In this document: positions 1 to 64,000 of the stretch, piece by piece
How positions within the stretch are numbered: position 1 is the first letter of the stretch
Layout of the letters: each line of letters starts with the position of its first letter
Translations under genes and position numbers: made by a program
Notes under the pieces: generated by a model
The model's database searches: none
What the model saw: only the letters and a program-made list of their open reading frames with translations
What the model was told of the DNA's origin: nothing
DNA from: Mycoplasmatota bacterium
GTDB taxonomy: Bacteria > Bacillota_I > Bacilli_A > MAG-NZ
Assembly (NCBI GenBank): GCA_018394315.1
Contig: CP074575.1
Span: 806,001 to 870,000 of the forward strand
Length of the DNA stretch: 64,000 bases
Direction: 5' to 3'

Positions 1-1109
1 CTACTTTAACTGCTGCTATCACTTTATATTTATCAAAAGTAACAGGAGCCGAAGTAAAAGCTTATGACGAAATAGATGGTGCTCCAGAAGAAAGAGAAAG
101 AGGAATCACTATTAATACTGCTCATGTTGAGTATGAAACTGAATCTCGTCACTACGCACATGTAGACTGTCCAGGACATGCCGATTACGTTAAAAACATG
201 ATCACTGGTGCTGCTCAAATGGATGGTGGAATCTTAGTAGTTTCTGCTGCTGATGGACCAATGCCTCAAACAAGAGAACATATCTTATTATCTCGCCAAG
301 TTGGTGTGCCAAGATTAGTTGTTTTCTTAAATAAAACAGACCAAGTTGATGATGAAGAATTACTAGAATTAGTTGAAATGGAAATTCGTGAATTATTAAC
401 TGAGTATGAGTTCCCAGGTGATGATATACCTGTAATCATGGGATCAGCTTTATTAGCATTAAATGGTAATCCAGAACATGAAGCTAAAATTGCTGAATTA
501 ATGGCAGCAGTAGATGAGTATATCCCTACTCCAGAACGTGATGTTGATAAACCATTCATGTTACCTGTAGAAGATGTATTCAGTATCACTGGTCGTGGTA
601 CAGTTGCTACTGGACGTGTTGAACGTGGACGTATTTCTGTTGGAGATCAATGTGAAATCGTTGGTATTAAAGAAACTCAAACAACTACTATTACAGGAGT
701 TGAAATGTTCCGTAAATTATTAGATTATGCTGATGCTGGTGAAAATGTTGGTTGTTTATTACGTGGTACTAAGCGTGATGAAATCGAACGTGGTCAAGTT
801 ATCGTTAAGCCTGGTTCAGTTAATCCACATAAAAAATTCAAAGCTCAAGTTTACGTATTAAGTAAAGAAGAGGGTGGGCGTCATACTCCATTCTTCTCTA
901 ACTATAGACCTCAGTTCTATTTTAGAACTACTGACGTAACTGGTGTAATTGAATTACCTACTGGTGTAGAGATGGTTATGCCTGGCGACAATGTAGATAT
1001 GATTGTTAACTTAATCAACCCAATCGCAATCGAGCAAGGTACTAAGTTCTCTATCCGTGAAGGTGGACGTACTGTTGGTGCTGGTAACGTTTCAGAAATT
1101 ATAGAATAA
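1..1109 (+). CDS. tuf: Elongation factor Tu, 5'-truncated by the window edge
   Basis: Frame open from base 3 (TLTAAIT...[12 protein letters not shown]...[14 protein letters not shown]); ends [10 protein letters not shown]. Confidence 0.99.
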
Positions 1110-1124
1110 TATAGAAAAATTCAT

Positions 1125-1154
1125 AAAAGTTCCATAATTTATGGGACTTTTTTT
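1125..1154 (+). terminator. Intrinsic terminator after tuf
   Basis: AAAAGTTCCATAA/TTATGGGACTTTT stem plus T tract. Confidence 0.8.
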
Positions 1155-1194
1155 GTTATACTATAAATAGGTATAATTTTCAAGTGAGGTAGTT

Positions 1195-1650
1195 ATGGAA
1201 AATATTTTAGTAAAAAAAATGATTGAAGATGGACTAACAATTTCTACAGCTGAAAGTTGCACAGGTGGTATGCTTTCTTCATGTATAATAGATGTTCCTG
1301 GAGCATCCAATATCATCAGTGAAGCACATGTCACATATTCAAATGAAGCGAAAGTAAAATATTTGAATGTATCTATGGATACTCTTGATACTTATTCAGA
1401 ATATAGTGAAGAGTGTGCTAGAGAAATGGCAAAAGGTGTTAAAAATCTAGCTGAAACTGATATTGGAGTTTCCATTACCGGGGTAGCTGGGCCTGGCGGA
1501 GGAACGCCAAATAATCCTGTTGGTACTGTTTATATAGGTATATCTTATAAAGATACCGATGTATTAAAATTACAACTAAAAGGTAATAGAAGTTCAGTCC
1601 GTAAACAAGCAGTTGAAAAGACGATTGAGTTTATAATAGATAAAATATAG
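1195..1650 (+). CDS. pncC: CinA C-terminal domain / NMN deamidase (PncC-like)
   Basis: TAESCTGG, YSNEAK and SITGVAGPGGGT motifs. Confidence 0.88.
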   Translation: MENILVKKMIEDGLTISTAESCTGGMLSSCIIDVPGASNIISEAHVTYSNEAKVKYLNVSMDTLDTYSEYSEECAREMAKGVKNLAETDIGVSITGVAGPGGGTPNNPVGTVYIGISYKDTDVLKLQLKGNRSSVRKQAVEKTIEFIIDKI

Positions 1651-1658
1651 GTGATAAA

Positions 1659-2429
1659 ATGATATTTAATACACACACGCACTTAAACGTAAAACAATTT
1701 AACGAAACATATGATCAAGTAATTAAGGATTCAATTCTTAAAGGTTTAACCAAAATATTAGTCGTTGGTTTTAATAAAGAGACAATAGAAAAGGCTATAA
1801 TGTTAGCTGAAAAGTACGAGGAAGTATATGCAACAGTAGGATGGCATCCAGTGGATGCAATATATGCTACAGAAGAATCATTTAAATTAATAGAAAAGTA
1901 TATAGAACATCCAAAGGTTTTAGCTGTTGGAGAATGTGGTCTAGATTATCATTGGGACACTTCACCAAAAGAAGTTCAAATGAAAGTCTTTAAGCGGCAA
2001 ATTGAATTGGCAATCAAATATAAAAAACCATTAATAGTTCATAGTAGGGACTCTATGAAAGATACTTATGAATTCTTACTAGAAGAAGGAGCAAGTGAAG
2101 TCGGTGGTATTATGCATTGTTATACTGGAAGTGTAGAAATGGTTAAGGATTTCATAGGTTTAAATTTTTTGATTTCCTTAGCTGGTCCAGTAACTTTTAA
2201 AAATGCAAAAACCCCAAAAGAAGTTGCTAGAATTGTTCCTTTAGATAAGTTATTAGTTGAAACTGATTGTCCTTATTTGGCTCCTGAACCTATTAGAGGA
2301 AAGCAAAATAAGGCATACTATGTTACGTATATTTTGGAGGAAATAGCCAAGATAAAAGAGATAGATTTAAATGAGTTAAAACGCATAACATATAATAATG
2401 CGATAAAATTATTTGGAATAGGTGAGTAA
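1659..2429 (+). CDS. tatD: TatD family nuclease
   Basis: THTH, GWHP, GECGLDY, HSRD and ETDCPY motifs. Confidence 0.95.
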   Translation: MIFNTHTHLNVKQFNETYDQVIKDSILKGLTKILVVGFNKETIEKAIMLAEKYEEVYATVGWHPVDAIYATEESFKLIEKYIEHPKVLAVGECGLDYHWDTSPKEVQMKVFKRQIELAIKYKKPLIVHSRDSMKDTYEFLLEEGASEVGGIMHCYTGSVEMVKDFIGLNFLISLAGPVTFKNAKTPKEVARIVPLDKLLVETDCPYLAPEPIRGKQNKAYYVTYILEEIAKIKEIDLNELKRITYNNAIKLFGIGE

Positions 2430-3525
2430 GATGAAAAAATCATTAATTATATTAGTATTATTACTTTCTGGATGCACTGCTAGGGAATATAAGATTGATA
2501 CTACGGAAATTGAATCTGCGGTACAGGAATATTTAGATGAAAATTTAAAGGATATAGAAGCTGATGTTGATATTAATATTAACGAGCTAAACGATTTGAT
2601 GACTGGTTTAATCAAAGAGGTTGATAAAAGCGTAATTGGTGTAGTTAATTATAATGCAGTTGATCAACCCAATGGAACAGGATCTGGTGTAGTTTATAAG
2701 TGTGAGGATGATTATTACTATGCAATCACAAACCATCACGTTGTTGAAGCTTCAAGTAGACTTGAGGTATACTTTGTTGATAAAAGTTTTGTTGAAGCTG
2801 AATTAGTAGGTGTAGACTCAGATACAGATTTAGCAGTCATAAAATTTAAAAATGACTCTAATTTAGTTGAAACATCTAATTTTGGTGATGCTAAAGAACT
2901 GATTAGAGGACAATTAGTCATAGCTGTTGGTAGTCCTTCAGGATTTACTTACTTCAATTCAGCTACTATGGGAATTGTTTCAGGTATAGATAGATTTGTT
3001 GGTATTAAAGATACTGATGATGATGGAATTGATGATGTTTTTGTTAAGATGCTCCAACATGATGCAGCTATTAATCCAGGAAATAGTGGGGGACCGTTAT
3101 TTAATATGGAGGGTGAAATTGTCGGAATCAATTCATTAAAACTTGTAAGCGATCAAATTGAAGGTATGGGATTTAGTATACCAGTTGATATTACCCTAAG
3201 AGTTATTGAAGATTTAGAGGAATATGGTGAAGTAAAACGTGCTCGCCTAGGAGTATGGATTGGCGATGTTAGATTTTGGGAAGAAGCACCTGTAGATTTA
3301 GATAGAGGATGCTATGTCTCTGATATTGTGTTAGGTGGACCGGTAGACACAACTTCTGATTTAGAAATAGGTGATATAATAGTAGGATTTGAAGATCAGA
3401 ATATAGATGGATTATCGCAACTTAAAGATTTATTATTCCAATATCACCCGGGTGAAACAGTAAAAATAAGATACTATAGAGAAGGTGAATATTTCATTAC
3501 TACTGTTGTTTTAGGTGAAATGTAG
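2422..3525 (+). CDS. htrA: HtrA-family serine protease with PDZ domain, lipoprotein
   Basis: Lipobox LSGC; TNHHVV, DLAV and AINPGNSGGPL catalytic motifs. Confidence 0.92.
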   Translation: MSKMKKSLIILVLLLSGCTAREYKIDTTEIESAVQEYLDENLKDIEADVDININELNDLMTGLIKEVDKSVIGVVNYNAVDQPNGTGSGVVYKCEDDYYYAITNHHVVEASSRLEVYFVDKSFVEAELVGVDSDTDLAVIKFKNDSNLVETSNFGDAKELIRGQLVIAVGSPSGFTYFNSATMGIVSGIDRFVGIKDTDDDGIDDVFVKMLQHDAAINPGNSGGPLFNMEGEIVGINSLKLVSDQIEGMGFSIPVDITLRVIEDLEEYGEVKRARLGVWIGDVRFWEEAPVDLDRGCYVSDIVLGGPVDTTSDLEIGDIIVGFEDQNIDGLSQLKDLLFQYHPGETVKIRYYREGEYFITTVVLGEM

Positions 3526-3732
3526 TCATTAAGCCCTATTACTATACTATAGGAATCATTAGAAAGTTATGGTAAGATAAGGATAAGGTTAATTAAGAAT
3601 TATGCTAATGGATTAAAAAATTAGTCAATTAGTTAATTGTATTTTTATAATTAATAGCGCTTCATGTGGGGAAAGAGAGCTATTATACAATCATAAATAA
3701 TTATGAAGAAAGTGAAGTAGTAGAGGAGAAAT

Positions 3733-4614
3733 ATGAAAAAGACCAGAAGAAGAATATTTGATAGACCCGATGGTAAATTACTAAGAAAATTATCACATAA
3801 CGGTAAAATTATTCCGTTCGTAATGCCAAGGAGAGTTGATTCTACAAACCAATATAATCAAAATATCAGTATTGATAATGCTGAAAAAGTTCTTAAGGAA
3901 GTTAACGAAGAACACAATTTATCAGCAGGTATTATGGATTTAGTTATTACAGCTATGGTTAGAACTATATCTCAAATGCCTAAAGTAAATCGTTTTATAG
4001 TGGGTAAGAAAATCTATGCTAGAAACGATATAAGTGTATCGTTTGCAGTTAAAAAAGATATGAATGAAAATTCAGAAACAACAGAGGTTAAGATTCATTT
4101 TGAGCCAACTGATACGCTTAGTGATGTATCTAAGAAGATCAGAAGTGTAATTGTAGAGAATAAGGGAGATCATGCAGAAAATGATCAAGATGTATTTACT
4201 AAGATCTTGAGATATTTTCCTGGGTTCTTGATTACTTTTATTATAGGATTTATTAAGTTTCTAGATAGATTGGGAATAATGCCTAAGTTTGTTTATAAAA
4301 TTAGTCCTTTTCACGCAAGTTTCTTCTTAGTTAATTTGGGATCACTAAGAATAGATTCTGTTTATCATCACTTGTATGAGATAGGTACTGTCTCTTGGTT
4401 TGTTGGACTAGGTAAAAAGAAATCTGAAAACATTATTCAAAGAGATGGGAGTGTCAAGAGAAGAAAATACATGGAAATTAGATATAGTATTGATGAAAGG
4501 ATTACGGATGGCTATTACGCAGCAAATGCTCTTAGACTAATGACCAAATATATGAATAATCCTAAAATACTATTAGATCCTCCTAAAGAAGTTGTTGAGG
4601 ATAATGAAATCTAG
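3733..4614 (+). CDS. Stand-alone 2-oxoacid dehydrogenase acyltransferase (E2 catalytic)-like protein
   Basis: NLGS and DERITDG resemble the E2 catalytic DHRxxDG; no lipoyl domain. Confidence 0.7.
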   Translation: MKKTRRRIFDRPDGKLLRKLSHNGKIIPFVMPRRVDSTNQYNQNISIDNAEKVLKEVNEEHNLSAGIMDLVITAMVRTISQMPKVNRFIVGKKIYARNDISVSFAVKKDMNENSETTEVKIHFEPTDTLSDVSKKIRSVIVENKGDHAENDQDVFTKILRYFPGFLITFIIGFIKFLDRLGIMPKFVYKISPFHASFFLVNLGSLRIDSVYHHLYEIGTVSWFVGLGKKKSENIIQRDGSVKRRKYMEIRYSIDERITDGYYAANALRLMTKYMNNPKILLDPPKEVVEDNEI

Positions 4615-4633
4615 ATTTTATTCAAATAAGTAG

Positions 4634-4661
4634 AATGGGTATCATTAATTTGATACCCATT
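4634..4661 (+). terminator. Hairpin / probable terminator
   Basis: AATGGGTATCA...TGATACCCATT inverted repeat. Confidence 0.6.
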
Positions 4662-4697
4662 AAATAAATAATAAAATTGACTACAAAGGAGTAGAAT

Positions 4698-5339
4698 ATG
4701 AAACTGTTTATAGATACGGCTAATATTGAAGAAATAAGAGAAGTAGCTGAGATGGGTGTTGTATGTGGTGTTACCACGAATCCTAGCTTGATTGCAAAAG
4801 AAGGTAGAGACCTAGTTGAAGTTATTAAAGAAATATCAGGATTAGTCGATGGTCCTATCAGTGGTGAGGTTATGAGTGATGACCATTTAGGTATGATTGA
4901 GGAGGCAGAGGTGATTTCTAAGATACATAAGAATATTGTTGTTAAAATACCGATGACTCAAGAAGGGTTAAAAGCAGTTAAGGTATTGTCTAAAAGAAAT
5001 ATAAAAACTAATGTTACATTAGTATTTAGTGCTACTCAAGCATTGCTAGCATCTAGAGCTGGAGCAACATATGTTAGTCCCTTTGTAGGTAGACTTGATG
5101 ACATTTCTCATGATGGAATTGAGTTAGTATCTCAAATTGCTGATATCTACGAAATTCACCAGATAAATACTGAAATAATTTCAGCAAGTATTAGGAATCC
5201 TAATCATGTAATAGAATCTGCTTTGGCTGGTGCAAACATTGCAACTGTACCATATAGAATATTGATGCAATGTTTAAAACATCCACTAACTGATAAAGGA
5301 ATTGAAAAATTCAAATCTGATTCCTTAAATACTAAGTAG
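4698..5339 (+). CDS. fsa: Transaldolase / fructose-6-phosphate aldolase
   Basis: FIDTA, GVTTNPS, VVKIP, NVTLVFS and [11 protein letters not shown]. Confidence 0.93.
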
Positions 5340-7185
5340 TTTTGTAGTAAATATCCTCTAGATTTGATCCTTTAGTTTTTCCTGAGATTAGATCTAGTTT
5401 TCTTTTGCCTACAAATTCGGGCTTAGTAAACCATGCATTCTCCTTATCCATCATATAAAACTCTATTAACTCTGCCCATATTTGTTTGGCATAACCCTTG
5501 TCGTCTTCTAATAATTTATTGTTATTATCATATCCTGTCCAAACTCCTATAGTAATTTGTGGATTATACCCAATCATCCAATTATCAAAATCTGTTGATC
5601 CACTTTTACCCGAATAGCGATGTGATAACTTATTAGTTATTGAACTACCTGTTACGCTTAATGATCCGTTTAAGTTAGTATTGAACATATGTGTAAGCAT
5701 ATCATTTATAATATAAGTGTTTTCCTCATCAAAGCGACCAAGGTTTTTTACGTAATTTTGATATATTAAATTATCGTTCACAAAAACTCTGTTAATGATT
5801 TTCGGTTCAGGTTGTTTTCCGTATGAAGCAAAGCAATTATAGGCAGATGTGATTTCCTCAAGAGATACAGTGTTAGTACCTAATGCTATTGTCGGATTAT
5901 TTGAGATCTTTTGTTTGAAATTAAAGTCCTTCAGACTCTCGATGAAAGAATCAACTCCAAGAAAGAGTAGTGTTTTTACTGCGTAGATATTATCAGATGT
6001 AGCTAGTGCATATGTCATTGTGATTTCATCATTAAAATATTGATTGTCATAGTTTCTAGGTGAATATGACTTTGTTCCATCTATATAAAATGTTGTTGGA
6101 GTGCTCTCAAATGTTGAGAATGGTTTGAATCCATATTCTAGTGCAGTATAGTAAAGAAATGGTTTTATGGAAGAACCGGGTTGTCTATAGGAATTTGTAG
6201 CTCTATTAAATTCTGAATCAGTATAATTTTTTCCACCAATAATGGTTAATATATTACCTGTATTAGGTTCAATTACATAGATTGAAGCTTCTAATTCATT
6301 TGGTGTATTTTTTATTATATGGTTGGCTTTGTTGTAAAGATCTTTGTTTAATGTCGTATATACATCAATCTTTGAGAATCTTCTTGAGAATGAAATATCA
6401 TTTAATTTGTTGATTACTTCATTTTGGAAGTAGTAAATATTACTTTTATAGTTTTTATTTATGCTTAATAATATAGGTTTTCTATTCATGAAATCGTCTT
6501 TGGAGACATTACCATCTTTGTACATTTCACTCATGATTAGATTGACTCTTTTAATATTATTTTGGAGTTGTTTAATGGGAGAATAGATTTCTGGAGCATT
6601 TAATATGGCTATCAAACTAGCACTCTCTTCTATAGTTAAATCAATCGCAGGTTTATTGTAAAAATAGTGTGAAGCATCTTCTATTCCATAAATTCCGTGG
6701 CCAAAGTAAACGCTATTGAGGAATCCTTCCAGGATATCATTTTTTGAATATTTATTCTCTATTAGTAGCGCCAAATAAACTTCTTTAAGTTTTCTGGAAT
6801 AAGTTTGACTGTTTGTTAGAAAGATATTTTTGACATATTGTTGTGTAATTGTTGAAGCTCCGCCTTTAATCTCTCTTGATAATGTGTTTACGACTAAAGT
6901 TTTAACTATTCTAAGAAAATCAAATCCACTGTGTGTGTAAAACTTTTTGTCCTCTATAGATACAAGAGCATTAATAACGTTAGGTGATACTTCATCAAGA
7001 TTTACCCAAGTCGAAGGGTGATTGTTTATTGTAGACAAATAGGGCTCATTCTTATAATCATAAAATGTAGTTCTTTTTAAATAATAAATATCATCCGGTA
7101 ACTTGTTGAAAATATATGTATAGCTTGAAAATAAAAGGACTATAGATGAAAAAAATAGTATTTTTAGTATTCTTCTTAATGTCAT
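5332..7185 (-). CDS. Class A penicillin-binding protein (transglycosylase/transpeptidase)
   Basis: [27 protein letters not shown] (SxxK), SDN (SxN), KSG. Confidence 0.93.
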
Positions 7186-7296
7186 AAAATCACCAGTTTT
7201 ATTTTTTGTCTTATTTTATGAAAAACAATTAGCAAATTTTGTTAATATAATGTATAATATTTTGGTGTTACAATTTTGATAGAAAGAGGTGGTTGT

Positions 7297-8394
7297 ATGT
7301 CACTTACATGTGGAATCGTTGGGTTACCTAATGTTGGGAAGTCAACCTTATTTAATGCTCTAACGAAAGCAGGGGCTGTAGCAGCTAACTATCCATTTGC
7401 GACTATTGAGCCTAATGTAGGTGTGGTAGAAGTACCAGACGATAGATTAAGTGTTTTGAATGAAATGTTTTCTCCAAAAAAACTGATCCCGACTTTATTT
7501 GAATTCACAGATATTGCTGGACTAGTTAAAGGAGCTTCTAAAGGAGAAGGTTTGGGGAATAAGTTTTTATCACACATCAGAGAAGTGGATGCTATTGCTC
7601 AAGTAGTTCGATGCTTTGTAGATTCAAATATAACTCATGTAGATGGTATGGTTGATCCTCTTAGGGATATAGAGACAATCAACTTAGAGCTAATACTAGC
7701 GGATATAGAAGTTATAGAGAAAAGACTACCGAAGATTGAGAAAAAGGCTTTATTAAAGACAGACAAGGAAATAGTAAGAGAATACGAAGTTCTGGTAAAA
7801 GTTAAAGAGGCACTAGAAAATGAGTTACCTGCACGTAGTGTGCCATTAAATATAAATGAACTAAAAACTATTAAACATTACAGCTTTTTAACCTTAAAGC
7901 CTATGCTTTATGTAGCTAATATATCATTAGACGAACTAAAAACAGGAAACGATTTTGTAAAGGATATTGAAGAATATGCTGGGAAGTATAACGATAAAGT
8001 TATTGTCGTTAGTGCACAAATTGAATCTGAACTTTCTGAACTAGAAAATGATGAAAAGGAAATGTTTCTAGAGGATTTGGGTATTAATGAGTCTGGTCTT
8101 GATAAGCTTATTAGAGAATCATATTCCTTATTAGGATTAAAAACATATTTCACTGCTGGAGAGAAAGAAGTTAGAGCATGGACATATAGTGATGGAATGA
8201 ATGCAAAAGAATGTGCTGGTATTATCCACAGTGATTTTGAAAGAGGATTTATAAGAGCTGAAACTATAGCTTACGGGGATTTAGTAGATGCTGGTAGTGA
8301 AAAAATCGCTAAAGAAATTGGGAAGATGCGATTAGAGGGAAAAGATTATGAAGTTAAGGATGGAGATGTACTTCACTTCAGATTTAACGTCTAG
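7297..8394 (+). CDS. ychF: Ribosome-binding ATPase YchF
   Basis: GLPNVGKSTLFN, ANYPFATIEPN, DIAGLVKGAS; ATG 7297 follows a GAGGTG RBS. Confidence 0.97.
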   Translation: MSLTCGIVGLPNVGKSTLFNALTKAGAVAANYPFATIEPNVGVVEVPDDRLSVLNEMFSPKKLIPTLFEFTDIAGLVKGASKGEGLGNKFLSHIREVDAIAQVVRCFVDSNITHVDGMVDPLRDIETINLELILADIEVIEKRLPKIEKKALLKTDKEIVREYEVLVKVKEALENELPARSVPLNINELKTIKHYSFLTLKPMLYVANISLDELKTGNDFVKDIEEYAGKYNDKVIVVSAQIESELSELENDEKEMFLEDLGINESGLDKLIRESYSLLGLKTYFTAGEKEVRAWTYSDGMNAKECAGIIHSDFERGFIRAETIAYGDLVDAGSEKIAKEIGKMRLEGKDYEVKDGDVLHFRFNV

Positions 8395-8434
8395 ACTTTC
8401 ATATAACTACCTAATTAGTTTAAATGCCTAGATT

Positions 8435-8560
8435 TAAACTGGTCCGAGAAAAGTGGACACAATAAAAAACCATTAAGCATGATATCTAAACTCAATAGGA
8501 GTCATGCTTTTTTATTTTATGTTGATGCCTTCGATTGTTGTAATTAATCATATAATACAT
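8435..8560 (-). mobile_element. IS3-family relic: transposase C-terminus plus terminal inverted repeat
   Basis: Minus strand reads YMINYNNRRHQHKIK/MTPIEFRYHA* (one frameshift), followed by TGTCCACTTTTCTCGGACCAGTTTA, an IS3/IS150-type end. Confidence 0.7.
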
Positions 8561-8629
8561 TTAATTCTAAAGATTATTCCACAATTAAACCGAGTGTCAC
8601 ATATTTTTTAGCAAACTGGTTTGATAAAA

Positions 8630-8658
8630 TTGACATAGATATTTGATTAATGTATCAT
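8630..8658 (+). promoter_or_regulatory. SigA promoter of the nrdD leader
   Basis: TTGACA-17 bp-TATCAT. Confidence 0.75.
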
Positions 8659-8667
8659 AGTATATAT

Positions 8668-8803
8668 TATAAGTGAGGAAATAGGCGTAATTCCTATACT
8701 ACCCCAGTAACTGTAAAGTCAGATACTCACTCGGTACATTCCCTGGGGAAAGGGTGTATGGTAGTGAATCTATTTTTAACACTATCATACGATAGTGTTT
8801 TTT
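8668..8803 (+). ncRNA. Compact cobalamin riboswitch with terminator/antiterminator
   Basis: GAGGAA-ATAGG-CGTAATT-CCTAT-ACTACCCC-AGTAACTGTAA-AGTCAG core; AGTGAG/CTCACT closing stem; terminator AACACTATC-ATAC-GATAGTGTT-T tract overlaps antiterminator GTATGGTAGTG/CACTATCATAC. Confidence 0.75.
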
Positions 8804-8815
8804 AATGGAGGAACT

Positions 8816-10612
8816 ATGGAAAAAAGTTTACAAAGAAACATAAAAATTATTGAAAACTATTTAGGAAAGGGGAATGCAGCTACTGCATCTCAATTTGATG
8901 CGAATGCAAATATTACTAGTAAGAACATAGCTACTCTTTCTGCAGAGTTGAATAAGTATGAAAATATTCAAGTTAATAGATATTTATTGAAAAACAAAAT
9001 ATCTCAGCTATTTGGTAATGAACTAGGTGAGGAGTATTTAAGACAATTAGAAAATCATGAAATATATACTCACGATGAAACTAGCGTAAAACCTTATTGT
9101 GCAAGTGTTAGTATGTATCCATATTTATTTAATGGGTTAAAGGATTTAGGTGGTGATTCCAAAGCTCCAACTAATATTGATTCTTTTTGTGGTTCCTTTG
9201 TAAATCTTGTGTTTGCATTATCTTCCCAGTTTGCTGGAGCAATAGCCACTGTTGAGTTTTTAATGTACTTTGATTATTTCATTAAAAAAGAATGGGGTGA
9301 TGATTACTATCTTAGAAGTAATCAAACTGCTACAATAGGTTTAAGGACTAAAACAATTGAACAAAAGATTGAGGGTTATTTACAACAAATTATATACTCC
9401 ATTAATCAACCAGCTGCTGCTAGGGGCTATCAGAGCGTGTTTTGGAATATCTCAATATTTGATAAGTCATATTTCCATAGTATATTCTCAGATTTTACCT
9501 TCCCTGATGGAACTAAACCAAATTGGGATAGTTTAAACTGGTTACAAAAGAAGTTTCTAAGTTGGTTCAACAAGGAAAGAGAAGGAGCACTATTAACTTT
9601 TCCCGTCGTTACAGTTGCTTTACTAACTGACGGCACTGACGTAACTGATTCTGAATATAGGGAAGTAATATCTAAGGAACTATCAGAAGGACAAAGTATG
9701 TTCATTTATATGAGTGAGAGCGCTGACTCATTAGCTTCTTGTTGTCGATTAAGAAATGAACTTATTGATAATACATTCAGTTATTCCCTTGGTGCAGGGG
9801 GAGTTGCTACAGGAAGCATCAATGTAATTACTATGAATATAAATAGACTAATTCAGTTAGATAAGGACATTACTGAAGAAGTTAAGAAGATTCATAAGTA
9901 TCAATATGCATATAGACGGATAATAGAAGAATTTAAGGAGTCAGGATTGCTACCAGTCTACGATGCTGGATATATTGATTTAGGTAAGCAATTTTTGACA
10001 ATAGGTATAAATGGATTAGTTGAAGCAGCTGAAAGTAAAGGAATAAGTCCAAGAATAACTAGCGAGTATGAATCATTTGTTAGTAGTATCCTAAAACCAA
10101 TATATGAAGTAAATAAGGAGGGTGCAAAAGAATATGGTGTTATGTTTAATACAGAATTTGTACCTGCTGAAAACTTAGGGGTTAAGAATTCAAAGTGGGA
10201 TAAAGAGGATCGATTAATTGTTAGTCGAGATTGTTATAACAGTTATTTTTATGCAGTTGAAGATGAAACAATTTCACCTATTGATAAGTTCAAACTGCAC
10301 GGACACTCGTTTAATAAATATTTAGATGGAGGTAGTGCACTTCACTTAAATTTAGATGAGCACCTAGATCAACATCAATACAAGCAGTTAATAAAGATAG
10401 CAGCTTTAAATGGAACAAATTATTGGACAGTTAATGTCAAGAATACTGTTTGTAATATGTGTGGATACATTAGTAAACATACGCTTTGTGAATGTCCAAG
10501 TTGTGGCTCACAGAATGTAGATTATGCTACAAGGATAATTGGATATCTAAAAAGAGTATCAAGTTTTTCATCTGATCGCCAAAACGAAGAATTAAAGAGA
10601 CACTATTCATAA
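8816..10612 (+). CDS. nrdD: Anaerobic (class III) ribonucleoside-triphosphate reductase, no ATP-cone
   Basis: TFPV, ASCCRL, PAE, C-terminal CxxC...CxxC and glycyl-radical RIIGY; ATG follows GGAGG. Confidence 0.95.
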   Translation: MEKSLQRNIKIIENYLGKGNAATASQFDANANITSKNIATLSAELNKYENIQVNRYLLKNKISQLFGNELGEEYLRQLENHEIYTHDETSVKPYCASVSMYPYLFNGLKDLGGDSKAPTNIDSFCGSFVNLVFALSSQFAGAIATVEFLMYFDYFIKKEWGDDYYLRSNQTATIGLRTKTIEQKIEGYLQQIIYSINQPAAARGYQSVFWNISIFDKSYFHSIFSDFTFPDGTKPNWDSLNWLQKKFLSWFNKEREGALLTFPVVTVALLTDGTDVTDSEYREVISKELSEGQSMFIYMSESADSLASCCRLRNELIDNTFSYSLGAGGVATGSINVITMNINRLIQLDKDITEEVKKIHKYQYAYRRIIEEFKESGLLPVYDAGYIDLGKQFLTIGINGLVEAAESKGISPRITSEYESFVSSILKPIYEVNKEGAKEYGVMFNTEFVPAENLGVKNSKWDKEDRLIVSRDCYNSYFYAVEDETISPIDKFKLHGHSFNKYLDGGSALHLNLDEHLDQHQYKQLIKIAALNGTNYWTVNVKNTVCNMCGYISKHTLCECPSCGSQNVDYATRIIGYLKRVSSFSSDRQNEELKRHYS

Positions 10613-11079
10613 TGAATTATTATGATTTTAAGATAACATTCAATGAAATCCCACAAGAAATATCTATTGTGTTTTCAATAACTGGTTGTGGTGGAAAATG
10701 TTTTGGATGTCACTCTGAATTTCTTCATGATAGAGATAATGGAAATAAATTAGAACTTGATATGTACAAAAGTATTTTATCAGACAACCAAAGCCTTGCT
10801 ACTACTGTATTGTTTCTTGGTGGAGAATGGGAAGTTGATTTAATTGAATATCTTAAAATAGCAAAGAAATTTGGGTATAAGACAGCATTATATACGAGTA
10901 GTAACTATAGAGACATCACTTTTAGGCTAAAATATAGTTTAGATTATTTGAAGGTTGGTAAATATATTGATGGACTAGGTGGATTAGAGTCAGTACTTAC
11001 TAATCAAAAGTTAATCAGGCTTAAGCCAAAAAGAAAAGATGTTACTCATTTGTTTTGGCCTCAATCAAAACCAAAATAG
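10612..11079 (+). CDS. nrdG: Class III RNR activating radical SAM protein
   Basis: CxxxCxxC (CGGKCFGC), LGGE, TNQ; directly after nrdD. Confidence 0.93.
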   Translation: MNYYDFKITFNEIPQEISIVFSITGCGGKCFGCHSEFLHDRDNGNKLELDMYKSILSDNQSLATTVLFLGGEWEVDLIEYLKIAKKFGYKTALYTSSNYRDITFRLKYSLDYLKVGKYIDGLGGLESVLTNQKLIRLKPKRKDVTHLFWPQSKPK

Positions 11080-11090
11080 GAGTGATTATC

Positions 11091-11279
11091 ATGGGAATAT
11101 GTCAAATATGTGGTGAGAATAATAAGTGTGCACTTGATCAAGTTGGTATGAAGGAAGAATGCTGGTGTGAGTCGGTTGAATTTTCTAAAGAAATGATTAA
11201 CCGACTGAAGGAAAAAGGCATCACTGATTGTATTTGTAGAAATTGTTATTCTAGGTTAATGGAAAGTCTTAATAGCTGA
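11091..11279 (+). CDS. Cysteine-rich CWC family small protein
   Basis: CQICG..C..CWC..CICRNC; AGGAG RBS before ATG 11091. Confidence 0.8.
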   Translation: MGICQICGENNKCALDQVGMKEECWCESVEFSKEMINRLKEKGITDCICRNCYSRLMESLNS

Positions 11280-11315
11280 TACGGATTATCAGTGTCAAAA
11301 TTGAAAAGAATATAG

Positions 11316-11344
11316 TTTACATTAATTAGTAACTATGATAAAAT
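11316..11344 (+). promoter_or_regulatory. SigA promoter of the rpsF operon
   Basis: TTTACA-17 bp-TAAAAT with extended TG. Confidence 0.65.
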
Positions 11345-11349
11345 ATTTA

Positions 11350-11405
11350 GGCGAGAAATTCGCACCTTGCTCTCATAAAGAGGGCCATAGACCAGAAGGA
11401 GGAAA
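11350..11405 (+). ncRNA. Probable S6:S18 ribosomal protein leader
   Basis: Upstream of rpsF; GCGA/TCGC hairpin, CCTTGCTCTC...GAGGGC stem, CCTT able to pair with the AAGGAGG RBS. Confidence 0.55.
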
Positions 11406-11409
11406 TTGA

Positions 11410-11685
11410 ATGAAAAAATACGAAGCAATGTACATCATTCAACCTAACTGTATCGAAGAGAACAGAAATGCATTAATTGCAGAACTTAATGGAATCTTCA
11501 CGAACGTTACAGAAGTTGATGAATGGGGTATGCGCGAATTAGCATACGAGATCTTAAAACATACTAGTGGATATTATGTTTTAGCAAAAGTCGAAGCTAC
11601 TGCTGAAGAAGTAGAAGAGTTCGAGCGTGTTTGTAGAATCAGAGAAGATGTTATCAGATTCATGATAGTGAAAGAAGCTGAGTAG
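11410..11685 (+). CDS. rpsF: 30S ribosomal protein S6
   Basis: [17 protein letters not shown]. Confidence 0.97.
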
Positions 11686-11693
11686 GTGATTAT

Positions 11694-12143
11694 ATGATTA
11701 ATCGAGTTGTATTAGTTGGACGCCTAACTAAGGATCCAGAGCTTAGATATACAAACTCAAACATAGCTGTTGGTACATTTACCCTTGCTGTAAACAGAAA
11801 CTTCGCATCTCAAGATGGAAGTAGAGAAGCTGATTTTATTCAATGTGTTGTTTGGAGAAAACAAGCAGAGAATGTTGGTAAATACTTACATAAAGGAAGC
11901 CTTGCGGGTGTGGATGGACGTATCCAAACAAGAAGCTATGAAACAAATGAAGGAACTCGAAGATATATTACTGAGGTAGTTTGTGATAATGTAAGATTCT
12001 TAGATTCAAGAGAATCAGCGGGACAAAGAGATTTCGCTAGTAAAGATAATCATCAGTCAATCAGTCAGTTTAAAGAAGAAAAGGAAGATCCATTCTTTGC
12101 TTCTAGCAATATAACTATCGATGATGATGATTTACCGTTTTAA
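11694..12143 (+). CDS. ssb: Single-stranded DNA-binding protein
   Basis: [19 protein letters not shown]-terminal DDDLPF. Confidence 0.98.
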
Positions 12144-12155
12144 GGAGGATAAATA

Positions 12156-12386
12156 ATGGAAAGAGGAAATTTTCGTAGAAGACGAAGAAAAGAATGTTTC
12201 TTTACAAAAAATAATGTAAAGCATATTGATTATAAAGATGCAGATTTACTTAGAAAGTATATTTCTGATCGTGGTAAAATCTTACCAAGAAGAATTACTG
12301 GTACGAAAGCTAAATACCAACGAAAATTGGCAACTGCAATTAAAAGAGCTAGACATATGGCATTAATTCCATTTGCTAAACAATAA
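12156..12386 (+). CDS. rpsR: 30S ribosomal protein S18
   Basis: [21 protein letters not shown]. Confidence 0.98.
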
Positions 12387-12470
12387 TTGATTAAAGTGAT
12401 TTTCAATAGAAAATCATTTTTTTTATCATCTTTAAGTGATATAATATAGAATAATGAGTGAGGTGTTTTC

Positions 12471-14444
12471 ATGAGTAAAAATGGACTTATTAGACTAATA
12501 TTTATTTTTATATTATTAGTTGGGAATATTATAGCAATTTATTTCATACGAACAACAGATCACAAGACTTATTACGTAATTGCTTTAGTTATAATTCTGA
12601 GTGCTCTTTATTTTCTTAATGAAGATGAAGTTAAAAAAAATCAAAATAGGATATTCTGGCTAGAAGATAAACTGAGTCAAATGAATCAAATAACATATCA
12701 AGCAAAGCGTGCAGGAGAGATTTCTTTGAATGAATTTCCTGTCGGTGTTTTTATTTTCGATGATTTTTATGAAATTAAGTGGAGTAATAACTTTGTTTTA
12801 AAGTTGTTTGGTAGTAGTATGATTGGGAAAAAACTTAATTCATTAAGTGAAGAGATTATAAGAAATGTTGAAGAGAGTAATAGTAATTTTATTATAGAAA
12901 TAGGCAATAAGACTATATCATTTGAATATAATCAAGAATTTAGTGTTCTTTATTTTTTTGATATTACTGAAAATGTCAATTTAAATAAAAGGTATTTAAG
13001 TAAACGACTAACATTAGGTTATTTAGCATTAGATAATTTAGATGAAACTCTTGCGAATTTGGATGTACAAGAGCGTACAACAATTCAAGGTAAGTATTTC
13101 TCTAAGGTTGGTGAATGGGCAGATGAATATGATATTTACCTTAAAGCCTTGTCTAGTGAAAAGTTTCAGTTACTTATGGATTACTCACAACTAAAGGATA
13201 TTATTGAAGACGATTTTTCGATTCTTTCTGAGATAAGAAGAATTTCTAATGAAAATCATTATCAAATAACTGGGAGTCTAGGTATTGCGTGTTGGGATGA
13301 GAATTATGTTGAATTAGGAGATAGAGTTAATGAAGCACTAGATATTGCTTTTGACCGAGGTGGCGATCAAGCAGTAGTAAATATCCAAGGACAACCCATT
13401 AGATATTTTGGAGGAGTTTCAGAAACTGTTGAAAAGAGATCAAGAGTTAAAGCTAGAATGGTGTCTGGACAATTACTTGAACTTATTAATCAAAGCGAGA
13501 ATGTTTTAGTGATGTCTCATATACAACCTGATCATGATGCTTTAGGGGCAATGGTAGGTATTATCAAATTAGCTGAATATTTGGGTAAAGAAATTAAGGT
13601 TGTTATTGATGGCGACAATATAGATGTTGCTGTTGAAAAATTATTGTCAAGATTATTAGAAGAAGATGAAAGAATGAACAATATTTTCGTTTCTAAGGAT
13701 CAAGCAAAACAATCTATAACAACTGATACGTTAATTGTTATAGTTGATACAAATAATCCCGCAATTATTTATTCTTCGGAGTTATTAAATAATAATTGTA
13801 AACGAGTAATAATTGATCATCATAGACGTGGTAAGGATATGATTGAGAGAGCAGAACTGATTTATATTGAACCTTATGCTTCAAGTAGTGTAGAGTTAAT
13901 TGTTGAGTTAATGCAATTTTATGAGTCTGAGTTGAATATTTCTTCTACAGAAGCTACATTAATGTACATTGGTATAGTAGTTGATACCAATAATTTCTCT
14001 TATAGAACGGGTTCTCGAACTTTTGATGCAGCATCATTCTTGAGACTATATGGTGCTAATTTGACAAAGGTGAAAATGTATCTAAGAGAGGATTATAATG
14101 ACTACATGACTCAGAGTAGGTTACTATCTGATGCAGAAGTTTATTTAAGAAGATTTGGTTTAATTGTAACTGATGAGATATTATCAAGAGTTTCGTTAGC
14201 AAAGCTTAGTGATAGACTTTTAATGATTGATAATATAGATGCTTCATTTGTAATTGGAAAATTGTCGGAAGACGTTGTGGGAATAACTGCGAGAAGTTTT
14301 GGAGATGTAAACGTTCAAGTGTTGATGGAGAAATTTAATGGTGGAGGACACTTACATAGTGCAGCTGCTCAAATAGAGATGCAAGTTGATGAGTGTTACG
14401 AAGCCTTGAGAGATTTGTTAGATGAATTAGGGGAAGGTGATTAG
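12471..14444 (+). CDS. gdpP: c-di-AMP phosphodiesterase GdpP/YybT
   Basis: Two TM helices, PAS-like region, degenerate GGDEF (RGGDQ), DHH, GGGH; upstream of rplI. Confidence 0.92.
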
Positions 14445-14445
14445 A

Positions 14446-14886
14446 ATGAAAGTGATTTTATTAGTTGATGTTAAAGGTAAAGGGAAAAAGGGTGACGTTA
14501 TTAATGTAGCTAATGGTTATGCCAATTTTCTTTTTAAGAATAAGCAAGCTATTGTAGCAAATAGTGAAAATGTTAATTTGTTAGAAAAAGAAAAGCAATT
14601 AGTAAAGGATAATGAAGAGAAAAGAATAATGGAAATGAATGAACTTAAAAGTTTTATCGAGGCGAATCCAATTTCTATTAAAGTAAGAACTGGTAAAGAG
14701 GGTAAAGTATTCGGTACAGTTAGTACTAAGCAAGTTGTAAGTGCATATCTTAAAAAATATGATAAAAAGATTGATAAGAAAAAGTTTAAAACTGATGAGA
14801 TAATAAATACTTTAGGTACATATGACTTAAAACTAGAATTACATAAGAAAGTTATTGCTACATTGAAAGTAAGAGTAGAGGAATAA
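14446..14886 (+). CDS. rplI: 50S ribosomal protein L9
   Basis: [21 protein letters not shown]. Confidence 0.97.
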
Positions 14887-14889
14887 GTC

Positions 14890-16245
14890 ATGAAAAAGAT
14901 GCCTTTTAATTTAGAAGCTGAACAGTGCGTATTAGGCGCTGTTTTAATTGATGAAAATACTATTAGGAGAGTTAGTCAAAGACTAGAAAAAGAAGATTTT
15001 TATAAAGTAGCTCATCAACACATTTTTGATGTGATGGTTTATCTTGATAATCAAGGTACAGATATTGACTATACAACCATCTTAGAAGTTCTTACTAACA
15101 AGGGCTTTGAAAGAGAAGTTGGTGGAATTGATTACTTAGTTGAGCTAAGTAATATTTTACCTACTGCAGAAAATGTTGATAGCTATATTGATATAGTTAA
15201 GAATAAGGCTTTATCAAGACAAATAATATCTATGGCAACTAATATTGCAGAGGCATCATATAAACAAGATATTTCTACTGAGGAATTGATTGAATTAACT
15301 GAAGAGAAAGTCTTTGAGGTTACAAAGAAGAGAAAATCAGCTGATTTTAGAAGAATATCTAGTGTTGTTAAGGATGTAATTGTTGGTATTGAAAAAAATA
15401 AGAACTCCGATGGAGAACTGACGGGTGCTTCAAGTGGATTTGTTGATTTTGATAATTCTACTTTAGGATTGCAAAAAGGTGATTTAATCATTTTAGCAGC
15501 ACGTCCTGCGATGGGGAAAAGTGCATTTGCGATTAATATCGCTTATAATGTTGCTAAACAAGGTAAGCATGTAGCAATATTTTCATTAGAGATGAGTGCT
15601 GAGCAAATTGTTACTAGACTATTAAGTAGTGTATCTACAATTAATAATATGAAGATTAGAAGTGGTAATGTTTCTTCTAAGGAGTGGCAAAAAATAGAAT
15701 TTGCTGGTCATAGTCTAAGTAAATTGAATATATATTTTGATGATGAATCAGGATCTAAAATAACTGACGTTTATGCAAAGTGTAGACAGTTAGCTCAAGA
15801 TGACAAACTTGATTTTATAGTCATTGATTATTTACAATTATTAACTGGATCTGGAAACTATGGTGGAAATAGAGTAGTTGAAGTTTCTGAAATATCAAGA
15901 AAACTAAAAAATCTTGCTCGTGATTTGAATATCCCTGTACTTGCACTTTCACAATTATCTCGTGGGGTTGAGACTAGACAAGACAAAAGACCAAATATGT
16001 CTGATTTACGAGAGTCAGGATCTATTGAGCAGGATGCTGATATCGTTATGTTTTTGTATCGTGACGATTACTATGATGAGGATTCAGCTGAAAAAGGTAA
16101 GGTTGAAGTTGATATAAAGAAAAACCGTTCAGGTAGTATCAATAAATTTGAAGTATTATTTGCGAAAGAAATAGGTTTGTTTAAGAATTTGAGCAGAGTA
16201 CCTAGAGAACCGCAGGGGAAGGACAGAAGTGATTTTGATTTCTAG
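14890..16245 (+). CDS. dnaB: Replicative DNA helicase
   Basis: AARPAMGKS, IDYLQL, LSQLSR, DLRESGSIEQDAD. Confidence 0.98.
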   Translation: MKKMPFNLEAEQCVLGAVLIDENTIRRVSQRLEKEDFYKVAHQHIFDVMVYLDNQGTDIDYTTILEVLTNKGFEREVGGIDYLVELSNILPTAENVDSYIDIVKNKALSRQIISMATNIAEASYKQDISTEELIELTEEKVFEVTKKRKSADFRRISSVVKDVIVGIEKNKNSDGELTGASSGFVDFDNSTLGLQKGDLIILAARPAMGKSAFAINIAYNVAKQGKHVAIFSLEMSAEQIVTRLLSSVSTINNMKIRSGNVSSKEWQKIEFAGHSLSKLNIYFDDESGSKITDVYAKCRQLAQDDKLDFIVIDYLQLLTGSGNYGGNRVVEVSEISRKLKNLARDLNIPVLALSQLSRGVETRQDKRPNMSDLRESGSIEQDADIVMFLYRDDYYDEDSAEKGKVEVDIKKNRSGSINKFEVLFAKEIGLFKNLSRVPREPQGKDRSDFDF

Positions 16246-16253
16246 GTGAAGTA

Positions 16254-17609
16254 ATGAAAAAGAATGATTTAACTCAAGGAAATATACTGAAAAAAATATT
16301 GTTAGTGGCAATTCCTGCCGTATTAACATCTTTAGTTCAGATGACATATAATTTAACTGATATGTTTTGGATATCTCAAGTAACAAACATTGGAATTGAT
16401 AATACAAAAGCATTAGCTGCGGTAGGTACCGCAGGATATTATTTATGGTTTGGTTTTGGGATTATTCTACTAATTAAAATAGGTTTAGATGCATTTGTAC
16501 CACAATGCGTTGGAAAGAATGATGAGTTGACTTTGAATGAATATGTGGTCAGTGGGATATTATTTATTCTCGCATTAGCATTTATTTATAGTATGATAGG
16601 GTACTTTTTTAAGGATACTATAATTGGTATATTTAACTTAGAGGACCCGGTAGTTGTAAAGTATGCGGTAAGTTATTTATCTATAATGTCTTTATTCATA
16701 TACTTTCATTTTTTAAATCCAGTGATTGCTTCTATTTTTAATGGATTAGGTAAGACGGTTGTACCGTTTGTTATTAGTTCAGTAGGTGTTTTACTTAACA
16801 TAGTTATAGATCCAATATTTATTATTACGTTTAAGATGGGAGTAAGTGGCGCTGCAATTGCTACTGTTATATCTCAAGGAGTAGTAACTATCATTTTCAT
16901 CGTCTTATTTATTTCAAATAAACGACCAATAAAGCTTAATTTTACTAAATTTAGATTAAGTAGGGTCAAAGAAATTATAAAAGTAAGTTTTCCTATATCA
17001 GTCCAAAGCATTTTTTTTACTTCTATTGCCTTATATTTAGCTGTGATAGTTGCATCATTTGGAAATGAGGCACTAGCCACACAGAGGATAGGAACGCAAA
17101 TTGAGTCACTTGCATGGATGGTTGCAGGAGGATTTAGTGTTGCTTTGGCAGCATTTGTAGGACAAAATATTGGGGCAAAAAAATATGATAGAATTGAAGA
17201 AGGATATTTTAAAGCACTTAAACCCATAATCATATATGGAATGTTAGTAAGTACTTTACTATATACAGGTAGTTCCTATTTGTATAAAATATTTAACCCA
17301 AGTAATGAAGTATTACGGTTAGGTACTGAGTATTTAAAAATATTAGGTATTTCACAACTATTTATGGTAATTGAAATAGCTACTCAAGGAGCATTTAATG
17401 GTGCTGGGAAGAACTTTCCTCCATCAATTATTGGTATCATTTTTAACGCCATAAGAATACCAGCAGCTATCTTATTAGCAAAAGAGTATGGAATATCTGG
17501 TGTATGGTGGGCAATAACAATATCTTCAGTATTTAAAGGTATAATCCTTCTATTATGGTGGATATTATTTATGAAAAAACGAAGATATGTTAGAATAGAA
17601 ACAAAATGA
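16254..17609 (+). CDS. MATE family efflux transporter
   Basis: DLTQG, YNLTD, NIVIDP and GQNIGAK motifs; about 12 hydrophobic segments. Confidence 0.92.
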   Translation: MKKNDLTQGNILKKILLVAIPAVLTSLVQMTYNLTDMFWISQVTNIGIDNTKALAAVGTAGYYLWFGFGIILLIKIGLDAFVPQCVGKNDELTLNEYVVSGILFILALAFIYSMIGYFFKDTIIGIFNLEDPVVVKYAVSYLSIMSLFIYFHFLNPVIASIFNGLGKTVVPFVISSVGVLLNIVIDPIFIITFKMGVSGAAIATVISQGVVTIIFIVLFISNKRPIKLNFTKFRLSRVKEIIKVSFPISVQSIFFTSIALYLAVIVASFGNEALATQRIGTQIESLAWMVAGGFSVALAAFVGQNIGAKKYDRIEEGYFKALKPIIIYGMLVSTLLYTGSSYLYKIFNPSNEVLRLGTEYLKILGISQLFMVIEIATQGAFNGAGKNFPPSIIGIIFNAIRIPAAILLAKEYGISGVWWAITISSVFKGIILLLWWILFMKKRRYVRIETK

Positions 17610-17711
17610 ATATGTTATTTAAATTATTGGAGGTTACAATGTTTGAGTTGGTGCAATTTTATTAGGTTATCATGATTCAAAGTTTTAATAAATATAATTA
17701 TGGAGGGAATC

Positions 17712-18773
17712 ATGTTAGATAGACTAAAAGCAATAGAAAAAAGATATTTGGAGATTAATGAAAAACTTATGAGCCCAGATATCGTTAAAAATATTAAAAG
17801 TATGACAGAATTATCAAAGGAACAACGCTCTTTGGAAGAGACTGTAAATTTATATAGAGAATATGTAAAAGTATTAGATGAAATTGAGTCTTTAAAAGAG
17901 ATGACGAAGGATGAAGATGTTGAAATAAGAGATATGGCGGAAATAGAATTATCCGAACTTAAAGATAAGCCAAGGATAATTGAAGAAAAACTGCAAGTAC
18001 TTCTTATACCAAAAGATCCAAACGATGAGAAGAACGTTATTGTTGAGATTCGAGGTGCCGCAGGTGGAGATGAAGCAAATATATTCGCAGGTGATTTATA
18101 TAGAATGTACACTAAGTTTGCTGAGCAAAAAGGTTGGAAATTAGAGGTTTTAAACTCTGAGGAATCAGGAACGGGTGGATTTAGTAAAATAGAGTTCTTA
18201 GTTTCAGGTGATGGAATATATTCTCAAATGAAATATGAGTCAGGGGCTCACCGTGTTCAAAGAGTTCCTCAAACTGAATCTCAAGGAAGAGTTCATACTT
18301 CAACTGCAACCGTATTAATAATGCCAGAAGCTGAAGAAGTAGAAGTAGATTTGGACATGAATGATGTACGTGTCGATACATTTTGTTCTAGTGGACCTGG
18401 AGGTCAAAGCGTAAATACTACTAAGTCTGCGGTAAGAGTTACTCATGAGCCGACTGGAATTGTTGCAAGTTGCCAGGATGGTAAAAGTCAACATGAGAAT
18501 AAAGCGAGCGCATTAAGAATATTACGTACTAGAATCTACGATGCAGCGATGCAGGCAAAGCTTGCTGAAGAAGGTGCTGAGAGAAGAAGTAAAATCGGTA
18601 CTGGTGATAGAAGTGAAAAGATTAGAACATATAATTATCCACAAAATAGAGTGACTGACCATAGGATTGGATTTAGTATTCTTCAACTTGATCGAGTTAT
18701 GGAAGGTAAGGTTTCACCTATAGTAAATGCTTTAATAGCAGAAGAGCAAGAAAGAAAACTTAAGGGAGAATAA
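17712..18773 (+). CDS. prfA: Peptide chain release factor 1
   Basis: GGQ motif, PxT (PQT) anticodon motif, RTYNYPQNRVTDHR. Confidence 0.98.
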   Translation: MLDRLKAIEKRYLEINEKLMSPDIVKNIKSMTELSKEQRSLEETVNLYREYVKVLDEIESLKEMTKDEDVEIRDMAEIELSELKDKPRIIEEKLQVLLIPKDPNDEKNVIVEIRGAAGGDEANIFAGDLYRMYTKFAEQKGWKLEVLNSEESGTGGFSKIEFLVSGDGIYSQMKYESGAHRVQRVPQTESQGRVHTSTATVLIMPEAEEVEVDLDMNDVRVDTFCSSGPGGQSVNTTKSAVRVTHEPTGIVASCQDGKSQHENKASALRILRTRIYDAAMQAKLAEEGAERRSKIGTGDRSEKIRTYNYPQNRVTDHRIGFSILQLDRVMEGKVSPIVNALIAEEQERKLKGE

Positions 18774-18802
18774 TTCTCTCTTTTAAGAATTTGGGGTGAG
18801 TT

Positions 18803-19648
18803 ATGAAATACTTTGAATTGCTTAATCATGGAACAAACCTTTGTAATGATAATAAAAAAGAAGATAGTGTGGTGAAAATCCTACTATTAGATGCTTCAAA
18901 GATGGAGAGTCACTTGTTGTTGGCGAATCTAAATGAAGAAGCCCCAAGAGAAATTGAGAATAAATTCATTCAAAATCTGAACAAGTTTATTTTTGAGAAT
19001 ATTCCTATTCAACACTTAACTGGAGTAGAATACTTTTTTGGATACGAGTTTATTGTAAACGATTCTGTACTAATTCCTAGATTTGAGACTGAAGAGTTAG
19101 TTAGTAATTTATTATACACTTATGATGAAGTCTTTGGTGGGAGTGCTGTGGATGTAGTTGACGTTGGAACTGGATCAGGGGCGATAGCAATTAGTTTAGA
19201 TTTAGAAGAAAAAAATATGAATGTAGTTGCGACTGATATTAGTAGTGATGCATTAGAAGTTGCAAAAGATAACAATAAGAAATTAGGTTCTAGTGTTGAA
19301 TTTATTTTAGGGGATATGTTAGAGCCATTATATGGTAGGAAATTTGATATTTTAGTATCTAACCCACCTTATATTCCATCAGATGAGGTGGTCGACCCAT
19401 TAGTTTTTGATAACGAACCACATATAGCATTGTTCGGTGGAAGTGATGGATTAAAATTTTATCGTAAGATATTAGAAGAATCTCATAAAATATTAAGGGT
19501 TCCTAATGTTATCGCTTTTGAGCATGCATATGATAAGGGATATGAAATGAATGAGTTAGTAAAATCTTTCTTTCCTAATTCAGAAATAAGACTTCTTAAG
19601 GATTTGCAAGGGAAAGATAGAATGACTATTATTATAAATTGGAGGTAA
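18803..19648 (+). CDS. prmC: Release factor glutamine methyltransferase
   Basis: VLIPRFETE, DVGTGSG, NPPY. Confidence 0.97.
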   Translation: MKYFELLNHGTNLCNDNKKEDSVVKILLLDASKMESHLLLANLNEEAPREIENKFIQNLNKFIFENIPIQHLTGVEYFFGYEFIVNDSVLIPRFETEELVSNLLYTYDEVFGGSAVDVVDVGTGSGAIAISLDLEEKNMNVVATDISSDALEVAKDNNKKLGSSVEFILGDMLEPLYGRKFDILVSNPPYIPSDEVVDPLVFDNEPHIALFGGSDGLKFYRKILEESHKILRVPNVIAFEHAYDKGYEMNELVKSFFPNSEIRLLKDLQGKDRMTIIINWR

Positions 19649-19650
19649 AA

Positions 19651-19962
19651 ATGGAAAAACTCACAGGTATTTTTATTGGTAACATATGGTTTGTGATAGG
19701 ATTGATTTGGTTTTTGAAGAGAATCGGAGGTAAGAGCAACTCATCAGCAAAACCCAATATTAGAAATAATATTGAAAGAGTTTCAAGAGAAACTAATATT
19801 TCAAGCACAAGTAGTGTTAATAAGGTACTAGAAAATCCAGGAATTGAACAAGCAAGTCTTAATTCTTCAGAGGATCTTAAAAATTTATACAAAGCAGGTA
19901 TTATTTCTAAAAAAGAGCTAAGAGAGCAAATGAGTCGCCGTCATGAAAAAAATAAGTATTAA
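19651..19962 (+). CDS. Small membrane-anchored hypothetical protein with SHOCT-like C-terminus
   Basis: One N-terminal TM; LKNLYKAGIISKKE; GGAGG RBS. Confidence 0.6.
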   Translation: MEKLTGIFIGNIWFVIGLIWFLKRIGGKSNSSAKPNIRNNIERVSRETNISSTSSVNKVLENPGIEQASLNSSEDLKNLYKAGIISKKELREQMSRRHEKNKY

Positions 19963-20536
19963 GAGTTTAAATTCCTTCAATCTAGAAGGTAAAATTATTG
20001 CCTTTCCTACTGATACTATTTATGGTGTTGGAGCATTGATTAATGATAAGATAGGAATTGATAAGATATATTCAATCAAAAATAGAGATTACTCAAAGCC
20101 TCTTGCAGTTTTAATTAGTGATCTATCTGAATTACCTAATTTAATTGAAGATCCTGAATTAGTTGAGAAGGTTAGTAACTTTTGGCCTGGTCCTATAACG
20201 TTTATCTTTAAAAAGAAAAACGTGCCTAGTTTTATTACTAGTGGCCTTAATACAGTTGGGATACGAATTCCTAATAGTGAAGTTGCTTTAAGTGTTCTTA
20301 AAAGATATGGACCACTTGCGGTCACTAGTGTGAATCTATCTGGTGAACATAGTGCTAAAAATATTGAAGAAGTAATGGAATTTGATATTGACTATGTAAT
20401 AACTGAAAAAGAGAATAGTATTGACATTGCATCTACAATTGTTGATATTTCCACAAATCCTCCTTTATTATTACGAGAAGGAGCAATATCTTATAAGGAT
20501 TTACAAAGTGAATTTCCAAATATTAGGAAAAACTGA
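19943..20536 (+). CDS. tsaC: Threonylcarbamoyl-AMP synthase (Sua5/YwlC/TsaC)
   Basis: PTDTIYG, IKNR..KPL, WPGP, TSVNLSG. Confidence 0.93.
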   Translation: MKKISIKSLNSFNLEGKIIAFPTDTIYGVGALINDKIGIDKIYSIKNRDYSKPLAVLISDLSELPNLIEDPELVEKVSNFWPGPITFIFKKKNVPSFITSGLNTVGIRIPNSEVALSVLKRYGPLAVTSVNLSGEHSAKNIEEVMEFDIDYVITEKENSIDIASTIVDISTNPPLLLREGAISYKDLQSEFPNIRKN

Positions 20537-20563
20537 ATAGTTTATAGACACCTGGACAAGTTA
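20535..20563 (+). promoter_or_regulatory. Possible SigF-type promoter of spoIIR
   Basis: GAATA-14 bp-GGACAAGTTA; same layout as upstream of spoIIQ. Confidence 0.4.
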
Positions 20564-20585
20564 TTCTTGAGGCAGGTGTTTTTTT

Positions 20586-21071
20586 ATGAAATATATAGTG
20601 ATCTTATTAATCCTCCTTGCAGTTGTCTTTAAAACTAATTCTACTGAGGAAGAGGAGTTTAGAGTTAGAATCATTGCTAATAGTAATTCAGAATATGATC
20701 AAATGATTAAACAAGAAGTAAAAAAAAACATATTAAGTACATTATCTAAGGTAAGCGATGATAAAGTAGAGTTTATTGTCTCTAATCCAAAGTTAATTGA
20801 CCTTGTTGTTTCTGATACTACTGAGGAAGCTGGTTATAACTACGATATAAGTTATGGGGAAAATTATTTTCCTACCAAAACAATTGAAGGGATAATGTAT
20901 CCGAGCGGACATTATCAGTCTCTTGTGATCACTCTTGGAAGTGGTTTAGGTGAAAATTATTGGTGTATATTATATCCCAACGCTGTGGAAAATGGAGAAA
21001 ATGTTGAATATAAAATATATCTATTTGAGAAGCTTAAGTCATATTTTAGTAATTCTAAAAATAACATATAA
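20586..21071 (+). CDS. spoIIR: Stage II sporulation protein R
   Basis: RIIANSNS.DQ.IK, FPTK...YPSG.Y, G.GENYWCILYP. Confidence 0.93.
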   Translation: MKYIVILLILLAVVFKTNSTEEEEFRVRIIANSNSEYDQMIKQEVKKNILSTLSKVSDDKVEFIVSNPKLIDLVVSDTTEEAGYNYDISYGENYFPTKTIEGIMYPSGHYQSLVITLGSGLGENYWCILYPNAVENGENVEYKIYLFEKLKSYFSNSKNNI

Positions 21072-21084
21072 AAAGGGGGGTTAA

Positions 21085-21522
21085 ATGTACAGTATAAAGA
21101 GGGTGAATTCGGAAGAAGGAGTAAAACTGAAAGAAAGTGTAATAGAATTTTTGGAACAGATTCCTACAGTCGAATCAATAGACGATGATGTAGTGGAAAA
21201 TGCATCGGTCTTGTTTGAAGATGACAAAGTTCTAGGAATACTATCTTATGAGAAATTTACGAATTATGGGTTGATAAGATATTTTATTTTTAAAAGTGTG
21301 ATTTCTAATGATCACATATTTGAGTTACTTAATGATGTGATAGAATCTGCTAGAAGTAATGATATTGATTCTTTGTTTTCTGTTATTAATAAAAAAGAAA
21401 TTGAGAACTTTTTTGGAGAACTTGGTTTCGATAAGGTTGATAAATCAAAATTTGTAATAGACGAAGAAAATTTTCTTGATTCCCAATATAAAGATGCAAA
21501 CATCATGTTATGTAAGATATAA
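21085..21522 (+). CDS. YwlB-like / GNAT-fold protein
   Basis: GILSYEKF..YGLIRYF; follows spoIIR as ywlB does in Bacillus. Confidence 0.65.
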   Translation: MYSIKRVNSEEGVKLKESVIEFLEQIPTVESIDDDVVENASVLFEDDKVLGILSYEKFTNYGLIRYFIFKSVISNDHIFELLNDVIESARSNDIDSLFSVINKKEIENFFGELGFDKVDKSKFVIDEENFLDSQYKDANIMLCKI

Positions 21523-21805
21523 TCTATAAGCTTTAATTTGGCACTTCTACGAAGTGCTATTTTTTTAGCTATTAAAATTTATAACACTAAAAAACTAACT
21601 AATTTAATTTTCCTTGTGTATTTTTATAAGTATACGGTGAAAACTAAGAGTTGAAAGGCGATTCGATTGGATATTTTAACATATTTTGGTAATATAAGAA
21701 TACTAGAATTTTGGGTTTTGCATAGACTAGTTCGCATACAAAATAATTTATATTTTAATTGAATAATTTTATGAATTATGATAAAATCTTTGAGAGGTAA
21801 ATTAG

Positions 21806-22237
21806 ATGAGAATAGTAATTGGATGTGACCATGGTGGTTACGTATTAAAAAAGAAAATAATTGCCTACTTAGAGGAAAACAACATTACTTTTGAAGATGT
21901 TGGGAGTTATTCCGAAGAGAGTGTTGATTATCCGGAATATGCGAGAAAAGTTGCAAAAAAAGTTACTTCGGGCAAGTTTGACCGAGGTATTTTGTTATGT
22001 GGAACTGGTATTGGCATTAGTATAGCAGCTAATAAGGTTAAAGGAGCCAGATGTGCATTAGTTCATGATGTAGAAAGCGCGTCGCTAACTAGACAACACA
22101 ATGATTCAAACATTCTAGCGATGGGTGGAAGAATAGTTGACCATAATTTAGCTTTGGAAATTGTAAAGATATGGCTCTCAACTGATTTTGAAGGTGGGAG
22201 ACATTTAAGAAGAGTTAATTCAATCGAGGAGGTCTAG
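21806..22237 (+). CDS. rpiB: Ribose 5-phosphate isomerase B
   Basis: GCDHGG, DYP, CGTGIG, HNDSN, FEGGRH. Confidence 0.96.
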
Positions 22238-22238
22238 C

Positions 22239-22865
22239 ATGGGCAAATTAGTAATAGTTGATCATCCACTTATTGATCATAAGCTAAAAATTATTAGAGA
22301 TGAAACAACTGGTACAAAAGATTTTAGACAAGCTGTTAACGAAGTTGGTGGTTTAATGGCATATGAAGTAACAAGGGATTTACCAACAAAGGAAGTAAGG
22401 GTTAAAACACCTATTTGTGAAACTACGTCTAGAGTATTAGCTAAAGAAGTCGTAATAGTTCCAATTTTAAGAGCAGGTATAGGAATGGTAGATGGTATCC
22501 ATAACTTAATTCCTATTGCAAAGATTGGTCATATCGGTATGTATAGAGATGAGGAAACACTTGTACCAAATGAGTACTACGCTAAATTTCCTGAAGAAAT
22601 GCCAGAAAGCGCAGTACTATTAGTAGATCCAATGATTGCTACAGGTGGTAGTGTTGTCATGGCTATCGACGCTATCAAGAAAAGAGGCGCAAAAGATATA
22701 CGTTTAGTTGGTTTAGTAGCTGCACCTGAAGGTGTTAAAAGAATCAATGAGGAACACCCAGATGTAGATATTTATGTCGCAGCGTTGGATGAAAAATTAA
22801 ATGACGTTGGATATATAGTTCCTGGTCTTGGTGACTGCGGAGATAGGTTATTTGGTACTAAATAA
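22239..22865 (+). CDS. upp: Uracil phosphoribosyltransferase
   Basis: [27 protein letters not shown]. Confidence 0.98.
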
Positions 22866-23089
22866 TGAAAATCAGAAAAGGGTTTAAGCTTTATGCTATA
22901 GTAACTCAATATTTAATGCAGACGGTTGCATTGGTAGTATTTGGTGTCTATTTTGGCAGTAAGTTAGATATCAAGTATGGAACTGAAAACCTCTACAGTG
23001 GATTGCTTGGAATTCTAGGTATCTTCGTAGGGCTTATTACGTTTGCAATATTTGTATATAGATACGGTGATAAAAATGGAAAAAAATAA
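22865..23089 (+). CDS. AtpZ/AtpI-family small membrane protein
   Basis: Two TM segments with G..LD motif; first gene of the atp operon. Confidence 0.75.
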   Translation: MKIRKGFKLYAIVTQYLMQTVALVVFGVYFGSKLDIKYGTENLYSGLLGILGIFVGLITFAIFVYRYGDKNGKK

Positions 23090-23459
23090 TATTTATTATA
23101 AGGTTATACCAATTGTATGGGTATATGGATTAATTGTCTCGTTAATTTTATACTTTGTTGGAAAAAATCAAGGAGTAGAAACTATGTGGACAATTAGTTT
23201 TGCTCTTGGATTAGCAACAAGTTTGATGAACTTCTCTTTGATGACTAAAGCGGTTAGGAACGCTTTGTCAAGACCAGAGGGGACCAGAATGCGTTATTTG
23301 ATGATGCAACAAGGGTTAAGATATTTTATATACATAGCTATTATGCTAAGTGTTGCATTTAATAATAAATTTGATCTCATTTTTACTTTCATAGGAATGT
23401 TATCAGTAAAAGTTGTAATGTTTTTTTACATATTAATTAAAAAGGGGGGGGATGAGTGA
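23076..23459 (+). CDS. atpI: ATP synthase protein I
   Basis: Four TM segments, directly upstream of atpB. Confidence 0.8.
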   Translation: MEKNNIYYKVIPIVWVYGLIVSLILYFVGKNQGVETMWTISFALGLATSLMNFSLMTKAVRNALSRPEGTRMRYLMMQQGLRYFIYIAIMLSVAFNNKFDLIFTFIGMLSVKVVMFFYILIKKGGDE

Positions 23460-24121
23460 AAATAACAATCTTTGAAACAATATTTACGCCTAGCATATAT
23501 TCATCATTGATTATCACTGGTTTATTATCTATTGTAATAATCTTGTTTGGTTTTAGAATTAAAAAACTTAAACCAACGGATTCACCAAAGGGAATTTTGA
23601 TGTTCCTAGAAGTTGTAGTAGATTTCGTAAATAAATTCGCTAAGGACAACTTTGGAAAATATTGGAAATACTATGCTCCTTATATCCTGTCGCTACTACT
23701 ATTCTTAGTCTTTAGTAATACAGCAGGGTTATTTGGTTTAAGACCACCTACAGCTAGTGTAAGTGTTACATTTGCTTTAGCTTTAGTGACATTTCTATTG
23801 ATTCACGTTAGTGGGATATTAAATAAAGGTGTTAAAAAGTATGCAAAGGGTTTTCTAGAACCTATTGCACCAATGTTACCGCTTAATATTATAGGTGAAT
23901 TTGCGATTCCGATCGCACTAGGTTTGCGTTTATTTGGAAATATCTTTTCTGGATTGATTATCACAGGATTAGTTTATGGAGTTTTAGGCAATATGGCTTT
24001 TGTAGTTACACCTGCACTCCACGGGATATTTGATGTATTCTTTGGTTTAATTCAAGCAGTTGTATTTGTTTTATTATCAACAATTTTTATCTCTGGACAG
24101 TTAGAACTAGAGGAAGAATAA
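23456..24121 (+). CDS. atpB: ATP synthase Fo subunit a
   Basis: PTA, LGLRLFGN, IQAVVF. Confidence 0.96.
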   Translation: MKITIFETIFTPSIYSSLIITGLLSIVIILFGFRIKKLKPTDSPKGILMFLEVVVDFVNKFAKDNFGKYWKYYAPYILSLLLFLVFSNTAGLFGLRPPTASVSVTFALALVTFLLIHVSGILNKGVKKYAKGFLEPIAPMLPLNIIGEFAIPIALGLRLFGNIFSGLIITGLVYGVLGNMAFVVTPALHGIFDVFFGLIQAVVFVLLSTIFISGQLELEEE

Positions 24122-24391
<270 letters not shown>

Positions 24392-24412
24392 TAAGAAATT
24401 AGGAGGCTTTAT

Positions 24413-24943
24413 ATGGATAAGTTTTTAGAAAAGATTCCTGAGTTTGTTGAACAAGGTCTTGGAATCGACGTTGGATCACTTGGTATTCAATTGATCGCAA
24501 CATTTATCCTGTTTGCTGTAGTATTTAAATTTCTTTGGAAGCCTATGACAAATCTATTAGAAGAGCGTAGAGAAATTATCTCAAATGATTTAGAAGAAGC
24601 AAAAAATGCTAATGCTAATGCTCATCAAATTAAATTGGAGTTAGAAGAAAGATTAAATGAAGCTAAAAATGAAGCTAAAAACATTATTGAGGCATCTCGA
24701 GAAAGAGGAGAAAGTGAAAAGTCTCGTATTGTTGCTGAAGCTGAACAGGAAGCAGCTAATAATTTAAGTAAGGCTGCTGATGAGATTAGTTTAGAGTACC
24801 AAAAGGCTCGCGGAAACATTAAAAATGAAATCGTTGAAGTGGCTTTTCAGGTAGCTGAGAAAATTATTGAAAAGGAAATTGATTCTTCAAAACATGAAGT
24901 GGTTGTTGAAGACTTTTTGAGAGAGGTTGAAAAAGATGCTTAG
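24413..24943 (+). CDS. atpF: ATP synthase Fo subunit b
   Basis: TM segment, WKP..LEER, coiled coil. Confidence 0.95.
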   Translation: MDKFLEKIPEFVEQGLGIDVGSLGIQLIATFILFAVVFKFLWKPMTNLLEERREIISNDLEEAKNANANAHQIKLELEERLNEAKNEAKNIIEASRERGESEKSRIVAEAEQEAANNLSKAADEISLEYQKARGNIKNEIVEVAFQVAEKIIEKEIDSSKHEVVVEDFLREVEKDA

Positions 24944-25454
24944 TAAGGAGTACGCACTAGCACTATTTCAACTCGCTGAAGACTTAAACAAAACAAAAAT
25001 TTTTGAAGAGCAATTTAAAGTTATTATTGAAGCTTTTAAGAATGATGAGGATATTATGACAATAATTACTCATCCAAAGATTCTAGCTTCTGAGAAAAAA
25101 GAGATACTAGGTAATGTGTTGAAGTCATTTGATCAAGATATGCTATATTTCTGTTATGTTTTGATCGATAATGGACGCTTTGAAGCATTACTTGGTATTT
25201 ATGATGAGTTTATTAGTTTGATAAAGAAATCGCAAAATACTATGGTAGTCAATGTGTTTAGTGCAGTTCCATTATCAAGTGATAAAGTATCTGAATTAAT
25301 TAACATATTAGAAAATAAATATAATAAAAATATTGAGATTGTCGCCTATGTAAATGAAAAAATGCTTGGTGGGATTCGTTTGGAGTTTGATGGATTAGTA
25401 TTGGATGATGCATTAAAAACGAATTTAGATGATCTTAAATCAAATTTGATGTAG
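24936..25454 (+). CDS. atpH: ATP synthase F1 delta
   Basis: YALALF, LGGIR; operon position. Confidence 0.94.
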   Translation: MLSKEYALALFQLAEDLNKTKIFEEQFKVIIEAFKNDEDIMTIITHPKILASEKKEILGNVLKSFDQDMLYFCYVLIDNGRFEALLGIYDEFISLIKKSQNTMVVNVFSAVPLSSDKVSELINILENKYNKNIEIVAYVNEKMLGGIRLEFDGLVLDDALKTNLDDLKSNLM

Positions 25455-25470
25455 ATCGGGGTGATATTAA

Positions 25471-29266
<3,796 letters not shown>

Positions 29267-29278
29267 GAGGTAATTGAT

Positions 29279-29674
29279 ATGTTAAGAGTTTCAATTGCAA
29301 CTCCAACAGGTGAAATATATTCTAGCGATATTGATATGATTTTAATTAAATCAAGTGCTGGAGAATATGCTATTTTAGAAAGTCATATTCCTATTGTAAG
29401 TACGATAGACAAAGGATATGTAAAACTTAGAACTGGCGATAATGAAAAGTTTGTAGCAATAAATAGTGGTGTAGTTGAGCAAAGTACTAATATAGTAACT
29501 GTAATTGCTCAGGAAGCTGCAGTAGCTGATTCATTAGCTGAAGCTGAAGCTAAATTGGAAGAATTACACCAAAGCATGATTGAGGAAAACAAACGAAAAG
29601 CGAGAGACTTTGCTATTAGTGAAAAAGATTTACATCAGAATATCAAGAAAGCTAAAGCAGGGGATTTAATTTAA
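29279..29674 (+). CDS. atpC: ATP synthase F1 epsilon
   Basis: TPTG..GE.AIL..H.P; last gene of the operon. Confidence 0.95.
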   Translation: MLRVSIATPTGEIYSSDIDMILIKSSAGEYAILESHIPIVSTIDKGYVKLRTGDNEKFVAINSGVVEQSTNIVTVIAQEAAVADSLAEAEAKLEELHQSMIEENKRKARDFAISEKDLHQNIKKAKAGDLI

Positions 29675-29679
29675 ATTAT

Positions 29680-29713
29680 GAAAGTGGTTAATCATCTTGA
29701 TTAACCACTTTTT
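29680..29713 (+). terminator. atp operon terminator
   Basis: AAAGTGGTTAATCA/TGATTAACCACTTT stem plus T tract. Confidence 0.85.
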
Positions 29714-29795
29714 AATTGCTAAAGAGTGGATGGTTGACATATATTGCCTTCAAAATATGGTATAATAAATCATGTGAATAAACGAAGGAGACAAT

Positions 29796-30938
29796 ATGAA
29801 AAAGATATTCGTGGATAAGACAGCAGTCTTCCTTAGTAAGATACTTAGACCGTACGCTAAGAAAAGACTTCATCAAGAGATGAACAACATTAATTATTAT
29901 AATGATGGAAATATCAATTTTAAGAGAAGAGATGCTTTTTTACTTCTTACTAACCATAGTTTTGACATTGATTCTTTAGCTATTGGTTTGGTTTTTAAAA
30001 AATTACCAATCGCTATAGCATCTAGGTCACTCTTAGTTAATAAGGCTAATAAATTTAGAATGAAGTTTTTAGCAAGGGTAATTCCTAAAGCTCAAGGTGT
30101 AAGAGATTTACGTGCAATGAAGAGAGCACTCAGATCTGTTAGAAAAGGTAGAGCTTTGATGATTATGCCTGAGGGAGAAGTTACATATTTTGGGAATACT
30201 TTACCTATAGATAAGTCTATAGCTAGTTTTGTTAAAAAATTAAACGTAGATGTTGTAACTGCAGTAGCATATGGAGGACATATTTCTAAACCTAGATGGG
30301 CGTCATATCCCAGAGAAAACCAATACGTAGAGATCCATTATGATACATTGATTCATAAAGAAAAAATTAATGAATTGTCTCTTGATGAAATATACAATTT
30401 AATAACAGATAAATTAGACGTTAAGGCGTTTGAATGGCAAAGAGAAAAGATGATAAAGGTTGGTGGACAAAACCGGGCAGAAGGACTAGCTGAATTTTTA
30501 TATAAATGTCCAGAGTGTGGTACATACCATTCTATCGAAACAAGAGGAAATGATATTATTTGTATTGAATGTAATACTAAGGGGTATTTAGATGAGTACG
30601 GTTTTATCCAAGGATTTAGGTTTGATAACACCGTGGACTGGAATGAATTTCAGAAACAGTATATTCAAGAGTTAAAAAAATGTAATTTTAAGACTACCGG
30701 TATATATGTTGATATTGATTATGATATTTTTACATCAAAAGAAGTTGGACAAGTTGTCTTGGAATATGGAGATGACCAATTAATTATTTCCGGATCAAAG
30801 AATTTAAGGATGGAGATTAAGGATATAGAATATTTCAGATTAACTCAAGGTAATGTTATAACTTTTGATTACCAGGGAAATCACTATTATATTAAAATAG
30901 ACAGCTTACATGAATCATTTCTACAAGTATGTAGTTAG
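29796..30938 (+). CDS. PlsC-like lysophospholipid acyltransferase with C-terminal Zn ribbon
   Basis: NHSFDID (HxxxxD), MPEG, CPEC...CIEC. Confidence 0.85.
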   Translation: MKKIFVDKTAVFLSKILRPYAKKRLHQEMNNINYYNDGNINFKRRDAFLLLTNHSFDIDSLAIGLVFKKLPIAIASRSLLVNKANKFRMKFLARVIPKAQGVRDLRAMKRALRSVRKGRALMIMPEGEVTYFGNTLPIDKSIASFVKKLNVDVVTAVAYGGHISKPRWASYPRENQYVEIHYDTLIHKEKINELSLDEIYNLITDKLDVKAFEWQREKMIKVGGQNRAEGLAEFLYKCPECGTYHSIETRGNDIICIECNTKGYLDEYGFIQGFRFDNTVDWNEFQKQYIQELKKCNFKTTGIYVDIDYDIFTSKEVGQVVLEYGDDQLIISGSKNLRMEIKDIEYFRLTQGNVITFDYQGNHYYIKIDSLHESFLQVCS

Positions 30939-30947
30939 GAGTAAAAT

Positions 30948-32093
30948 ATGAAGAAGACACTGAGAGACAAAATATCTGACGTAATGTTATTTGTTCTTAA
31001 ACCCTTTGTCTATATATGGATGAAGATTGATACTAAGACTAAGGTATATAATCATGGAGTTAATTTTAGGAGAAAAGAACCATTTGTCCTCTTAGGAAAT
31101 CATGTTTATACATTTGATGTTGTGAAGTTAGCTTTCTCCTGGAAAATTACACCAGTAATAGTTGCTTCGCATTTGTTGCTTACTGTACCACCACTTAAGA
31201 TCTTGCTTAAATATATTGCTAAGTGCGTACCTAAGTCAAAAGGTGAGGCAGATTTGCGTACTGCAAAATCATTAATAAGAGCAGTGAAAAAAGGATATCC
31301 AATAATGATTATGCCAGAAGGAGATTCAACTTTCTTTGGTGAAACAGGATATGTAGAAAAATCTACCGCAAAATTAATTAAGAAACTTAAACTTGATGTT
31401 ATTGTTGGCCTTTTCAAAGGAGGATATTTAGCTAAGCCTAGATGGGCCTTAGGAAAAAGACATAATCGTAGAGTAGAGCTTCATTATAAAAGAATTATTT
31501 CTAAAGAAGAGATTTCCAATTTAACAGTAGATGAAATTTATAAAATTATGTGCAAAGAACTATATAATAACGATTACGACTGGCAAAGAAATATTATGAA
31601 TAAATACCCTGGTAAGGAACTAGCAGAAGGTTTTACTAATGTCATATATGCGTGTTCTGAGTGTAGGAGTCTTAATACGTTAGCTACATTTGGTAACACA
31701 ATAAAATGTAAACACTGTAATACAGAAGGATTTATGGATGATTATGGTTTTATTCATGGATTTACTTATGATAATATGAGAGATTGGAATAAATTCCAAC
31801 TTGCTGAAGCAGATAGACTTAGGAAATCTAATTTTAGGACTACAGGATTATTATTTCATGTTGATTTTGATAATGAGCGTAGAGAACTAGTTGGGGAAGT
31901 TACGTTAGAATATGGAGATGGATTATATATAATTGATGGAGCATTGAAAAAAGAATTCAAAGCTGATGAGTTGATATATCCAGTAATCACTATGAGAAGA
32001 AACTTTTCGTTTGAGGTTGATGGAGTATATTATCTAATAAAACTCGAAGACTATGCAATGTCGTTTTTAAGAGCGTGTCAAGACAAATACTAG
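30948..32093 (+). CDS. PlsC-like acyltransferase with Zn ribbon, paralog of the upstream gene
   Basis: NHVYTFD, MPEG, KPRWA, CSEC...CKHC. Confidence 0.85.
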   Translation: MKKTLRDKISDVMLFVLKPFVYIWMKIDTKTKVYNHGVNFRRKEPFVLLGNHVYTFDVVKLAFSWKITPVIVASHLLLTVPPLKILLKYIAKCVPKSKGEADLRTAKSLIRAVKKGYPIMIMPEGDSTFFGETGYVEKSTAKLIKKLKLDVIVGLFKGGYLAKPRWALGKRHNRRVELHYKRIISKEEISNLTVDEIYKIMCKELYNNDYDWQRNIMNKYPGKELAEGFTNVIYACSECRSLNTLATFGNTIKCKHCNTEGFMDDYGFIHGFTYDNMRDWNKFQLAEADRLRKSNFRTTGLLFHVDFDNERRELVGEVTLEYGDGLYIIDGALKKEFKADELIYPVITMRRNFSFEVDGVYYLIKLEDYAMSFLRACQDKY

Positions 32094-32102
32094 GAGGAGA
32101 TT

Positions 32103-33482
32103 ATGAAAGAATTCATGTTAGAATTTATGCCGGAGTGGGTAGGCGTACTACAACTGATTTATATTGCAGTTTTATTACTGGTGGCTAAGCTATTTAAAGA
32201 AAAGTTACCAATACTTAATAAGGTTATCTTACCTTCATCATTACTTGCTGGTTTTATCGGTTGGGTTTTATCTGACCAAGCACTAGGACTATTTACAGTT
32301 GATGTTAAGTTTTTAGAGGTAATAATCTATAATGCAATGGGACTAGGATTTATTGCTTTAGCCCTTAAAACAACTGCTGGAAGTAAAAAAAATAAACCAT
32401 TTACTACCGGAGCAGTAATAGCTTCTGGATACTTATTTCAAGCATTTATAGGTGCTTTAATTGTTGTATTATTATTTAGTGAGTATTTTCTAGGTACTGG
32501 TTTTATTTTAGCATTAGGGTTTAGTCAAGGTCCCTCACTAGCTTATAATATTGGTCATGGGTGGGAAACTCAAGGATTCTTAACTTTAGGAGGAGGATTA
32601 GGCGTTACGATAGCGGCAATTGGATTCCTATGGGGTGGTATCATGGGTGTTATTATTAATAACTACTATGCTAGAAAAAACAAAATAGATATTTTATATA
32701 AAAAGGATGAATTAGTAAAAACTAATATAGAGATTGAATCACACAGTAAAGTTACGTTCTTTGATGCACTTACTACTCAAGTTGTTTTAATAATGTTAAT
32801 TTATGGAGTTGTCTTTATATTGTTATTCTTTACTAAGACATACCTTCCAAAATTAGGTGGGTTAGGAGATACATTCGCAGGACTATTCTATGGATTAAAC
32901 TTCTTAATAGGTATTGTAATAGCCTTCGGATTTAAGAAGATTCAAAGAAGAGTAACTGAAAAAGGTAAAGATGTTAAATTCTTAACTAATAATTATATAT
33001 TACAAAGTATTTCAAGTTTTTTATTCAACATAATGATAACTGCTAGTGTGTTAGTAGTTTCGAGTGCATCGGTTAGAGAATACTTACCATTCATTTTAAT
33101 TGCTACTACAATCGGTGGTGTTATAACTTACTTTTACTTTAAGTTTTTAGTAAGATGGTTATATCCAGAATATCATCATGAATACACAGTTGGATTATAC
33201 GGAAATGGTACTGGAACAGTATCAACTGGTATTGCTTTAGTCAAAATGATTGATCCAAATTTAGAGAAACCCGTTGTTGAGGACCTAGTGGTAGGAAGCG
33301 GAACAGCTCTTTTCTTCGCTATTCCACTCTTTGGAATACTAGCATTACCTGAAATTGCTTTTAAAAAAGAAGAACCAATATGGATTTTATTAACATTTGT
33401 AGCTATTATAGGTTACTTCATAGTTCTACTAACAGGGTTAGCACTTTCAAAAAGAAGAATAGAAAGAAAACGTAGAGCGTAG
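32103..33482 (+). CDS. Sodium/glutamate symporter (GltS/ESS family)-like
   Basis: LPSSLLAG, GFSQGP, YGNGTGTVSTGIAL..DP. Confidence 0.8.
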   Translation: MKEFMLEFMPEWVGVLQLIYIAVLLLVAKLFKEKLPILNKVILPSSLLAGFIGWVLSDQALGLFTVDVKFLEVIIYNAMGLGFIALALKTTAGSKKNKPFTTGAVIASGYLFQAFIGALIVVLLFSEYFLGTGFILALGFSQGPSLAYNIGHGWETQGFLTLGGGLGVTIAAIGFLWGGIMGVIINNYYARKNKIDILYKKDELVKTNIEIESHSKVTFFDALTTQVVLIMLIYGVVFILLFFTKTYLPKLGGLGDTFAGLFYGLNFLIGIVIAFGFKKIQRRVTEKGKDVKFLTNNYILQSISSFLFNIMITASVLVVSSASVREYLPFILIATTIGGVITYFYFKFLVRWLYPEYHHEYTVGLYGNGTGTVSTGIALVKMIDPNLEKPVVEDLVVGSGTALFFAIPLFGILALPEIAFKKEEPIWILLTFVAIIGYFIVLLTGLALSKRRIERKRRA

Positions 33483-33496
33483 TTATACGCTCTTTT
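33474..33496 (+). terminator. Intrinsic terminator
   Basis: AGAGCGTA-GTTA-TACGCTCT followed by TTT. Confidence 0.75.
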
Positions 33497-33535
33497 GTTT
33501 TGTGATATAATAGTAGTAGGAATTAGGAGGCACAT

Positions 33536-33757
33536 ATGAATGAAAAATATATAATGTTTTATAATTTTGGAATATTTATTATCATGATACCAATACTATT
33601 TAAAGCATTTATGGCCTTTGATTTAGATAAGTTTTTTAAAAAGAGATATACTTGGGAGAAGCAAGTCATCTATTTTACTTTTGTTGTCATATTTGCTAAA
33701 TTATTTGCTGATGTTTTTTCTAGTTTAGGAACAATGTTTCTTAATATGAGTGGTTAA
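33536..33757 (+). CDS. DUF1146 (YwzB-like) membrane protein
   Basis: Two TMs around KFFKK; lies between atp and spoIID as in Bacillus. Confidence 0.7.
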   Translation: MNEKYIMFYNFGIFIIMIPILFKAFMAFDLDKFFKKRYTWEKQVIYFTFVVIFAKLFADVFSSLGTMFLNMSG

Positions 33758-34810
33758 ATGAAAAATTTATTATTGAGATTTTTAATTATAGCATTAATGA
33801 CGTATATGATTCCTGGGATTATATACGTCTTTTTCGGCGAAGACCAAGTTGAAGAAGTTATTGACGAACAAATAATCACTGCTTCTTTACTCGAACCATA
33901 TGAAAATGTTACACCAGATATAGAAATTGAAGTACCTGTTGGTGTTTTTGAAGAGGACTACTGTAATTATGATTTGCGTTCAGAAGAGATAGATAATTCC
34001 GTAGAAATAACACTTTTGGACGATGGAATTGAAATCTTAGGACTAGACACCTATATAATCGGAGTTTTAGCAGAGGAAATGGACCCGACTTGGCCGTGCG
34101 AAGCTTTAAAGGCTCAGTCTATTGCAGCAAGAACTTATGTTCTAAAACAACTAGATAGAAGTGGATACATTATGAACTCAACTTTACATCAAGTATATAA
34201 GTCTAAGGAGGAAATGCATGAGGACTGGGGAACTAATTATGATGCCTATTACAATAGGTTAAGAAATGTTGTTTTGTCGACTAAATATGATGTGCTCGCC
34301 TATAAAAATGATTACATTGATGCTGTTTATTTTTCTAGTAGTAATGGATATACCCAAAATGCTGAGTATGTTTGGAAAAATGAGATACCATATTTAAAGA
34401 GTGTTCCATCTCCTTGGGATGATAAATTAACTAATATTGAAAAAGAATATAGATTCACTGTCGGTGAATTTATAAGTATATTTAACAAACATTTTTCGAC
34501 TGATATTGAGTATCTATCCGATATAAAAGTTGTTAGAAGTAGTTCAGGAATTTTTTCATCAGTTGAATATAAAAATCAAGTGATATCAAGTGAACAATTG
34601 AGAAATGCATTTGGTTTAAGGTCGCCCGTTTTTGGTTTAGAACATAGAGGTAATTTGCTTTATGTTACTACATATGGATATGGTCATTTAGTTGGTTTAA
34701 GCCAATATGGTGCATATGGAATGGCTCTTGAAGGGTTTTCATATTATCAAATATTAAATCATTACTATAAGGATGTCGAAATTGTAGACTATAATTATAT
34801 AAAATTTTGA
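33758..34810 (+). CDS. spoIID: Stage II sporulation protein D (lytic transglycosylase)
   Basis: GVLAEEM...EALKAQSIAARTY, QVY, PYL.SV.SPWD, GYGHLVGLSQYGA. Confidence 0.93.
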   Translation: MKNLLLRFLIIALMTYMIPGIIYVFFGEDQVEEVIDEQIITASLLEPYENVTPDIEIEVPVGVFEEDYCNYDLRSEEIDNSVEITLLDDGIEILGLDTYIIGVLAEEMDPTWPCEALKAQSIAARTYVLKQLDRSGYIMNSTLHQVYKSKEEMHEDWGTNYDAYYNRLRNVVLSTKYDVLAYKNDYIDAVYFSSSNGYTQNAEYVWKNEIPYLKSVPSPWDDKLTNIEKEYRFTVGEFISIFNKHFSTDIEYLSDIKVVRSSSGIFSSVEYKNQVISSEQLRNAFGLRSPVFGLEHRGNLLYVTTYGYGHLVGLSQYGAYGMALEGFSYYQILNHYYKDVEIVDYNYIKF

Positions 34811-34837
34811 ATAAAGTTATTTTACCTTGAGATACTA
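34809..34837 (+). promoter_or_regulatory. Possible SigF/SigG-type promoter of spoIIQ
   Basis: GAATA-17 bp-GATACTA. Confidence 0.45.
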
Positions 34838-34855
34838 AAAAAGAGGTGATATAAC

Positions 34856-35548
34856 TTGAAAGATTTTTTGCTAAAGACTTTTAAAGATAAAAAACAAGTA
34901 TTTATCTTTGTAACGATTTTACTAGTTGCTTTCACAACGTTCTCTTTGCTTAATGCTTTACTCACTGAAGAAGGTGTAGAAGAACCAGTAGATATGGTTA
35001 ATTCAAATCCTACCGTTCCTCCAGGATATAGATATGACCCAGTAACGGGAGACATATACCCTGTTTCACCAGATACAGAACCTGATATAGAGGAAGAAGA
35101 GGAAATGATCGCTCCTTTAGAAGATTATACAATAATTTCTAAATTCTATGATATGAATGCATCAGAAGAGGAAAGATTGAATTCTTTAATTGTTTATAAT
35201 AACATGATACAGAATAATGTGACAACAAACTTTAAATCTACTACTGATGAAGTATTTGATGTATTAGCAGTATTCAGTGGAACAGTATCTAAGGTGAATT
35301 CAACTTTACTTTATGGTAATATGATTGAAATGATACATGATAATGGTGTAACTACTACTTATTATAGTTTAGGTGACTTAATGGTAGAAGTAGATGATGA
35401 AATTGAACAAGGCGATGTAATAGCAACAGCAGGAACGTGTGAAATTGACGCAGAAAATGGAATTCAAGTAAGGTTAAGAGTTCAAAAGGATGGAAAGAAT
35501 GTAAATCCTGAAACTTACTTGGGTACTAAAATCAGCGAAATTAATTAG
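34856..35548 (+). CDS. spoIIQ: SpoIIQ-like degenerate M23 (LytM) protein
   Basis: N-terminal TM, FYD..ASEEE, M23 fold lacking HxxxD/HxH; between spoIID and spoIIID. Confidence 0.8.
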   Translation: MKDFLLKTFKDKKQVFIFVTILLVAFTTFSLLNALLTEEGVEEPVDMVNSNPTVPPGYRYDPVTGDIYPVSPDTEPDIEEEEEMIAPLEDYTIISKFYDMNASEEERLNSLIVYNNMIQNNVTTNFKSTTDEVFDVLAVFSGTVSKVNSTLLYGNMIEMIHDNGVTTTYYSLGDLMVEVDDEIEQGDVIATAGTCEIDAENGIQVRLRVQKDGKNVNPETYLGTKISEIN

Positions 35549-35566
35549 AGAGCGGAGCTCTCTTTT

Positions 35567-35595
35567 TAATATTTACCATATATTTTGCATAAACT
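35567..35595 (+). promoter_or_regulatory. SigE-type promoter of spoIIID
   Basis: TAATATT-14 bp-CATAAACT matches the SigE consensus; just after the AGAGAGC/GCTCTCT terminator of spoIIQ. Confidence 0.6.
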
Positions 35596-35618
35596 ATAGC
35601 AAAAGAAAGGTGATTGTT

Positions 35619-35867
35619 TTGAGGACAGATATAGATAACCGAGTATTACATTTTGCGAATATAATCTTAAAGGAAAAAAGTACTGTGCGTGATGTTGCTA
35701 GAATTGTTGGTTATTCAAAAAGCACTGTTCATAAAGATTTAACTGAAAGACTAAAAAAGATAGATGTTGAGAAATATGAAAGAGTAAGAAATCTATTAGA
35801 ATACAATAAAAACATCCGCCATATACGAGGCGGAATGAGCACAAAACATAAGTATCAAATTAGTTAA
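35619..35867 (+). CDS. spoIIID: Sporulation transcription factor SpoIIID
   Basis: TVR..A...G.SKSTVHKDLTERL, RHIRGG; TTG start after AAGGTG. Confidence 0.96.
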   Translation: MRTDIDNRVLHFANIILKEKSTVRDVARIVGYSKSTVHKDLTERLKKIDVEKYERVRNLLEYNKNIRHIRGGMSTKHKYQIS

Positions 35868-36477
35868 TTTCTAAATCATAATTAATTTGCCTTAATATTT
35901 GAGAAGTAAAATGAGCATTAGTTAACTCTGTGATTAAGTGGATGAATTTATCTTGTTCACTTGGTTTGACATAAAATGTGAAGCATACTTCCTCTGAATA
36001 ATCTTTTTTAAAACATAAGTAGTTACTTGTTTTGTTATCAATGATATTCGCTACTGGGTAGCTAACTTTAATTAATACTTCATTCATTAATATTGACTCA
36101 ATAATTGTTGCTTGCTTAATTGCTTCTGAGACTGATTTTGAGTAAGCCCTTATTAATCCTCCAGCACCTAGTTTGATTCCTCCGAAATATCTAGTAACAA
36201 CTGCTACTATGTCAGATAGATTATTCTTTTTTAATGAATCAAGCATAGGTGCACCTGCAGTACCGCTAGGTTCACCATTATCACTACTACGCATGATTTC
36301 TGAATGTTTACCAATGATAAAAGCTGAACAATTGTGATTAGCACTCCAATGTTCCTTTTTTATTTTACCGATGAATTCAGTAGCTTCTTGTTCACTTTTA
36401 ACTCTTTTGATAGAACAAATAAATTTGCTTTTTTCAATAATTATAGTGTTAGTAATAGGCTCTTTAATAGTTTTCAT
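35860..36477 (-). CDS. yigZ: YigZ/IMPACT family protein
   Basis: KSKFI, SDNGEPSGTAG, VTRYFGGIKLGAGGLIRAY. Confidence 0.95.
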   Translation of the reverse strand: MKTIKEPITNTIIIEKSKFICSIKRVKSEQEATEFIGKIKKEHWSANHNCSAFIIGKHSEIMRSSDNGEPSGTAGAPMLDSLKKNNLSDIVAVVTRYFGGIKLGAGGLIRAYSKSVSEAIKQATIIESILMNEVLIKVSYPVANIIDNKTSNYLCFKKDYSEEVCFTFYVKPSEQDKFIHLITELTNAHFTSQILRQINYDLEIN

Positions 36478-36589
36478 ATGATTACCTTTCATTCTAGATG
36501 ATAATATTATACCATAAATCTCACTATTGAAATACTTTGAGTTTCAAAGTATAATAGGATAGTAGATAAAAGAAAATTAGGGGAAGCTT

Positions 36590-37437
36590 ATGAAAAAATT
36601 GGGATAATTACCGATAGTACTGCTTGTTTAAATTTTGTTGATTTTCATCATGAAAGTGTTAGAGTGATTGATTTTGTTGTTGTAATAGATGGGGTACCCC
36701 ATAAAATTAGTACTCTAGATTCAAAAGAATTTTATAAGGACATGGATGACTGTAGTGCATTGCCAACAACCGCTATTGCTTCAGTTCAAGATGTATTAGA
36801 CATTTTTAATGATTTTAAACGATTTGGCTATACTGATATTATTGTTATGACTGTTTCATCAAAGCTAAGTGGATCACTTAATAACATTACGTGTGCTGCA
36901 CAGGATGTTGAAGATATGAACATCCATGTAATTGATTCACTAACAACAGCATTTATTTTAGGGGATGTTGTGATTGAAGCATCTAAGTTGATAGATGAAG
37001 GTCAAGATATTGATAAAATATTGACTGAGATACAAAGGATGTATGATAATGACAATATTTTAATTTATGTTGATACTCTTAAAAACCTAGTGAAGGGTGG
37101 AAGAATGTCAGGAGCGATTGGAATGGTTGGTGAAGTATTTAAGATTAAACCAATTCTTGAATTAGGTCACGATGGTACAGTAAAACCGATTGCTAAAAAT
37201 AGAACAGCTAAGAAATCAATCAAGGCTATAAAGGAAATGTATTTACAAGCTACTGAAGGTAAGGAACACAAGCTATATTTGTTTTATACAGATAATAAAG
37301 AAGAAATACTTAAACTAGAAGAAGAATTGCTTAGTAATAATTCGAGTGCTGTTGATTCCAGCATTACGGGATTAAGCCCTGTCGTAAGCACCCATACTGG
37401 TGCTGGAGCATTTGGTATCGGGTGGAGATTTAAATAA
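36590..37437 (+). pseudogene. DegV/FakB fatty-acid-binding protein with an apparent frameshift after codon 3
   Basis: ATG AAA AAA TT GGG ATA ATT ACC GAT AGT: one extra A gives MKKIGIITDSTA; SSKLSGS, IDS, KGGR, IKPIL follow in frame. Confidence 0.75.
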
Positions 37438-37480
37438 CCTTAAGTTACTGGCTTAAGGTTTTTTTATGTTATAATTGGTT

Positions 37481-38611
37481 ATGGAAGAAACTGCTAGAAA
37501 AGTACTAAAATTGTTAATTGATAATGGTTTTGAGGCCTACTTTGTAGGTGGCTTTGTACGTGATAAGTTACTTGGAATTGATTCACAAGATATAGATATT
37601 GCGACAAGTGCAAAGTCAGAAGATGTTATTAAAATATTTAACAAAACAATTCTCACTGGTATTCGACATGGTACTGTAACAGTTATAGAAAATGATTTTC
37701 ACTTGGAAGTTACAACTTTTCGTACTGATGGTGATTACTTAGACAATAGAAGGCCTAGTAAAGTAGAATTTGTTAGTGATATTAAAGAAGACTTAGCACG
37801 AAGAGATTTTACAATCAATTCTTTTGCTATGGATTATGATGGTAAATTGATTGACCTATATAAGGGAAAGGAAGATTTAAACAATAAACTTATCAGGTGT
37901 GTTGGTGAACCCAAGAAACGGTTGAGTGAAGACGCTTTAAGAATCCTAAGAGCAATTAGGTTCGTTAGTAAACTGGGTTTTGATATTGAGGAAAATACTT
38001 ATAACGCTATTGTAGTCTTAAAAGATACTTTAATAAATATTTCTGCTGAAAGAATTAAAGCCGAGTTAAATAAAATATTTCTTGGCAATTATAGAAATGA
38101 TGCATTAAAGTTATTAGGCACACTGAAGTTAAGTGTTTTTTTAGATTTATTAGCGGGGATAATTGTTTTAAAGGATAGTAAAGATTCTTTAAGCGTACAT
38201 GAATGTTGGGCAACTTGTCACTATCTAAATAAGTTTGATCTAAAAAGATGGAAGTTTTCTAATAAGGACAGTAAACATATAACCGCTATTAGTAATGGTG
38301 TTAAGGCTATTAGAAATATTACAGACTATGATGTTTATTTATATAGTCAAGATTTATTAAGTAGTAATAGAGTTTTTAAAGTAATTTATGGTGAGGATTA
38401 TAAGGAAAAAATTGAATCTATTTATAATAGTTTAAAAATAAAATCGGTAAAAGAATTAACTATATCTGGATCGGATATCAGGAATTTAGGATTCACTGAT
38501 AGGATGATCGGTGAAATTTTACGAAAAGTAGAATATTTGGTAGTAATGAGTGAATTGAATAATGAGAAAAGTGAAATCATAAATTACATAAGGAGAAATT
38601 ATAATGATTAA
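37481..38611 (+). CDS. cca: CCA tRNA nucleotidyltransferase
   Basis: VGGFVRD...DIDIAT, DLARRDFTIN, EDALRILRA. Confidence 0.95.
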   Translation: MEETARKVLKLLIDNGFEAYFVGGFVRDKLLGIDSQDIDIATSAKSEDVIKIFNKTILTGIRHGTVTVIENDFHLEVTTFRTDGDYLDNRRPSKVEFVSDIKEDLARRDFTINSFAMDYDGKLIDLYKGKEDLNNKLIRCVGEPKKRLSEDALRILRAIRFVSKLGFDIEENTYNAIVVLKDTLINISAERIKAELNKIFLGNYRNDALKLLGTLKLSVFLDLLAGIIVLKDSKDSLSVHECWATCHYLNKFDLKRWKFSNKDSKHITAISNGVKAIRNITDYDVYLYSQDLLSSNRVFKVIYGEDYKEKIESIYNSLKIKSVKELTISGSDIRNLGFTDRMIGEILRKVEYLVVMSELNNEKSEIINYIRRNYND

Positions 38612-39530
38612 AATTAATGAAGTAAGTATTAAAGATAATTTAGAATTAGTTGCTAAAATCAAATTAATCAACGAAGGTGTAACAAGCACCGGTAACAAAT
38701 TCTTATCTCTACAATTAGAAGATGAAACAGGAATGATAAACGCTAAGATTTGGAATGCAGAAGATGTTAAACTCAGTTTGGGTACAATATATATCTTTAG
38801 TGGTTCTGGTCAAGAGTATAGAGAAAAGACTCAATTAATTATTAATAAGTTTAGAGAAGTGAATGATGGCGATAAAATAGATATTGATAAGTTCTTCAAG
38901 ACAGCTCCGCTAAATAAACAAGATATTTATGCTGTTATTAAAGATTATGTTAATACAATTGAAAATGAAGTTATTTCTGCAATTACTAAAACAATCTTAA
39001 ATAGATATTCAACTGAGTATATGAGTTATCCTGCAGCTACACAGAATCATCATTCTTATATTTCTGGTCTTAGTTTTCACACAATGACTATGTTGAAGAT
39101 GGCAGAGAGATTATTAGATTTATATACATACCTAGACAAGGATTACTTATACGCAGGGGTTGTGCTACACGATTTTGCTAAGGTAATTGAACTTTCTAAT
39201 AGTAGAGCTCCAGAATATACCTTAGAAGGTAAATTAATTGGACATTTAGTCTTAGGGGATGAAATTATTTTGGAAGTTGCTAGGGAACTAAACTATCAAG
39301 ATACTGAAGAAGTCTTACTGCTCCGTCATATGGTTCTATCACACCACGGGAGAAAAGAGTGGGGGAGTCCACAAAGACCAATGATACCGGAAGCTGAAGC
39401 GCTACATTTTATTGATAACATTGATTCGAAGTTTGAGGCGATTAGGGAAGCATATACTCATACTGAAGTTAAAAGCTGGACTAAGAGAATTCCAGTACTA
39501 GATGGGAGAAGTGTATATAGACATAAGTGA
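38604..39530 (+). CDS. yhaM: 3'-5' exoribonuclease YhaM/Cbf1 (OB + HD)
   Basis: PAA..HH...GL, LHD..K, HMVLSHHG..EWGSP. Confidence 0.93.
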   Translation: MIKINEVSIKDNLELVAKIKLINEGVTSTGNKFLSLQLEDETGMINAKIWNAEDVKLSLGTIYIFSGSGQEYREKTQLIINKFREVNDGDKIDIDKFFKTAPLNKQDIYAVIKDYVNTIENEVISAITKTILNRYSTEYMSYPAATQNHHSYISGLSFHTMTMLKMAERLLDLYTYLDKDYLYAGVVLHDFAKVIELSNSRAPEYTLEGKLIGHLVLGDEIILEVARELNYQDTEEVLLLRHMVLSHHGRKEWGSPQRPMIPEAEALHFIDNIDSKFEAIREAYTHTEVKSWTKRIPVLDGRSVYRHK

Positions 39531-39600
39531 GGATTACGAATAGTAATCCTTTTTACATACAAAAAAAGGTATCATTCTCTAGAATGATACCTTCAATATA

Positions 39601-42132
39601 TTATTGGTTTCTTTCGATTGTGTTTCTATTGCTTTCTAGTGCATTAGCATAATCGCTTTGTAATTCTGGGTCATTAAATGTAATATCTCCCATTGATAAT
39701 CTTAAATTATCATAGATTAATGTGCTACTAGTTGATAGATATTCTTCCTTTATCGGTACGAAATATTCATCAATAAATGCTTTAATTTCAGTTGATTGTT
39801 CTAGGTCACTTTGTAAGTATTTTTGAATATCATCTTTAGATGGATATAACTTATCATCATCAGGATATGCATCTAGTTTTTCTTTATAATTGTAAGAATA
39901 TAATAAATGATATCCATATCTTGTAGTAACATTATTTTCTGATACTTGATAACTTAAGTCCTCAGTTATCATATCGTTGTACATAATTTTTGCTTCATCT
40001 GTAAATGGTTGTTCAAACCCTTTAGATGTAACCTCACCTATGTCTTCAACTTTTACTATTAAACCTGCACGTTTATATTTAGCCCACTCACTATAACCTT
40101 CAGCATTAGGATCAGATTCATATGAAGCTTCGTTATATTCGCTAGCAATTTCGTTTAAAGAATCAACTGTTATTTCTTCAGTATCTATTTCTTCATATAA
40201 TCTATCTCTTAATGAGTCTATTAATTCAAGAGCCAAAGCGTGTTGATAGTCAGTCCAGTTATCGTTATCTTCTAAGTACATATCTGGTTCACTATCTTCG
40301 TTATTGTCAACATAAATTAAGAAATGCATAATATCAACACTGAATGCTTCTTTGTGATATTCAATCATTTTATCGTATAATATATCACTTACCTCAGTAT
40401 TGTTAAAGAGTTTTTCTTCAAATGCAACTCTAATTTCATTACTTATATATGTATTGTATAGCTCGATTTCACTTCTAACTCCAAACCCAGTATACATAAA
40501 TGTATCCCAACTCATACTTGTAGGATCAAACCCGTAAGTTGCATATGCACCTTGTTGGAATTGTAGTTTATGGTTTGTAATTGTTTGTTTAATCTCGTTT
40601 TCCTTCTCTTCAGTTATAACTTCATCACTCAATAACTCATCAGATAATGGGATTTTAGCATTTAATAATAATGTAGCTGTAGTAGCTCCATATCTATCTG
40701 AAAGATTTTCAAATAACTGATCGGCTGTTATATTTACTAATTCATTATCTTTATTTAGATAACTAAATATGATTGAATTATCGCCTTTGTTTGTTACAGT
40801 ATTACCAAACATAGTAGAGAAGCTCTTTTCTAAATAACTATCATATAATTTCAATTCTTTGTTTGTTCTTAATTTCGATAAATACTCATTTACTAATGAA
40901 TTATTATCAACCATTTTATCGATAATTTTATCAAGTAAAGTATCTAATAATTCAGAGTTTACACCAGCTTTAATGTCGCTTGGCTTTTTGCTTAGGAAAT
41001 CTGTATATTCCTCATCTGTCATTTCATCAAATAAATCGATAAAGGTATTTTGATTATCCCCAGATACTTTATAAATAATGAAATATCCAGTCTTACTTGC
41101 TCCCTCTTCATCAACCGAAACCGTTAATGGAACAGGTTTCTGTGTATAAGGAACATTAGATATAAATTCAGTATTAGTAGTCTCAGAACTTAGGACTCTA
41201 AAAATATAATTAGCTTGAGTTGAACTTTGTCTATATAATTCATCAAAATTAATTGTCAAATCTTCAGATCCGCATTCTAGCACAGTTCCGTTAGAATATG
41301 TAATTGCATCTCTATTTTCATATGTTTCATTATAAATAGCTACGTATGCTTCTAATATTTCAGCAGAAGTTAATTCTAGTTTAGCTAATTCTATAGGATC
41401 AGTTGGATATTCAGTCTCATTATCTGGAGAAATATATTCACCATCTTTATAATAAGCTTTTACTAGCTCCTCAGCATTATTAACATCTAAACCATGTCTA
41501 ACTAATGCATCTTCAGCCTCTTCTAATGTAGAGAACTTAATTTTGATAGCACAAGCTTGGTCGTAGTAGAAATTCTCATACTCTTCTCTTAGGTCATTTA
41601 ATGAAAATAATGGTTCATCGCTTGATGATTCCTCATATTCTATTAATAAAGCATCAATTACATATAGTTTTCTTGCATGACTTAAGTATGCTGCATCCTT
41701 AAATTCATCAATAGAATTATAACCATTAATTACTAGTGAATCATTGAAGTTTGCTTGAAGTTTACTTATTTCTTCAGTCGTGTAAATTTTTGTTGCTTCA
41801 GAAAGTGTCAATCCATTGTACATTTCTCTTTCTAAAACTTCATTAACATCAAAATCCGGATCTACTTTTGCTATTTCAACATATGTAGATAATAAATCTT
41901 CATCAACAATTGAAATCACTTCATTTGCACCGAAAGAATCAATCAATTTTTGATAAACTTCGTTGTTTGTTAATTTCATTGAACCTAATTCAGCATAAAT
42001 AGAATCTTCTGAAGAAATCTTAGGTTCAGTTTTATTTGTTTTAAAAGCACTACAACTAAATGCTAACAATAGTATCGCTACTAATGATAAGAACATTGGT
42101 AGAGCTCTTTTCAACAACTGTGTTTTTGTCAT
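39601..42132 (-). CDS. Large PrsA/SurA-like foldase lipoprotein with internally duplicated architecture
   Basis: Lipobox LAFSC; two similar halves; parvulin-like FEQPF...TRYGYHLL; divergent neighbour of yhaM as prsA is in Bacilli. Confidence 0.65.
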   Translation of the reverse strand: MTKTQLLKRALPMFLSLVAILLLAFSCSAFKTNKTEPKISSEDSIYAELGSMKLTNNEVYQKLIDSFGANEVISIVDEDLLSTYVEIAKVDPDFDVNEVLEREMYNGLTLSEATKIYTTEEISKLQANFNDSLVINGYNSIDEFKDAAYLSHARKLYVIDALLIEYEESSSDEPLFSLNDLREEYENFYYDQACAIKIKFSTLEEAEDALVRHGLDVNNAEELVKAYYKDGEYISPDNETEYPTDPIELAKLELTSAEILEAYVAIYNETYENRDAITYSNGTVLECGSEDLTINFDELYRQSSTQANYIFRVLSSETTNTEFISNVPYTQKPVPLTVSVDEEGASKTGYFIIYKVSGDNQNTFIDLFDEMTDEEYTDFLSKKPSDIKAGVNSELLDTLLDKIIDKMVDNNSLVNEYLSKLRTNKELKLYDSYLEKSFSTMFGNTVTNKGDNSIIFSYLNKDNELVNITADQLFENLSDRYGATTATLLLNAKIPLSDELLSDEVITEEKENEIKQTITNHKLQFQQGAYATYGFDPTSMSWDTFMYTGFGVRSEIELYNTYISNEIRVAFEEKLFNNTEVSDILYDKMIEYHKEAFSVDIMHFLIYVDNNEDSEPDMYLEDNDNWTDYQHALALELIDSLRDRLYEEIDTEEITVDSLNEIASEYNEASYESDPNAEGYSEWAKYKRAGLIVKVEDIGEVTSKGFEQPFTDEAKIMYNDMITEDLSYQVSENNVTTRYGYHLLYSYNYKEKLDAYPDDDKLYPSKDDIQKYLQSDLEQSTEIKAFIDEYFVPIKEEYLSTSSTLIYDNLRLSMGDITFNDPELQSDYANALESNRNTIERNQ

Positions 42133-42357
42133 TTACTTTCACTCCTTAAACTTTAAATTCGAAAGATTTTTTTATATTTCGCACTTTATATATTAACATT
42201 TTTTAAGAATAAACACAATGTTTTTGTCCTCAAAAAATACTGACAAAAATAAGAAAAATGGCTATGTTATAAAAACAAATCTTATGGGCAGTTATAATTT
42301 ATTCTTTTACACATTAAGAATACAATAAATTGAGTGCATATGAAAGGAGGTAATTTT

Positions 42358-42453
42358 ATGGGTCATTCGATACATCATGAATCTGGATATGCATTAGTTC
42401 TTGTATTGTTCATTTTACTTGTAATCATAGGCGCTGCTTGGATGTGTTGCTAA
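42358..42453 (+). CDS. YjcZ/SscA-family small sporulation protein (31 aa, absent from the ORF track)
   Basis: MGHSIHHESGYALVLVLFILLVIIGAAWMCC; AAGGAGG RBS; GGGGA/TCCCC T-tract terminator follows. Confidence 0.85.
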   Translation: MGHSIHHESGYALVLVLFILLVIIGAAWMCC

Positions 42454-42535
42454 TAACTGGGGGAGTAATCCCCTTTTTATCATTCCATATAATATTATAA
42501 ATTATGTTATAATGATAAAATAGGGGATGATTTAG

Positions 42536-43306
42536 ATGAAGATAACTGTATTAGCAAGTGGATCTAAAGGAAATTGTACTTATATAGAGACAGAGAAGGC
42601 AAAAATAATGGTAGATTGTGGAATATCATTTAGACAAGTCCGAAATAGATTAATGCAACACGAGATAACTCTCTTCGAGTTAGACGGAGTGTTTATTACA
42701 CACGAGCATAGTGATCATGTCTCGGGACTTCCAACACTTTTATCAAGAATACCAACAAATCTTTATATCTCTGATAAAGCCTTCGGAAAAATGCATGTTA
42801 ACGCTAGAAATGGAATACCAACAGATTTAATTAAATATATTGATGGTCCGGTCCAAATTAAGGATTTAGTAATAACACCAATTAGGACAAGTCATGATGC
42901 TGCTGAACCGTATGGATATATGTTTGAATCAAACGGAAAGAAAATAGTTCATATAACAGATACAGGTTATTTACCATCGGCAATTTATAAATCAATAGAA
43001 GATGCTGATGCGTATTTGTTTGAGTCAAATTATGAACCTGAATTACTATTAGAGAGCAATCGACCATTTTTTTTGAAACAGAGAATATTTGGAAACAAAG
43101 GTCACCTATCAAATTTAGACTCAGCGTTAATTTTAAAAGAAGTAATGACAGAACGTACTAAACATATAGTATTTATTCACTTATCTCAAGAATGTAATAC
43201 CCCTTATGATGCTAAACAAGTTCATAAAGTAGAAATACCTAACTATGATAAGATTAATATTATCTATTCATCTCAAGATATTCCTACTAAAATAATAGAG
43301 GTTTAA
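42536..43306 (+). CDS. yycJ: YycJ/WalJ metallo-beta-lactamase-fold nuclease
   Basis: LASGSKGN, THEHSDH, HDA, TDTG, ESNY, GHLSN. Confidence 0.93.
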   Translation: MKITVLASGSKGNCTYIETEKAKIMVDCGISFRQVRNRLMQHEITLFELDGVFITHEHSDHVSGLPTLLSRIPTNLYISDKAFGKMHVNARNGIPTDLIKYIDGPVQIKDLVITPIRTSHDAAEPYGYMFESNGKKIVHITDTGYLPSAIYKSIEDADAYLFESNYEPELLLESNRPFFLKQRIFGNKGHLSNLDSALILKEVMTERTKHIVFIHLSQECNTPYDAKQVHKVEIPNYDKINIIYSSQDIPTKIIEV

Positions 43307-43307
43307 A

Positions 43308-43787
43308 ATGAATATAAAAATAATATCAGTTGGGAAAATAAAAGAAAGATATTTAATTGACGCAATAAAGGAGTATTCAAAAAGGATAATGCCTTATGCG
43401 AAACTATCTTTCATAGAAGTGAAAGACGAACCAACAAAAGATAATGCTTCACCCAAAGATAATTTAAAGATAAAAGAAAAAGAAGCATTGAGAATATTAA
43501 ATCATATTGACTCAAGAGAATATGTTATAGCATTAGCAATTGAAGGGAAACAGTTAAATTCAATAGAACTAGCAAATAAAATAAAAGAATTACCCACTTA
43601 TGGTAACTCTAATATTGCTTTTATTATAGGAGGATCATTAGGGTTAGATAAAGAGATTCTAGATAGATCAAACTTTAAACTATCATTCTCCAAAATGACT
43701 TTCCCCCATCAATTAATGAAGGTAATACTTTTAGAGCAATTATACAGAGCATTTAGAATAAATAATAATGCGCCGTACCATAAATAG
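43308..43787 (+). CDS. rlmH: 23S rRNA (pseudouridine1915-N3)-methyltransferase (orfX)
   Basis: VGKIKE, FIIGGSLG, SFSKMTFPHQL, EQLYRAF...PYHK. Confidence 0.98.
   Translation: MNIKIISVGKIKERYLIDAIKEYSKRIMPYAKLSFIEVKDEPTKDNASPKDNLKIKEKEALRILNHIDSREYVIALAIEGKQLNSIELANKIKELPTYGNSNIAFIIGGSLGLDKEILDRSNFKLSFSKMTFPHQLMKVILLEQLYRAFRINNNAPYHK
43770..43787 (+). repeat. att-like site S1 (rlmH 3' end)
   Basis: GCGCCGTACCATAAATAG. Confidence 0.9.
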
Positions 43788-43810
43788 TTGCAACCTTTGA
43801 ACGAAAAATT

Positions 43811-43852
43811 CGTGCATTTAGAATTATCAATCGCGCGCCGTACCATAAATAA
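43811..43852 (+). repeat. att-like site S2 (copy of rlmH 3' end; core 43835-43852)
   Basis: CGTGCATTTAGAATTATCAATCGC-GCGCCGTACCATAAATAA reads RAFRIINRAPYHK*. Confidence 0.9.
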
Positions 43853-43863
43853 TAGCATCACAT

Positions 43864-43917
43864 AAACAATATTTTCGGTCTTTTCAATTACAGGTGGATG
43901 AACCATATCATAATAAT
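43864..43917 (+). repeat. att-like site S3 (diverged; core 43900-43917)
   Basis: GAACCATATCATAATAAT; reads KQYFRSFQLQVDEPYHN in register with the RlmH C-terminus. Confidence 0.7.
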
Positions 43918-44066
43918 GAAGTTGTAATAATATATTAATATTAAGAATCCACTTGTTTTAGTAAAAGAAATAGGAATGCAACCTTTAGTTGACACATTTC
44001 CAAGTCACGTTGGTGGTGTTCAACTGGATTTACGTATATCATTTTTATGAAAGAGAGGTACTGAAA

Positions 44067-45059
44067 ATGATTTTAGCTGACAAAATAATGTGTTTGAGAA
44101 AACAAAGAGGTTGGTCTCAAGAAGAACTTGCAAATAAGATGAATGTCTCAAGACAATCTGTTTCAAAGTGGGAGAGCGAGAGTGCTATACCTGAAATGGA
44201 CAAGATAGTGATGTTAAGTGAGATATTTAATGTATCAACAGATTATCTTTTAAAGGAAGATATGAAGGATGATTGCATTGAGAAACAAGAAATAATTCAA
44301 CCCCAGAAAGAGGCCGTAGTTTTGAGGAATTATGAAGTTGAATCGTACTTAGAAAGAGTAAAGAAAAATGCAAAATTAATTGCTTTAGGTGTTTCTTTAT
44401 GTATTTTAGGAGCAACTAGTCTTGTGTTTTTATCAGTAATTGGCGAAACTACCGTGCCCAGTATGTCTGAAGAGCTGGCATTGTCTATTGGATTAGTTGT
44501 GTTGTTTGTATTAGTTGCAATAGCTGTAGCATTATTTATAAAGGCAGGTTCTTTAATGAAACAGTTTGAGTATGTCGAAAGTAAAGAAGTTATTTTAAGT
44601 GGTGCAGATAAACAACATGTAAATGAACAAAAACAATATTATACAAGTAAATATCATTTTGGTATTACATTCGGTGTAGTATTAATGATTCTCGGAGTAT
44701 TACCATTGATAATTGGTAGTTTGTACGATATTTCGGTCTATAATTTGATTCTATTATTAACTTTACTCATGGTAATAGTTACCCTAGCTGTACATATAAT
44801 AATTCGAGTAAGTATTAGAAATGATGGGTACGAAACTCTACTGAATTTAGGAGAATATACGAAAGATAACAAACAGATAGAAAAAGTAACTGAGAAAATT
44901 GGAGGTGTTTATTGGCCAATTGTTGTGGCAATTTACTTATTCTGGAGTTTCTATACGAATGATTGGGGAACTACATGGATCGTGTGGCCTGTAGCGGGTG
45001 TACTATTCGCTGTTGTACCAGGAATAAGCTCGTTCTTGATAGATAAAAACAAAGATTAA
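44067..45059 (+). CDS. XRE-family HTH protein with C-terminal membrane domain
   Basis: LRKQRGWSQEELA..MNVSRQSVSKWE..VSTDYLL plus several TMs; ATG follows GAGAGG. Confidence 0.9.
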   Translation: MILADKIMCLRKQRGWSQEELANKMNVSRQSVSKWESESAIPEMDKIVMLSEIFNVSTDYLLKEDMKDDCIEKQEIIQPQKEAVVLRNYEVESYLERVKKNAKLIALGVSLCILGATSLVFLSVIGETTVPSMSEELALSIGLVVLFVLVAIAVALFIKAGSLMKQFEYVESKEVILSGADKQHVNEQKQYYTSKYHFGITFGVVLMILGVLPLIIGSLYDISVYNLILLLTLLMVIVTLAVHIIIRVSIRNDGYETLLNLGEYTKDNKQIEKVTEKIGGVYWPIVVAIYLFWSFYTNDWGTTWIVWPVAGVLFAVVPGISSFLIDKNKD

Positions 45060-45084
45060 ATTATGACAAATGTCATAATTTTTT
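45059..45084 (+). terminator. Intrinsic terminator
   Basis: AATTATGACA-AA-TGTCATAATT followed by TTTT. Confidence 0.65.
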
Positions 45085-45136
45085 AATTTGACAAAGTAAT
45101 AGCAACCAATTCAAGAATAAGCCTTACGAAGAGTAT

Positions 45137-45177
45137 ATCTCAGTTAAAAACGTAATAGAGAATGCTATCATAAAAAA
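45137..45177 (+). repeat. att-like site S4 (degenerate core 45160-45177)
   Basis: ATCTCAGTTAAAAACGTAATAGA-GAATGCTATCATAAAAAA; aligns without gaps to S8 and shares its downstream ~105 bp. Confidence 0.75.
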
Positions 45178-45260
45178 TTGTAAAACATGAGCTGAAATAT
45201 CGCTCATATAGAAAACTCACAGGGTGAATATTCACTCTGTTTTAATTGGAGGAAAAAAAA

Positions 45261-45623
45261 ATGAAGGATATAAAGAATGTTTCAAAATTAATAATAGAAG
45301 CAATAGACTTGAATTTAATTGGGAGTAGTAACCCACTGACATTTCATTATTACGAGAATGATAACTTGTGGAATGACTTGCTTTCATTCGTAAATGATGA
45401 AGATATGATGAGGACGATGATTTTCAACAATGATAAGCTTGGGATATCTCCTGTACATACCTATTGTGCAACTTTGAACTGTAATGATAAGCTAAGAGAT
45501 TTTGAAAAAAATTCAATAGGACGCTTTTGGAAATTTGTTTTTGAAACACTGGGTTATAATAATACTAGAAGGGTATATAGGGTAAAATCAGCTATAACAA
45601 ACGGAAAACTATTCACTCAGTAA
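45261..45623 (+). CDS. Hypothetical protein (120 aa)
   Basis: GGAGG RBS and open frame; its first 8 codons recur at 59611. Confidence 0.65.
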   Translation: MKDIKNVSKLIIEAIDLNLIGSSNPLTFHYYENDNLWNDLLSFVNDEDMMRTMIFNNDKLGISPVHTYCATLNCNDKLRDFEKNSIGRFWKFVFETLGYNNTRRVYRVKSAITNGKLFTQ

Positions 45624-46229
45624 GCATTTATACAATTAACGGTGTTCAGAATATCCAAATCTGTATGAGACTAGATGATTATGAGAACTATGATTGTAAA
45701 GAAGAATTTACTGCTGAATCTTTGGAACAGCTCTCAAATGTTTTAACTGAAGTTAGGTTTCAACACAATATAAATTCTCTTGATGGGTTTACACCCGAGT
45801 ACATATTAAACATAGTTACATTTAGTCCTTTTTGTTGTTAGTCTCTACAGTAAATGCCTGTTCTTCAAAGTATACTAATAAAAACAACTCCTTAAACGGA
45901 GTTTTATATGCATATGGAGAGTTATAAGAACGTTCTTCAGGAATGATACTTTTAAATACTGTTATAATACAATTAAATTGAGAGATAAAAAGGGGTATTG
46001 ACTTAACAGCTACAAATAGGGTTAAAAGGAGAGAAGTATGGAAGATATTTAGAAAACTATTCTTAAAGTTATAGAATGTTCTTGGTGGTTTTTGTCATAA
46101 ATTACCTTTATATGTCTATTATAATTTGAGTTTTGAAGTTTTAAAATGTATAATCAAAAGTAAGTATTTGATTTTTTTTGAGCAAATTTCTTGTTAGATA
46201 ATATAATATTTTGATGCTGAGGTGGTTGT

Positions 46230-49200
46230 ATGGAAAGAAATACGTCTATAGTTGAGGCAATGATTATTAATGCTAGAAATCATTTGCTGGACACGTCTTT
46301 TAATAATAGGATGATAAACTCTAAAATTACCCAAAATAAGGGATTATCATTTAATGTTGAAAACTTGGATAAATTTTACGAACTAGTAGCCGGAAATAAC
46401 TCTTTTACTTTTCTTCCATTAGAAAACAAGAAGACTCCTGATTCTAATTTAACGTCAAGTGACAAAGTTAACTTTGAGTACAATAAGAATATTGAAAAGG
46501 TTGGAATTGTTGATGCTGTTTGTATTTTAGACACTACAAAAAAGCCTTCTATCCTTAGTCTGAAGTCGAGTATTGATGAGGGTGATTCAAAGTTAATGTA
46601 CAAAGTTAAAGGTGAAAGTGCATACATAGAATTAGTAGAAAAAATATATGAGGATATTAAAAAGAATTTTACTAAGTATGGTATTGATGAAGATAACGTA
46701 TATAACAAGGATATGTTATTTTCAGGTTTTAAAAAGAAAATTGAAAACGATATAGATAGTATAAAATTATCTCTTTATATTGCATTCTTAAGTATTCTTA
46801 AGAATGAGGGAATACCAAAGGACTATATATTTTTTGGTGGGATAAATAAAAAAAATGAGATTACTCAAGTTAGTAATCTAATTGATAAATTAATTTTTGC
46901 AGGTACTAAGGGGTTCAAGAAAGCTTTAGTTCCTAAGAAGAATAAAAAAGATATCGCAAATTTACCTTCTCAAGTCGCTGAAAATCTTGAAATTGTTTTT
47001 GTCTCTAATATAGATGAGGCAGTTTTATCTGTGTTTGATATGGTTAATTCTGTGGAACATAATGATTTAAGTAATGACTTTATATTGAATAAGAAAAATC
47101 AACCTCAAAAAATATTTTATGTAAATTATAATCAGGATGATTTAAGATCAAGAATGGAAGAAATTTATTTGAATAGTAAACGTCATATTGAGGAACAAGG
47201 AATAAATATCTTATTTCTTTCATTAGGATTTACGCAATGGAGAAGCCCAGTGAAACCAGAGGAGATTATTAACTCACCGTTAATTTTTATACCTGTGAAT
47301 ATTGAGATTAGTAACTATAAGAACATATATAAAATATCTTACTCTAATTCAGAAATAATTCTTAATAAGTCATTAATAAAAAAATTGGAACTTGAGTTTA
47401 ATATAAACTTTGATGAATTATTATTAGATGTTGTTGATGAACGTGACTTTGAAGTATCTAAATATATTGAAAAATTTATGAAAATTACTAGAGAGTCTGG
47501 GAACGATTTTGGAATGGATTCTTCCGCAGTTCACTTAAGTTTCTATTCATATAGTAAATTCTTAATGTATAACGATTTGGATCCAATAAATTGGGAGGAT
47601 GTTCTTCAAGGTGAAGAGGATAATGTATTAACTGATATTTTTGTTAATCATAAATATCACGAGGTAAGCGATGTAGATGATAAAAAATTAATAGATAGTA
47701 ATAGTGAAATAGATATGATAAACAATGTTCTTGATGCGGATTCATCACAACTACTAGCTATCTCTAAAGTAAATCGTGGGAACTCAATTATAATACAAGG
47801 ACCTCCAGGAACTGGTAAATCTCAAACAATTGTGAACTTGATTTCGGAGGGAATAATTCGAAATAAAAAAATCTTATTCATGAGCGAAAAACTTGCTGCG
47901 ATGGATGTTGTATATAGCCGATTAAGATCTCTGAATCTAAGTCACGTTGCATTACAACTTCATTCAGATAAGGTCAATAAATCGCAAGTAATTAACGAGC
48001 TGCAGAAAACATATTATATGAATAAAATAAACGTTAAGAATACGGATTATGATATCGTAAACAAATTAGATGATCTACGTCGAGAGATAAATAACTATTA
48101 TGAATTACTAAATAAAAAATCCTCGAAGTCTAAATTATCTATTGTAGAGGCTTATCGTTTAATCATTAAATTAGAAAATTACTTCAAAATTAACGACATT
48201 GATGTTTATAAACTTGACGTTCATAACGAGTATTTGATGGAGTCTAGCGAAGTTCAGTTTGATAATTTATTAAGTGATCTTGAATCGTTAGAGATTTTTT
48301 ATAACAAATATGGAACAATGAGTGATAATCCTTTAACAAGTATTTCAATTGAAAAGCCTTTATCACATCATGATATGAATAAATATAAAAGCCAAATTAA
48401 TGAGTTGATTAGTGAGCTTACTTCGGTTACTAATAAGATTGCAATTACTAAAGGGAATCAAACTATAATAGACGATTTATCGATATCAAACATTAAGAAG
48501 ATTTTGGCTGTAATAGAAGATCATTCTTCCTTATTAAATAACATTAACAATATTGATTATCCACTCCTAGCAGAAAATAGAGACTTGTTATACGATATTT
48601 TTATGAACTATTGGGATAGTTCAGAAATTAATAACTTAATAAAGAGCAATATATACAATAACTCTAGTGCTGTTGATGAATTGTTATCTTTATTAGAAGC
48701 AATATCTGAAGAAACAGAGTTTCTTAAAAGAAATAATAGTTTTTTAAAACGAAAAAGTCAAAACTTTAAAATACATAAAGATAAGATTGTTAGCAAATAT
48801 TTTAATAAAGATAATGTCAAACTAAGTGATATCGAGACTTCGCTTTCGTGGCTTTATAAAAAATTGTATGTCAAATATATGTTGATTAAAGAAGACGAGC
48901 TATTAAAGAATATTTTTGGTAAAAGAAGTAGAACTGATAACATTAAAATAATTGCTTCGTTATTTCAGTCTTTAGAAGAAATTGTTAAGTTCCTTGAAAA
49001 AGAGTTAAACTTTGAAAATGCTACAATTGAAACTTATTTCAAGTATTTAATGAATTTTGCAACAAATGATTTCAGTAACTTAAATAGTATAGTTGATATA
49101 ATAAACAATGTGACTGAATCACTTGGAATTGATTTGGAAAGTATATTCAGTTCAAATGAATTTATGACATTCAAAATAAGCGAAATAATCGGTGAGTTTG

Positions 49201-51545
49201 GCATTATCAGAGATGGTATGAATACACTTAATGATATTGTAGCCTTAAAAGAGATTAAGAATGGACTTGATGAGAATATTACTAATGAGTACTTGAGAGA
49301 AATCTTACAAAACGAACTATATTCTAAACATATTTCGAAAGTTTTTTCTTATATTAGATACAATAGTATAGTTCAGGAAATAATGAATTATAATTCTGAA
49401 CTAGAGAATTTTAATGCAATGGTTTTTGATCAAAAGATACGAGAGTTCATATATTTGGATAATAGAAATATCCAAGTGAACAATTTGCAAAATACATTGG
49501 ATGCTCATTTTTATAATGTTTACGATATAAGAAAAGATGAAACATTAAGCGTTGAAAATAAAGACGACATAATTAGCTATCTATTGCAAACTTTTAATAG
49601 AAAATACAATGTACCGACTGTAAAAGAATTATTAAAGAAAGCATTTAATCCAATAATTAAGTTGAAACCAGTTTTTATGATGTCACCAATTTCGGTTTCA
49701 CAGTATTTGGAGCCAATTGTCGGGATGTTCGATATTGTTATATTCGATGAAGCTTCACAGATAAAGCCACAGGATGCATTTGGTTCACTTTTGAGAGCCA
49801 AACAAGTTGTTGTTGTTGGAGATGAGAAACAACTTCCACCTACTAACTTTTTTGAGAGTTACTATGGTATAACAGATACGTTTGTTGAAGATGCAGTATC
49901 TAACTATGAAAGTATTCTAACTCTAATAAGAGGAACTGGGGTTCCACTTACCACTCTAAACTGGCACTACCGCAGTAAACACCATAATCTCATTGAAATA
50001 AGCAATAAACATTTTTATGGTGAAGAATTATCTATCTTCCCTTCTAAGTATAAGAGTAATCCGGATTTTGGAATTACATACGAATATGTAGATGGATCTT
50101 TTGATCGTGGAAAAAGTAGAACGAATTCACTTGAGGCAAGAAGAGTTGCCCAAGAAGTTATTAAACATGCAAGAAATAATCCGAACTTATCATTAGGTGT
50201 AGCGACGATAAACATTAACCAAAGGGATTTGATTTTGTCTGAGATTAAGAAAATGAGAGCAAAAGATCATTCGTTAGACGATTTCTTTAGTGAAGATAGG
50301 AATGAACCATTCTTCGTTAAAAACTTAGAAAGTGTTCAAGGGGATGAAAGAGAAGTTATCTTTGTTAGTATTGGATATGCTAAAGATCAAAATGGAAATA
50401 TTATTCAAAATTTTGGTGCTATTAACCATATAGGTGGGGAAAGAAGACTAAATGTTTTGATGACTAGATCAAGACAAAAATGTGTACTGTTCACGGGACT
50501 AAAAGCTGCTGACTTAGAGGTTGATTACAATACAGCAGAAGGGGTAAAGGTCCTTAAAAAATTTCTTGATTTTGCCGAGAGAACCTCAAGCAATATTGAA
50601 ACATATAAAACGAGCGATACGAAGGAATTTTCAATTGAGATTGCTGAGGAATTAAAAAAACATGGCTATAATGTTACCTTCAATGTAGGAAATTCACATT
50701 ACTTCGTTGATATAGCTGTCCATAATCCAAATGATGAATCTGAATATATTTTAGGAATTGAGTTTGATAACTCTACCTATATTCAATCTAGAACTGCAGG
50801 AGAGCGTGAAAGAATTAGAAATAATATTATGAGATCGAAGGGGTGGAATATATATAAGTTATATATCACTTCGTGGTTTAATAATAGAATAAAAGAAATT
50901 GATAACATTTTAGATTACTTATCTCAAATAGAAACTGAAAAGATCGACTATGGGGAAGTTGTTGAGTTTTATGAAGAACAGGTAAATGTAGCTACTAGAT
51001 TCGGATTCAGGCCATATAAGAAATTTGATAAAAGGATTGAGAACATTAAGAAGTTCGTTAAGGAACCAGTTCAAATTCAGAAATATGTCCTAGATCTTAT
51101 TACAGTAGAATCGCCAATCAGATTAAGTACAATAAATTCAAGAATATTAGAAAATTCTTACTTAGAAACTAAGGAGAAAGTATTCAACGGAAGTGTGAAA
51201 AAAGCTCTTTCCAAACTTCAAGAAAGTGGAGTTATCTATAAAGATGAGGGATTTTATTTCATCAGTGATAGATCTCAATTTATTCCTTTTAAAGATAGGA
51301 GAGCAATTGTTGGTTCTTTTACGTTGGAGGATGTACGTGAGGAAGAATATATTCATGCAATTAGAGAAATTACTAAAAACAGTTTTGGTATAGATACTGA
51401 AAATATTGCAACCATTATTTCAAATTATCTTGGATTTGATAACATTAACTTCGATATTCATGATAGAATCGAAAGACTTTCAATTAGATTGGTTAATTCT
51501 GAAACATTATTTATAGATAAGAACAACAATTTACAGCTTAGATAA
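46230..51545 (+). CDS. DUF4011 - SF1 (DNA2/NAM7-like) helicase - Vsr/REase-like nuclease - DUF3320-like protein (Hhe-type anti-phage), with inserted Lon-protease-like domain
   Basis: LLD..N..N and EEQGINILFLSLGF..W...PLIFIPV (DUF4011); DADSSQ, QGPPGTGKSQT, FDEASQ, GDEKQLPPT, HYRS, VQGDER, RRLNV..TR (SF1); VDIAV..GIEFD..RER.R..GW (nuclease). Confidence 0.88.
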   Translation: MERNTSIVEAMIINARNHLLDTSFNNRMINSKITQNKGLSFNVENLDKFYELVAGNNSFTFLPLENKKTPDSNLTSSDKVNFEYNKNIEKVGIVDAVCILDTTKKPSILSLKSSIDEGDSKLMYKVKGESAYIELVEKIYEDIKKNFTKYGIDEDNVYNKDMLFSGFKKKIENDIDSIKLSLYIAFLSILKNEGIPKDYIFFGGINKKNEITQVSNLIDKLIFAGTKGFKKALVPKKNKKDIANLPSQVAENLEIVFVSNIDEAVLSVFDMVNSVEHNDLSNDFILNKKNQPQKIFYVNYNQDDLRSRMEEIYLNSKRHIEEQGINILFLSLGFTQWRSPVKPEEIINSPLIFIPVNIEISNYKNIYKISYSNSEIILNKSLIKKLELEFNINFDELLLDVVDERDFEVSKYIEKFMKITRESGNDFGMDSSAVHLSFYSYSKFLMYNDLDPINWEDVLQGEEDNVLTDIFVNHKYHEVSDVDDKKLIDSNSEIDMINNVLDADSSQLLAISKVNRGNSIIIQGPPGTGKSQTIVNLISEGIIRNKKILFMSEKLAAMDVVYSRLRSLNLSHVALQLHSDKVNKSQVINELQKTYYMNKINVKNTDYDIVNKLDDLRREINNYYELLNKKSSKSKLSIVEAYRLIIKLENYFKINDIDVYKLDVHNEYLMESSEVQFDNLLSDLESLEIFYNKYGTMSDNPLTSISIEKPLSHHDMNKYKSQINELISELTSVTNKIAITKGNQTIIDDLSISNIKKILAVIEDHSSLLNNINNIDYPLLAENRDLLYDIFMNYWDSSEINNLIKSNIYNNSSAVDELLSLLEAISEETEFLKRNNSFLKRKSQNFKIHKDKIVSKYFNKDNVKLSDIETSLSWLYKKLYVKYMLIKEDELLKNIFGKRSRTDNIKIIASLFQSLEEIVKFLEKELNFENATIETYFKYLMNFATNDFSNLNSIVDIINNVTESLGIDLESIFSSNEFMTFKISEIIGEFGIIRDGMNTLNDIVALKEIKNGLDENITNEYLREILQNELYSKHISKVFSYIRYNSIVQEIMNYNSELENFNAMVFDQKIREFIYLDNRNIQVNNLQNTLDAHFYNVYDIRKDETLSVENKDDIISYLLQTFNRKYNVPTVKELLKKAFNPIIKLKPVFMMSPISVSQYLEPIVGMFDIVIFDEASQIKPQDAFGSLLRAKQVVVVGDEKQLPPTNFFESYYGITDTFVEDAVSNYESILTLIRGTGVPLTTLNWHYRSKHHNLIEISNKHFYGEELSIFPSKYKSNPDFGITYEYVDGSFDRGKSRTNSLEARRVAQEVIKHARNNPNLSLGVATININQRDLILSEIKKMRAKDHSLDDFFSEDRNEPFFVKNLESVQGDEREVIFVSIGYAKDQNGNIIQNFGAINHIGGERRLNVLMTRSRQKCVLFTGLKAADLEVDYNTAEGVKVLKKFLDFAERTSSNIETYKTSDTKEFSIEIAEELKKHGYNVTFNVGNSHYFVDIAVHNPNDESEYILGIEFDNSTYIQSRTAGERERIRNNIMRSKGWNIYKLYITSWFNNRIKEIDNILDYLSQIETEKIDYGEVVEFYEEQVNVATRFGFRPYKKFDKRIENIKKFVKEPVQIQKYVLDLITVESPIRLSTINSRILENSYLETKEKVFNGSVKKALSKLQESGVIYKDEGFYFISDRSQFIPFKDRRAIVGSFTLEDVREEEYIHAIREITKNSFGIDTENIATIISNYLGFDNINFDIHDRIERLSIRLVNSETLFIDKNNNLQLR

Positions 51546-51650
51546 GTTGATACAGATAATTCGATTGTCTCAAAACTCTAATGAAGACTCGTTTAATAGA
51601 TGAAAAGGTAGATGATTACATTTACAAAAATGTTAGAAAAATCTGAGCAA

Positions 51651-51691
51651 CTTACAATCAAGAACGTTACAGCGCGCCGTATCATAAATAA
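51651..51691 (+). repeat. att-like site S5 (core 51674-51691)
   Basis: CTTACAATCAAGAACGTTACAGC-GCGCCGTATCATAAATAA. Confidence 0.9.
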
Positions 51692-51754
51692 CAGCTTAAC
51701 TCTAATTGATAACGCGTAACACTACATCTAGATAATTTAAATTATAATGTAAAG

Positions 51755-51934
51755 ATGATTAATAATGCTATTGGTATTAACTTAGTAGGTAAAAAAAAAC
51801 CTGCAGTTCATCATCACTATATTGGAATTAATGAAGAGGAAGAAAAAGTAGTACATAAGATATATGAACTATTTAATGCTGGATACGGATATATAGCAAC
51901 TGCTATAAATTGTCAAGGATGGACTTCAAGCTGA
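51755..51934 (+). pseudogene. Fragment of a large serine recombinase (recombinase domain, Ccr-like)
   Basis: 51827-51934 reads INEEEEKVVHKIYELFNAGYGYIATAINCQGWTSS*, matching the I.EEEA.VV..IF.L...G.G...IA..LN..G pattern. Confidence 0.65.
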
Positions 51935-52086
51935 TTTATAGATTGATATAGAATTTACACTGAATCGTGGTGTATGAGTATGATGGAAACATTAGTGATG
52001 TTTCCTTTTCTTGTGGTGAGGTGCTATAATTTGGTAAAGAAAGAAGAATGTTCATCGAACTTGTAAAAAAACGGGAGGAAGATATA

Positions 52087-52962
52087 GTGTATAGAGAAAT
52101 GAAAAAAGCAGATTTGACCTTAGTGAATGGTATGCTAGGAAGAATAAATAGCTCAGCTAAAAAGGTTTTTAATCAAGCATATGAAGATGGGAATTTAGTT
52201 AGTTGTTTAATGTACGATGATAAGAATGATAGAGGAGTCTTTACAATTGTAGAGGGTCCTAATTATTATGCTTTGCAAGTATCTTTTGACAAGGATGTTA
52301 GTAATTATAAAGTTATAAAGGTCATTCATGAAGGATTGGACAAAATTATAAAAGTTAGAGGTTCCAAAGATATATATTTAAACATTAATGGATATAATCC
52401 TTCAATAATAAATTATTTTAGAAATTACAACTTTACTCAAGATTCGTTGGGATTTGAATATAGCTTTTCCACTTCATCAGAGACTATAGATGCAATTTCT
52501 AACTTTAAGGTTGAGGAGGGGTTAACCTTCAAGGGTTTTGAAGAAGAGAATGCTCACAATTATATAGAACTTTTAGATGATGCTTTTAGGCAACTTGATA
52601 TTGATAGTAATGAAGAGCAGGATCGATATAGAAAGAGCGGTCAAAAATTTCTTTCATGGCTAAGAAAGGTAGATGAGAAAAAGAATTTTGGCGCTTTGTG
52701 GAGCAACGTTGATTTGGTTGGAGTATACATCTTAAATGATGATTGTATACATACAATAGCAGTGAATCCAAAATATGAGGGAAAGGGATTTGGAAATCAA
52801 ATAATGAAATATTGCTTAAAAAATTTGATTTTGAACAAAAAATATAAAGAGGTTTATCTACAAGTACTTTTCGAAAATAAAAGAGCTCAGAAATTTTATA
52901 TTAAAAACGGATTCGAAGTAAGAGGATATTACTGTGAGAATACATATGTGTCAAAAATGTAA
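52087..52962 (+). CDS. GNAT-family acetyltransferase
   Basis: AVNPKYEGKGFG, N.RAQKFYIKNGF; GTG start after GGGAGG. Confidence 0.88.
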   Translation: MYREMKKADLTLVNGMLGRINSSAKKVFNQAYEDGNLVSCLMYDDKNDRGVFTIVEGPNYYALQVSFDKDVSNYKVIKVIHEGLDKIIKVRGSKDIYLNINGYNPSIINYFRNYNFTQDSLGFEYSFSTSSETIDAISNFKVEEGLTFKGFEEENAHNYIELLDDAFRQLDIDSNEEQDRYRKSGQKFLSWLRKVDEKKNFGALWSNVDLVGVYILNDDCIHTIAVNPKYEGKGFGNQIMKYCLKNLILNKKYKEVYLQVLFENKRAQKFYIKNGFEVRGYYCENTYVSKM

Positions 52963-52966
52963 ACAA

Positions 52967-53007
52967 GTTGCAGCTGAAAACGTTATAACGCGCCTTATCA
53001 TAAATAA
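52967..53007 (+). repeat. att-like site S6 (core 52990-53007)
   Basis: GTTGCAGCTGAAAACGTTATAAC-GCGCCTTATCATAAATAA; starts 4 bp after the GNAT stop. Confidence 0.9.
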
Positions 53008-53294
53008 TGGAAATATGAAGGATGATTATAAGAAAGCGGTAGTACATTAATAGCTGGCTAATCTGCTACAGTGTTGGTAAATTAGAAGGTAGTTCTTCTA
53101 CAACATCTTATAATGAATCATTAGCAGGTGGATTATTGTTGGTTGTGAATAGGCTTTAAAGCAGTTCTTGCTGTGGATTTGTTATCACCTACACTTAACA
53201 CATGGCAATTTAGGAAGAGAAACGTAATATCAATTTAGGGAATATTAGGAATGTCGAGTAAATTTATAAAAGATTTAACTTTACTATAAGAGGC

Positions 53295-53413
53295 TTTAGT
53301 TATATAAGAGAATGGATGTATAATCTGTTAGATGAACTTATTGAGGAAGTAATTTAGTAACTAGTATACTGAAATTGCAACAGTTATGATACAAGTTAGG
53401 TCTAAGACGAGAT
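53295..53413 (+). repeat. 119-bp copy of 63367-63485 (3' end of the epimerase gene plus downstream DNA)
   Basis: 110/119 identical, ungapped, counted by eye. Confidence 0.92.
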
Positions 53414-53432
53414 GTTGAGGAATTTATAACAT

Positions 53433-53473
53433 ATTACAAATAAAAATGTTACGACAATCCATACCTTAAATAG
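53433..53473 (+). repeat. att-like site S7 (degenerate core 53456-53473)
   Basis: ATTACAAATAAAAATGTTACGAC-AATCCATACCTTAAATAG; 16/23 to the S5 left arm, 13/18 to the S1 core. Confidence 0.7.
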
Positions 53474-53601
53474 AGTTAATACATGTTATAAATTCATACA
53501 ATTTTTATAAAATATTATTATAAGGAAACGCCAAGTTTTTTCTTCTTTTGTATGATAAGTCTTGTTAAAAAAATTTTGATTTGAAATAAAAAAAATTCTT
53601 G

Positions 53602-53630
53602 TTGACATTTGTACTGTTTTTATTTAAACT
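53602..53630 (+). promoter_or_regulatory. SigA promoter of the Pro T-box leader
   Basis: TTGACA-17 bp-TAAACT. Confidence 0.75.
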
Positions 53631-53644
53631 GTAAAATATATAAC

Positions 53645-53848
53645 ATGTTGATGAGGACTAGTAAAATTATAATTTGTTTAGAGAGAGTTACTGTTTGGTG
53701 AAAAGTAATAACAAATTAATTTGAACCTACCTTTGAGTGATACTAATTATATCCGGATCCATATCCGTTATCAATGATAAGTGCTTATGAACTAAGGTGG
53801 TACCGCGGAATTTTTCGTCCTTTGAAAAATTCTTGCGGTACTTTTTTT
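53645..53848 (+). ncRNA. T-box riboswitch, proline specifier
   Basis: AGTA, AGAGAG and GGTGAAA stem I motifs; GAA-CCT specifier (53726-53728); AAGGTGGTACCGCG T-box; terminator with T tract. Confidence 0.92.
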
Positions 53849-53867
53849 ATTATAAAAGGAGGAAACC

Positions 53868-53989
53868 CTGAAGAATTAAAAAATAATTAGTAGAGATATT
53901 GACTTTGCTAATTGGTATGTAGATATTGTTGAAGGTTTAGAAAATATACATCAATCAAAGGTTATATGGTTATAAAACCAAACAAGTAA
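53868..53989 (+). pseudogene. proS: 5' relic of archaeal/eukaryotic-type prolyl-tRNA synthetase
   Basis: After AGGAGG: (CTG)KN*KIISRDIDFANWYVDIV, then frameshifted YTSIKGYMVIKP; matches ProRS DF..WY.D.V...Y..VKG.MV.KP. Confidence 0.75.
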
Positions 53990-54032
53990 TTAATATTTAT
54001 ACAAGGAGGAGATTACAATTAGAGAACAAATA

Positions 54033-54816
54033 ATGGCTTCAAATAGAATAGTAATAAAGGTAGGAACTTCTTCCTTGGCATATTCTAATGGCAAATTAAA
54101 TTTACGTCAAATTGAAAAACTATGTCAGGTTATAACTGACTTAAGTAATAGGGGTAAGGAAATCGTTCTAATTACTAGTGGTGCTATTGGCGCTGGAATT
54201 GGTAGATTAGGGTTAAATGATAAACCGAAAAAATTAGAGATGAAACAAGCTACCGCAGCAATAGGACAAGCTTACTTAATGCAAATATACCAACGTTTCT
54301 TTGCTAAATATAGTCAACTATGCGCTCAAATGTTATTAACTAAAGAAATTGTCGATAATCATCTTAAAAGGGAAAACGTTGTAAGAACATTTGAAGAACT
54401 ATTTAAGATAGGTGTTATACCAATAGTAAATGAAAATGATTCTGTTTCTACAGACGAAATAATTGGAGATGTTTTTTCGGATAATGATAATTTGTCGTCA
54501 GTGGTTGCTGTTATAAATAAAGCGGATTTGCTCATTATTTTAAGTAACATTGACGGTGTTTATAAAAAAGTAAATGGTAATCTAAGTAACAATGTTATTA
54601 ACAATGTTGATATTATTACTGAGGAAATATATGGTTATGTATCTAATGAAAAGTCTTCACTTGGCACAGGAGGAATGAGTTCAAAACTAAACGCGGTAAA
54701 ATATGCTATGGACAACTCAGTAGATTCAATTATATGTAATAGTAAGGATTTAAATATTATATATGATTGCTTAGAGGGAAAAATAGTTGGAACTTTTTTT
54801 AAGGCAGGAAAAGAAG

Positions 54817-54827
<11 letters not shown>
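54033..54827 (+). CDS. proB: Glutamate 5-kinase (no PUA domain)
   Basis: VIKVGTSSL, SGAIGAG, PIVNENDSV, DND.LS, GTGGM.SKL. Confidence 0.96.
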
Positions 54828-56058
<1,231 letters not shown>

Positions 56059-56066
56059 GGAATTAA

Positions 56067-56870
56067 ATGAAAAACATTGGCTTTATCGGTTGTGGGAATA
56101 TCGCAACTGCAATGATTGCTGGTATAAGTAAATCAACTTTATTTAAAGAGATTAATATTTATGCTTATGATATTGATCAAGATAAACTTCAAATGATGAA
56201 AAATGATTATGGAATAAACCTTGCTAACAGCAATATTGATTTAGTGAAGGCGGTTGAAGTTGTTGTTCTAGCGGTTAAACCGAATATTTATGAAACAGTA
56301 ACTAACGAAATTAAGAATATTATTTCTAAAGATACAATAATAGTTGTTATTGCTGCAGGAATCTCTCTTGATAATATTAAAATGATGTTTAATAGAGAAT
56401 TAAAATATGTAAGAGCAATGCCGAATACTCCTGCACTAGTTGGAGAAGGGATGACGGCATTATGTTATTCTGAGTTACTTAAGGATAATGAAAAGAAATT
56501 AGTTGCTGACATTTTCAGTTGTTTTGGAAAATATCTAGAACTTTCTGAGGATAAATTTAGTGCATTCACATCAGTATGTGGATCGTCGCCAGCATTTGTT
56601 TATATGTTTATAGAAGCATTAGCGGATGGGGGGGTATTGCTAGGGTTACAACGACATCAAATATATGATATGGTTTCTCAAGCAATTTTAGGATCAGCGA
56701 AAATGGTTCTAGAAACTAAAGAACATCCAGGAAAACTAAAGGATAATGTTTGCTCACCTGGAGGAACAGCTATTGAAGGTGTTGCTGAACTTGAAAGAAA
56801 CAATTTTAGGAATGCTGTAATTAGTGCTGTAATTAAAACCGGAGAGAAATCAAGAACAATAAATAATTAA
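56067..56870 (+). CDS. proC: Pyrroline-5-carboxylate reductase
   Basis: IGFIGCGN, LAVKP, RAMPNTP, GSSPAF, VCSPGGT. Confidence 0.97.
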   Translation: MKNIGFIGCGNIATAMIAGISKSTLFKEINIYAYDIDQDKLQMMKNDYGINLANSNIDLVKAVEVVVLAVKPNIYETVTNEIKNIISKDTIIVVIAAGISLDNIKMMFNRELKYVRAMPNTPALVGEGMTALCYSELLKDNEKKLVADIFSCFGKYLELSEDKFSAFTSVCGSSPAFVYMFIEALADGGVLLGLQRHQIYDMVSQAILGSAKMVLETKEHPGKLKDNVCSPGGTAIEGVAELERNNFRNAVISAVIKTGEKSRTINN

Positions 56871-56933
56871 AACTTATTATAATAGAACCACCTGATCTGT
56901 AAACCCTTTTATGAACTTATTTATTATAATTTA

Positions 56934-56962
56934 TTGACATTGAAGTCATGGAGTGCTAAAAT
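56934..56962 (+). promoter_or_regulatory. SigA promoter of the His T-box leader
   Basis: TTGACA-17 bp-TAAAAT with extended TG. Confidence 0.75.
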
Positions 56963-56984
56963 CTTTTTAATTAATCATTAGTTA

Positions 56985-57267
56985 AAAGCTTTGATAAGAA
57001 ATAGTATTCATTTCAATTCTTAAAAAGAGAGTTGCCGTTTGGTGAGAGGCACATAAGAATCTATGGAGAACACATCTTTGAGCTGTGAATTCAAACGTTT
57101 ATCTAGTAGAGTTCATCGGTATCCTTGCAACCGTTATATTGCTAGAGTATAAGCATTTTGCCGTACTCGAAAAGGTTAATATCGTGAGATATTAATAAAA
57201 TAGAAGTGGGACCACGTGAGTATAGCTTTCGTCTTCTAGTATTGACTAGAGAGGGAAGCTTTTTTTA
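56985..57267 (+). ncRNA. T-box riboswitch, probable histidine specifier
   Basis: AGTA, AGAGAG and GGTGAGA motifs; GAA-CAC (57071-57073); antiterminator AAGTGGGACCACG; terminator ending GGAAGC plus T tract. Confidence 0.85.
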
Positions 57268-57312
57268 TTTCCTTTTGACTCATGATTAAATAAAGAAAAG
57301 GGAGATAGAAAA

Positions 57313-58107
57313 ATGAAAAAATTATTATTAATATTATCGCTAATGTTTGTAGTTACATTAACAGCATGTTCTAAAGAGGAAAAAATCGATTTGAAAGAAA
57401 TCGAAGAAAGAGGATATATCATCATGGGATTAGATGATACATTTGCCCCAATGGGTTTCAGAGATGAGTCAAATGAAATCGTTGGTTTTGATGTAGATTT
57501 AGCTAAAGAGTTATTTGGATCTACGGGTATTAAACTTAGGTTTCAGCCAATCGACTGGGCAATGAAAGAAACTGAATTAAACAATGGTAACATTGATATG
57601 ATTTGGAATGGTTATACGATTACACAAGAGAGAAAAGAAAAGGTTAACTTTTCAACACCATATATAAGTAGCAGACAAGTGATTATCACTCTAATGGATA
57701 GTGAAATAGATAAAATTAGCGACCTTGAAGGTAAAGTATTAGCTACACAAACTGGTTCTAGTTCATTGAATGCAATTACTGAATCAGAAGAATTAATGAG
57801 TTTTGTAAGTGAAGATGAAATTATTTTGTTTGGGTCATATAACGAAGCATTTATTGATCTTAAAGCAAGAAGAATAAATGCAATTGTTGCTGATGAAATT
57901 CTAGTTCGCTATTATATGAGTTCAAATGAAGAAACTGAATATAAAATTTTAGATGATGATTTAGGTTATGATGAATTCGGAATCGGATTAAGAAAAGAGT
58001 CAACAGATTTATTAGAATTAATTAACAACTTGTTAGATGAGATGAAACAAGACAAAAGAGCTGCTAAAATTTCCGTTAAGTGGTTTGCTGAAAATATAGT
58101 CGAATGA
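57313..58107 (+). CDS. Polar amino acid ABC transporter substrate-binding lipoprotein (likely His)
   Basis: Lipobox LTAC; DDTFAPMGF, GFDVDLA, IWNGYTIT.ER. Confidence 0.92.
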   Translation: MKKLLLILSLMFVVTLTACSKEEKIDLKEIEERGYIIMGLDDTFAPMGFRDESNEIVGFDVDLAKELFGSTGIKLRFQPIDWAMKETELNNGNIDMIWNGYTITQERKEKVNFSTPYISSRQVIITLMDSEIDKISDLEGKVLATQTGSSSLNAITESEELMSFVSEDEIILFGSYNEAFIDLKARRINAIVADEILVRYYMSSNEETEYKILDDDLGYDEFGIGLRKESTDLLELINNLLDEMKQDKRAAKISVKWFAENIVE

Positions 58108-58108
58108 T

Positions 58109-58750
58109 ATGGATTACTATTTAACTTTAATTAATCAATTATTTCTAGGTGCATTAGTAACACTTAAGTTCTTTATCTTAATTGGAATTGTGTCACTGTT
58201 CTTTGGCCTATTAGTATCGATACTTGGTCTTGTTTCAAATAGTTTCATTAAAAGAATAATAAATATATATGTACTTATTATGAGAGGTACCCCATTACTT
58301 TTACAACTTATTACTATTTATTTTGGCTTACCTATAATTGGTTTAAGCTTAAGTAGAACTGTCGCTGTGTTAATTGCATTTGCACTAAATTACTCAGCAT
58401 ACTTTAGTGAAATATTTCGAGGTGGATTCGAAAGCATCGATAAAGGACAGTTCGAAGCTGCGTTTGTACTTGGAATGAAAAAAAGAGATACATATAAGAA
58501 AATAGTGTTACCACAAGTGATTAAGAGAGTATTACCTTCAATTTCAAATGAGATAATAACTCTTGTAAAAGATACTTCTTTAATTTATGTTGTTGGATTA
58601 GGAGAATTATTAAGAATGGGTAAAATAGCCTCAAATAGAGATGCTTCACTAGTTCCATTGTTGTTCGTTGGATTGATATATCTCTTAATTATCTATGCAT
58701 TAACTAAATTATTAAAGAGATGGGAGCGCTCGTATGGATACTTTGAGTAA
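58109..58750 (+). CDS. Amino acid ABC transporter permease
   Basis: RGTPLLLQL, AYFSEIFRGG..SIDKGQFEAA, LVKDTSL. Confidence 0.95.
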   Translation: MDYYLTLINQLFLGALVTLKFFILIGIVSLFFGLLVSILGLVSNSFIKRIINIYVLIMRGTPLLLQLITIYFGLPIIGLSLSRTVAVLIAFALNYSAYFSEIFRGGFESIDKGQFEAAFVLGMKKRDTYKKIVLPQVIKRVLPSISNEIITLVKDTSLIYVVGLGELLRMGKIASNRDASLVPLLFVGLIYLLIIYALTKLLKRWERSYGYFE

Positions 58751-59399
58751 TATTGTTGAAATAAATAACTTAACAAAAAAGTTTGGCGAAAAGATTATCT
58801 TTAAAGAGCTCTCAATCAATTTCAAGGAAAAGGAAATAACAGTTATACTTGGTCCATCAGGTATTGGTAAAACTACTCTTTTGAGGTGTATATGTGGACT
58901 AGAGACAGTAAGTGATGGAGAAATAACAATAAATAATCAACCATACATAAAGTTTGGAGAAGTAGTAGACAAAAAAAATACACAGAAAGTTTTAAATGAT
59001 GTAGGCCTTGTTTTTCAAGACTTTAATTTGTTTCCTCATTTAACAGTGTACGAAAATATTAGAATTATAGTAAAAGATGATAAACTAGTTAAATACTGGC
59101 TAACTGAACTAGGAATGTTTGAAAAAAAAGATCTATATCCATTCGAGTTATCAGGGGGACAAAAACAGCGTGTAGCAATAGCTAGAGCGTTAATATTAAA
59201 ACCAAAATTACTGTGTTTTGATGAACCAACTTCAAATCTAGACTCATCTTTAAAAATGAACATAGCAAGCATTATTAAAAAGATTTCAAAAACTGGAACT
59301 TCAGTAATTATCATTACACATGACGAGTTATTCGCTGATGCTGTTGCTGATAATATAATAAAGTTTACTGACCTTTCTACTAATGTTAGTTGTAGATGA
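58734..59399 (+). CDS. Amino acid ABC transporter ATP-binding protein
   Basis: GPSGIGKT, LSGGQKQR, FDEPTS. Confidence 0.95.
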   Translation: MDTLSNIVEINNLTKKFGEKIIFKELSINFKEKEITVILGPSGIGKTTLLRCICGLETVSDGEITINNQPYIKFGEVVDKKNTQKVLNDVGLVFQDFNLFPHLTVYENIRIIVKDDKLVKYWLTELGMFEKKDLYPFELSGGQKQRVAIARALILKPKLLCFDEPTSNLDSSLKMNIASIIKKISKTGTSVIIITHDELFADAVADNIIKFTDLSTNVSCR

Positions 59400-59487
59400 T
59401 ATGAGATAAGGGCTTAAAATTACATGGAATTAATAAAATTAATCAGTGAAAAAGTAGTAAGTTATATTAGTATAAATTATCTGACAT

Positions 59488-59528
59488 GTTGCACCTGAAA
59501 ACGTTACAAAGCGCCGTATCATAAATAA
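59488..59528 (+). repeat. att-like site S8 (core 59511-59528)
   Basis: GTTGCACCTGAAAACGTTACAAA-GCGCCGTATCATAAATAA. Confidence 0.9.
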
Positions 59529-59637
59529 TTGTAAAACATGAGCAGAAATATCGCTTGTATAGAAGAACGAACAGAGTGAATATTCACTCTGTTTTCATTG
59601 GAGGAAACAAATGAAAGATATAAAGAATGTTTCATGA
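59529..59637 (+). repeat. Copy of 45178-45284: two hairpins, RBS and truncated ORF start MKDIKNVS*
   Basis: Direct alignment; includes the perfect 22-bp palindrome ACAGAGTGAATATTCACTCTGT. Confidence 0.88.
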
Positions 59638-59766
59638 TATTAGAAGCCTAAATTGAGAGAACTGATGAGAACGCTTTGTCGAATTGGGTCGGTTAATAAT
59701 AATATATTAGCAACGTGCATAAATGTGAATATGCTATAATTTTATTAAGAGTGAGGTGGATTTCTT

Positions 59767-60723
59767 ATGAGAAGAATAAGTCTGTTATTGATTATATTAT
59801 TAGTGTTGCTGTTAGGGTGTAATGAACAGAGTAACAAAGATAATGATGTACTAAGTGAATATCCTACTAAAGAAGAAGTATCTATTGAAGAACTAAGAGC
59901 TGCACAATATAAGATGATAGAATACGGAGATGAACTCTTAGATCGAGGTGTGTTCATCTCTTCATCGGGGGTTGATGAGCGTAATAGTATGTTACATATA
60001 GAAGTTTTTGACTTGAATGACGATAAAGCTGAAGTGATTTATGAGTATATTGATAAAGAACTAGTGACCTTGGAGAATGTATATCATTCTGAGATTAAAA
60101 CAGTGTTGAATGTAGTTGATGGTAGAGTGTTAGTAATTGACAATGAAAATTCAGCAGATATGACCTGGTATTCATATGATGAAGAGAAACTCAATGATCT
60201 TGGATTGAAAGCAGGTAATGTTATAGAAATTATTAGTACTGGAATGATACTTACATCAGACCCAGGCCAAGGATTCGCTATGGAGATAAAATTAACTGAT
60301 GTAAAATCAATCGAACCAAAATCCATTGAAGGGAAGTTAATTGGGGTGATGCTCCCTAGTTATTCCGCTAGGTTGCTAGTAAATGATGAGTATGTTTATT
60401 TTAGATCATTTTTTAATGTTAATGCTGAATTGATAGGTGATATTGTTGAGATGTACTATATTGGAGAGCAAGAAATAGATGGAAAAAGTGTGCTAAATGT
60501 TCATCGCTTTAATGTTATAGAAGAACATGATGCTTACGAAGGATATGTTGAGTCAGTTCATGGTGATCAAATTGTATTCAATAATTCGGAAGAGCAAATT
60601 ATTTTTAATATGGGTGCTTTTAATTCTAAAGATTTTGAAGTAGGTTTGGTTGTTTATATTGAATTCCAAGAGGTTGATGGTGTAAAAACAATTACTAACT
60701 TAATTTCACCGGAAAGCAACTAA
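59767..60723 (+). CDS. Hypothetical lipoprotein (OB-fold/YobA-like repeats)
   Basis: Lipobox LLGC; G..I.I...G.ILTSDPGQ. Confidence 0.7.
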   Translation: MRRISLLLIILLVLLLGCNEQSNKDNDVLSEYPTKEEVSIEELRAAQYKMIEYGDELLDRGVFISSSGVDERNSMLHIEVFDLNDDKAEVIYEYIDKELVTLENVYHSEIKTVLNVVDGRVLVIDNENSADMTWYSYDEEKLNDLGLKAGNVIEIISTGMILTSDPGQGFAMEIKLTDVKSIEPKSIEGKLIGVMLPSYSARLLVNDEYVYFRSFFNVNAELIGDIVEMYYIGEQEIDGKSVLNVHRFNVIEEHDAYEGYVESVHGDQIVFNNSEEQIIFNMGAFNSKDFEVGLVVYIEFQEVDGVKTITNLISPESN

Positions 60724-60997
60724 TGATAGGGCTGATTGTATTTCTTACTTATCAATCCAAGGGAATATCAAGCGGTAAGAATTGTGCGTTATAACCCGCA
60801 CCATTGTTTTCGTTTAGGTAGATTGATAATCCGCTGATTATCACTTATGTGTTTAATTCAATAAAAATGAAAGCAAAAGTATTGTTTGTTATGTACAAAA
60901 ACGACCCTTAACATAAGTATGTGAGGATATTAAAATATGCTGAAATTTGACCTTTTTCATAGTATAATAAATACGTATTCAAGAATGGTGTGGGAAT

Positions 60998-61438
60998 ATG
61001 AACATTATGGTGGAAAAGTTAGAAAAAGTATTTGGAATGAATAATGAGTTTCTTTGTAATATTGAAGAGGTTGACCTTAAATTACGTATAGATGGAATTA
61101 GGTCAAATACTATTGCTAGTCAAATCGCTTGTGTAGCAGGGGGGCGTGATTCATATGCAAAATGTATTCTTGAAGATGAGCCTTTTAGTTGGCGCCCTGA
61201 TTTTTCATATGATGATAGATATGAATATGATAAATTAATCAATCATTTAGGAAATAGAAGTAGTTCGTTAATTGCAGCACTTAAGTCTATTAAAAATTTT
61301 TCTCTAAATCAGGAAAGTCTAATCATTGATCTTATTAGTCATGAGTATTTACATCAAGGGCAAATTATTAGATATTTTTATGCGAATGAATTAGAAATGC
61401 CTAACTCAGTGAAATCGTTTTGGCACCTTGAAGATTAA
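60998..61438 (+). CDS. DinB/YfiT-like four-helix protein
   Basis: NTIASQ..C..G.R.SY and HEYLHQGQ. Confidence 0.65.
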   Translation: MNIMVEKLEKVFGMNNEFLCNIEEVDLKLRIDGIRSNTIASQIACVAGGRDSYAKCILEDEPFSWRPDFSYDDRYEYDKLINHLGNRSSSLIAALKSIKNFSLNQESLIIDLISHEYLHQGQIIRYFYANELEMPNSVKSFWHLED

Positions 61439-61465
61439 TTATATAATAGTTTGGGGAATAGTCTT

Positions 61466-62344
61466 ATGATTATTAAACAGAATGCTAAATCATTATTAAT
61501 AAAGAGTAATGGTATAGAGAGTGTGTTTGGAAATGACTTCTACATGAACATTTACAGAGGTTGTAGTCATAATTGTATTTACTGTGATTCGAGAAGTAGT
61601 TGTTATCGCGTAGAAAACTTCGATAAAGACGTCATTGTAAAAGATAATGCAGTTGAATTATTGGAGAAAGAATTAGTTAGCAAAAGAAAAAAAGGTGTAA
61701 TTAGTTTAAGTGGAGCAATGTCTGATTGTTATATGCATATTGAAAAGAAGCTTGAGTTAACTAGAGGTTGTTTAAATATACTAGATAAATATAATTATCC
61801 TGTAATGATACATACGAAAAGTGATTTGGTATTACGAGATATTGATATTTTAGAAAAAATAAACAATAAAACAAATGCAAATGTTTTGTTTACAATAACT
61901 ACAATTAATGATGAGCATGCTAGAATTATTGAACCTAATGCCCCATTACCAAGCAAGAGGTTTAAAGCATTAAAATCATTGAGTGATAAAGGAATTACCA
62001 CAGGAATTGCAATTTGGCCAATCATTCCTTTTATAACAGATCAAGAAAAAAATATTAACGAACTAATTAAGTATGCACATCTTGCGGGTTGTAAATATGT
62101 GATTTTTGGAGATGCGCTTACATTGAGAGGTAAGCAAAGAGAGTATTTTTATAAGAAGTTAGATGAAGCAGGGAGTGATTTAGCCAAAAAGTATAAACGA
62201 CTATATGGCGATAGTTATGTATGTAAATCAAAGAACATTGAAAAGATTAAAAAAATAATAAGAGATCTTTGTGAGGAATGTGGACTTGAGACTAAAGTTT
62301 CTTATTATCAGGTAAAAGAACCCAGCCAGATTAGTTTATTCTAA
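61466..62344 (+). CDS. Radical SAM protein (SplB/Rv2578c-like)
   Basis: NIYRGCSHNCIYCD, TKS.LVLRD.D, EPNAP...R; clamp-binding-like QISLF end. Confidence 0.9.
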   Translation: MIIKQNAKSLLIKSNGIESVFGNDFYMNIYRGCSHNCIYCDSRSSCYRVENFDKDVIVKDNAVELLEKELVSKRKKGVISLSGAMSDCYMHIEKKLELTRGCLNILDKYNYPVMIHTKSDLVLRDIDILEKINNKTNANVLFTITTINDEHARIIEPNAPLPSKRFKALKSLSDKGITTGIAIWPIIPFITDQEKNINELIKYAHLAGCKYVIFGDALTLRGKQREYFYKKLDEAGSDLAKKYKRLYGDSYVCKSKNIEKIKKIIRDLCEECGLETKVSYYQVKEPSQISLF

Positions 62345-62365
62345 ATTTGCGTTGAATTTTTGGAT

Positions 62366-62485
62366 AAGGAGTATCAAGGGTTAAGAATACAATTTGAATA
62401 CTGCTATGCCGTATTTTTTTATTTTAGATGACCCAGATGGTAATACACTTATAATTACAGGTGGACACGAGGAAAAATATAATTA
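62366..62485 (+). pseudogene. VOC/glyoxalase-family C-terminal relic
   Basis: Reads ...LDDPDGNTLIITGGHEEKYN*, with no intact 5' part. Confidence 0.5.
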
Positions 62486-62568
62486 ATCTTAACTTTAAGG
62501 ATATACCATAAATGATTTCAACAATGATAGCTGAGCATAACTATAATACAGTACACTATGGAGGAAAA

Positions 62569-63429
62569 ATGAAAATTTTAGTTTTAGGAGGAACAAGATT
62601 TGTAGGTATTCATTTAGTAAATGAATTACTTAAGAAATCTTATGATATTACTATTGCTAATAGAGGAACAACAAAAGATGAGTTTGGCCATGAAGTTAAG
62701 AGAATTGTATTTGATAGGTATGATTCTAAAAGTATCAAAGATAAACTTACTGATCAATATGATGTTATTTATGACACATTAGCTTATGCATCAAATGATG
62801 TTAAAGTATTGCTTGATAATATTAAATGTAATAAATATATAATGGTATCATCTGCTGCTGTGTATGAAGATTATATAAATGTATCTGAAGATAAGTTTCA
62901 GCCAGAAAAAAACAAGTTAATATGGTGTAATCGTGGTGATTATAGTTATTCGAAAATCAAAAGACAAGCTGAGACAGCAATTTATCAAGAATATTCATCG
63001 GTAAATGCAATTACAGTTAGATATCCTTTTGTAGTAGGAAATGATGATTACACAAATCGATTAAAGTTTTATGTTGAGCACATAATAAATGGATTACCAA
63101 TGTATATTGATAACTTAAATGATCAATTGTGCTTTATTAGTTCAAATGAGTGTGGGAACGCATTAGCAGAACTAGCAAGTAAAAATTATGTTGGACCACT
63201 TAACTTTTCAAATAGTGGTGCAATTTCAATAAAAGAAATTATTAACTATATTGAAAGAAAAACAGGTAAGATAGCTGAATATGCAAAAAATGGGGACGCA
63301 GGACCTTATAATGGAAAGTATGTTAGTAGTCTGAATTTGTCAGAGTGTAATAAATTAAACATTGATTTTAGTGATGTAAGAGAATGGATATTTAATCTGT
63401 TAGATGAAATTATTGAGGAAGTAATTTAG
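62569..63429 (+). CDS. NAD-dependent epimerase/dehydratase family protein
   Basis: MKILVLGGTRFVG..NRG, SSAAVY, YSKIK; ATG follows GGAGG. Confidence 0.9.
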   Translation: MKILVLGGTRFVGIHLVNELLKKSYDITIANRGTTKDEFGHEVKRIVFDRYDSKSIKDKLTDQYDVIYDTLAYASNDVKVLLDNIKCNKYIMVSSAAVYEDYINVSEDKFQPEKNKLIWCNRGDYSYSKIKRQAETAIYQEYSSVNAITVRYPFVVGNDDYTNRLKFYVEHIINGLPMYIDNLNDQLCFISSNECGNALAELASKNYVGPLNFSNSGAISIKEIINYIERKTGKIAEYAKNGDAGPYNGKYVSSLNLSECNKLNIDFSDVREWIFNLLDEIIEEVI

Positions 63430-63604
63430 TAACTGGTATACTGAAATTGCAATAGATATGATACAAATTAGGTCTAAGACGAGATTCAAGATGGATATTC
63501 AAGAAATTAAGAGCTTTGGGGTGAAAATTCGAGCCACCAGGTGGCGAATAGGCCTAGTTATCAGTAAATAAACAGGAGTAATACTATATTTGAAGGAGAA
63601 GTAA

Positions 63605-64000
63605 ATGATTATTTTAATTGGAGGAGCAAGTTGTACTGGGAAGACCTTAATGGCGAATAATTTAATGAAAAAGTATGCTATACCATATTTCTCACTGGAT
63701 TGGCTTAAAATGGGTCTCTATAGGAGTAATGGTGATATTAGATTTAACCCTAGTGACGATGATAAAAAGATAGAATCGTATTTAAGACCAATAGTTAGTG
63801 AGATGATTAAGACTTGTATTGAGAACAACCAAAGTTTAATTATTGAAGGTTGCTATATACTTCCATCAATATTAGATGATTTTGATGATGAGTACTTAAA
63901 TAAAATAATCTCAGTATTTCTTAACTTATCAGAGAATTACTTGATGAATAATTTTGAAGATGGAGTTATTAAAAATAGAAGTGTGATTGAATCTCGCAAC
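63605..64000 (+). CDS. P-loop kinase (2-phosphoglycerate/adenylate kinase-like), runs off the window
   Basis: MIILIGGASCTGKTLMA...PYFSLDWLKMGLYRS...LIIEGCY; AAGGAG RBS. Confidence 0.85.
   Translation, partial: MIILIGGASCTGKTLMANNLMKKYAIPYFSLDWLKMGLYRSNGDIRFNPSDDDKKIESYLRPIVSEMIKTCIENNQSLIIEGCYILPSILDDFDDEYLNKIISVFLNLSENYLMNNFEDGVIKNRSVIESRN

Follow-up and report, generated by a model that had tools for sequence, protein, structure and literature searches.

Cassette capture of the SCC type at rlmH is best known for the spread of methicillin resistance and phage defences in staphylococci. Published accounts place strand exchange in staphylococcal SCC at a GA dinucleotide 6 bp upstream of TATCATAA, the 8-bp motif given for SCC/ECC direct repeats, with three half-sites alike and the fourth formed by rlmH coding sequence (PMC13739063; PMC6222049). 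SCC and SCCmec elements, moved by CcrAB/CcrC large serine recombinases, and ccr-less pseudo-SCC/SCI forms have the last codons of rlmH as their anchor (PMC13739063, PMC11470126), as does the locus described here. ECC (ccrAB-Ent, E. faecium) and other Bacillota rlmH islands are likewise described, in PMC6222049 and PMC10061031, with rlmH 3′ insertion, ~50-bp att repeats carrying TATCATAA and inverted repeats, and ccr-less remnants, all as found here. The array as such agrees with published descriptions from staphylococci, from enterococci and from other Bacillota (PMC11470126, PMC6222049 and PMC10061031).

The likeness to SCC includes TAYCATAA repeats with a central C, symmetry about a dinucleotide 6 bp upstream, an rlmH-proximal left half that is coding, cassettes in tandem of which many lack a recombinase, cargo for defence and metabolism, and extra att sites elsewhere in the genome. 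The present genome differs from SCC in having neither ccr nor any serine recombinase, in carrying GC for GA at five of eight sites, and in belonging to a host far from staphylococci. It also has three attB/attL-type sites with rlmH arms 65 bp apart; no such tandem sites were found in the accessible text of the searched literature. ECC elements differ in having ccrAB, and tandem rlmH-type sites were not found described for them in the available excerpts. The same grammar is met in a distant, environmental, small-genome lineage without a resident recombinase, with the added twist that the chromosomal half-site stands in three consecutive copies here and recurs at another place in the genome. Co-oriented cassettes, mostly of one to few genes, lacking their own recombinase and stacked on one platform, also recall integrons; no attC-like fold signal was seen in 43740-43990, none of the ten tyrosine recombinases of the genome is near the array, and the sites are double-strand symmetric and derived from a gene end.

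The host of the window (the whole 64,000-nt stretch of DNA analysed) is a small low-GC bacterium with a single-contig genome of 2.17 Mb. The last six codons of its rlmH gene, which encodes a full SPOUT methyltransferase (Table 1), are GCG CCG TAC CAT AAA TAG and are repeated exactly 65 bp on, at 43835. A search of the window for GCGCCGTACCATAAATA gave exact matches at 43770 and 43835 and near-copies at 51674, 52990 and 59511, five matches in all against 0.01 expected, a number reached in 0 of 100 shuffles; all five are on the + strand, and none occurs elsewhere in the genome. The looser pattern CCNTAYCATAA has six matches in the window, again all on the + strand (0.42 expected), and brings in a weaker form of the core, GAACCATATCATAATAA, at 43900, 65 bp past the second. 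The three att cores at exact 65-bp spacing claimed in an earlier note on this DNA, starting at 43770, 43835 and 43900 and here called S1, S2 and S3, were thus borne out by pattern searches and chance expectation. The S1 core (43770-43786) ends in the rlmH stop codon, the insertion point being the last rlmH codons. Read in the core frame without gaps, the three give VILLEQLYRAFRINNNAPYHK and stop (S1), VATFERKIRAFRIINRAPYHK and stop (S2), and IASHKQYFRSFQLQVDEPYHNN (S3); the longer readings of the units end in EQLYRAFRINNNAPYHK and stop (the gene, unit U1), ERKIRAFRIINRAPYHK and stop (U2), and KQYFRSFQLQVDEPYHN (U3).

Table 1 Features of the rlmH-associated array, with positions in the window unless stated otherwise.
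Feature	Position	Strand	Description
rlmH, 159 aa	43308-43787	+	Pfam SPOUT_MTase 1.1e-57; last codons anchor the array
S1, putative attB-type site	43746..43796	+	rlmH left half-site; GC dinucleotide 43770-71; core to 43786; then G+TTGCAAC outer motif at native-flank spacing
U2, 65-bp unit ending in S2	43788..43852	+	core 43835-43851, GC type; left arm reads RAFRIINRAPYHK and stop
U3, 65-bp unit ending in S3	43853..43917	+	core 43900-43916, GA type, one A short; left arm reads KQYFRSFQLQVDEPYHN
HTH cassette	43900..45176	+	from GA of S3 to degenerate S3b (45160-45176); gene 43989/44068-45059
Cassette with helicase-nuclease	45177..51673	+	ORFs 45246-45623 and 45665-45841; 1771-aa helicase-nuclease 46230-51545
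F45, rlmH-end-like unit	45178..45242	+	same 65-nt register; reads ELKYRSYRK...; terminator hairpin 45219-45240 in place of core
S4	51674..51690	+	GC type, P-type left arm
GNAT acetyltransferase cassette	51691..52989	+	ORF 52048-52962
S5	52990..53006	+	GC type, P-type left arm
Cassette with proB/proA/proC-like genes and amino-acid ABC transporter	53007..59510	+	degenerate site at 53456-53472
S6	59511..59527	+	GC type, P-type left arm; then A+TTGTAAAAC
F59, second rlmH-end-like flank unit	59529..59593	+	reads EQKYRLYRR...; hairpin 59572-59591
S6b, degenerate site	62498..62514	+	decayed
S7 (GAGCCATATCATAAATA)	G000:C1:876135, 6135 bp past window end	+	array continues to here

An RlmH C-terminus profile, built from 78 distinct C-termini from 108 loci, was scored on 127,900 six-frame windows, and S2 (29.0 bits) ranked second only to the gene itself; S3 scored 0.6 and ranked fourth. 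When the core was excluded and only the 12 residues left of xPYHK were considered, the S2 score was reached by 0 of 100,000 shuffles and the S3 score by 453 of 100,000 shuffles and 731 of the 127,900 windows. In nucleotide comparisons with 187 rlmH ends, the 48 nt to the left of the core are identical at a median of 24 positions for U2 and 21 for U3, values reached by 1 and 52, respectively, of 39,803 random 48-mers. The first 21 nt of U2 have a weak rlmH likeness (9/21, counted by eye). S1 and S2 have in common TTTAGAAT at positions -20 to -13 and GCATTTAGAAT in the outer part of the left arm; S3 has lost TTTAGAAT from its arm and a single base from its core. When U2, U3 and the sequence following S3 were compared by blastn-short with every fetched locus, only cores or rlmH arms were matched. 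The proposal that the left arms still read, in frame and without gaps, as the RlmH C-terminus therefore held strongly for S2 and weakly, above chance, for S3, whose likeness to an rlmH end is weak but real.

Left arms of the kb-scale cassette sites follow the consensus ACAaGTTGCAaCTAAAAATGTTACAA, an imperfect inverted repeat of the right arm (P-type). Across 14 P-type sites from three genomes, a mean of 12.2 of 27 positions show dyad symmetry when centred on the dinucleotide formed by the first two bases of the 17-mer, against 5.6-10.1 of 27 for ten shifted centres; the symmetry centre is the GA/GC dinucleotide located 6 bp upstream of TAYCATAA. The P consensus is matched at only 5-8 of 24 positions by S1-S3 and by the rlmH ends of two relatives (G004 and G005), all of which have rlmH-type arms. 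The motif itself is TACCATAA in S1 and S2 and TATCATAA in S3-S7, always on the + strand and with the central C kept. Each symmetric site is ~52 bp, so that at a 65-bp period three entire sites fit next to one another, 13 bp apart. The suggestion that 65 bp is about the footprint of one serine-recombinase site accordingly holds only approximately: the period is near the size of a site, but exceeds it by the 13 bp of spacer.

To the right of the S1 core, G is followed by TTGCAAC, with the same spacing as in the native flanks of relatives (ATTGCAATAC, ATTGTAAAAC and GTTGTTAAAT), and S2 carries a weaker version, A+TAGCATC. The right arm of S3 is the left end of the HTH cassette, where a TTGTAA motif lies 4-5 nt farther out, likewise in the G004 copy of that cassette. 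From this anatomy, S1 and S2 look like unoccupied, attB-type sites and S3 like the occupied, attL-type junction of the HTH cassette; the rlmH-type left half-sites, unlike the P-type arms of the kb-scale cassettes, lend support to the view of the three cores as attB-type landing pads.

The central dinucleotide is GA at S3, S3b and S7 and the palindromic GC at S1, S2, S4, S5 and S6, the two classes being interleaved along the array; among 187 other rlmH ends, it is GA in 164 and GC in five. The presence of GC at five of the eight presumed exchange points was counted against an SCC-like reading. Ordering the insertion history by GA/GC class gave no consistent order, and a strict matching rule does not explain the interleaving. 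With these two classes, it would be simple to test how such arrays are partitioned by central-dinucleotide matching.

Several features of site flanks recur across genomes. A conserved CATAACAAAG(C/G)C motif is found ~25-35 nt past many cores (right flanks in G004, G005, G021, G035, G001 and L213-L240), and in family f15 an 80-115-nt right-hand module (ACCTAAAAGAATACGGAATAT...) follows true rlmH ends and orphan sites alike, with unrelated upstream DNA. In a member of the same genus (G001, locus L087), TAACATAA replaces TAYCATAA both at the rlmH end and at another site 958 bp downstream; this variant, common to both sites, puts a TAA stop three codons before the usual rlmH end.

We consider it probable that the three cores are adjacent complete attachment sites of an SCC-like system in the rlmH end, with the extra units being old gene-end copies and candidate spare docks for a large serine recombinase from outside. 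The enzyme would be a Ccr-like large serine recombinase acting in trans and exchanging strands at the GA/GC dinucleotide, and S1 and S2 would be empty attB-type sites that are still usable. If the spare sites are usable, they would add capture capacity, and cassettes could dock without rewriting the last codons of rlmH. The earlier note had looked to relatives for a conserved 65-bp unit and to S3 for a score above shuffled sequence against an rlmH-end profile, and the outcome is divided: S3 does exceed shuffled sequence, as given above, but no tandem unit was found in the 300 nt behind rlmH in the five nearest relatives, which was counted against the spare-dock explanation.

Serine recombinase domains (PF07508, PF00239) have no match in the whole genome. 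Nothing resident would therefore be able to use the sites, and without ccr or another large serine recombinase the array can be filed only as a ccr-less (pseudo-SCC/SCI) form. Among 29 large ORFs scanned in other arrays, one is a large serine recombinase (L081, a Bacillus), adjoining rlmH between perfect 17-nt repeats; the low proportion was counted against a serine-recombinase reading. A tyrosine recombinase or some other enzyme serving the sites would fit the presence of ten Phage_integrase matches in a genome with no serine recombinase. Displaced 3′ gene ends are typical of tyrosine-integrase islands, and this trait was counted in favour of the same alternative. None of the ten matches is within the array (849,770-876,151 in the genome), all being >160 kb away, the nearest at 680,822 and 1,043,219, and the one recombinase seen in an element at rlmH, that of L081, is of the large serine type. 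As the sites are also ~52 bp, symmetric and furnished with the TAYCATAA motif of SCC/ECC (PMC6222049), we regard service by an enzyme other than a serine recombinase as improbable.

Ungapped identity is 42/65 between U1 and U2, 31/65 between U1 and U3 and 32/65 between the neighbours U2 and U3, and Tandem Repeats Finder, run on 43300-44300, did not report the 65-bp array. The Arg codon of the YR pair is CGT in U2 and CGG in U3, AGA in the resident gene and the sister species G001, and CGN in G004, G021, G035 and most other alleles. Recent tandem duplication by replication slippage, unrelated to recombination, does have a parallel in a Lachnospiraceae MAG (L007, 4347-4494), where four near-identical 37-bp copies of an rlmH end show that such duplications happen. 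The divergence of the units from U1 and from each other, the CGT/CGG codons against the resident AGA, and cores kept perfectly between diverged arms make slippage scarcely credible here, and the statement in the earlier note that this is not a recent local duplication stands. The extra units are, by their sequence, not recent copies of the resident gene end. In L007, differences between the copies are confined to four bases at the presumed exchange point (CGAA, TGTG, CGAG and TGAG), and the last copy pairs with the flank as a hairpin.

A wider family of units bears on their origin. The native right flank TTGTAAAAC...AAATATCGCT... is an rlmH-end relic in the same register; it is found after S3b and S6, and shortened after S7. 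A related stretch follows rlmH in G001, with 27/48 and 25/48 identity to F45 and F59. These two units rank third and fourth of 127,900 windows with a left-arm profile, match the G004 allele at 29-30 of 48 positions (random mean ~14), and hold a terminator hairpin at the expected core position. The E of EQ.YR sits 12 nt past the preceding stop in U1, F45 and F59. U2, U3, F45 and F59 have one 65-nt register and CGN-type codons in common, and the equal register points to one common origin, not separate captures. These patterns are most simply explained by a single ancient tandem duplication of the last 65 bp, which we adopt as the likely ultimate origin of the units. It would have occurred in a CGN-type ancestor, and the copies would then have ridden with cassette right arms: a downstream cassette takes along all sequence to the right of the exchange point, so unit copies would have travelled with those arms. 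A search for a pseudo-site 65 bp upstream inside rlmH, which would have allowed unequal exchange, gave a best alignment of 8/17 at an offset of 67 bp and was rejected.

The earlier note had suggested that the sites possibly derive from rlmH alleles of other hosts or are minimal empty cassettes. On such a reading, U2 and U3 would have been imported, as the ends of other hosts' rlmH alleles that formed the left part of composite circles whose cargo was later excised, leaving 65-bp 'empty cassettes'. The left arm of U2 is indeed nearer to foreign alleles (32/48 to L100, 31/48 to L021 and L192) than to its own U1 (26/48) and includes a 17-nt exact match in rlmH of L021, an Izemoplasmatales MAG. 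Cassettes also move between genera, and orphan rlmH-end fragments are found at non-rlmH loci in 11 of the 23 genomes positive for the pattern given below. In G005, one core with an rlmH-type arm and an RVFRINNND-type end lies 13 kb downstream (homology 75 nt at 76%); this is the only strong-scoring displaced rlmH-type arm in 1.05 Mb downstream of 189 other loci, with none on the reverse strand. Because a circle of 65 bp cannot form, independent movement of the units is excluded, and import would need a ride with a cassette that later excised. The CGN-type state is equally expected of an old local copy, duplication from a CGN ancestor explains U2 as well, the best donor allele reaches only 32/48, and the equal register of the four units points to one origin. 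Strain-level relatives were sought in genome and metagenome contigs for presence/absence comparison, and the best RlmH identities, 65% and 67%, are those of the best matches outside the order; no close relative was found. A cold-seep metagenome study contained 0.15 of the sampled words, in short contigs that were mostly <90% alike, none bridging S1-S3, and was uninformative as to habitat, strain or unit number. Import is conceivable but doubtful.

The units lie in the 3′ untranslated stretch of rlmH and the related F units hold a terminator hairpin, as they might if they were an RNA or the rlmH terminator and their att likeness incidental. A terminator scan found none between 43787 and 45219, and the fold of 43740-43990 has z = -0.38, 70 of 200 shuffles folding at least as well, which makes such a role very improbable.

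In all, S1-S3 included, at least eight co-oriented sites, strong or decayed, follow rlmH over a span of 26 kb. Over 1276 bp the HTH cassette has 87.5% identity with a cassette from the array of G004, which belongs to another genus, against 75.0% for rlmH and 71.8% for the upstream MBL-fold gene. When the two arrays were compared, homology set in at 43900, the G of GA, and this is the sole cassette in common. Behind rlmH, G004 has 11 co-oriented cores over 34 kb and G005 has four. Inter-core cassettes of Izimoplasma sp. ZiA1 carry an AAA_15/21 ATPase with a DUF4435 protein, and TIR and SIR2-STALD proteins. Among rlmH loci of many Firmicutes, 36 of 187 have at least one downstream copy of their own core; for the first 110, the counts are 24 downstream, two upstream and five on the reverse strand.

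Two further features of the window's cargo were seen. The 1771-aa helicase-nuclease has matches to PADLOC PDC-S37 (1139 bits) and to Hhe, and its residues 80-265 include a Lon_C-like stretch. A 119-nt direct repeat (53295-53413 and 63367-63485; 92% identity) takes in the end of an epimerase-like ORF (62512-63429) together with a lone P-type half-site (AAATTGCAACAGTTATGATACAAG) that no core follows.

Closely spaced sites are rare elsewhere. Short site pairs were found in four of 187 loci (L007, 37 bp three times; L035, 53 bp; L176, 56 bp; L076, 195 bp), and another locus of G004, away from rlmH, has one more pair with a spacing of 71 bp. A search of 401 genomes for GA-type cores in tandem at 36-66 bp gave five matches in four genomes, against two control matches; one of them (G049) is at an rlmH-like site, and the pattern could not match the GC-type sites of the window. 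In the L007 repeats and the 53-71-bp pairs of L035, L176 and G004, each short unit holds a whole rlmH-end core, behind rlmH or an orphan site. The L007 units are near-identical and therefore recent, unlike those of the window; in L176 and G004 the second site has a non-rlmH left arm, and two diverged rlmH-type units are present in the window only.

In this phylum of mycoplasma-related bacteria with small genomes, rlmH-type sites are also common as orphans at loci other than rlmH. The pattern TTAGAAT-N10-GMNCCNTAYCAYAA occurs in 23 of 301 genomes, 11 of which have 2-5 copies, and its reversed control in none; of the 30 pattern loci fetched, 18 hold a complete rlmH gene and 12 a fragment with 7-93 open codons. 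It is possible, but we put it forward tentatively and as rather unlikely, that the rlmH docking site is itself a copied module in this phylum, both in tandem (three docks here) and as scattered orphan ends of 11-22 codons. Each copy would be able to take cassettes, and a recombinase-less genome would then serve as a multi-dock, multi-locus capture platform for visiting serine recombinases.

Two orphan loci were recorded individually. In the present genome, an rlmH-end site (..LFRIKNNEPYHK, GA type) lies at G000:C1:266427 on the - strand (L210, ~8650-10480), 583 kb from rlmH and just past a terminator. A second site 922 bp away brackets with it a 154-aa GNAT gene. ARAGORN and Rfam found no gene at this locus; three copies of CTTCAGTCGYCCCATTATGACTT around it resemble a tRNA or tmRNA 3′ end. 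In G004 (C1, ~2,016,000-2,024,000, - strand; L211), a second small array starts from an orphan rlmH-type site (CVRIINEEPYHK and stop, then ATTGTAAAAC), with a P-type site 71 bp on and further sites at 3.8 and 7.2 kb; this genome has four large serine recombinase genes, two of which lie 16 and 45 kb from the L211 array.

Follow-up and report, generated by a model that had tools for sequence, protein, structure and literature searches.

A stack of SCC-like gene units at the 3′ end of rlmH in a Mycoplasmatota bacterium, probably moved in trans by a visiting Ccr-like recombinase

In the genome of a Mycoplasmatota bacterium (assembly GCA_018394315.1) the end of rlmH recurs as a direct repeat between the genes that follow it, which raises the question of what assembled this array and by what means its units move. 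A preliminary description had likened the locus to an integron. The window analyzed here is a stretch of 64,000 bp (positions 806,001 to 870,000 of the forward strand of contig CP074575.1), to which all coordinates refer; positions above 64,000 are window-equivalent positions beyond its end.

Attachment sites at the end of rlmH

The anchor gene rlmH (43308..43787, + strand; PF02590, E 1e-57) codes for a SPOUT methyltransferase, and its final codons form the host attachment site. The first repeat core (43770..43787) is the last 18 bp of rlmH itself; seven further cores follow on the + strand at 43835..43852, 43900..43917, 45160..45177, 51674..51691, 52990..53007, 53456..53473, and 59511..59528. 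All eight cores of the preliminary description were recovered by a sequence check, every one of them intergenic. The mismatches to the rlmH end number 0 at 43770, 1 at 43835, 2 at 51674 and 59511, 3 at 52990, 5 at 53456, and more than 6 at 43900 and 45160. The central dinucleotide is GC in cores 1, 2, 5, 6, and 8, GA in cores 3 and 4, and AA in core 7; the cores of sites 4 and 7 are degenerate and their arms good. Site 1 has an rlmH-coded left arm and an element-type right arm starting with TTGCAAC, and site 8, the best-scoring one, has element-type arms on both sides.

A 68-bp site model, trained exclusively on 45 internal sites of relatives, matched with at least 15 bits at 11 places in the whole genome (2,165,257 bp). 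Nine of these matches lie on the + strand between positions 43770 and 70135, a stretch of 26 kb, showing that the motif is not spread genome-wide; they comprise seven of the eight named cores, a clear ninth core at 70135, and a weaker, probable tenth at 64281. The remaining two matches occur at one second, mobile locus. As described previously, copies are absent upstream, with no match of at least 12 bits at window positions 1–43,700. Site 43900, whose arms score poorly (-10.6 bits), was accepted because homology to the array of a relative, G004, starts at exactly that base. Copies of a foreign rlmH end were also observed at a tRNA-His locus in the host and ~0.9 Mb from rlmH in G004.

The repeats are SCC-type att sites, that is, imperfect inverted repeats around a GA or GC dinucleotide. 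Across 65 internal sites, symmetry is strongest when centred on the core's first two bases (10.9 of 26 positions matching), as compared to 5.8–9.0 of 26 at 14 other offsets; in the window's own sites it is weak (5–12 of 26), and the core copies rlmH. Overall, 70 of 85 sites have a central GA, but among the 10 sites of the host genome 5 have GC. The sites are co-oriented and have a TATCATAA-type core, and their half-sites are arranged as degenerate inverted repeats around a central GA; in this they correspond to the SCC sites described in PMC13739063 (central GA, TATCATAA core). They are anchored at rlmH, as had been proposed. For large serine integrases, the distance from the zinc-domain motif to the site's centre is reported to be 5 bp shorter in attB than in attP (PMC3783163); the corresponding profile scores were 1.01 for a shift of 5, 1.12 for a shift of 6, and 1.63 for a shift of -1.

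Among 41 rlmH regions, a core was found at the rlmH end in 30, of which 19 also contain internal cores, and a single one of the 11 regions lacking the end core has an internal match, which is weak. A strict att pattern matched two of eight genomes of the host's order. The possibility that the repeats are a regulatory or transcription-termination motif resembling the rlmH end by chance would fit their intergenic position and uniform orientation, but is largely refuted and hardly credible: the repeats occur in this stretch and at just one other, mobile locus, internal cores are nearly absent where rlmH has no core, and cores bound an intact recombinase element and mark breaks in homology (see below).

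Units of the array and their counterparts in relatives

The units inside the window range from 65 bp to 6.5 kb, and domain and leader matches agree with the module contents assigned to them earlier. Directly behind rlmH lie two gene-less 65-bp units on the + strand. In the first (43788..43834, repeat family D4), an element-type right arm precedes an rlmH-like left arm whose reading is that of a different rlmH allele (AFRIINR vs. AFRINNN in the host), and the second (43853..43899) has an atypical left arm. The first gene-bearing unit encodes an XRE helix-turn-helix and membrane protein (44067..45059, +). The unit starting at 45160 opens with a terminator-like hairpin (45219..45240, +), of which a near copy follows core 8, and with a gene that belongs to no Pfam family (45246..45623, +); this gene, formerly called hypothetical, is present and can now be identified as a backbone gene of a Ccr-like element. 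Downstream of it follows a DUF4011/SF1 helicase/MTES_1575 nuclease protein with a Lon_C-like segment (46230..51545, +), a candidate defence protein for which PDC-S37 was the best PADLOC model and Hhe the next. Behind core 5 are the relic of a Ccr-like large serine recombinase gene (51773..52005, +; profile match), a terminator-like hairpin closing it (51985..52005, +), and a GNAT acetyltransferase gene (52048..52962, +).

Core 6 is followed by a decayed 466-bp unit (53008..53455, +) that shares pieces with the distal array (119 bp at 63367–63485, 92% identity, and more near 69060–69204). The next unit contains two T-box leaders, one (53639..53825, +; Rfam RF00230) upstream of proB-proA-proC (54033..56870, +) and one in front of the genes for the binding protein, permease, and ATPase of a polar amino-acid ABC transporter (together 56982..59399, +); its proA is the sole match in the genome at E <= 1e-20. 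Behind core 8, the left end of the unit at 45160 recurs in truncated form, with arm, hairpin, and start of the backbone gene (59529..59647, +; 86% identity over 137 bp). The distal unit (59767..64000, +) encodes a lipoprotein-like protein, an unnamed protein of 146 aa, a radical SAM protein, an NAD-dependent epimerase, and an AAA_18 kinase-like protein, and runs on past the window to the cores at 64281 (probable) and 70135.

The array's cargo had been said to lie entirely on the + strand. This is true of its long ORFs (18/18), yet uninformative because the adjoining DNA is equally biased (69/72, 32/35, and 74/81 long ORFs on + in nearby stretches); cargo co-orientation reflects leading-strand bias and was dropped as evidence for an array. 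Terminator-like hairpins occur at the left ends of units, and a promoter scan yielded 75 matches vs. 67.6 expected, which is chance level.

Arrays of relatives contain up to 15 sites and units of mostly 1–5 kb. The XRE-membrane unit (43900–45187) matches the 13th unit in the array of G004 at 87% identity, with homology running from core to core, and the GNAT unit, third in the host, stands first behind rlmH in G001 (81% identity, homology stopping at the core). An 89% identical copy of the DUF4011 helicase gene was also found in G001, where the ~150 bp of contig that follow contain no core. In these comparisons, which are between species and genera rather than strains and involve kin that are not independent, 16 stretches of 250 bp or more are shared between arrays. 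Of these, 5 have cores at their ends in both genomes and 11 do not; among the 6 whose identity reaches 80%, the number with cores is 4. Modular units in differing order, with shared units breaking at cores, are retained from the preliminary description. Of the conditions that it had named as refuting, a similar motif density throughout the genome and breaks unrelated to cores were both examined, and neither refuted it.

These breaks also bear on a scenario in which the sites are fossils and the units now move by homologous recombination or transformation alone, without any enzyme acting in trans. Several sites are degenerate, central dinucleotides are mixed, and intact recombinases are rare (6 of 147 genomes of a neighbouring order and none of the eight of the host's order carry an intact member of the Ccr-like clade introduced below), all of which would suit such fossils. 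Homology breaks at the central dinucleotide, however, and not randomly within the repeat, and the arms are conserved across orders. Short, moderately alike repeats are poor substrates for RecA, and since the repeats here are short and only moderately alike the scenario is weakened further, leaving it quite improbable.

The candidate recombinase and its remains

No match to PF00239 or PF07508 was obtained in the host genome (one contig, 93.6% complete), in line with the reported lack of an intact serine recombinase. Outside the array there are two fragments, both C-terminal and from a recombinase of unrelated type, and nothing fuller; PF00589 had 10 matches, none within 150 kb of the array. The recombinase relic noted before is real, although Pfam alone missed it: it consists of a recombinase-domain piece (model positions 164–215) followed by the 3′ end of the gene, and this short match (~50 aa, E 2e-5) is the best in the genome to the Ccr-like recombinase model. 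The ccrAB or ccrC genes expected within an SCC element are thus represented in the host array by a relic only. The backbone gene is 33–40% identical to a gene located beside SSB and RadC in recombinase-bearing elements; both of its significant matches in the host genome lie inside the array, and the ESM Atlas returned no usable match.

The search beyond the window for a Ccr-like recombinase, negative for an intact gene in the host, succeeded in relatives. G183 carries an intact 10.6-kb element with a Ccr-like recombinase and two bounding cores directly at rlmH, and in G062 and G114 such a recombinase lies behind cores having an rlmH-like arm. The candidate enzyme scores ~300 bits on the CcrB and CcrC models, below their 900-bit cut-off, as compared to 106–142 bits for four other local recombinases. 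It differs from staphylococcal CcrAB in forming a separate clade and is 34% identical to a named CcrB; the contig of one clade member also carries DUF960. In the intact elements the left arms read CCTAAAA and the right arms CCC/CCT-AACTGCG, whereas the arrays are dominated by TTGCAAC arms; because of this difference, the enzyme for TTGCAAC arms was not found between two such arms.

Other recombinases were rejected as candidates. Four full or near-full enzymes of G004 fall outside the Ccr-like clade in a quick tree (two were scanned and score 132–134 bits on CcrB), and no strong cores were found at their ends. A recombinase 30 kb from rlmH in G102, whose rlmH has no core, is of another type. 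A profile of three G004 enzymes detected no recombinase within 10 kb of 80 metagenome rlmH loci, which were mostly short or distant, and a scan of species genomes with a recombinase alignment retrieved mostly unrelated enzymes among the matches listed.

Taken together, the region is probably a stack of SCC-like islands, most of them stripped, that a visiting Ccr-like enzyme moves in trans. This reading draws on the sites and their symmetry, the units shared at differing positions, the element relics in two units, and the intact element at rlmH elsewhere, all of them sequence features. Since the host keeps the enzyme only as fragments, the array appears to have been built by an enzyme arriving on a related mobile element. 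A Ccr-like large serine recombinase is the likely form of the trans-acting enzyme postulated earlier. The mover would be a single such recombinase on a 10–20 kb element comprising a small ORF, SSB, the unnamed backbone gene, RadC, the recombinase, an XRE regulator, and cargo. It would cut at the GA/GC dinucleotide 18 bp before the rlmH end and integrate circles there, each arrival restoring the rlmH end and displacing older units outward, which would leave internal junctions flanked on either side by element-type arms. Elements that delete recombinase and backbone and retain their ends could then be excised, moved, and re-inserted by a later visiting recombinase. We infer the sequence in which units arrived, their mobility at present, and the assignment of these particular sites to this recombinase clade; neither excision nor a circle nor an empty site was seen.

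Serine recombinases require matching central dinucleotides, and clean excision is therefore predicted for the GA–GA pairs 43900–45160 and 45160–70135 and for the GC–GC pairs 51674–52990, 52990–59511, and 43835–51674; site 53456 (AA) is probably dead. Recombination of attP with attP has been reported for CcrA/B (PMC3783163), and excision has been demonstrated for ccr-less tandem cassettes (PMC11470126).

Relation to known systems and significance

The presence of a Spo0A C-terminal domain fits the previous designation of the host as a spore-former and does not prove it. An integron strings small gene units together, each with a copy of one repeated recombination site, and CALINs likewise have no integrase. 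The locus resembles these in its small units, one repeated site per unit, probable growth at one end, and lack of an adjoining integrase. It differs in that no tyrosine integron integrase adjoins the array, in that the sites copy part of a host gene and are putatively recombined in double-stranded form by a serine recombinase, where integrons have attC hairpins, and in that host units have leaders (two T-boxes in one unit) and terminator-like hairpins. With these leaders and hairpins, no integrase beside the array, a strand preference due to leading-strand bias, and at least two units that are visibly stripped SCC-like remains, and not captured bare genes, the integron parallel is loose and either unsupported or overstated.

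True capture, in which a recombinase makes cassettes from chromosomal genes via look-alike sites and the minimal cassette is the normal unit, would agree with the small units of relatives (n = 56, median 2.5 kb, 24 of at most 2 kb; 15 sites in 34 kb in G004), with cores that, as read from gene and site listings, often lie ~25–135 bp past a stop codon, with the Ccr-like clade also occurring at degenerate sites away from rlmH, with proBA standing in G002 and G005 in an ordinary context that has no cores, and with the absence of the backbone relic from most units. It is rather unlikely in view of the element relics in two host units, the missing resident recombinase, the apparent lack of a shared array promoter together with the hairpins in left ends, and the fact that no gene was found at a chromosomal home with one real and one look-alike site. 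Somewhat less doubtful, and put forward tentatively, is the proposal that in these little-studied, basal Bacilli-related lineages the rlmH end is a serine-recombinase counterpart of the integron, where cassettes of 1–3 genes circulate between genera, a rare Ccr-like enzyme both shuffles them and creates further ones from ordinary genes via look-alike sites, and portable foreign rlmH ends seed arrays elsewhere in the chromosome.

A stack of SCC-like islands has closer precedents. The tandem SCC and ccr-less cassettes of staphylococci (ACME, COMER, defence), as presented in PMC11470126, are moved by CcrAB and share with the host array the anchor gene, the TATCATAA-type core, several co-oriented att sites, cassettes that lack a recombinase and are moved (in the host, probably) by one located elsewhere, and defence cargo; like ccr-less SCC, the host units are bounded by att sites and stand in tandem at rlmH without ccr. 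There, ccr lies within one cassette of the same array, whereas none was found in the host genome, and a type IVa SCCmec measures ~24 kb (PMC11470126) as opposed to 65 bp to 6.5 kb for units within the window and a median of 2.5 kb in relatives. The ECC of Enterococcus (PMC6222049) is alike in its location at the rlmH 3′ end, ~50-bp dyad att sites with a TATCATAA core, multiple right-end sites, recombinase-free remnants, and variable cargo. The defining genes of ECC are ccrAB(Ent), its att matches number fewer than 5 per genome, and one example measures 32 kb (PMC6222049), as against 9–10 sites in the host (15 in G004) and a candidate element with a single recombinase gene and a RadC/SSB backbone. 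Composite SCC-like islands of other, non-staphylococcal Bacillota (PMC10061031) also lie downstream of rlmH with more than one rlmH-end repeat; they encode Pol-SSB primase, helicase, and recombinase, none of which is encoded by the window's units, and the ORF listing of the intact G183 element includes no large replication ORF like theirs.

The concept is hence less new than the preliminary description implied: tandem recombinase-free cassettes at rlmH, moved in trans by Ccr, were shown in staphylococci (PMC11470126), and composite rlmH islands were noted in other Bacillota (PMC10061031). Surprise is limited because the basic concept is published for staphylococci and enterococci; what is new lies in the lineage, in how small the units and how rare the enzyme are, and in the secondary arrays off rlmH. 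The docking site of SCC, familiar chiefly from methicillin-resistance islands, is extended to a distant, mostly uncultured group. There the system has shrunk to numerous very small units, which persist in the usual absence of the recombinase. With a candidate clade for the enzyme and naturally occurring site pairs by the dozen now named, two questions become testable: how Ccr-type enzymes recombine attP-like junctions with one another, and whether cassettes without a recombinase have arisen by decay or form a functioning system of gene capture. The arrays also constitute a list of candidate defence and stress genes.

Core sites behind rlmH

The host genome, that of a Mycoplasmatota bacterium, is a single contig of 2,165,257 bp with a G + C content of 31%, of which the window covers positions 806001–870000. 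The eight cores of the preliminary description, 18-bp repeats of the 3′ end of rlmH (43308–43787; PF02590) named by their first base (43770, 43835, 43900, 45160, 51674, 52990, 53456, and 59511), were all recovered, each in an intergenic position. Five of them had at most three mismatches to the rlmH end, and seven positions in the entire genome were that near. Because a leave-one-out test on the core alone left 43900, 45160, and 53456 weak, a 68-bp site model was built, with 45 internal sites taken only from relatives as training set. Scanned across the whole genome at a threshold of 15 bits, it matched 11 positions: seven named cores and two sites just beyond the window, hence nine at the array, plus a further pair at a second locus near 266 kb. 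Past the window, an extra core at window-equivalent position 70135 matched strongly and a probable one at 64281 weakly. Core 43900 failed the 68-bp model but is nonetheless supported by sequence comparison with relatives.

The two sides of 65 internal sites from the host genome and 19 relatives form imperfect inverted repeats whose symmetry is greatest about the dinucleotide that opens the 18-bp core (10.9 of 26 matches, compared with 5.8–9.0 at 14 other offsets). This central dinucleotide was GA in 70 and GC in 8 of 85 sites; in the host array it is GC at the rlmH site (43770), 43835, 51674, 52990, and 59511, GA at 43900, 45160, and 70135, and AA at 53456. This anatomy agrees with that of SCC sites, whose core is given in PMC13739063 as TATCATAA and whose half-sites are described there as a degenerate inverted repeat centred on GA. 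PMC3783163 gives the motif position as differing by 5 bp between attP and attB; the profile score of the sites at that shift (1.01) did not exceed those at 6 (1.12) or −1 (1.63). Core 43835 has on its left an arm that resembles rlmH but reads as another allele of it. Gene-less units of 56–91 bp lie between cores in several genomes (43770–43900 in the window; stretches L113 and L136; genome G049), and could represent either empty sites or docking sites that are themselves portable.

Arrays and shared units in relatives

The DNA behind rlmH was read in 41 other genomes (1.4–79 kb each, the first 30 kb being scored), which were picked for long contigs and closeness, not randomly, and include kin that are not independent. 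A core at the rlmH end was present in 30 of the 41; a script placed it at the rlmH stop in 28, and G001 (broken frame), a member of the host's genus, and G097 (read-through) were added. Internal cores occurred in 19 of these 30, two or more of them in 10, and one of the 11 genomes without a core in rlmH showed a single weak match. Internal matches lay on the rlmH strand in 52 cases and on the opposite strand in 1. The complete genome G004, from the host's family, had 15 sites within 34 kb, a circular count since G004 itself served to train the core model. Units in relatives had a median size of 2.5 kb (n = 56; 24 of at most 2 kb, 45 of at most 5 kb). Many metagenome-derived contigs break off within a few hundred bases of the rlmH stop codon, which would fit a region that is variable within populations. 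The 3′ end of rlmH has partial second copies away from the gene in G063 (L170–L172), G064, G121, and G144, that of G063 about 50 kb downstream with a core at its end.

The proposed division into modules at the cores was corroborated by two units found elsewhere in arrays. The XRE-membrane unit (43900–45187) has 87% identity to one located some 31 kb into the G004 array, the homology starting at the GA of 43900 and ending just beyond core 45160, and the GNAT unit has 81% identity to the rlmH-proximal unit of G001, the homology stopping at the core in both genomes. Among 25 compared regions, 16 stretches of 250 bp or more were shared; 5 of them, including 4 of the 6 with at least 80% identity, end at cores in both genomes. 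Counting against modularity are the remaining 11 of the 16, which are internal matches or limited by contig ends, and the helicase gene of G001, with no core in the short stretch 3′ of it.

Functions of the cargo are predicted from annotation. The DUF4011 helicase-nuclease (46230–51545) matches PADLOC PDC-S37, the GNAT unit carries one GNAT gene, the T-box proBAC holds the genome's only proA match, and a T-box amino-acid ABC transporter and distal enzymes complete the set, whose co-orientation is a leading-strand effect. The DUF4011 protein has an additional Lon_C-like segment (residues 80–265, E 3e-13; BrxL-like too), which is unusual for this candidate defence protein.

A second cassette-like array lies in the host behind tRNA-His (L004 and L329, G000:C1:251597–269963, − strand), where the tRNA end and eight further copies bound small gene units. 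A GNAT gene in it (L004 9521–10443, − strand) lies between a pair of rlmH-type cores, the left arm of the first being rlmH-like, and is an rlmH-type unit lodged in another array. In G004, five rlmH-type cores form another cluster at a great distance from rlmH (L322, G004:C1:2016307–2023838, − strand), which includes a gene-less unit of 71 bp and two arms of rlmH-like sequence; upstream are other serine recombinases and two elements with primase/helicase-like and polymerase-like genes (putative, by their ORF starts).

Ccr-like recombinases and element relics

The lack of an intact recombinase reported for the window extends to the entire host genome, in which a family search (PF00239, PF07508) found no intact serine recombinase. 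A search of a neighbouring order with PF07508 and rlmH led to a clade of large serine recombinases of about 530 aa, carried by a conserved element with the gene order small ORF, SSB, unnamed 126-aa gene, RadC, recombinase, XRE regulator, and cargo. The clade scored 297–310 bits on the CcrB model (cut-off 900), compared with 106–142 for four other local recombinases, and has 34% identity to proteins named CcrB. Database-named sources are Haloplasma contractile and Candidatus Xianfuyuplasma coldseepsis; among the matches listed, assemblies of Izemoplasmatales or Mycoplasmatota were the source of further members. A quick tree comprised 44 rows, namely 30 of the 109 homologues and 14 fetched enzymes; in it, the clade formed a single group (support 100) and clustered with CcrB-like enzymes, away from the 11 other local recombinases, a placement with support 92 that was not starred.

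Intact members were rare, occurring in 6 of 147 genomes of the neighbouring order and in none of 8 of the host's order. The element lies directly at rlmH in G183, with 10.6 kb between two cores and the only intact recombinase between sites among the arrays examined, behind a core with an rlmH-like arm in G062 and G114, and at other, degenerate sites in G140 and G144. The arm sequences of intact elements differ from the TTGCAAC arms dominating the arrays, which leaves a gap in the link between the two. A related recombinase gene of Alkalihalophilus marmarensis (L207 9977–11581) terminates in an rlmH-type core (codons GEPYHK-stop), and in Clostridium sp. 19966 (L206 near 11594) a core lies at the recombinase gene end on the opposite strand.

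The best genome-wide match to the clade profile was 51713–51931 (E 2e-5), and the following 140 bp match, at 75% identity, a same-clade remnant in G004 over its 3′ end and the DNA beyond it. Given these two similarities, the recombinase relic of the preliminary description was borne out and is a Ccr-like gene with an internal deletion. The "hypothetical" gene (45246–45623) is likewise present, and is now assigned as the unnamed backbone gene of the element (E 1.5e-22), whose sole other significant match in the genome lies after the probable core 64281; the left end of the backbone-gene unit recurs, truncated, behind core 59511. Judged by the relic, the backbone gene, and this repeated left end, at least two window units are stripped elements. 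The G004 remnant (L324, G004:C1 near 2094400) lies downstream of a putative tRNA gene (by eye), so that a site next to a tRNA may have served the clade as well. Elsewhere in the host genome, two further fragments (L201 and L202, G000:C1:1082960–1083703 and 100732–100950) derive from the C-terminal parts of other large serine recombinases, one with 77% identity to a G004 enzyme.

Relation to SCC islands

At the level of sequence, the comparisons show sites, symmetry, units common at differing positions, relics, and, in another genome, an element that lies intact at rlmH. Pairs of attP-like sites are recombined by Ccr enzymes (PMC3783163), which also excise tandem ccr-less cassettes (PMC11470126), and newer elements are assumed in the field to displace older ones away from rlmH (PMC13739063). 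We infer that the Ccr-like clade would have produced the host-array sites, that the units may remain mobile today, and likewise which site pairs would be compatible.

The parallel to an integron is loose; the array is not an integron. The concept is already covered by tandem ccr-less cassettes in staphylococci (PMC11470126), multiple right-end sites and remnants in ECC (PMC6222049), as well as composite islands at rlmH described from other Bacillota (PMC10061031, whose Supplementary Figure S3 may list related islands). Such arrays were not found for the host lineage among the mostly open-access papers searched, as judged by title or the opening of the abstract. By the ccr criterion the array is not a member of SCC; it is a real feature of this genome and behaves like a composite SCC island.

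Follow-up and report, generated by a model that had tools for sequence, protein, structure and literature searches.

The 64,000-nucleotide stretch of DNA analysed here (the window) encodes a 1771-residue protein of the DUF4011–SF1 helicase–MTES_1575 (Vsr-like) nuclease type in which a complete LonA-type proteolytic (S16) domain is inserted within DUF4011, all in one open frame (46230..51545, plus strand, as for all features given below). Most residues conserved in LonA proteases are lost from the insert and the Asp, Ser and Lys of the catalytic centre are mostly kept, and the nuclease motif of the same clade is altered as well. On the evidence of sequence conservation, the remodelled Lon domain most likely recognises a specific protein, which it may also cut. 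The recipient protein and the cassette that carries it are both of known kinds; what is new in the literature searched is the Lon insertion together with the joint remodelling of the protease and nuclease sites. A DUF4011–Lon fusion was not found described in that literature, whose scope stopped short of subscription papers and bioRxiv supplements, and 'DUF4011' and 'Lon protease' appear together in it only as entries for Hhe and for BrxL in different rows of a table.

Pfam matches DUF4011 (PF13195; 89.7 bits, cut-off 22.2) in two stretches, one on either side of the insert, as the initial annotation had proposed. The N-terminal part spans residues ~10–62 (46257..46415) and ends in an F-x-F-L strand, and the C-terminal part spans residues ~293–386 (47106..47387). 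Between them lies the Lon domain (residues ~86–270), which Pfam, solved relatives and alignments place at about 46485..47039, so that the earlier coordinates of 46500..47036 were correct to within a few codons. The Upf1-type SF1 helicase follows in two parts, the first (47718..48029; AAA_11) including the Walker A motif GPPGTGKS at residues 524–531 and the second (49527..50579; AAA_12) having intact DEASQ, GDEKQLPP, HYRS and QGDERE motifs, and the MTES_1575/Vsr-like nuclease domain is at 50628..50918 (Pfam, 76.4 bits, cut-off 38.2). PADLOC matches the protein to its candidate system PDC-S37 (1139 bits over residues 288–1760) and to Hhe (495 bits), in agreement with its earlier description as a defence-type helicase-nuclease, for which the rlmH cassette described below provides independent support.

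The insert matches Pfam Lon_C at residues 80–265 (E 3.1e-13; 50.2 bits, well over the cut-off of 21.1; profile positions 16–199 of 205) and a LonA family profile at E 1.5e-13, and its closest solved relatives are the LonA proteolytic domains of B. subtilis (E 5.5e-9) and E. coli (E 1.4e-8). An alignment with the LonA domain of the same host (hhalign probability 97.7%) covers 176 columns at 24% identity, and its only gap is 2 residues long. Ser177 aligns with the catalytic Ser of Lon and Lys220 (46887..46889) with the catalytic Lys, in register and 43 residues apart, the dyad spacing that had been noted from the sequence, and alignment to the solved LonA domains likewise upholds the reported replacement of DGPSAG by DIDSIK and the erosion of the TGE and GG motifs (TGE to FGG, IGG to VSN). 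A chance match or a frameshift artefact is excluded by the E-values, the single open frame and the occurrence of the fusion in 13 members. Domain searches found no Lon AAA+ module in the 1771-residue chain. Leads from the ESM Atlas all scored below 0.9 and were mostly Lon_C clusters.

A recent capture of the lon gene of the same host is excluded by the 24% identity and by the placement of the insert clade, whose long stem falls outside the LonA sequences in the tree. An origin from RadA or BrxL is disfavoured by the gap pattern and the scores, as the insert is colinear with LonA and scores best against it, whereas the RadA alignment is gapped at two places; for some members two models of LonB type come near in score, and a PADLOC match to BrxL (E 1.4e-12) is confined to the Lon stretch. 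A search among proteins of 77–335 residues for a close stand-alone relative gave a sole close match (P0172), which proved to be a fragment of the fusion, its N-terminal part. By its colinearity the donor was LonA-like.

We defined 46 columns that are conserved in at least 90% of 29 LonA sequences and counted a column as kept where at least 75% of 12 inserts agree. Nine are kept (G92, G118, D174, S177, S188, G203, K220, A224 and N238) and 37 are lost, including TGxLGxVMxES, HxHxPxGAxPK, the Thr of TGE, and IGG. The TGxLGxVMxES helix motif is part of the Lon subunit interface, and the Thr of TGE is a helper of the catalytic Lys; the position of this Thr, residue 202 (46833..46835), is Phe in the window protein and Ile, Leu or Phe in all 12 inserts. 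Asp174-x-x-Ser177 (46749..46760) corresponds by alignment to the Asp and the catalytic Ser of LonA KDGPSAG, and these two are the only LonA residues left in the loop at 163–179, the Gly, Pro and Gly around the Ser having been replaced; the GG ahead of the Lys helix is gone too. Residue 174 is Asp in 10 of the 12 inserts and Glu in two, residue 177 is Ser in 10, and residue 220 is Lys in 11 and Arg in P0003. The Ser–Lys dyad is complete in 10 of these 12 members, and one more (L062) has both residues. The Pro before the catalytic Ser, a LonA signature according to PMC9569914, is present in none of the 12 inserts, two of which have Asp at that position, as in LonB.

The presence of Asp, Ser and Lys within the nine kept columns has a hypergeometric p of 0.0055 (0.035 for the dyad alone), values that are no more than indicative, as the columns were picked after inspection and kin are not independent. 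Mapped on the tree, Asp174, Ser177 and Lys220 have undergone 1–2 changes each, compared with 4–8 at the neighbouring positions 175, 176, 178 and 179. The dyad is absent from P0003, a full-length member with a conserved helicase that is seen on three contigs in two sources and has Ser to Ala and Lys to Arg replacements. On a separate branch, G001 has Ser replaced by Ile, which is less certain and possibly an error because it lies near a contig end in a genome that is 55% complete. Residues newly fixed in the clade are found at 99–107, 164–167 and 203–212, segments that align with the hairpin and two loops forming the Lon substrate site, as these are described in PMC9569914. The fixation of clade-specific residues in these cleft-lining elements suggests that the cleft has been re-specified and has not decayed.

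A similar comparison of the nuclease domain was made between 10 clade members and the 83 relatives, of 149 examined, that have the domain. The acidic residues D1494, E1511 and D1513 are kept in all 10 members; E1511 is inferred from profile positions to correspond to E1731 of E. coli Hhe, in which the substitution E1731A abolishes defence (10.1101/2022.06.16.496414). Elsewhere the motif is remodelled, with His1518 present in 3 of 10 members compared with 73 of 83 relatives, and Gly1514 and Trp1545 in none of the 10 compared with 83 of 83; Arg1524 and Ser1546, found in 79 and 82 of the 83 relatives, are also replaced, such that ECDG-x-x-YH...RDRDR...IWS has become EFDN-x-x-Yx...SERER...xFIT. 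The domain is still conserved within the clade (dN/dS 0.089, window vs G001). The earlier proposal that the insert triggers the nuclease is less safe than had been assumed because the nuclease motif of the clade is remodelled. Neither this remodelling nor the rlmH cassette features in the initial annotation.

The fusion is rare. A profile of residues 1–455 was compared with 1.84 billion cluster representatives, giving 5078 matches at E <= 0.001; among the best 150 of these, P0005 alone spans the whole profile (711 bits), 148 match through DUF4011 with no more than 145 bits, and one has three Lon domains in a row and lacks DUF4011. Word-based and DNA searches identified 13 distinct members (P0001, P0003-5, P0155-9, P0172, G001, L019 and L062), those that are named coming from Izemoplasma-type genomes. 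All 13 keep the whole domain, which is 187–190 residues long where fully assembled. Ten members in one alignment (A6) are 53–60% identical to the window protein and G001 is 87% identical. Within the window's order, 2 of 8 genomes have the insert; the counts are 3 of 158 for a second order (that of G041) and, for the whole class, 4 of the 399 genomes scored, with two further genomes left unscored. A first metagenome scan found nothing and a second at least two loci. Among viral contigs, none of 583 candidate stretches encodes a relative, and 11 matches in phage records are all below 40% identity, the annotated ones being lon, radA or hypothetical genes.

In a tree with LonA sequences all inserts group together (support 100/98) at the end of a long stem. 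The nearest relative without an insert shares no more than 49% identity with the fusions over the helicase core, or is 33–37% identical in a search of Izemoplasmatales. A single old capture of a LonA-type domain is the simplest account of these sequence relationships. In 128 proteins with both DUF4011 anchors placed, including four fusions, the anchor spacing has a median of 106; it is 294 in the fusions and does not exceed 223 in any other protein. The long non-Lon inserts read at this position in DUF4011 homologues are mostly acidic loops of low complexity, so the insertion site is a permissive loop. No other folded insert was seen there: of seven long inserts read, all are of low complexity except that of P0051, which is possibly helical, and none has a Pfam domain.

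Mean identity among nine full-length members is 54% for the insert, 86% and 81% for helicase parts 1 and 2, 72% for the nuclease and 38% for a variable helical region, and the N-terminal part of DUF4011 averages 79% within the clade. Comparison of the window with G001 gives dN/dS values of 0.22 for the insert (136 codons), 0.008 and 0.074 for the two helicase parts and 0.31 for the variable helical region. The Lon insert evolves under purifying selection.

The fusion gene lies downstream of rlmH (43308..43787; SPOUT_MTase E 1e-57), the last 18 bases of which (43770–43787) form an attachment-site core. A repeat search with a degenerate pattern of these bases gives five matches without mismatches, starting at 43770, 43835, 51674, 52990 and 59511, where 0.64 are expected at up to three mismatches and none of 100 shuffles reaches five. 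The fusion gene is placed in a cassette (43853–51691) by the copies on both sides of it, at 43835..43852 and 51674..51691, and further copies close a one-gene GNAT cassette (52990..53007) and the cassette after it (59511..59528). Also within the fusion-gene cassette are a gene for an HTH_3 protein (Pfam) with hydrophobic C-terminal helices (43989..45059) and a 125-residue ORF (45246..45623) with no Pfam, PADLOC or Atlas match; the HTH_3 gene is absent beside the fusion in the other loci read, and a link between the two is not supported. In PMC11470126, rlmH is a hotspot of SCC type, with tandem cassettes that are bounded by rlmH 3′-end repeats and carry defence genes. A search of the window's genome (G000, 93.6% complete) for a large serine recombinase of Ccr type gave no PF07508 match.

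The cargo or order of the rlmH arrays differs between relatives. In G001 the GNAT cassette directly follows rlmH and the fusion gene is farther along; of three genomes of the same family, two have rlmH arrays (with AbiE, PDC-S06, PDC-S73 and a Cap4-STAND-like gene) and the third has only the rlmH site. Among six fusion loci read, only those of the window and G001 are at rlmH. In G041 and G132 the fusion is between asnS and rmuC, a slot left vacant in all 11 of the other genomes read, and the remaining loci are among unrelated genes. Neither a recognised defence gene nor a conserved partner gene that might encode a substrate is found beside the fusion in any of the six. The loci fit a stand-alone accessory gene without proving a role in defence, which the rlmH cassette supports.

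The reading that we prefer, at a little short of even confidence, is that a re-specified peptide-binding cleft gates the helicase-nuclease and that catalysis is dispensable. Homology and distribution indicate that a single-gene anti-phage helicase-nuclease of Hhe/PDC-S37 type captured a LonA proteolytic domain once, in the permissive DUF4011 loop. Conservation shows that the motifs for a ring-shaped, processive Lon protease were then lost and the Asp/Ser/Lys core of the cleft kept, with clade-specific residues fixed in three elements that alignment maps to the cleft lining. The insert would now be a peptide-recognition module, with catalysis weak or dispensable. Its single specific ligand would be a phage protein (a bait) or part of the fusion's own chain (a latch), and ligand binding would add a protein input to the helicase or restrain it. 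The helicase itself would respond to the nucleic-acid metabolism of the phage and set the nuclease domain at the C terminus in action; the helicase-nuclease would be the core of the system and the Lon fold an accessory gate. We favour such a gate because no insert examined retains the helper Thr and the dyad is missing from at least one otherwise intact lineage, and it is consistent with selection on the insert (54% mean identity, and a dN/dS of 0.22 compared with 0.31 in the variable helical region), with the retention of the acidic nuclease residues in 10 of 10 members and with the defence genes in relatives' rlmH arrays. Against it, no ligand or partner gene has come to light, only two of the six loci read are at rlmH, and none of the six has a recognised defence gene beside the fusion. 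Hhe is described as a one-gene anti-phage system (10.1101/2022.06.16.496414) with an SF1_Upf1 helicase (10.1101/2024.02.29.582594), whose triggers appear to be phage DNA-metabolism functions and not single proteins (PMC11482910), and BrxL offers a precedent in defence for a non-catalytic Lon domain (PMC10164562).

The initial annotation was right to weigh a divergent protease against a non-catalytic module, and the evidence points both ways. Retention of the dyad is preferential, but P0003 has lost both of its residues and all 12 inserts have lost the Thr. The decoy for PinA-type Lon inhibitors proposed there would be one sub-case of a binding gate and has no specific support: nothing ties the insert to PinA, which reportedly does not block the Lon peptidase site, and the insert is only 24% identical to the host Lon that it would mimic, a bait being expected to resemble its target. 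Moreover, PinA is an inhibitor encoded by T4 (10.1101/2024.02.24.581662), which E. coli Hhe does not restrict according to 10.1101/2022.06.16.496414, and the known Hhe triggers look like phage DNA-metabolism activities. A broader formulation, to be held more tentatively than the binding gate, is that the fusion, with its recruited housekeeping Lon domain, represents either an effector swap inside Hhe, with a helicase-activated site-specific protease replacing an eroding nuclease, or an integrated bait for a phage protein aimed at the Lon cleft.

Retained catalysis is the main alternative. Asp, Ser and Lys make up three of the nine kept LonA columns, which fits it at least as well as a gate. 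The insert would then be a conditional, site-specific Ser–Lys protease without an AAA+ module, resembling CalpL, and the helicase, upon sensing or oligomerising on phage nucleic acid, would lead the domain to cut a host target or its own chain; such a protease may supplement or replace the nuclease, whose site is eroded in the clade through the changes at His1518, Gly1514 and Trp1545. We regard this as a close rival of the gate, at lower confidence. The paucity of changes at Asp174, Ser177 and Lys220 relative to their neighbours speaks for it, as do the nuclease changes and the joint loss of the dyad residues in P0003, and CalpL is itself an AAA-less Lon domain with a Ser–Lys dyad that acts as an antiviral effector (10.1101/2024.05.08.593097). 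Ser177 is encoded within the clade by both AGT and TCN codons, but LonA also uses both classes, and because 38% of the insert columns match Ser177 in conservation, the Ser could have been retained for structural reasons. The hydrophobic residue in place of the TGE Thr in 12 of 12 inserts, the loss of Gly and Pro around the Ser, the loss of the Ser in one or two lineages with the rest of the gene conserved, and the lack of a conserved candidate-substrate partner gene in six loci all weigh against a protease.

Two further readings are less likely. It is improbable that the insert is a structural module for self-association of the helicase or for nucleic-acid binding, the assembly or nucleic-acid-binding roles that Lon-like domains have in BrxL and RadA (PMC10164562 and PMC12839542); the BrxL Lon domain makes ring–ring contacts and that of RadA forms DNA-binding hexamers (PMC10164562), and many of the insert residues that are invariant in the clade are lysines (K144, K145, K149, K227, K236, K239 and K240). 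However, its basic/acidic balance is the same as in LonA, the TGxLGxVMxES helix, a part of the Lon subunit interface, is lost, the insert is colinear with LonA whereas the RadA alignment is gapped, and the retention of Asp, Ser and Lys is left unexplained. More improbable still is that the domain is a tolerated passenger kept just folded in a permissive loop, or that the whole clade is no longer defensive. The site does accommodate long stretches of low complexity in other proteins with DUF4011 (where the anchors are 72–223 residues apart), the dN/dS of the insert is well over the 0.008–0.074 of the helicase, and two genomes share the housekeeping slot between asnS and rmuC; yet all 13 members keep the whole domain, no close relative without the insert was found in the searches above, and the distribution is patchy, as for accessory genes, with the asnS–rmuC slot vacant in the other genomes read.

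No function is known for DUF4011, and how Hhe-type systems work is unsettled in the literature searched. A Lon insertion with its dyad, natural dyad-less variants (P0003 and G001) and a parallel change of the nuclease provide handles for separating sensing from killing in a widespread family. If the insert is a bait, it would be a bacterial integrated decoy and a pointer to Lon-targeting phage proteins in little-studied Bacilli; should it cut, an SF1 helicase would here be coupled to a protease effector in a new way. The general weight of these possibilities is limited by the narrow range of the fusion, which is restricted to one clade.

The fusion shares with Hhe/PDC-S37 its single-gene organisation of DUF4011, Upf1-type SF1 helicase and MTES_1575/Vsr-like nuclease, a likeness drawn for this clade from sequence, and differs in having a folded 185-residue Lon domain in place of a low-complexity DUF4011 loop and an altered nuclease motif. 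With LonA (S16) it has in common the whole colinear domain with Asp, Ser and Lys in register and 43 residues from Ser to Lys, but the Lon N-domain and AAA+ module are absent, identity to the host Lon is 24% and 37 of 46 conserved columns are lost. The arrays of SCC and pseudo-SCC elements at rlmH are similar in that tandem cassettes with defence cargo lie between rlmH 3′-end repeats (PMC11470126), whereas here the host is not a staphylococcus and no PF07508 recombinase was found in the genome. CalpL, a CRISPR-associated SAVED–Lon protease, is likewise an AAA-less Lon domain with a Ser–Lys dyad in an antiviral protein, but it is activated by cA4 through its SAVED domain and has a dedicated substrate, CalpT, whereas the fusion has no SAVED match or conserved partner gene, its neighbours vary between loci and some members have lost the dyad. 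In BrxL, part of the BREX locus, a Lon fold is also joined to a nucleic-acid-acting ATPase in phage defence; the BrxL Lon domain is terminal, dyad-less and attached to an MCM-type AAA+ core, whereas here it is inserted within the protein, mostly keeps its dyad and accompanies an SF1 ATPase.

The genome from which the window derives (G000) encodes a second related helicase of ~1220 residues that lacks the Lon insert (C1:1991439–1994630; locus L015, 3440–7129, reverse strand). It scores 362 bits against PDC-S37, and its N-terminus presumably resembles an HRDC domain. A DUF4011 helicase of 1947 residues in genome G009 (L016, 4932–10781, reverse strand) has an N-terminal extension of 400 residues for which a Pfam scan gave no match, and which includes a Cys...His pattern that we take to be like that of a transglutaminase/papain fold. 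Peptidase-like modules may recur in the DUF4011 helicase family. A group of these helicases (P0019, P0021, P0034, P0040, and P0043) has a TPR-like N-terminal extension, with weak Pfam TPR matches in P0040, and this is possibly another accessory sensor.

Genome G041 has, in addition to LonA and the fusion, a Lon_C-like match in a 199-residue frame at a contig end (C167:23–550). In the ESM Atlas, an unnamed cluster of 153 members (representative of 207 residues) scored 0.87 against the insert, and its commonest known phylum is Uroviricota, offering a lead, and only that, to small Lon-like proteins in phages.

The fusion gene in G001, the genome with the 87%-identical homolog, is divided between contigs C98 and C90. 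Past the homologous stretch, C90 ends in unrelated sequence that shares its reading frame with the gene (L002, 5087–5321), possibly reflecting a misassembly.

At the rlmH 3′ end there is a head-to-tail duplication of 65 bases (window 43749–43878; copies 72% identical), such that two att cores lie 65 bases apart. Elsewhere in G000, an att-like core is present at C1 876135 (forward strand), ~10 kb past the final copy of the window. Two more, separated by 0.9 kb, are located distant from rlmH (C1 265504 and 266426, reverse strand). Within the cassette of the fusion gene, a 125-residue ORF (45246–45623) has no match in Pfam, PADLOC, or the Atlas. The att-bounded cassette at 53008–59528 is putatively housekeeping-type cargo within the array, as it carries genes that read by sequence as proline-biosynthesis-type (54033–56870) together with an amino-acid ABC transporter; what we assume to be a T-box-like leader lies ahead of these near 53790–53850.

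Two genomes of the same family have att arrays at rlmH, with six cores in L059 (1260–15766) and four in L060 (2102–19140), and with defence cargo in several cassettes, and these extend SCC-like arrays to the family of the window.
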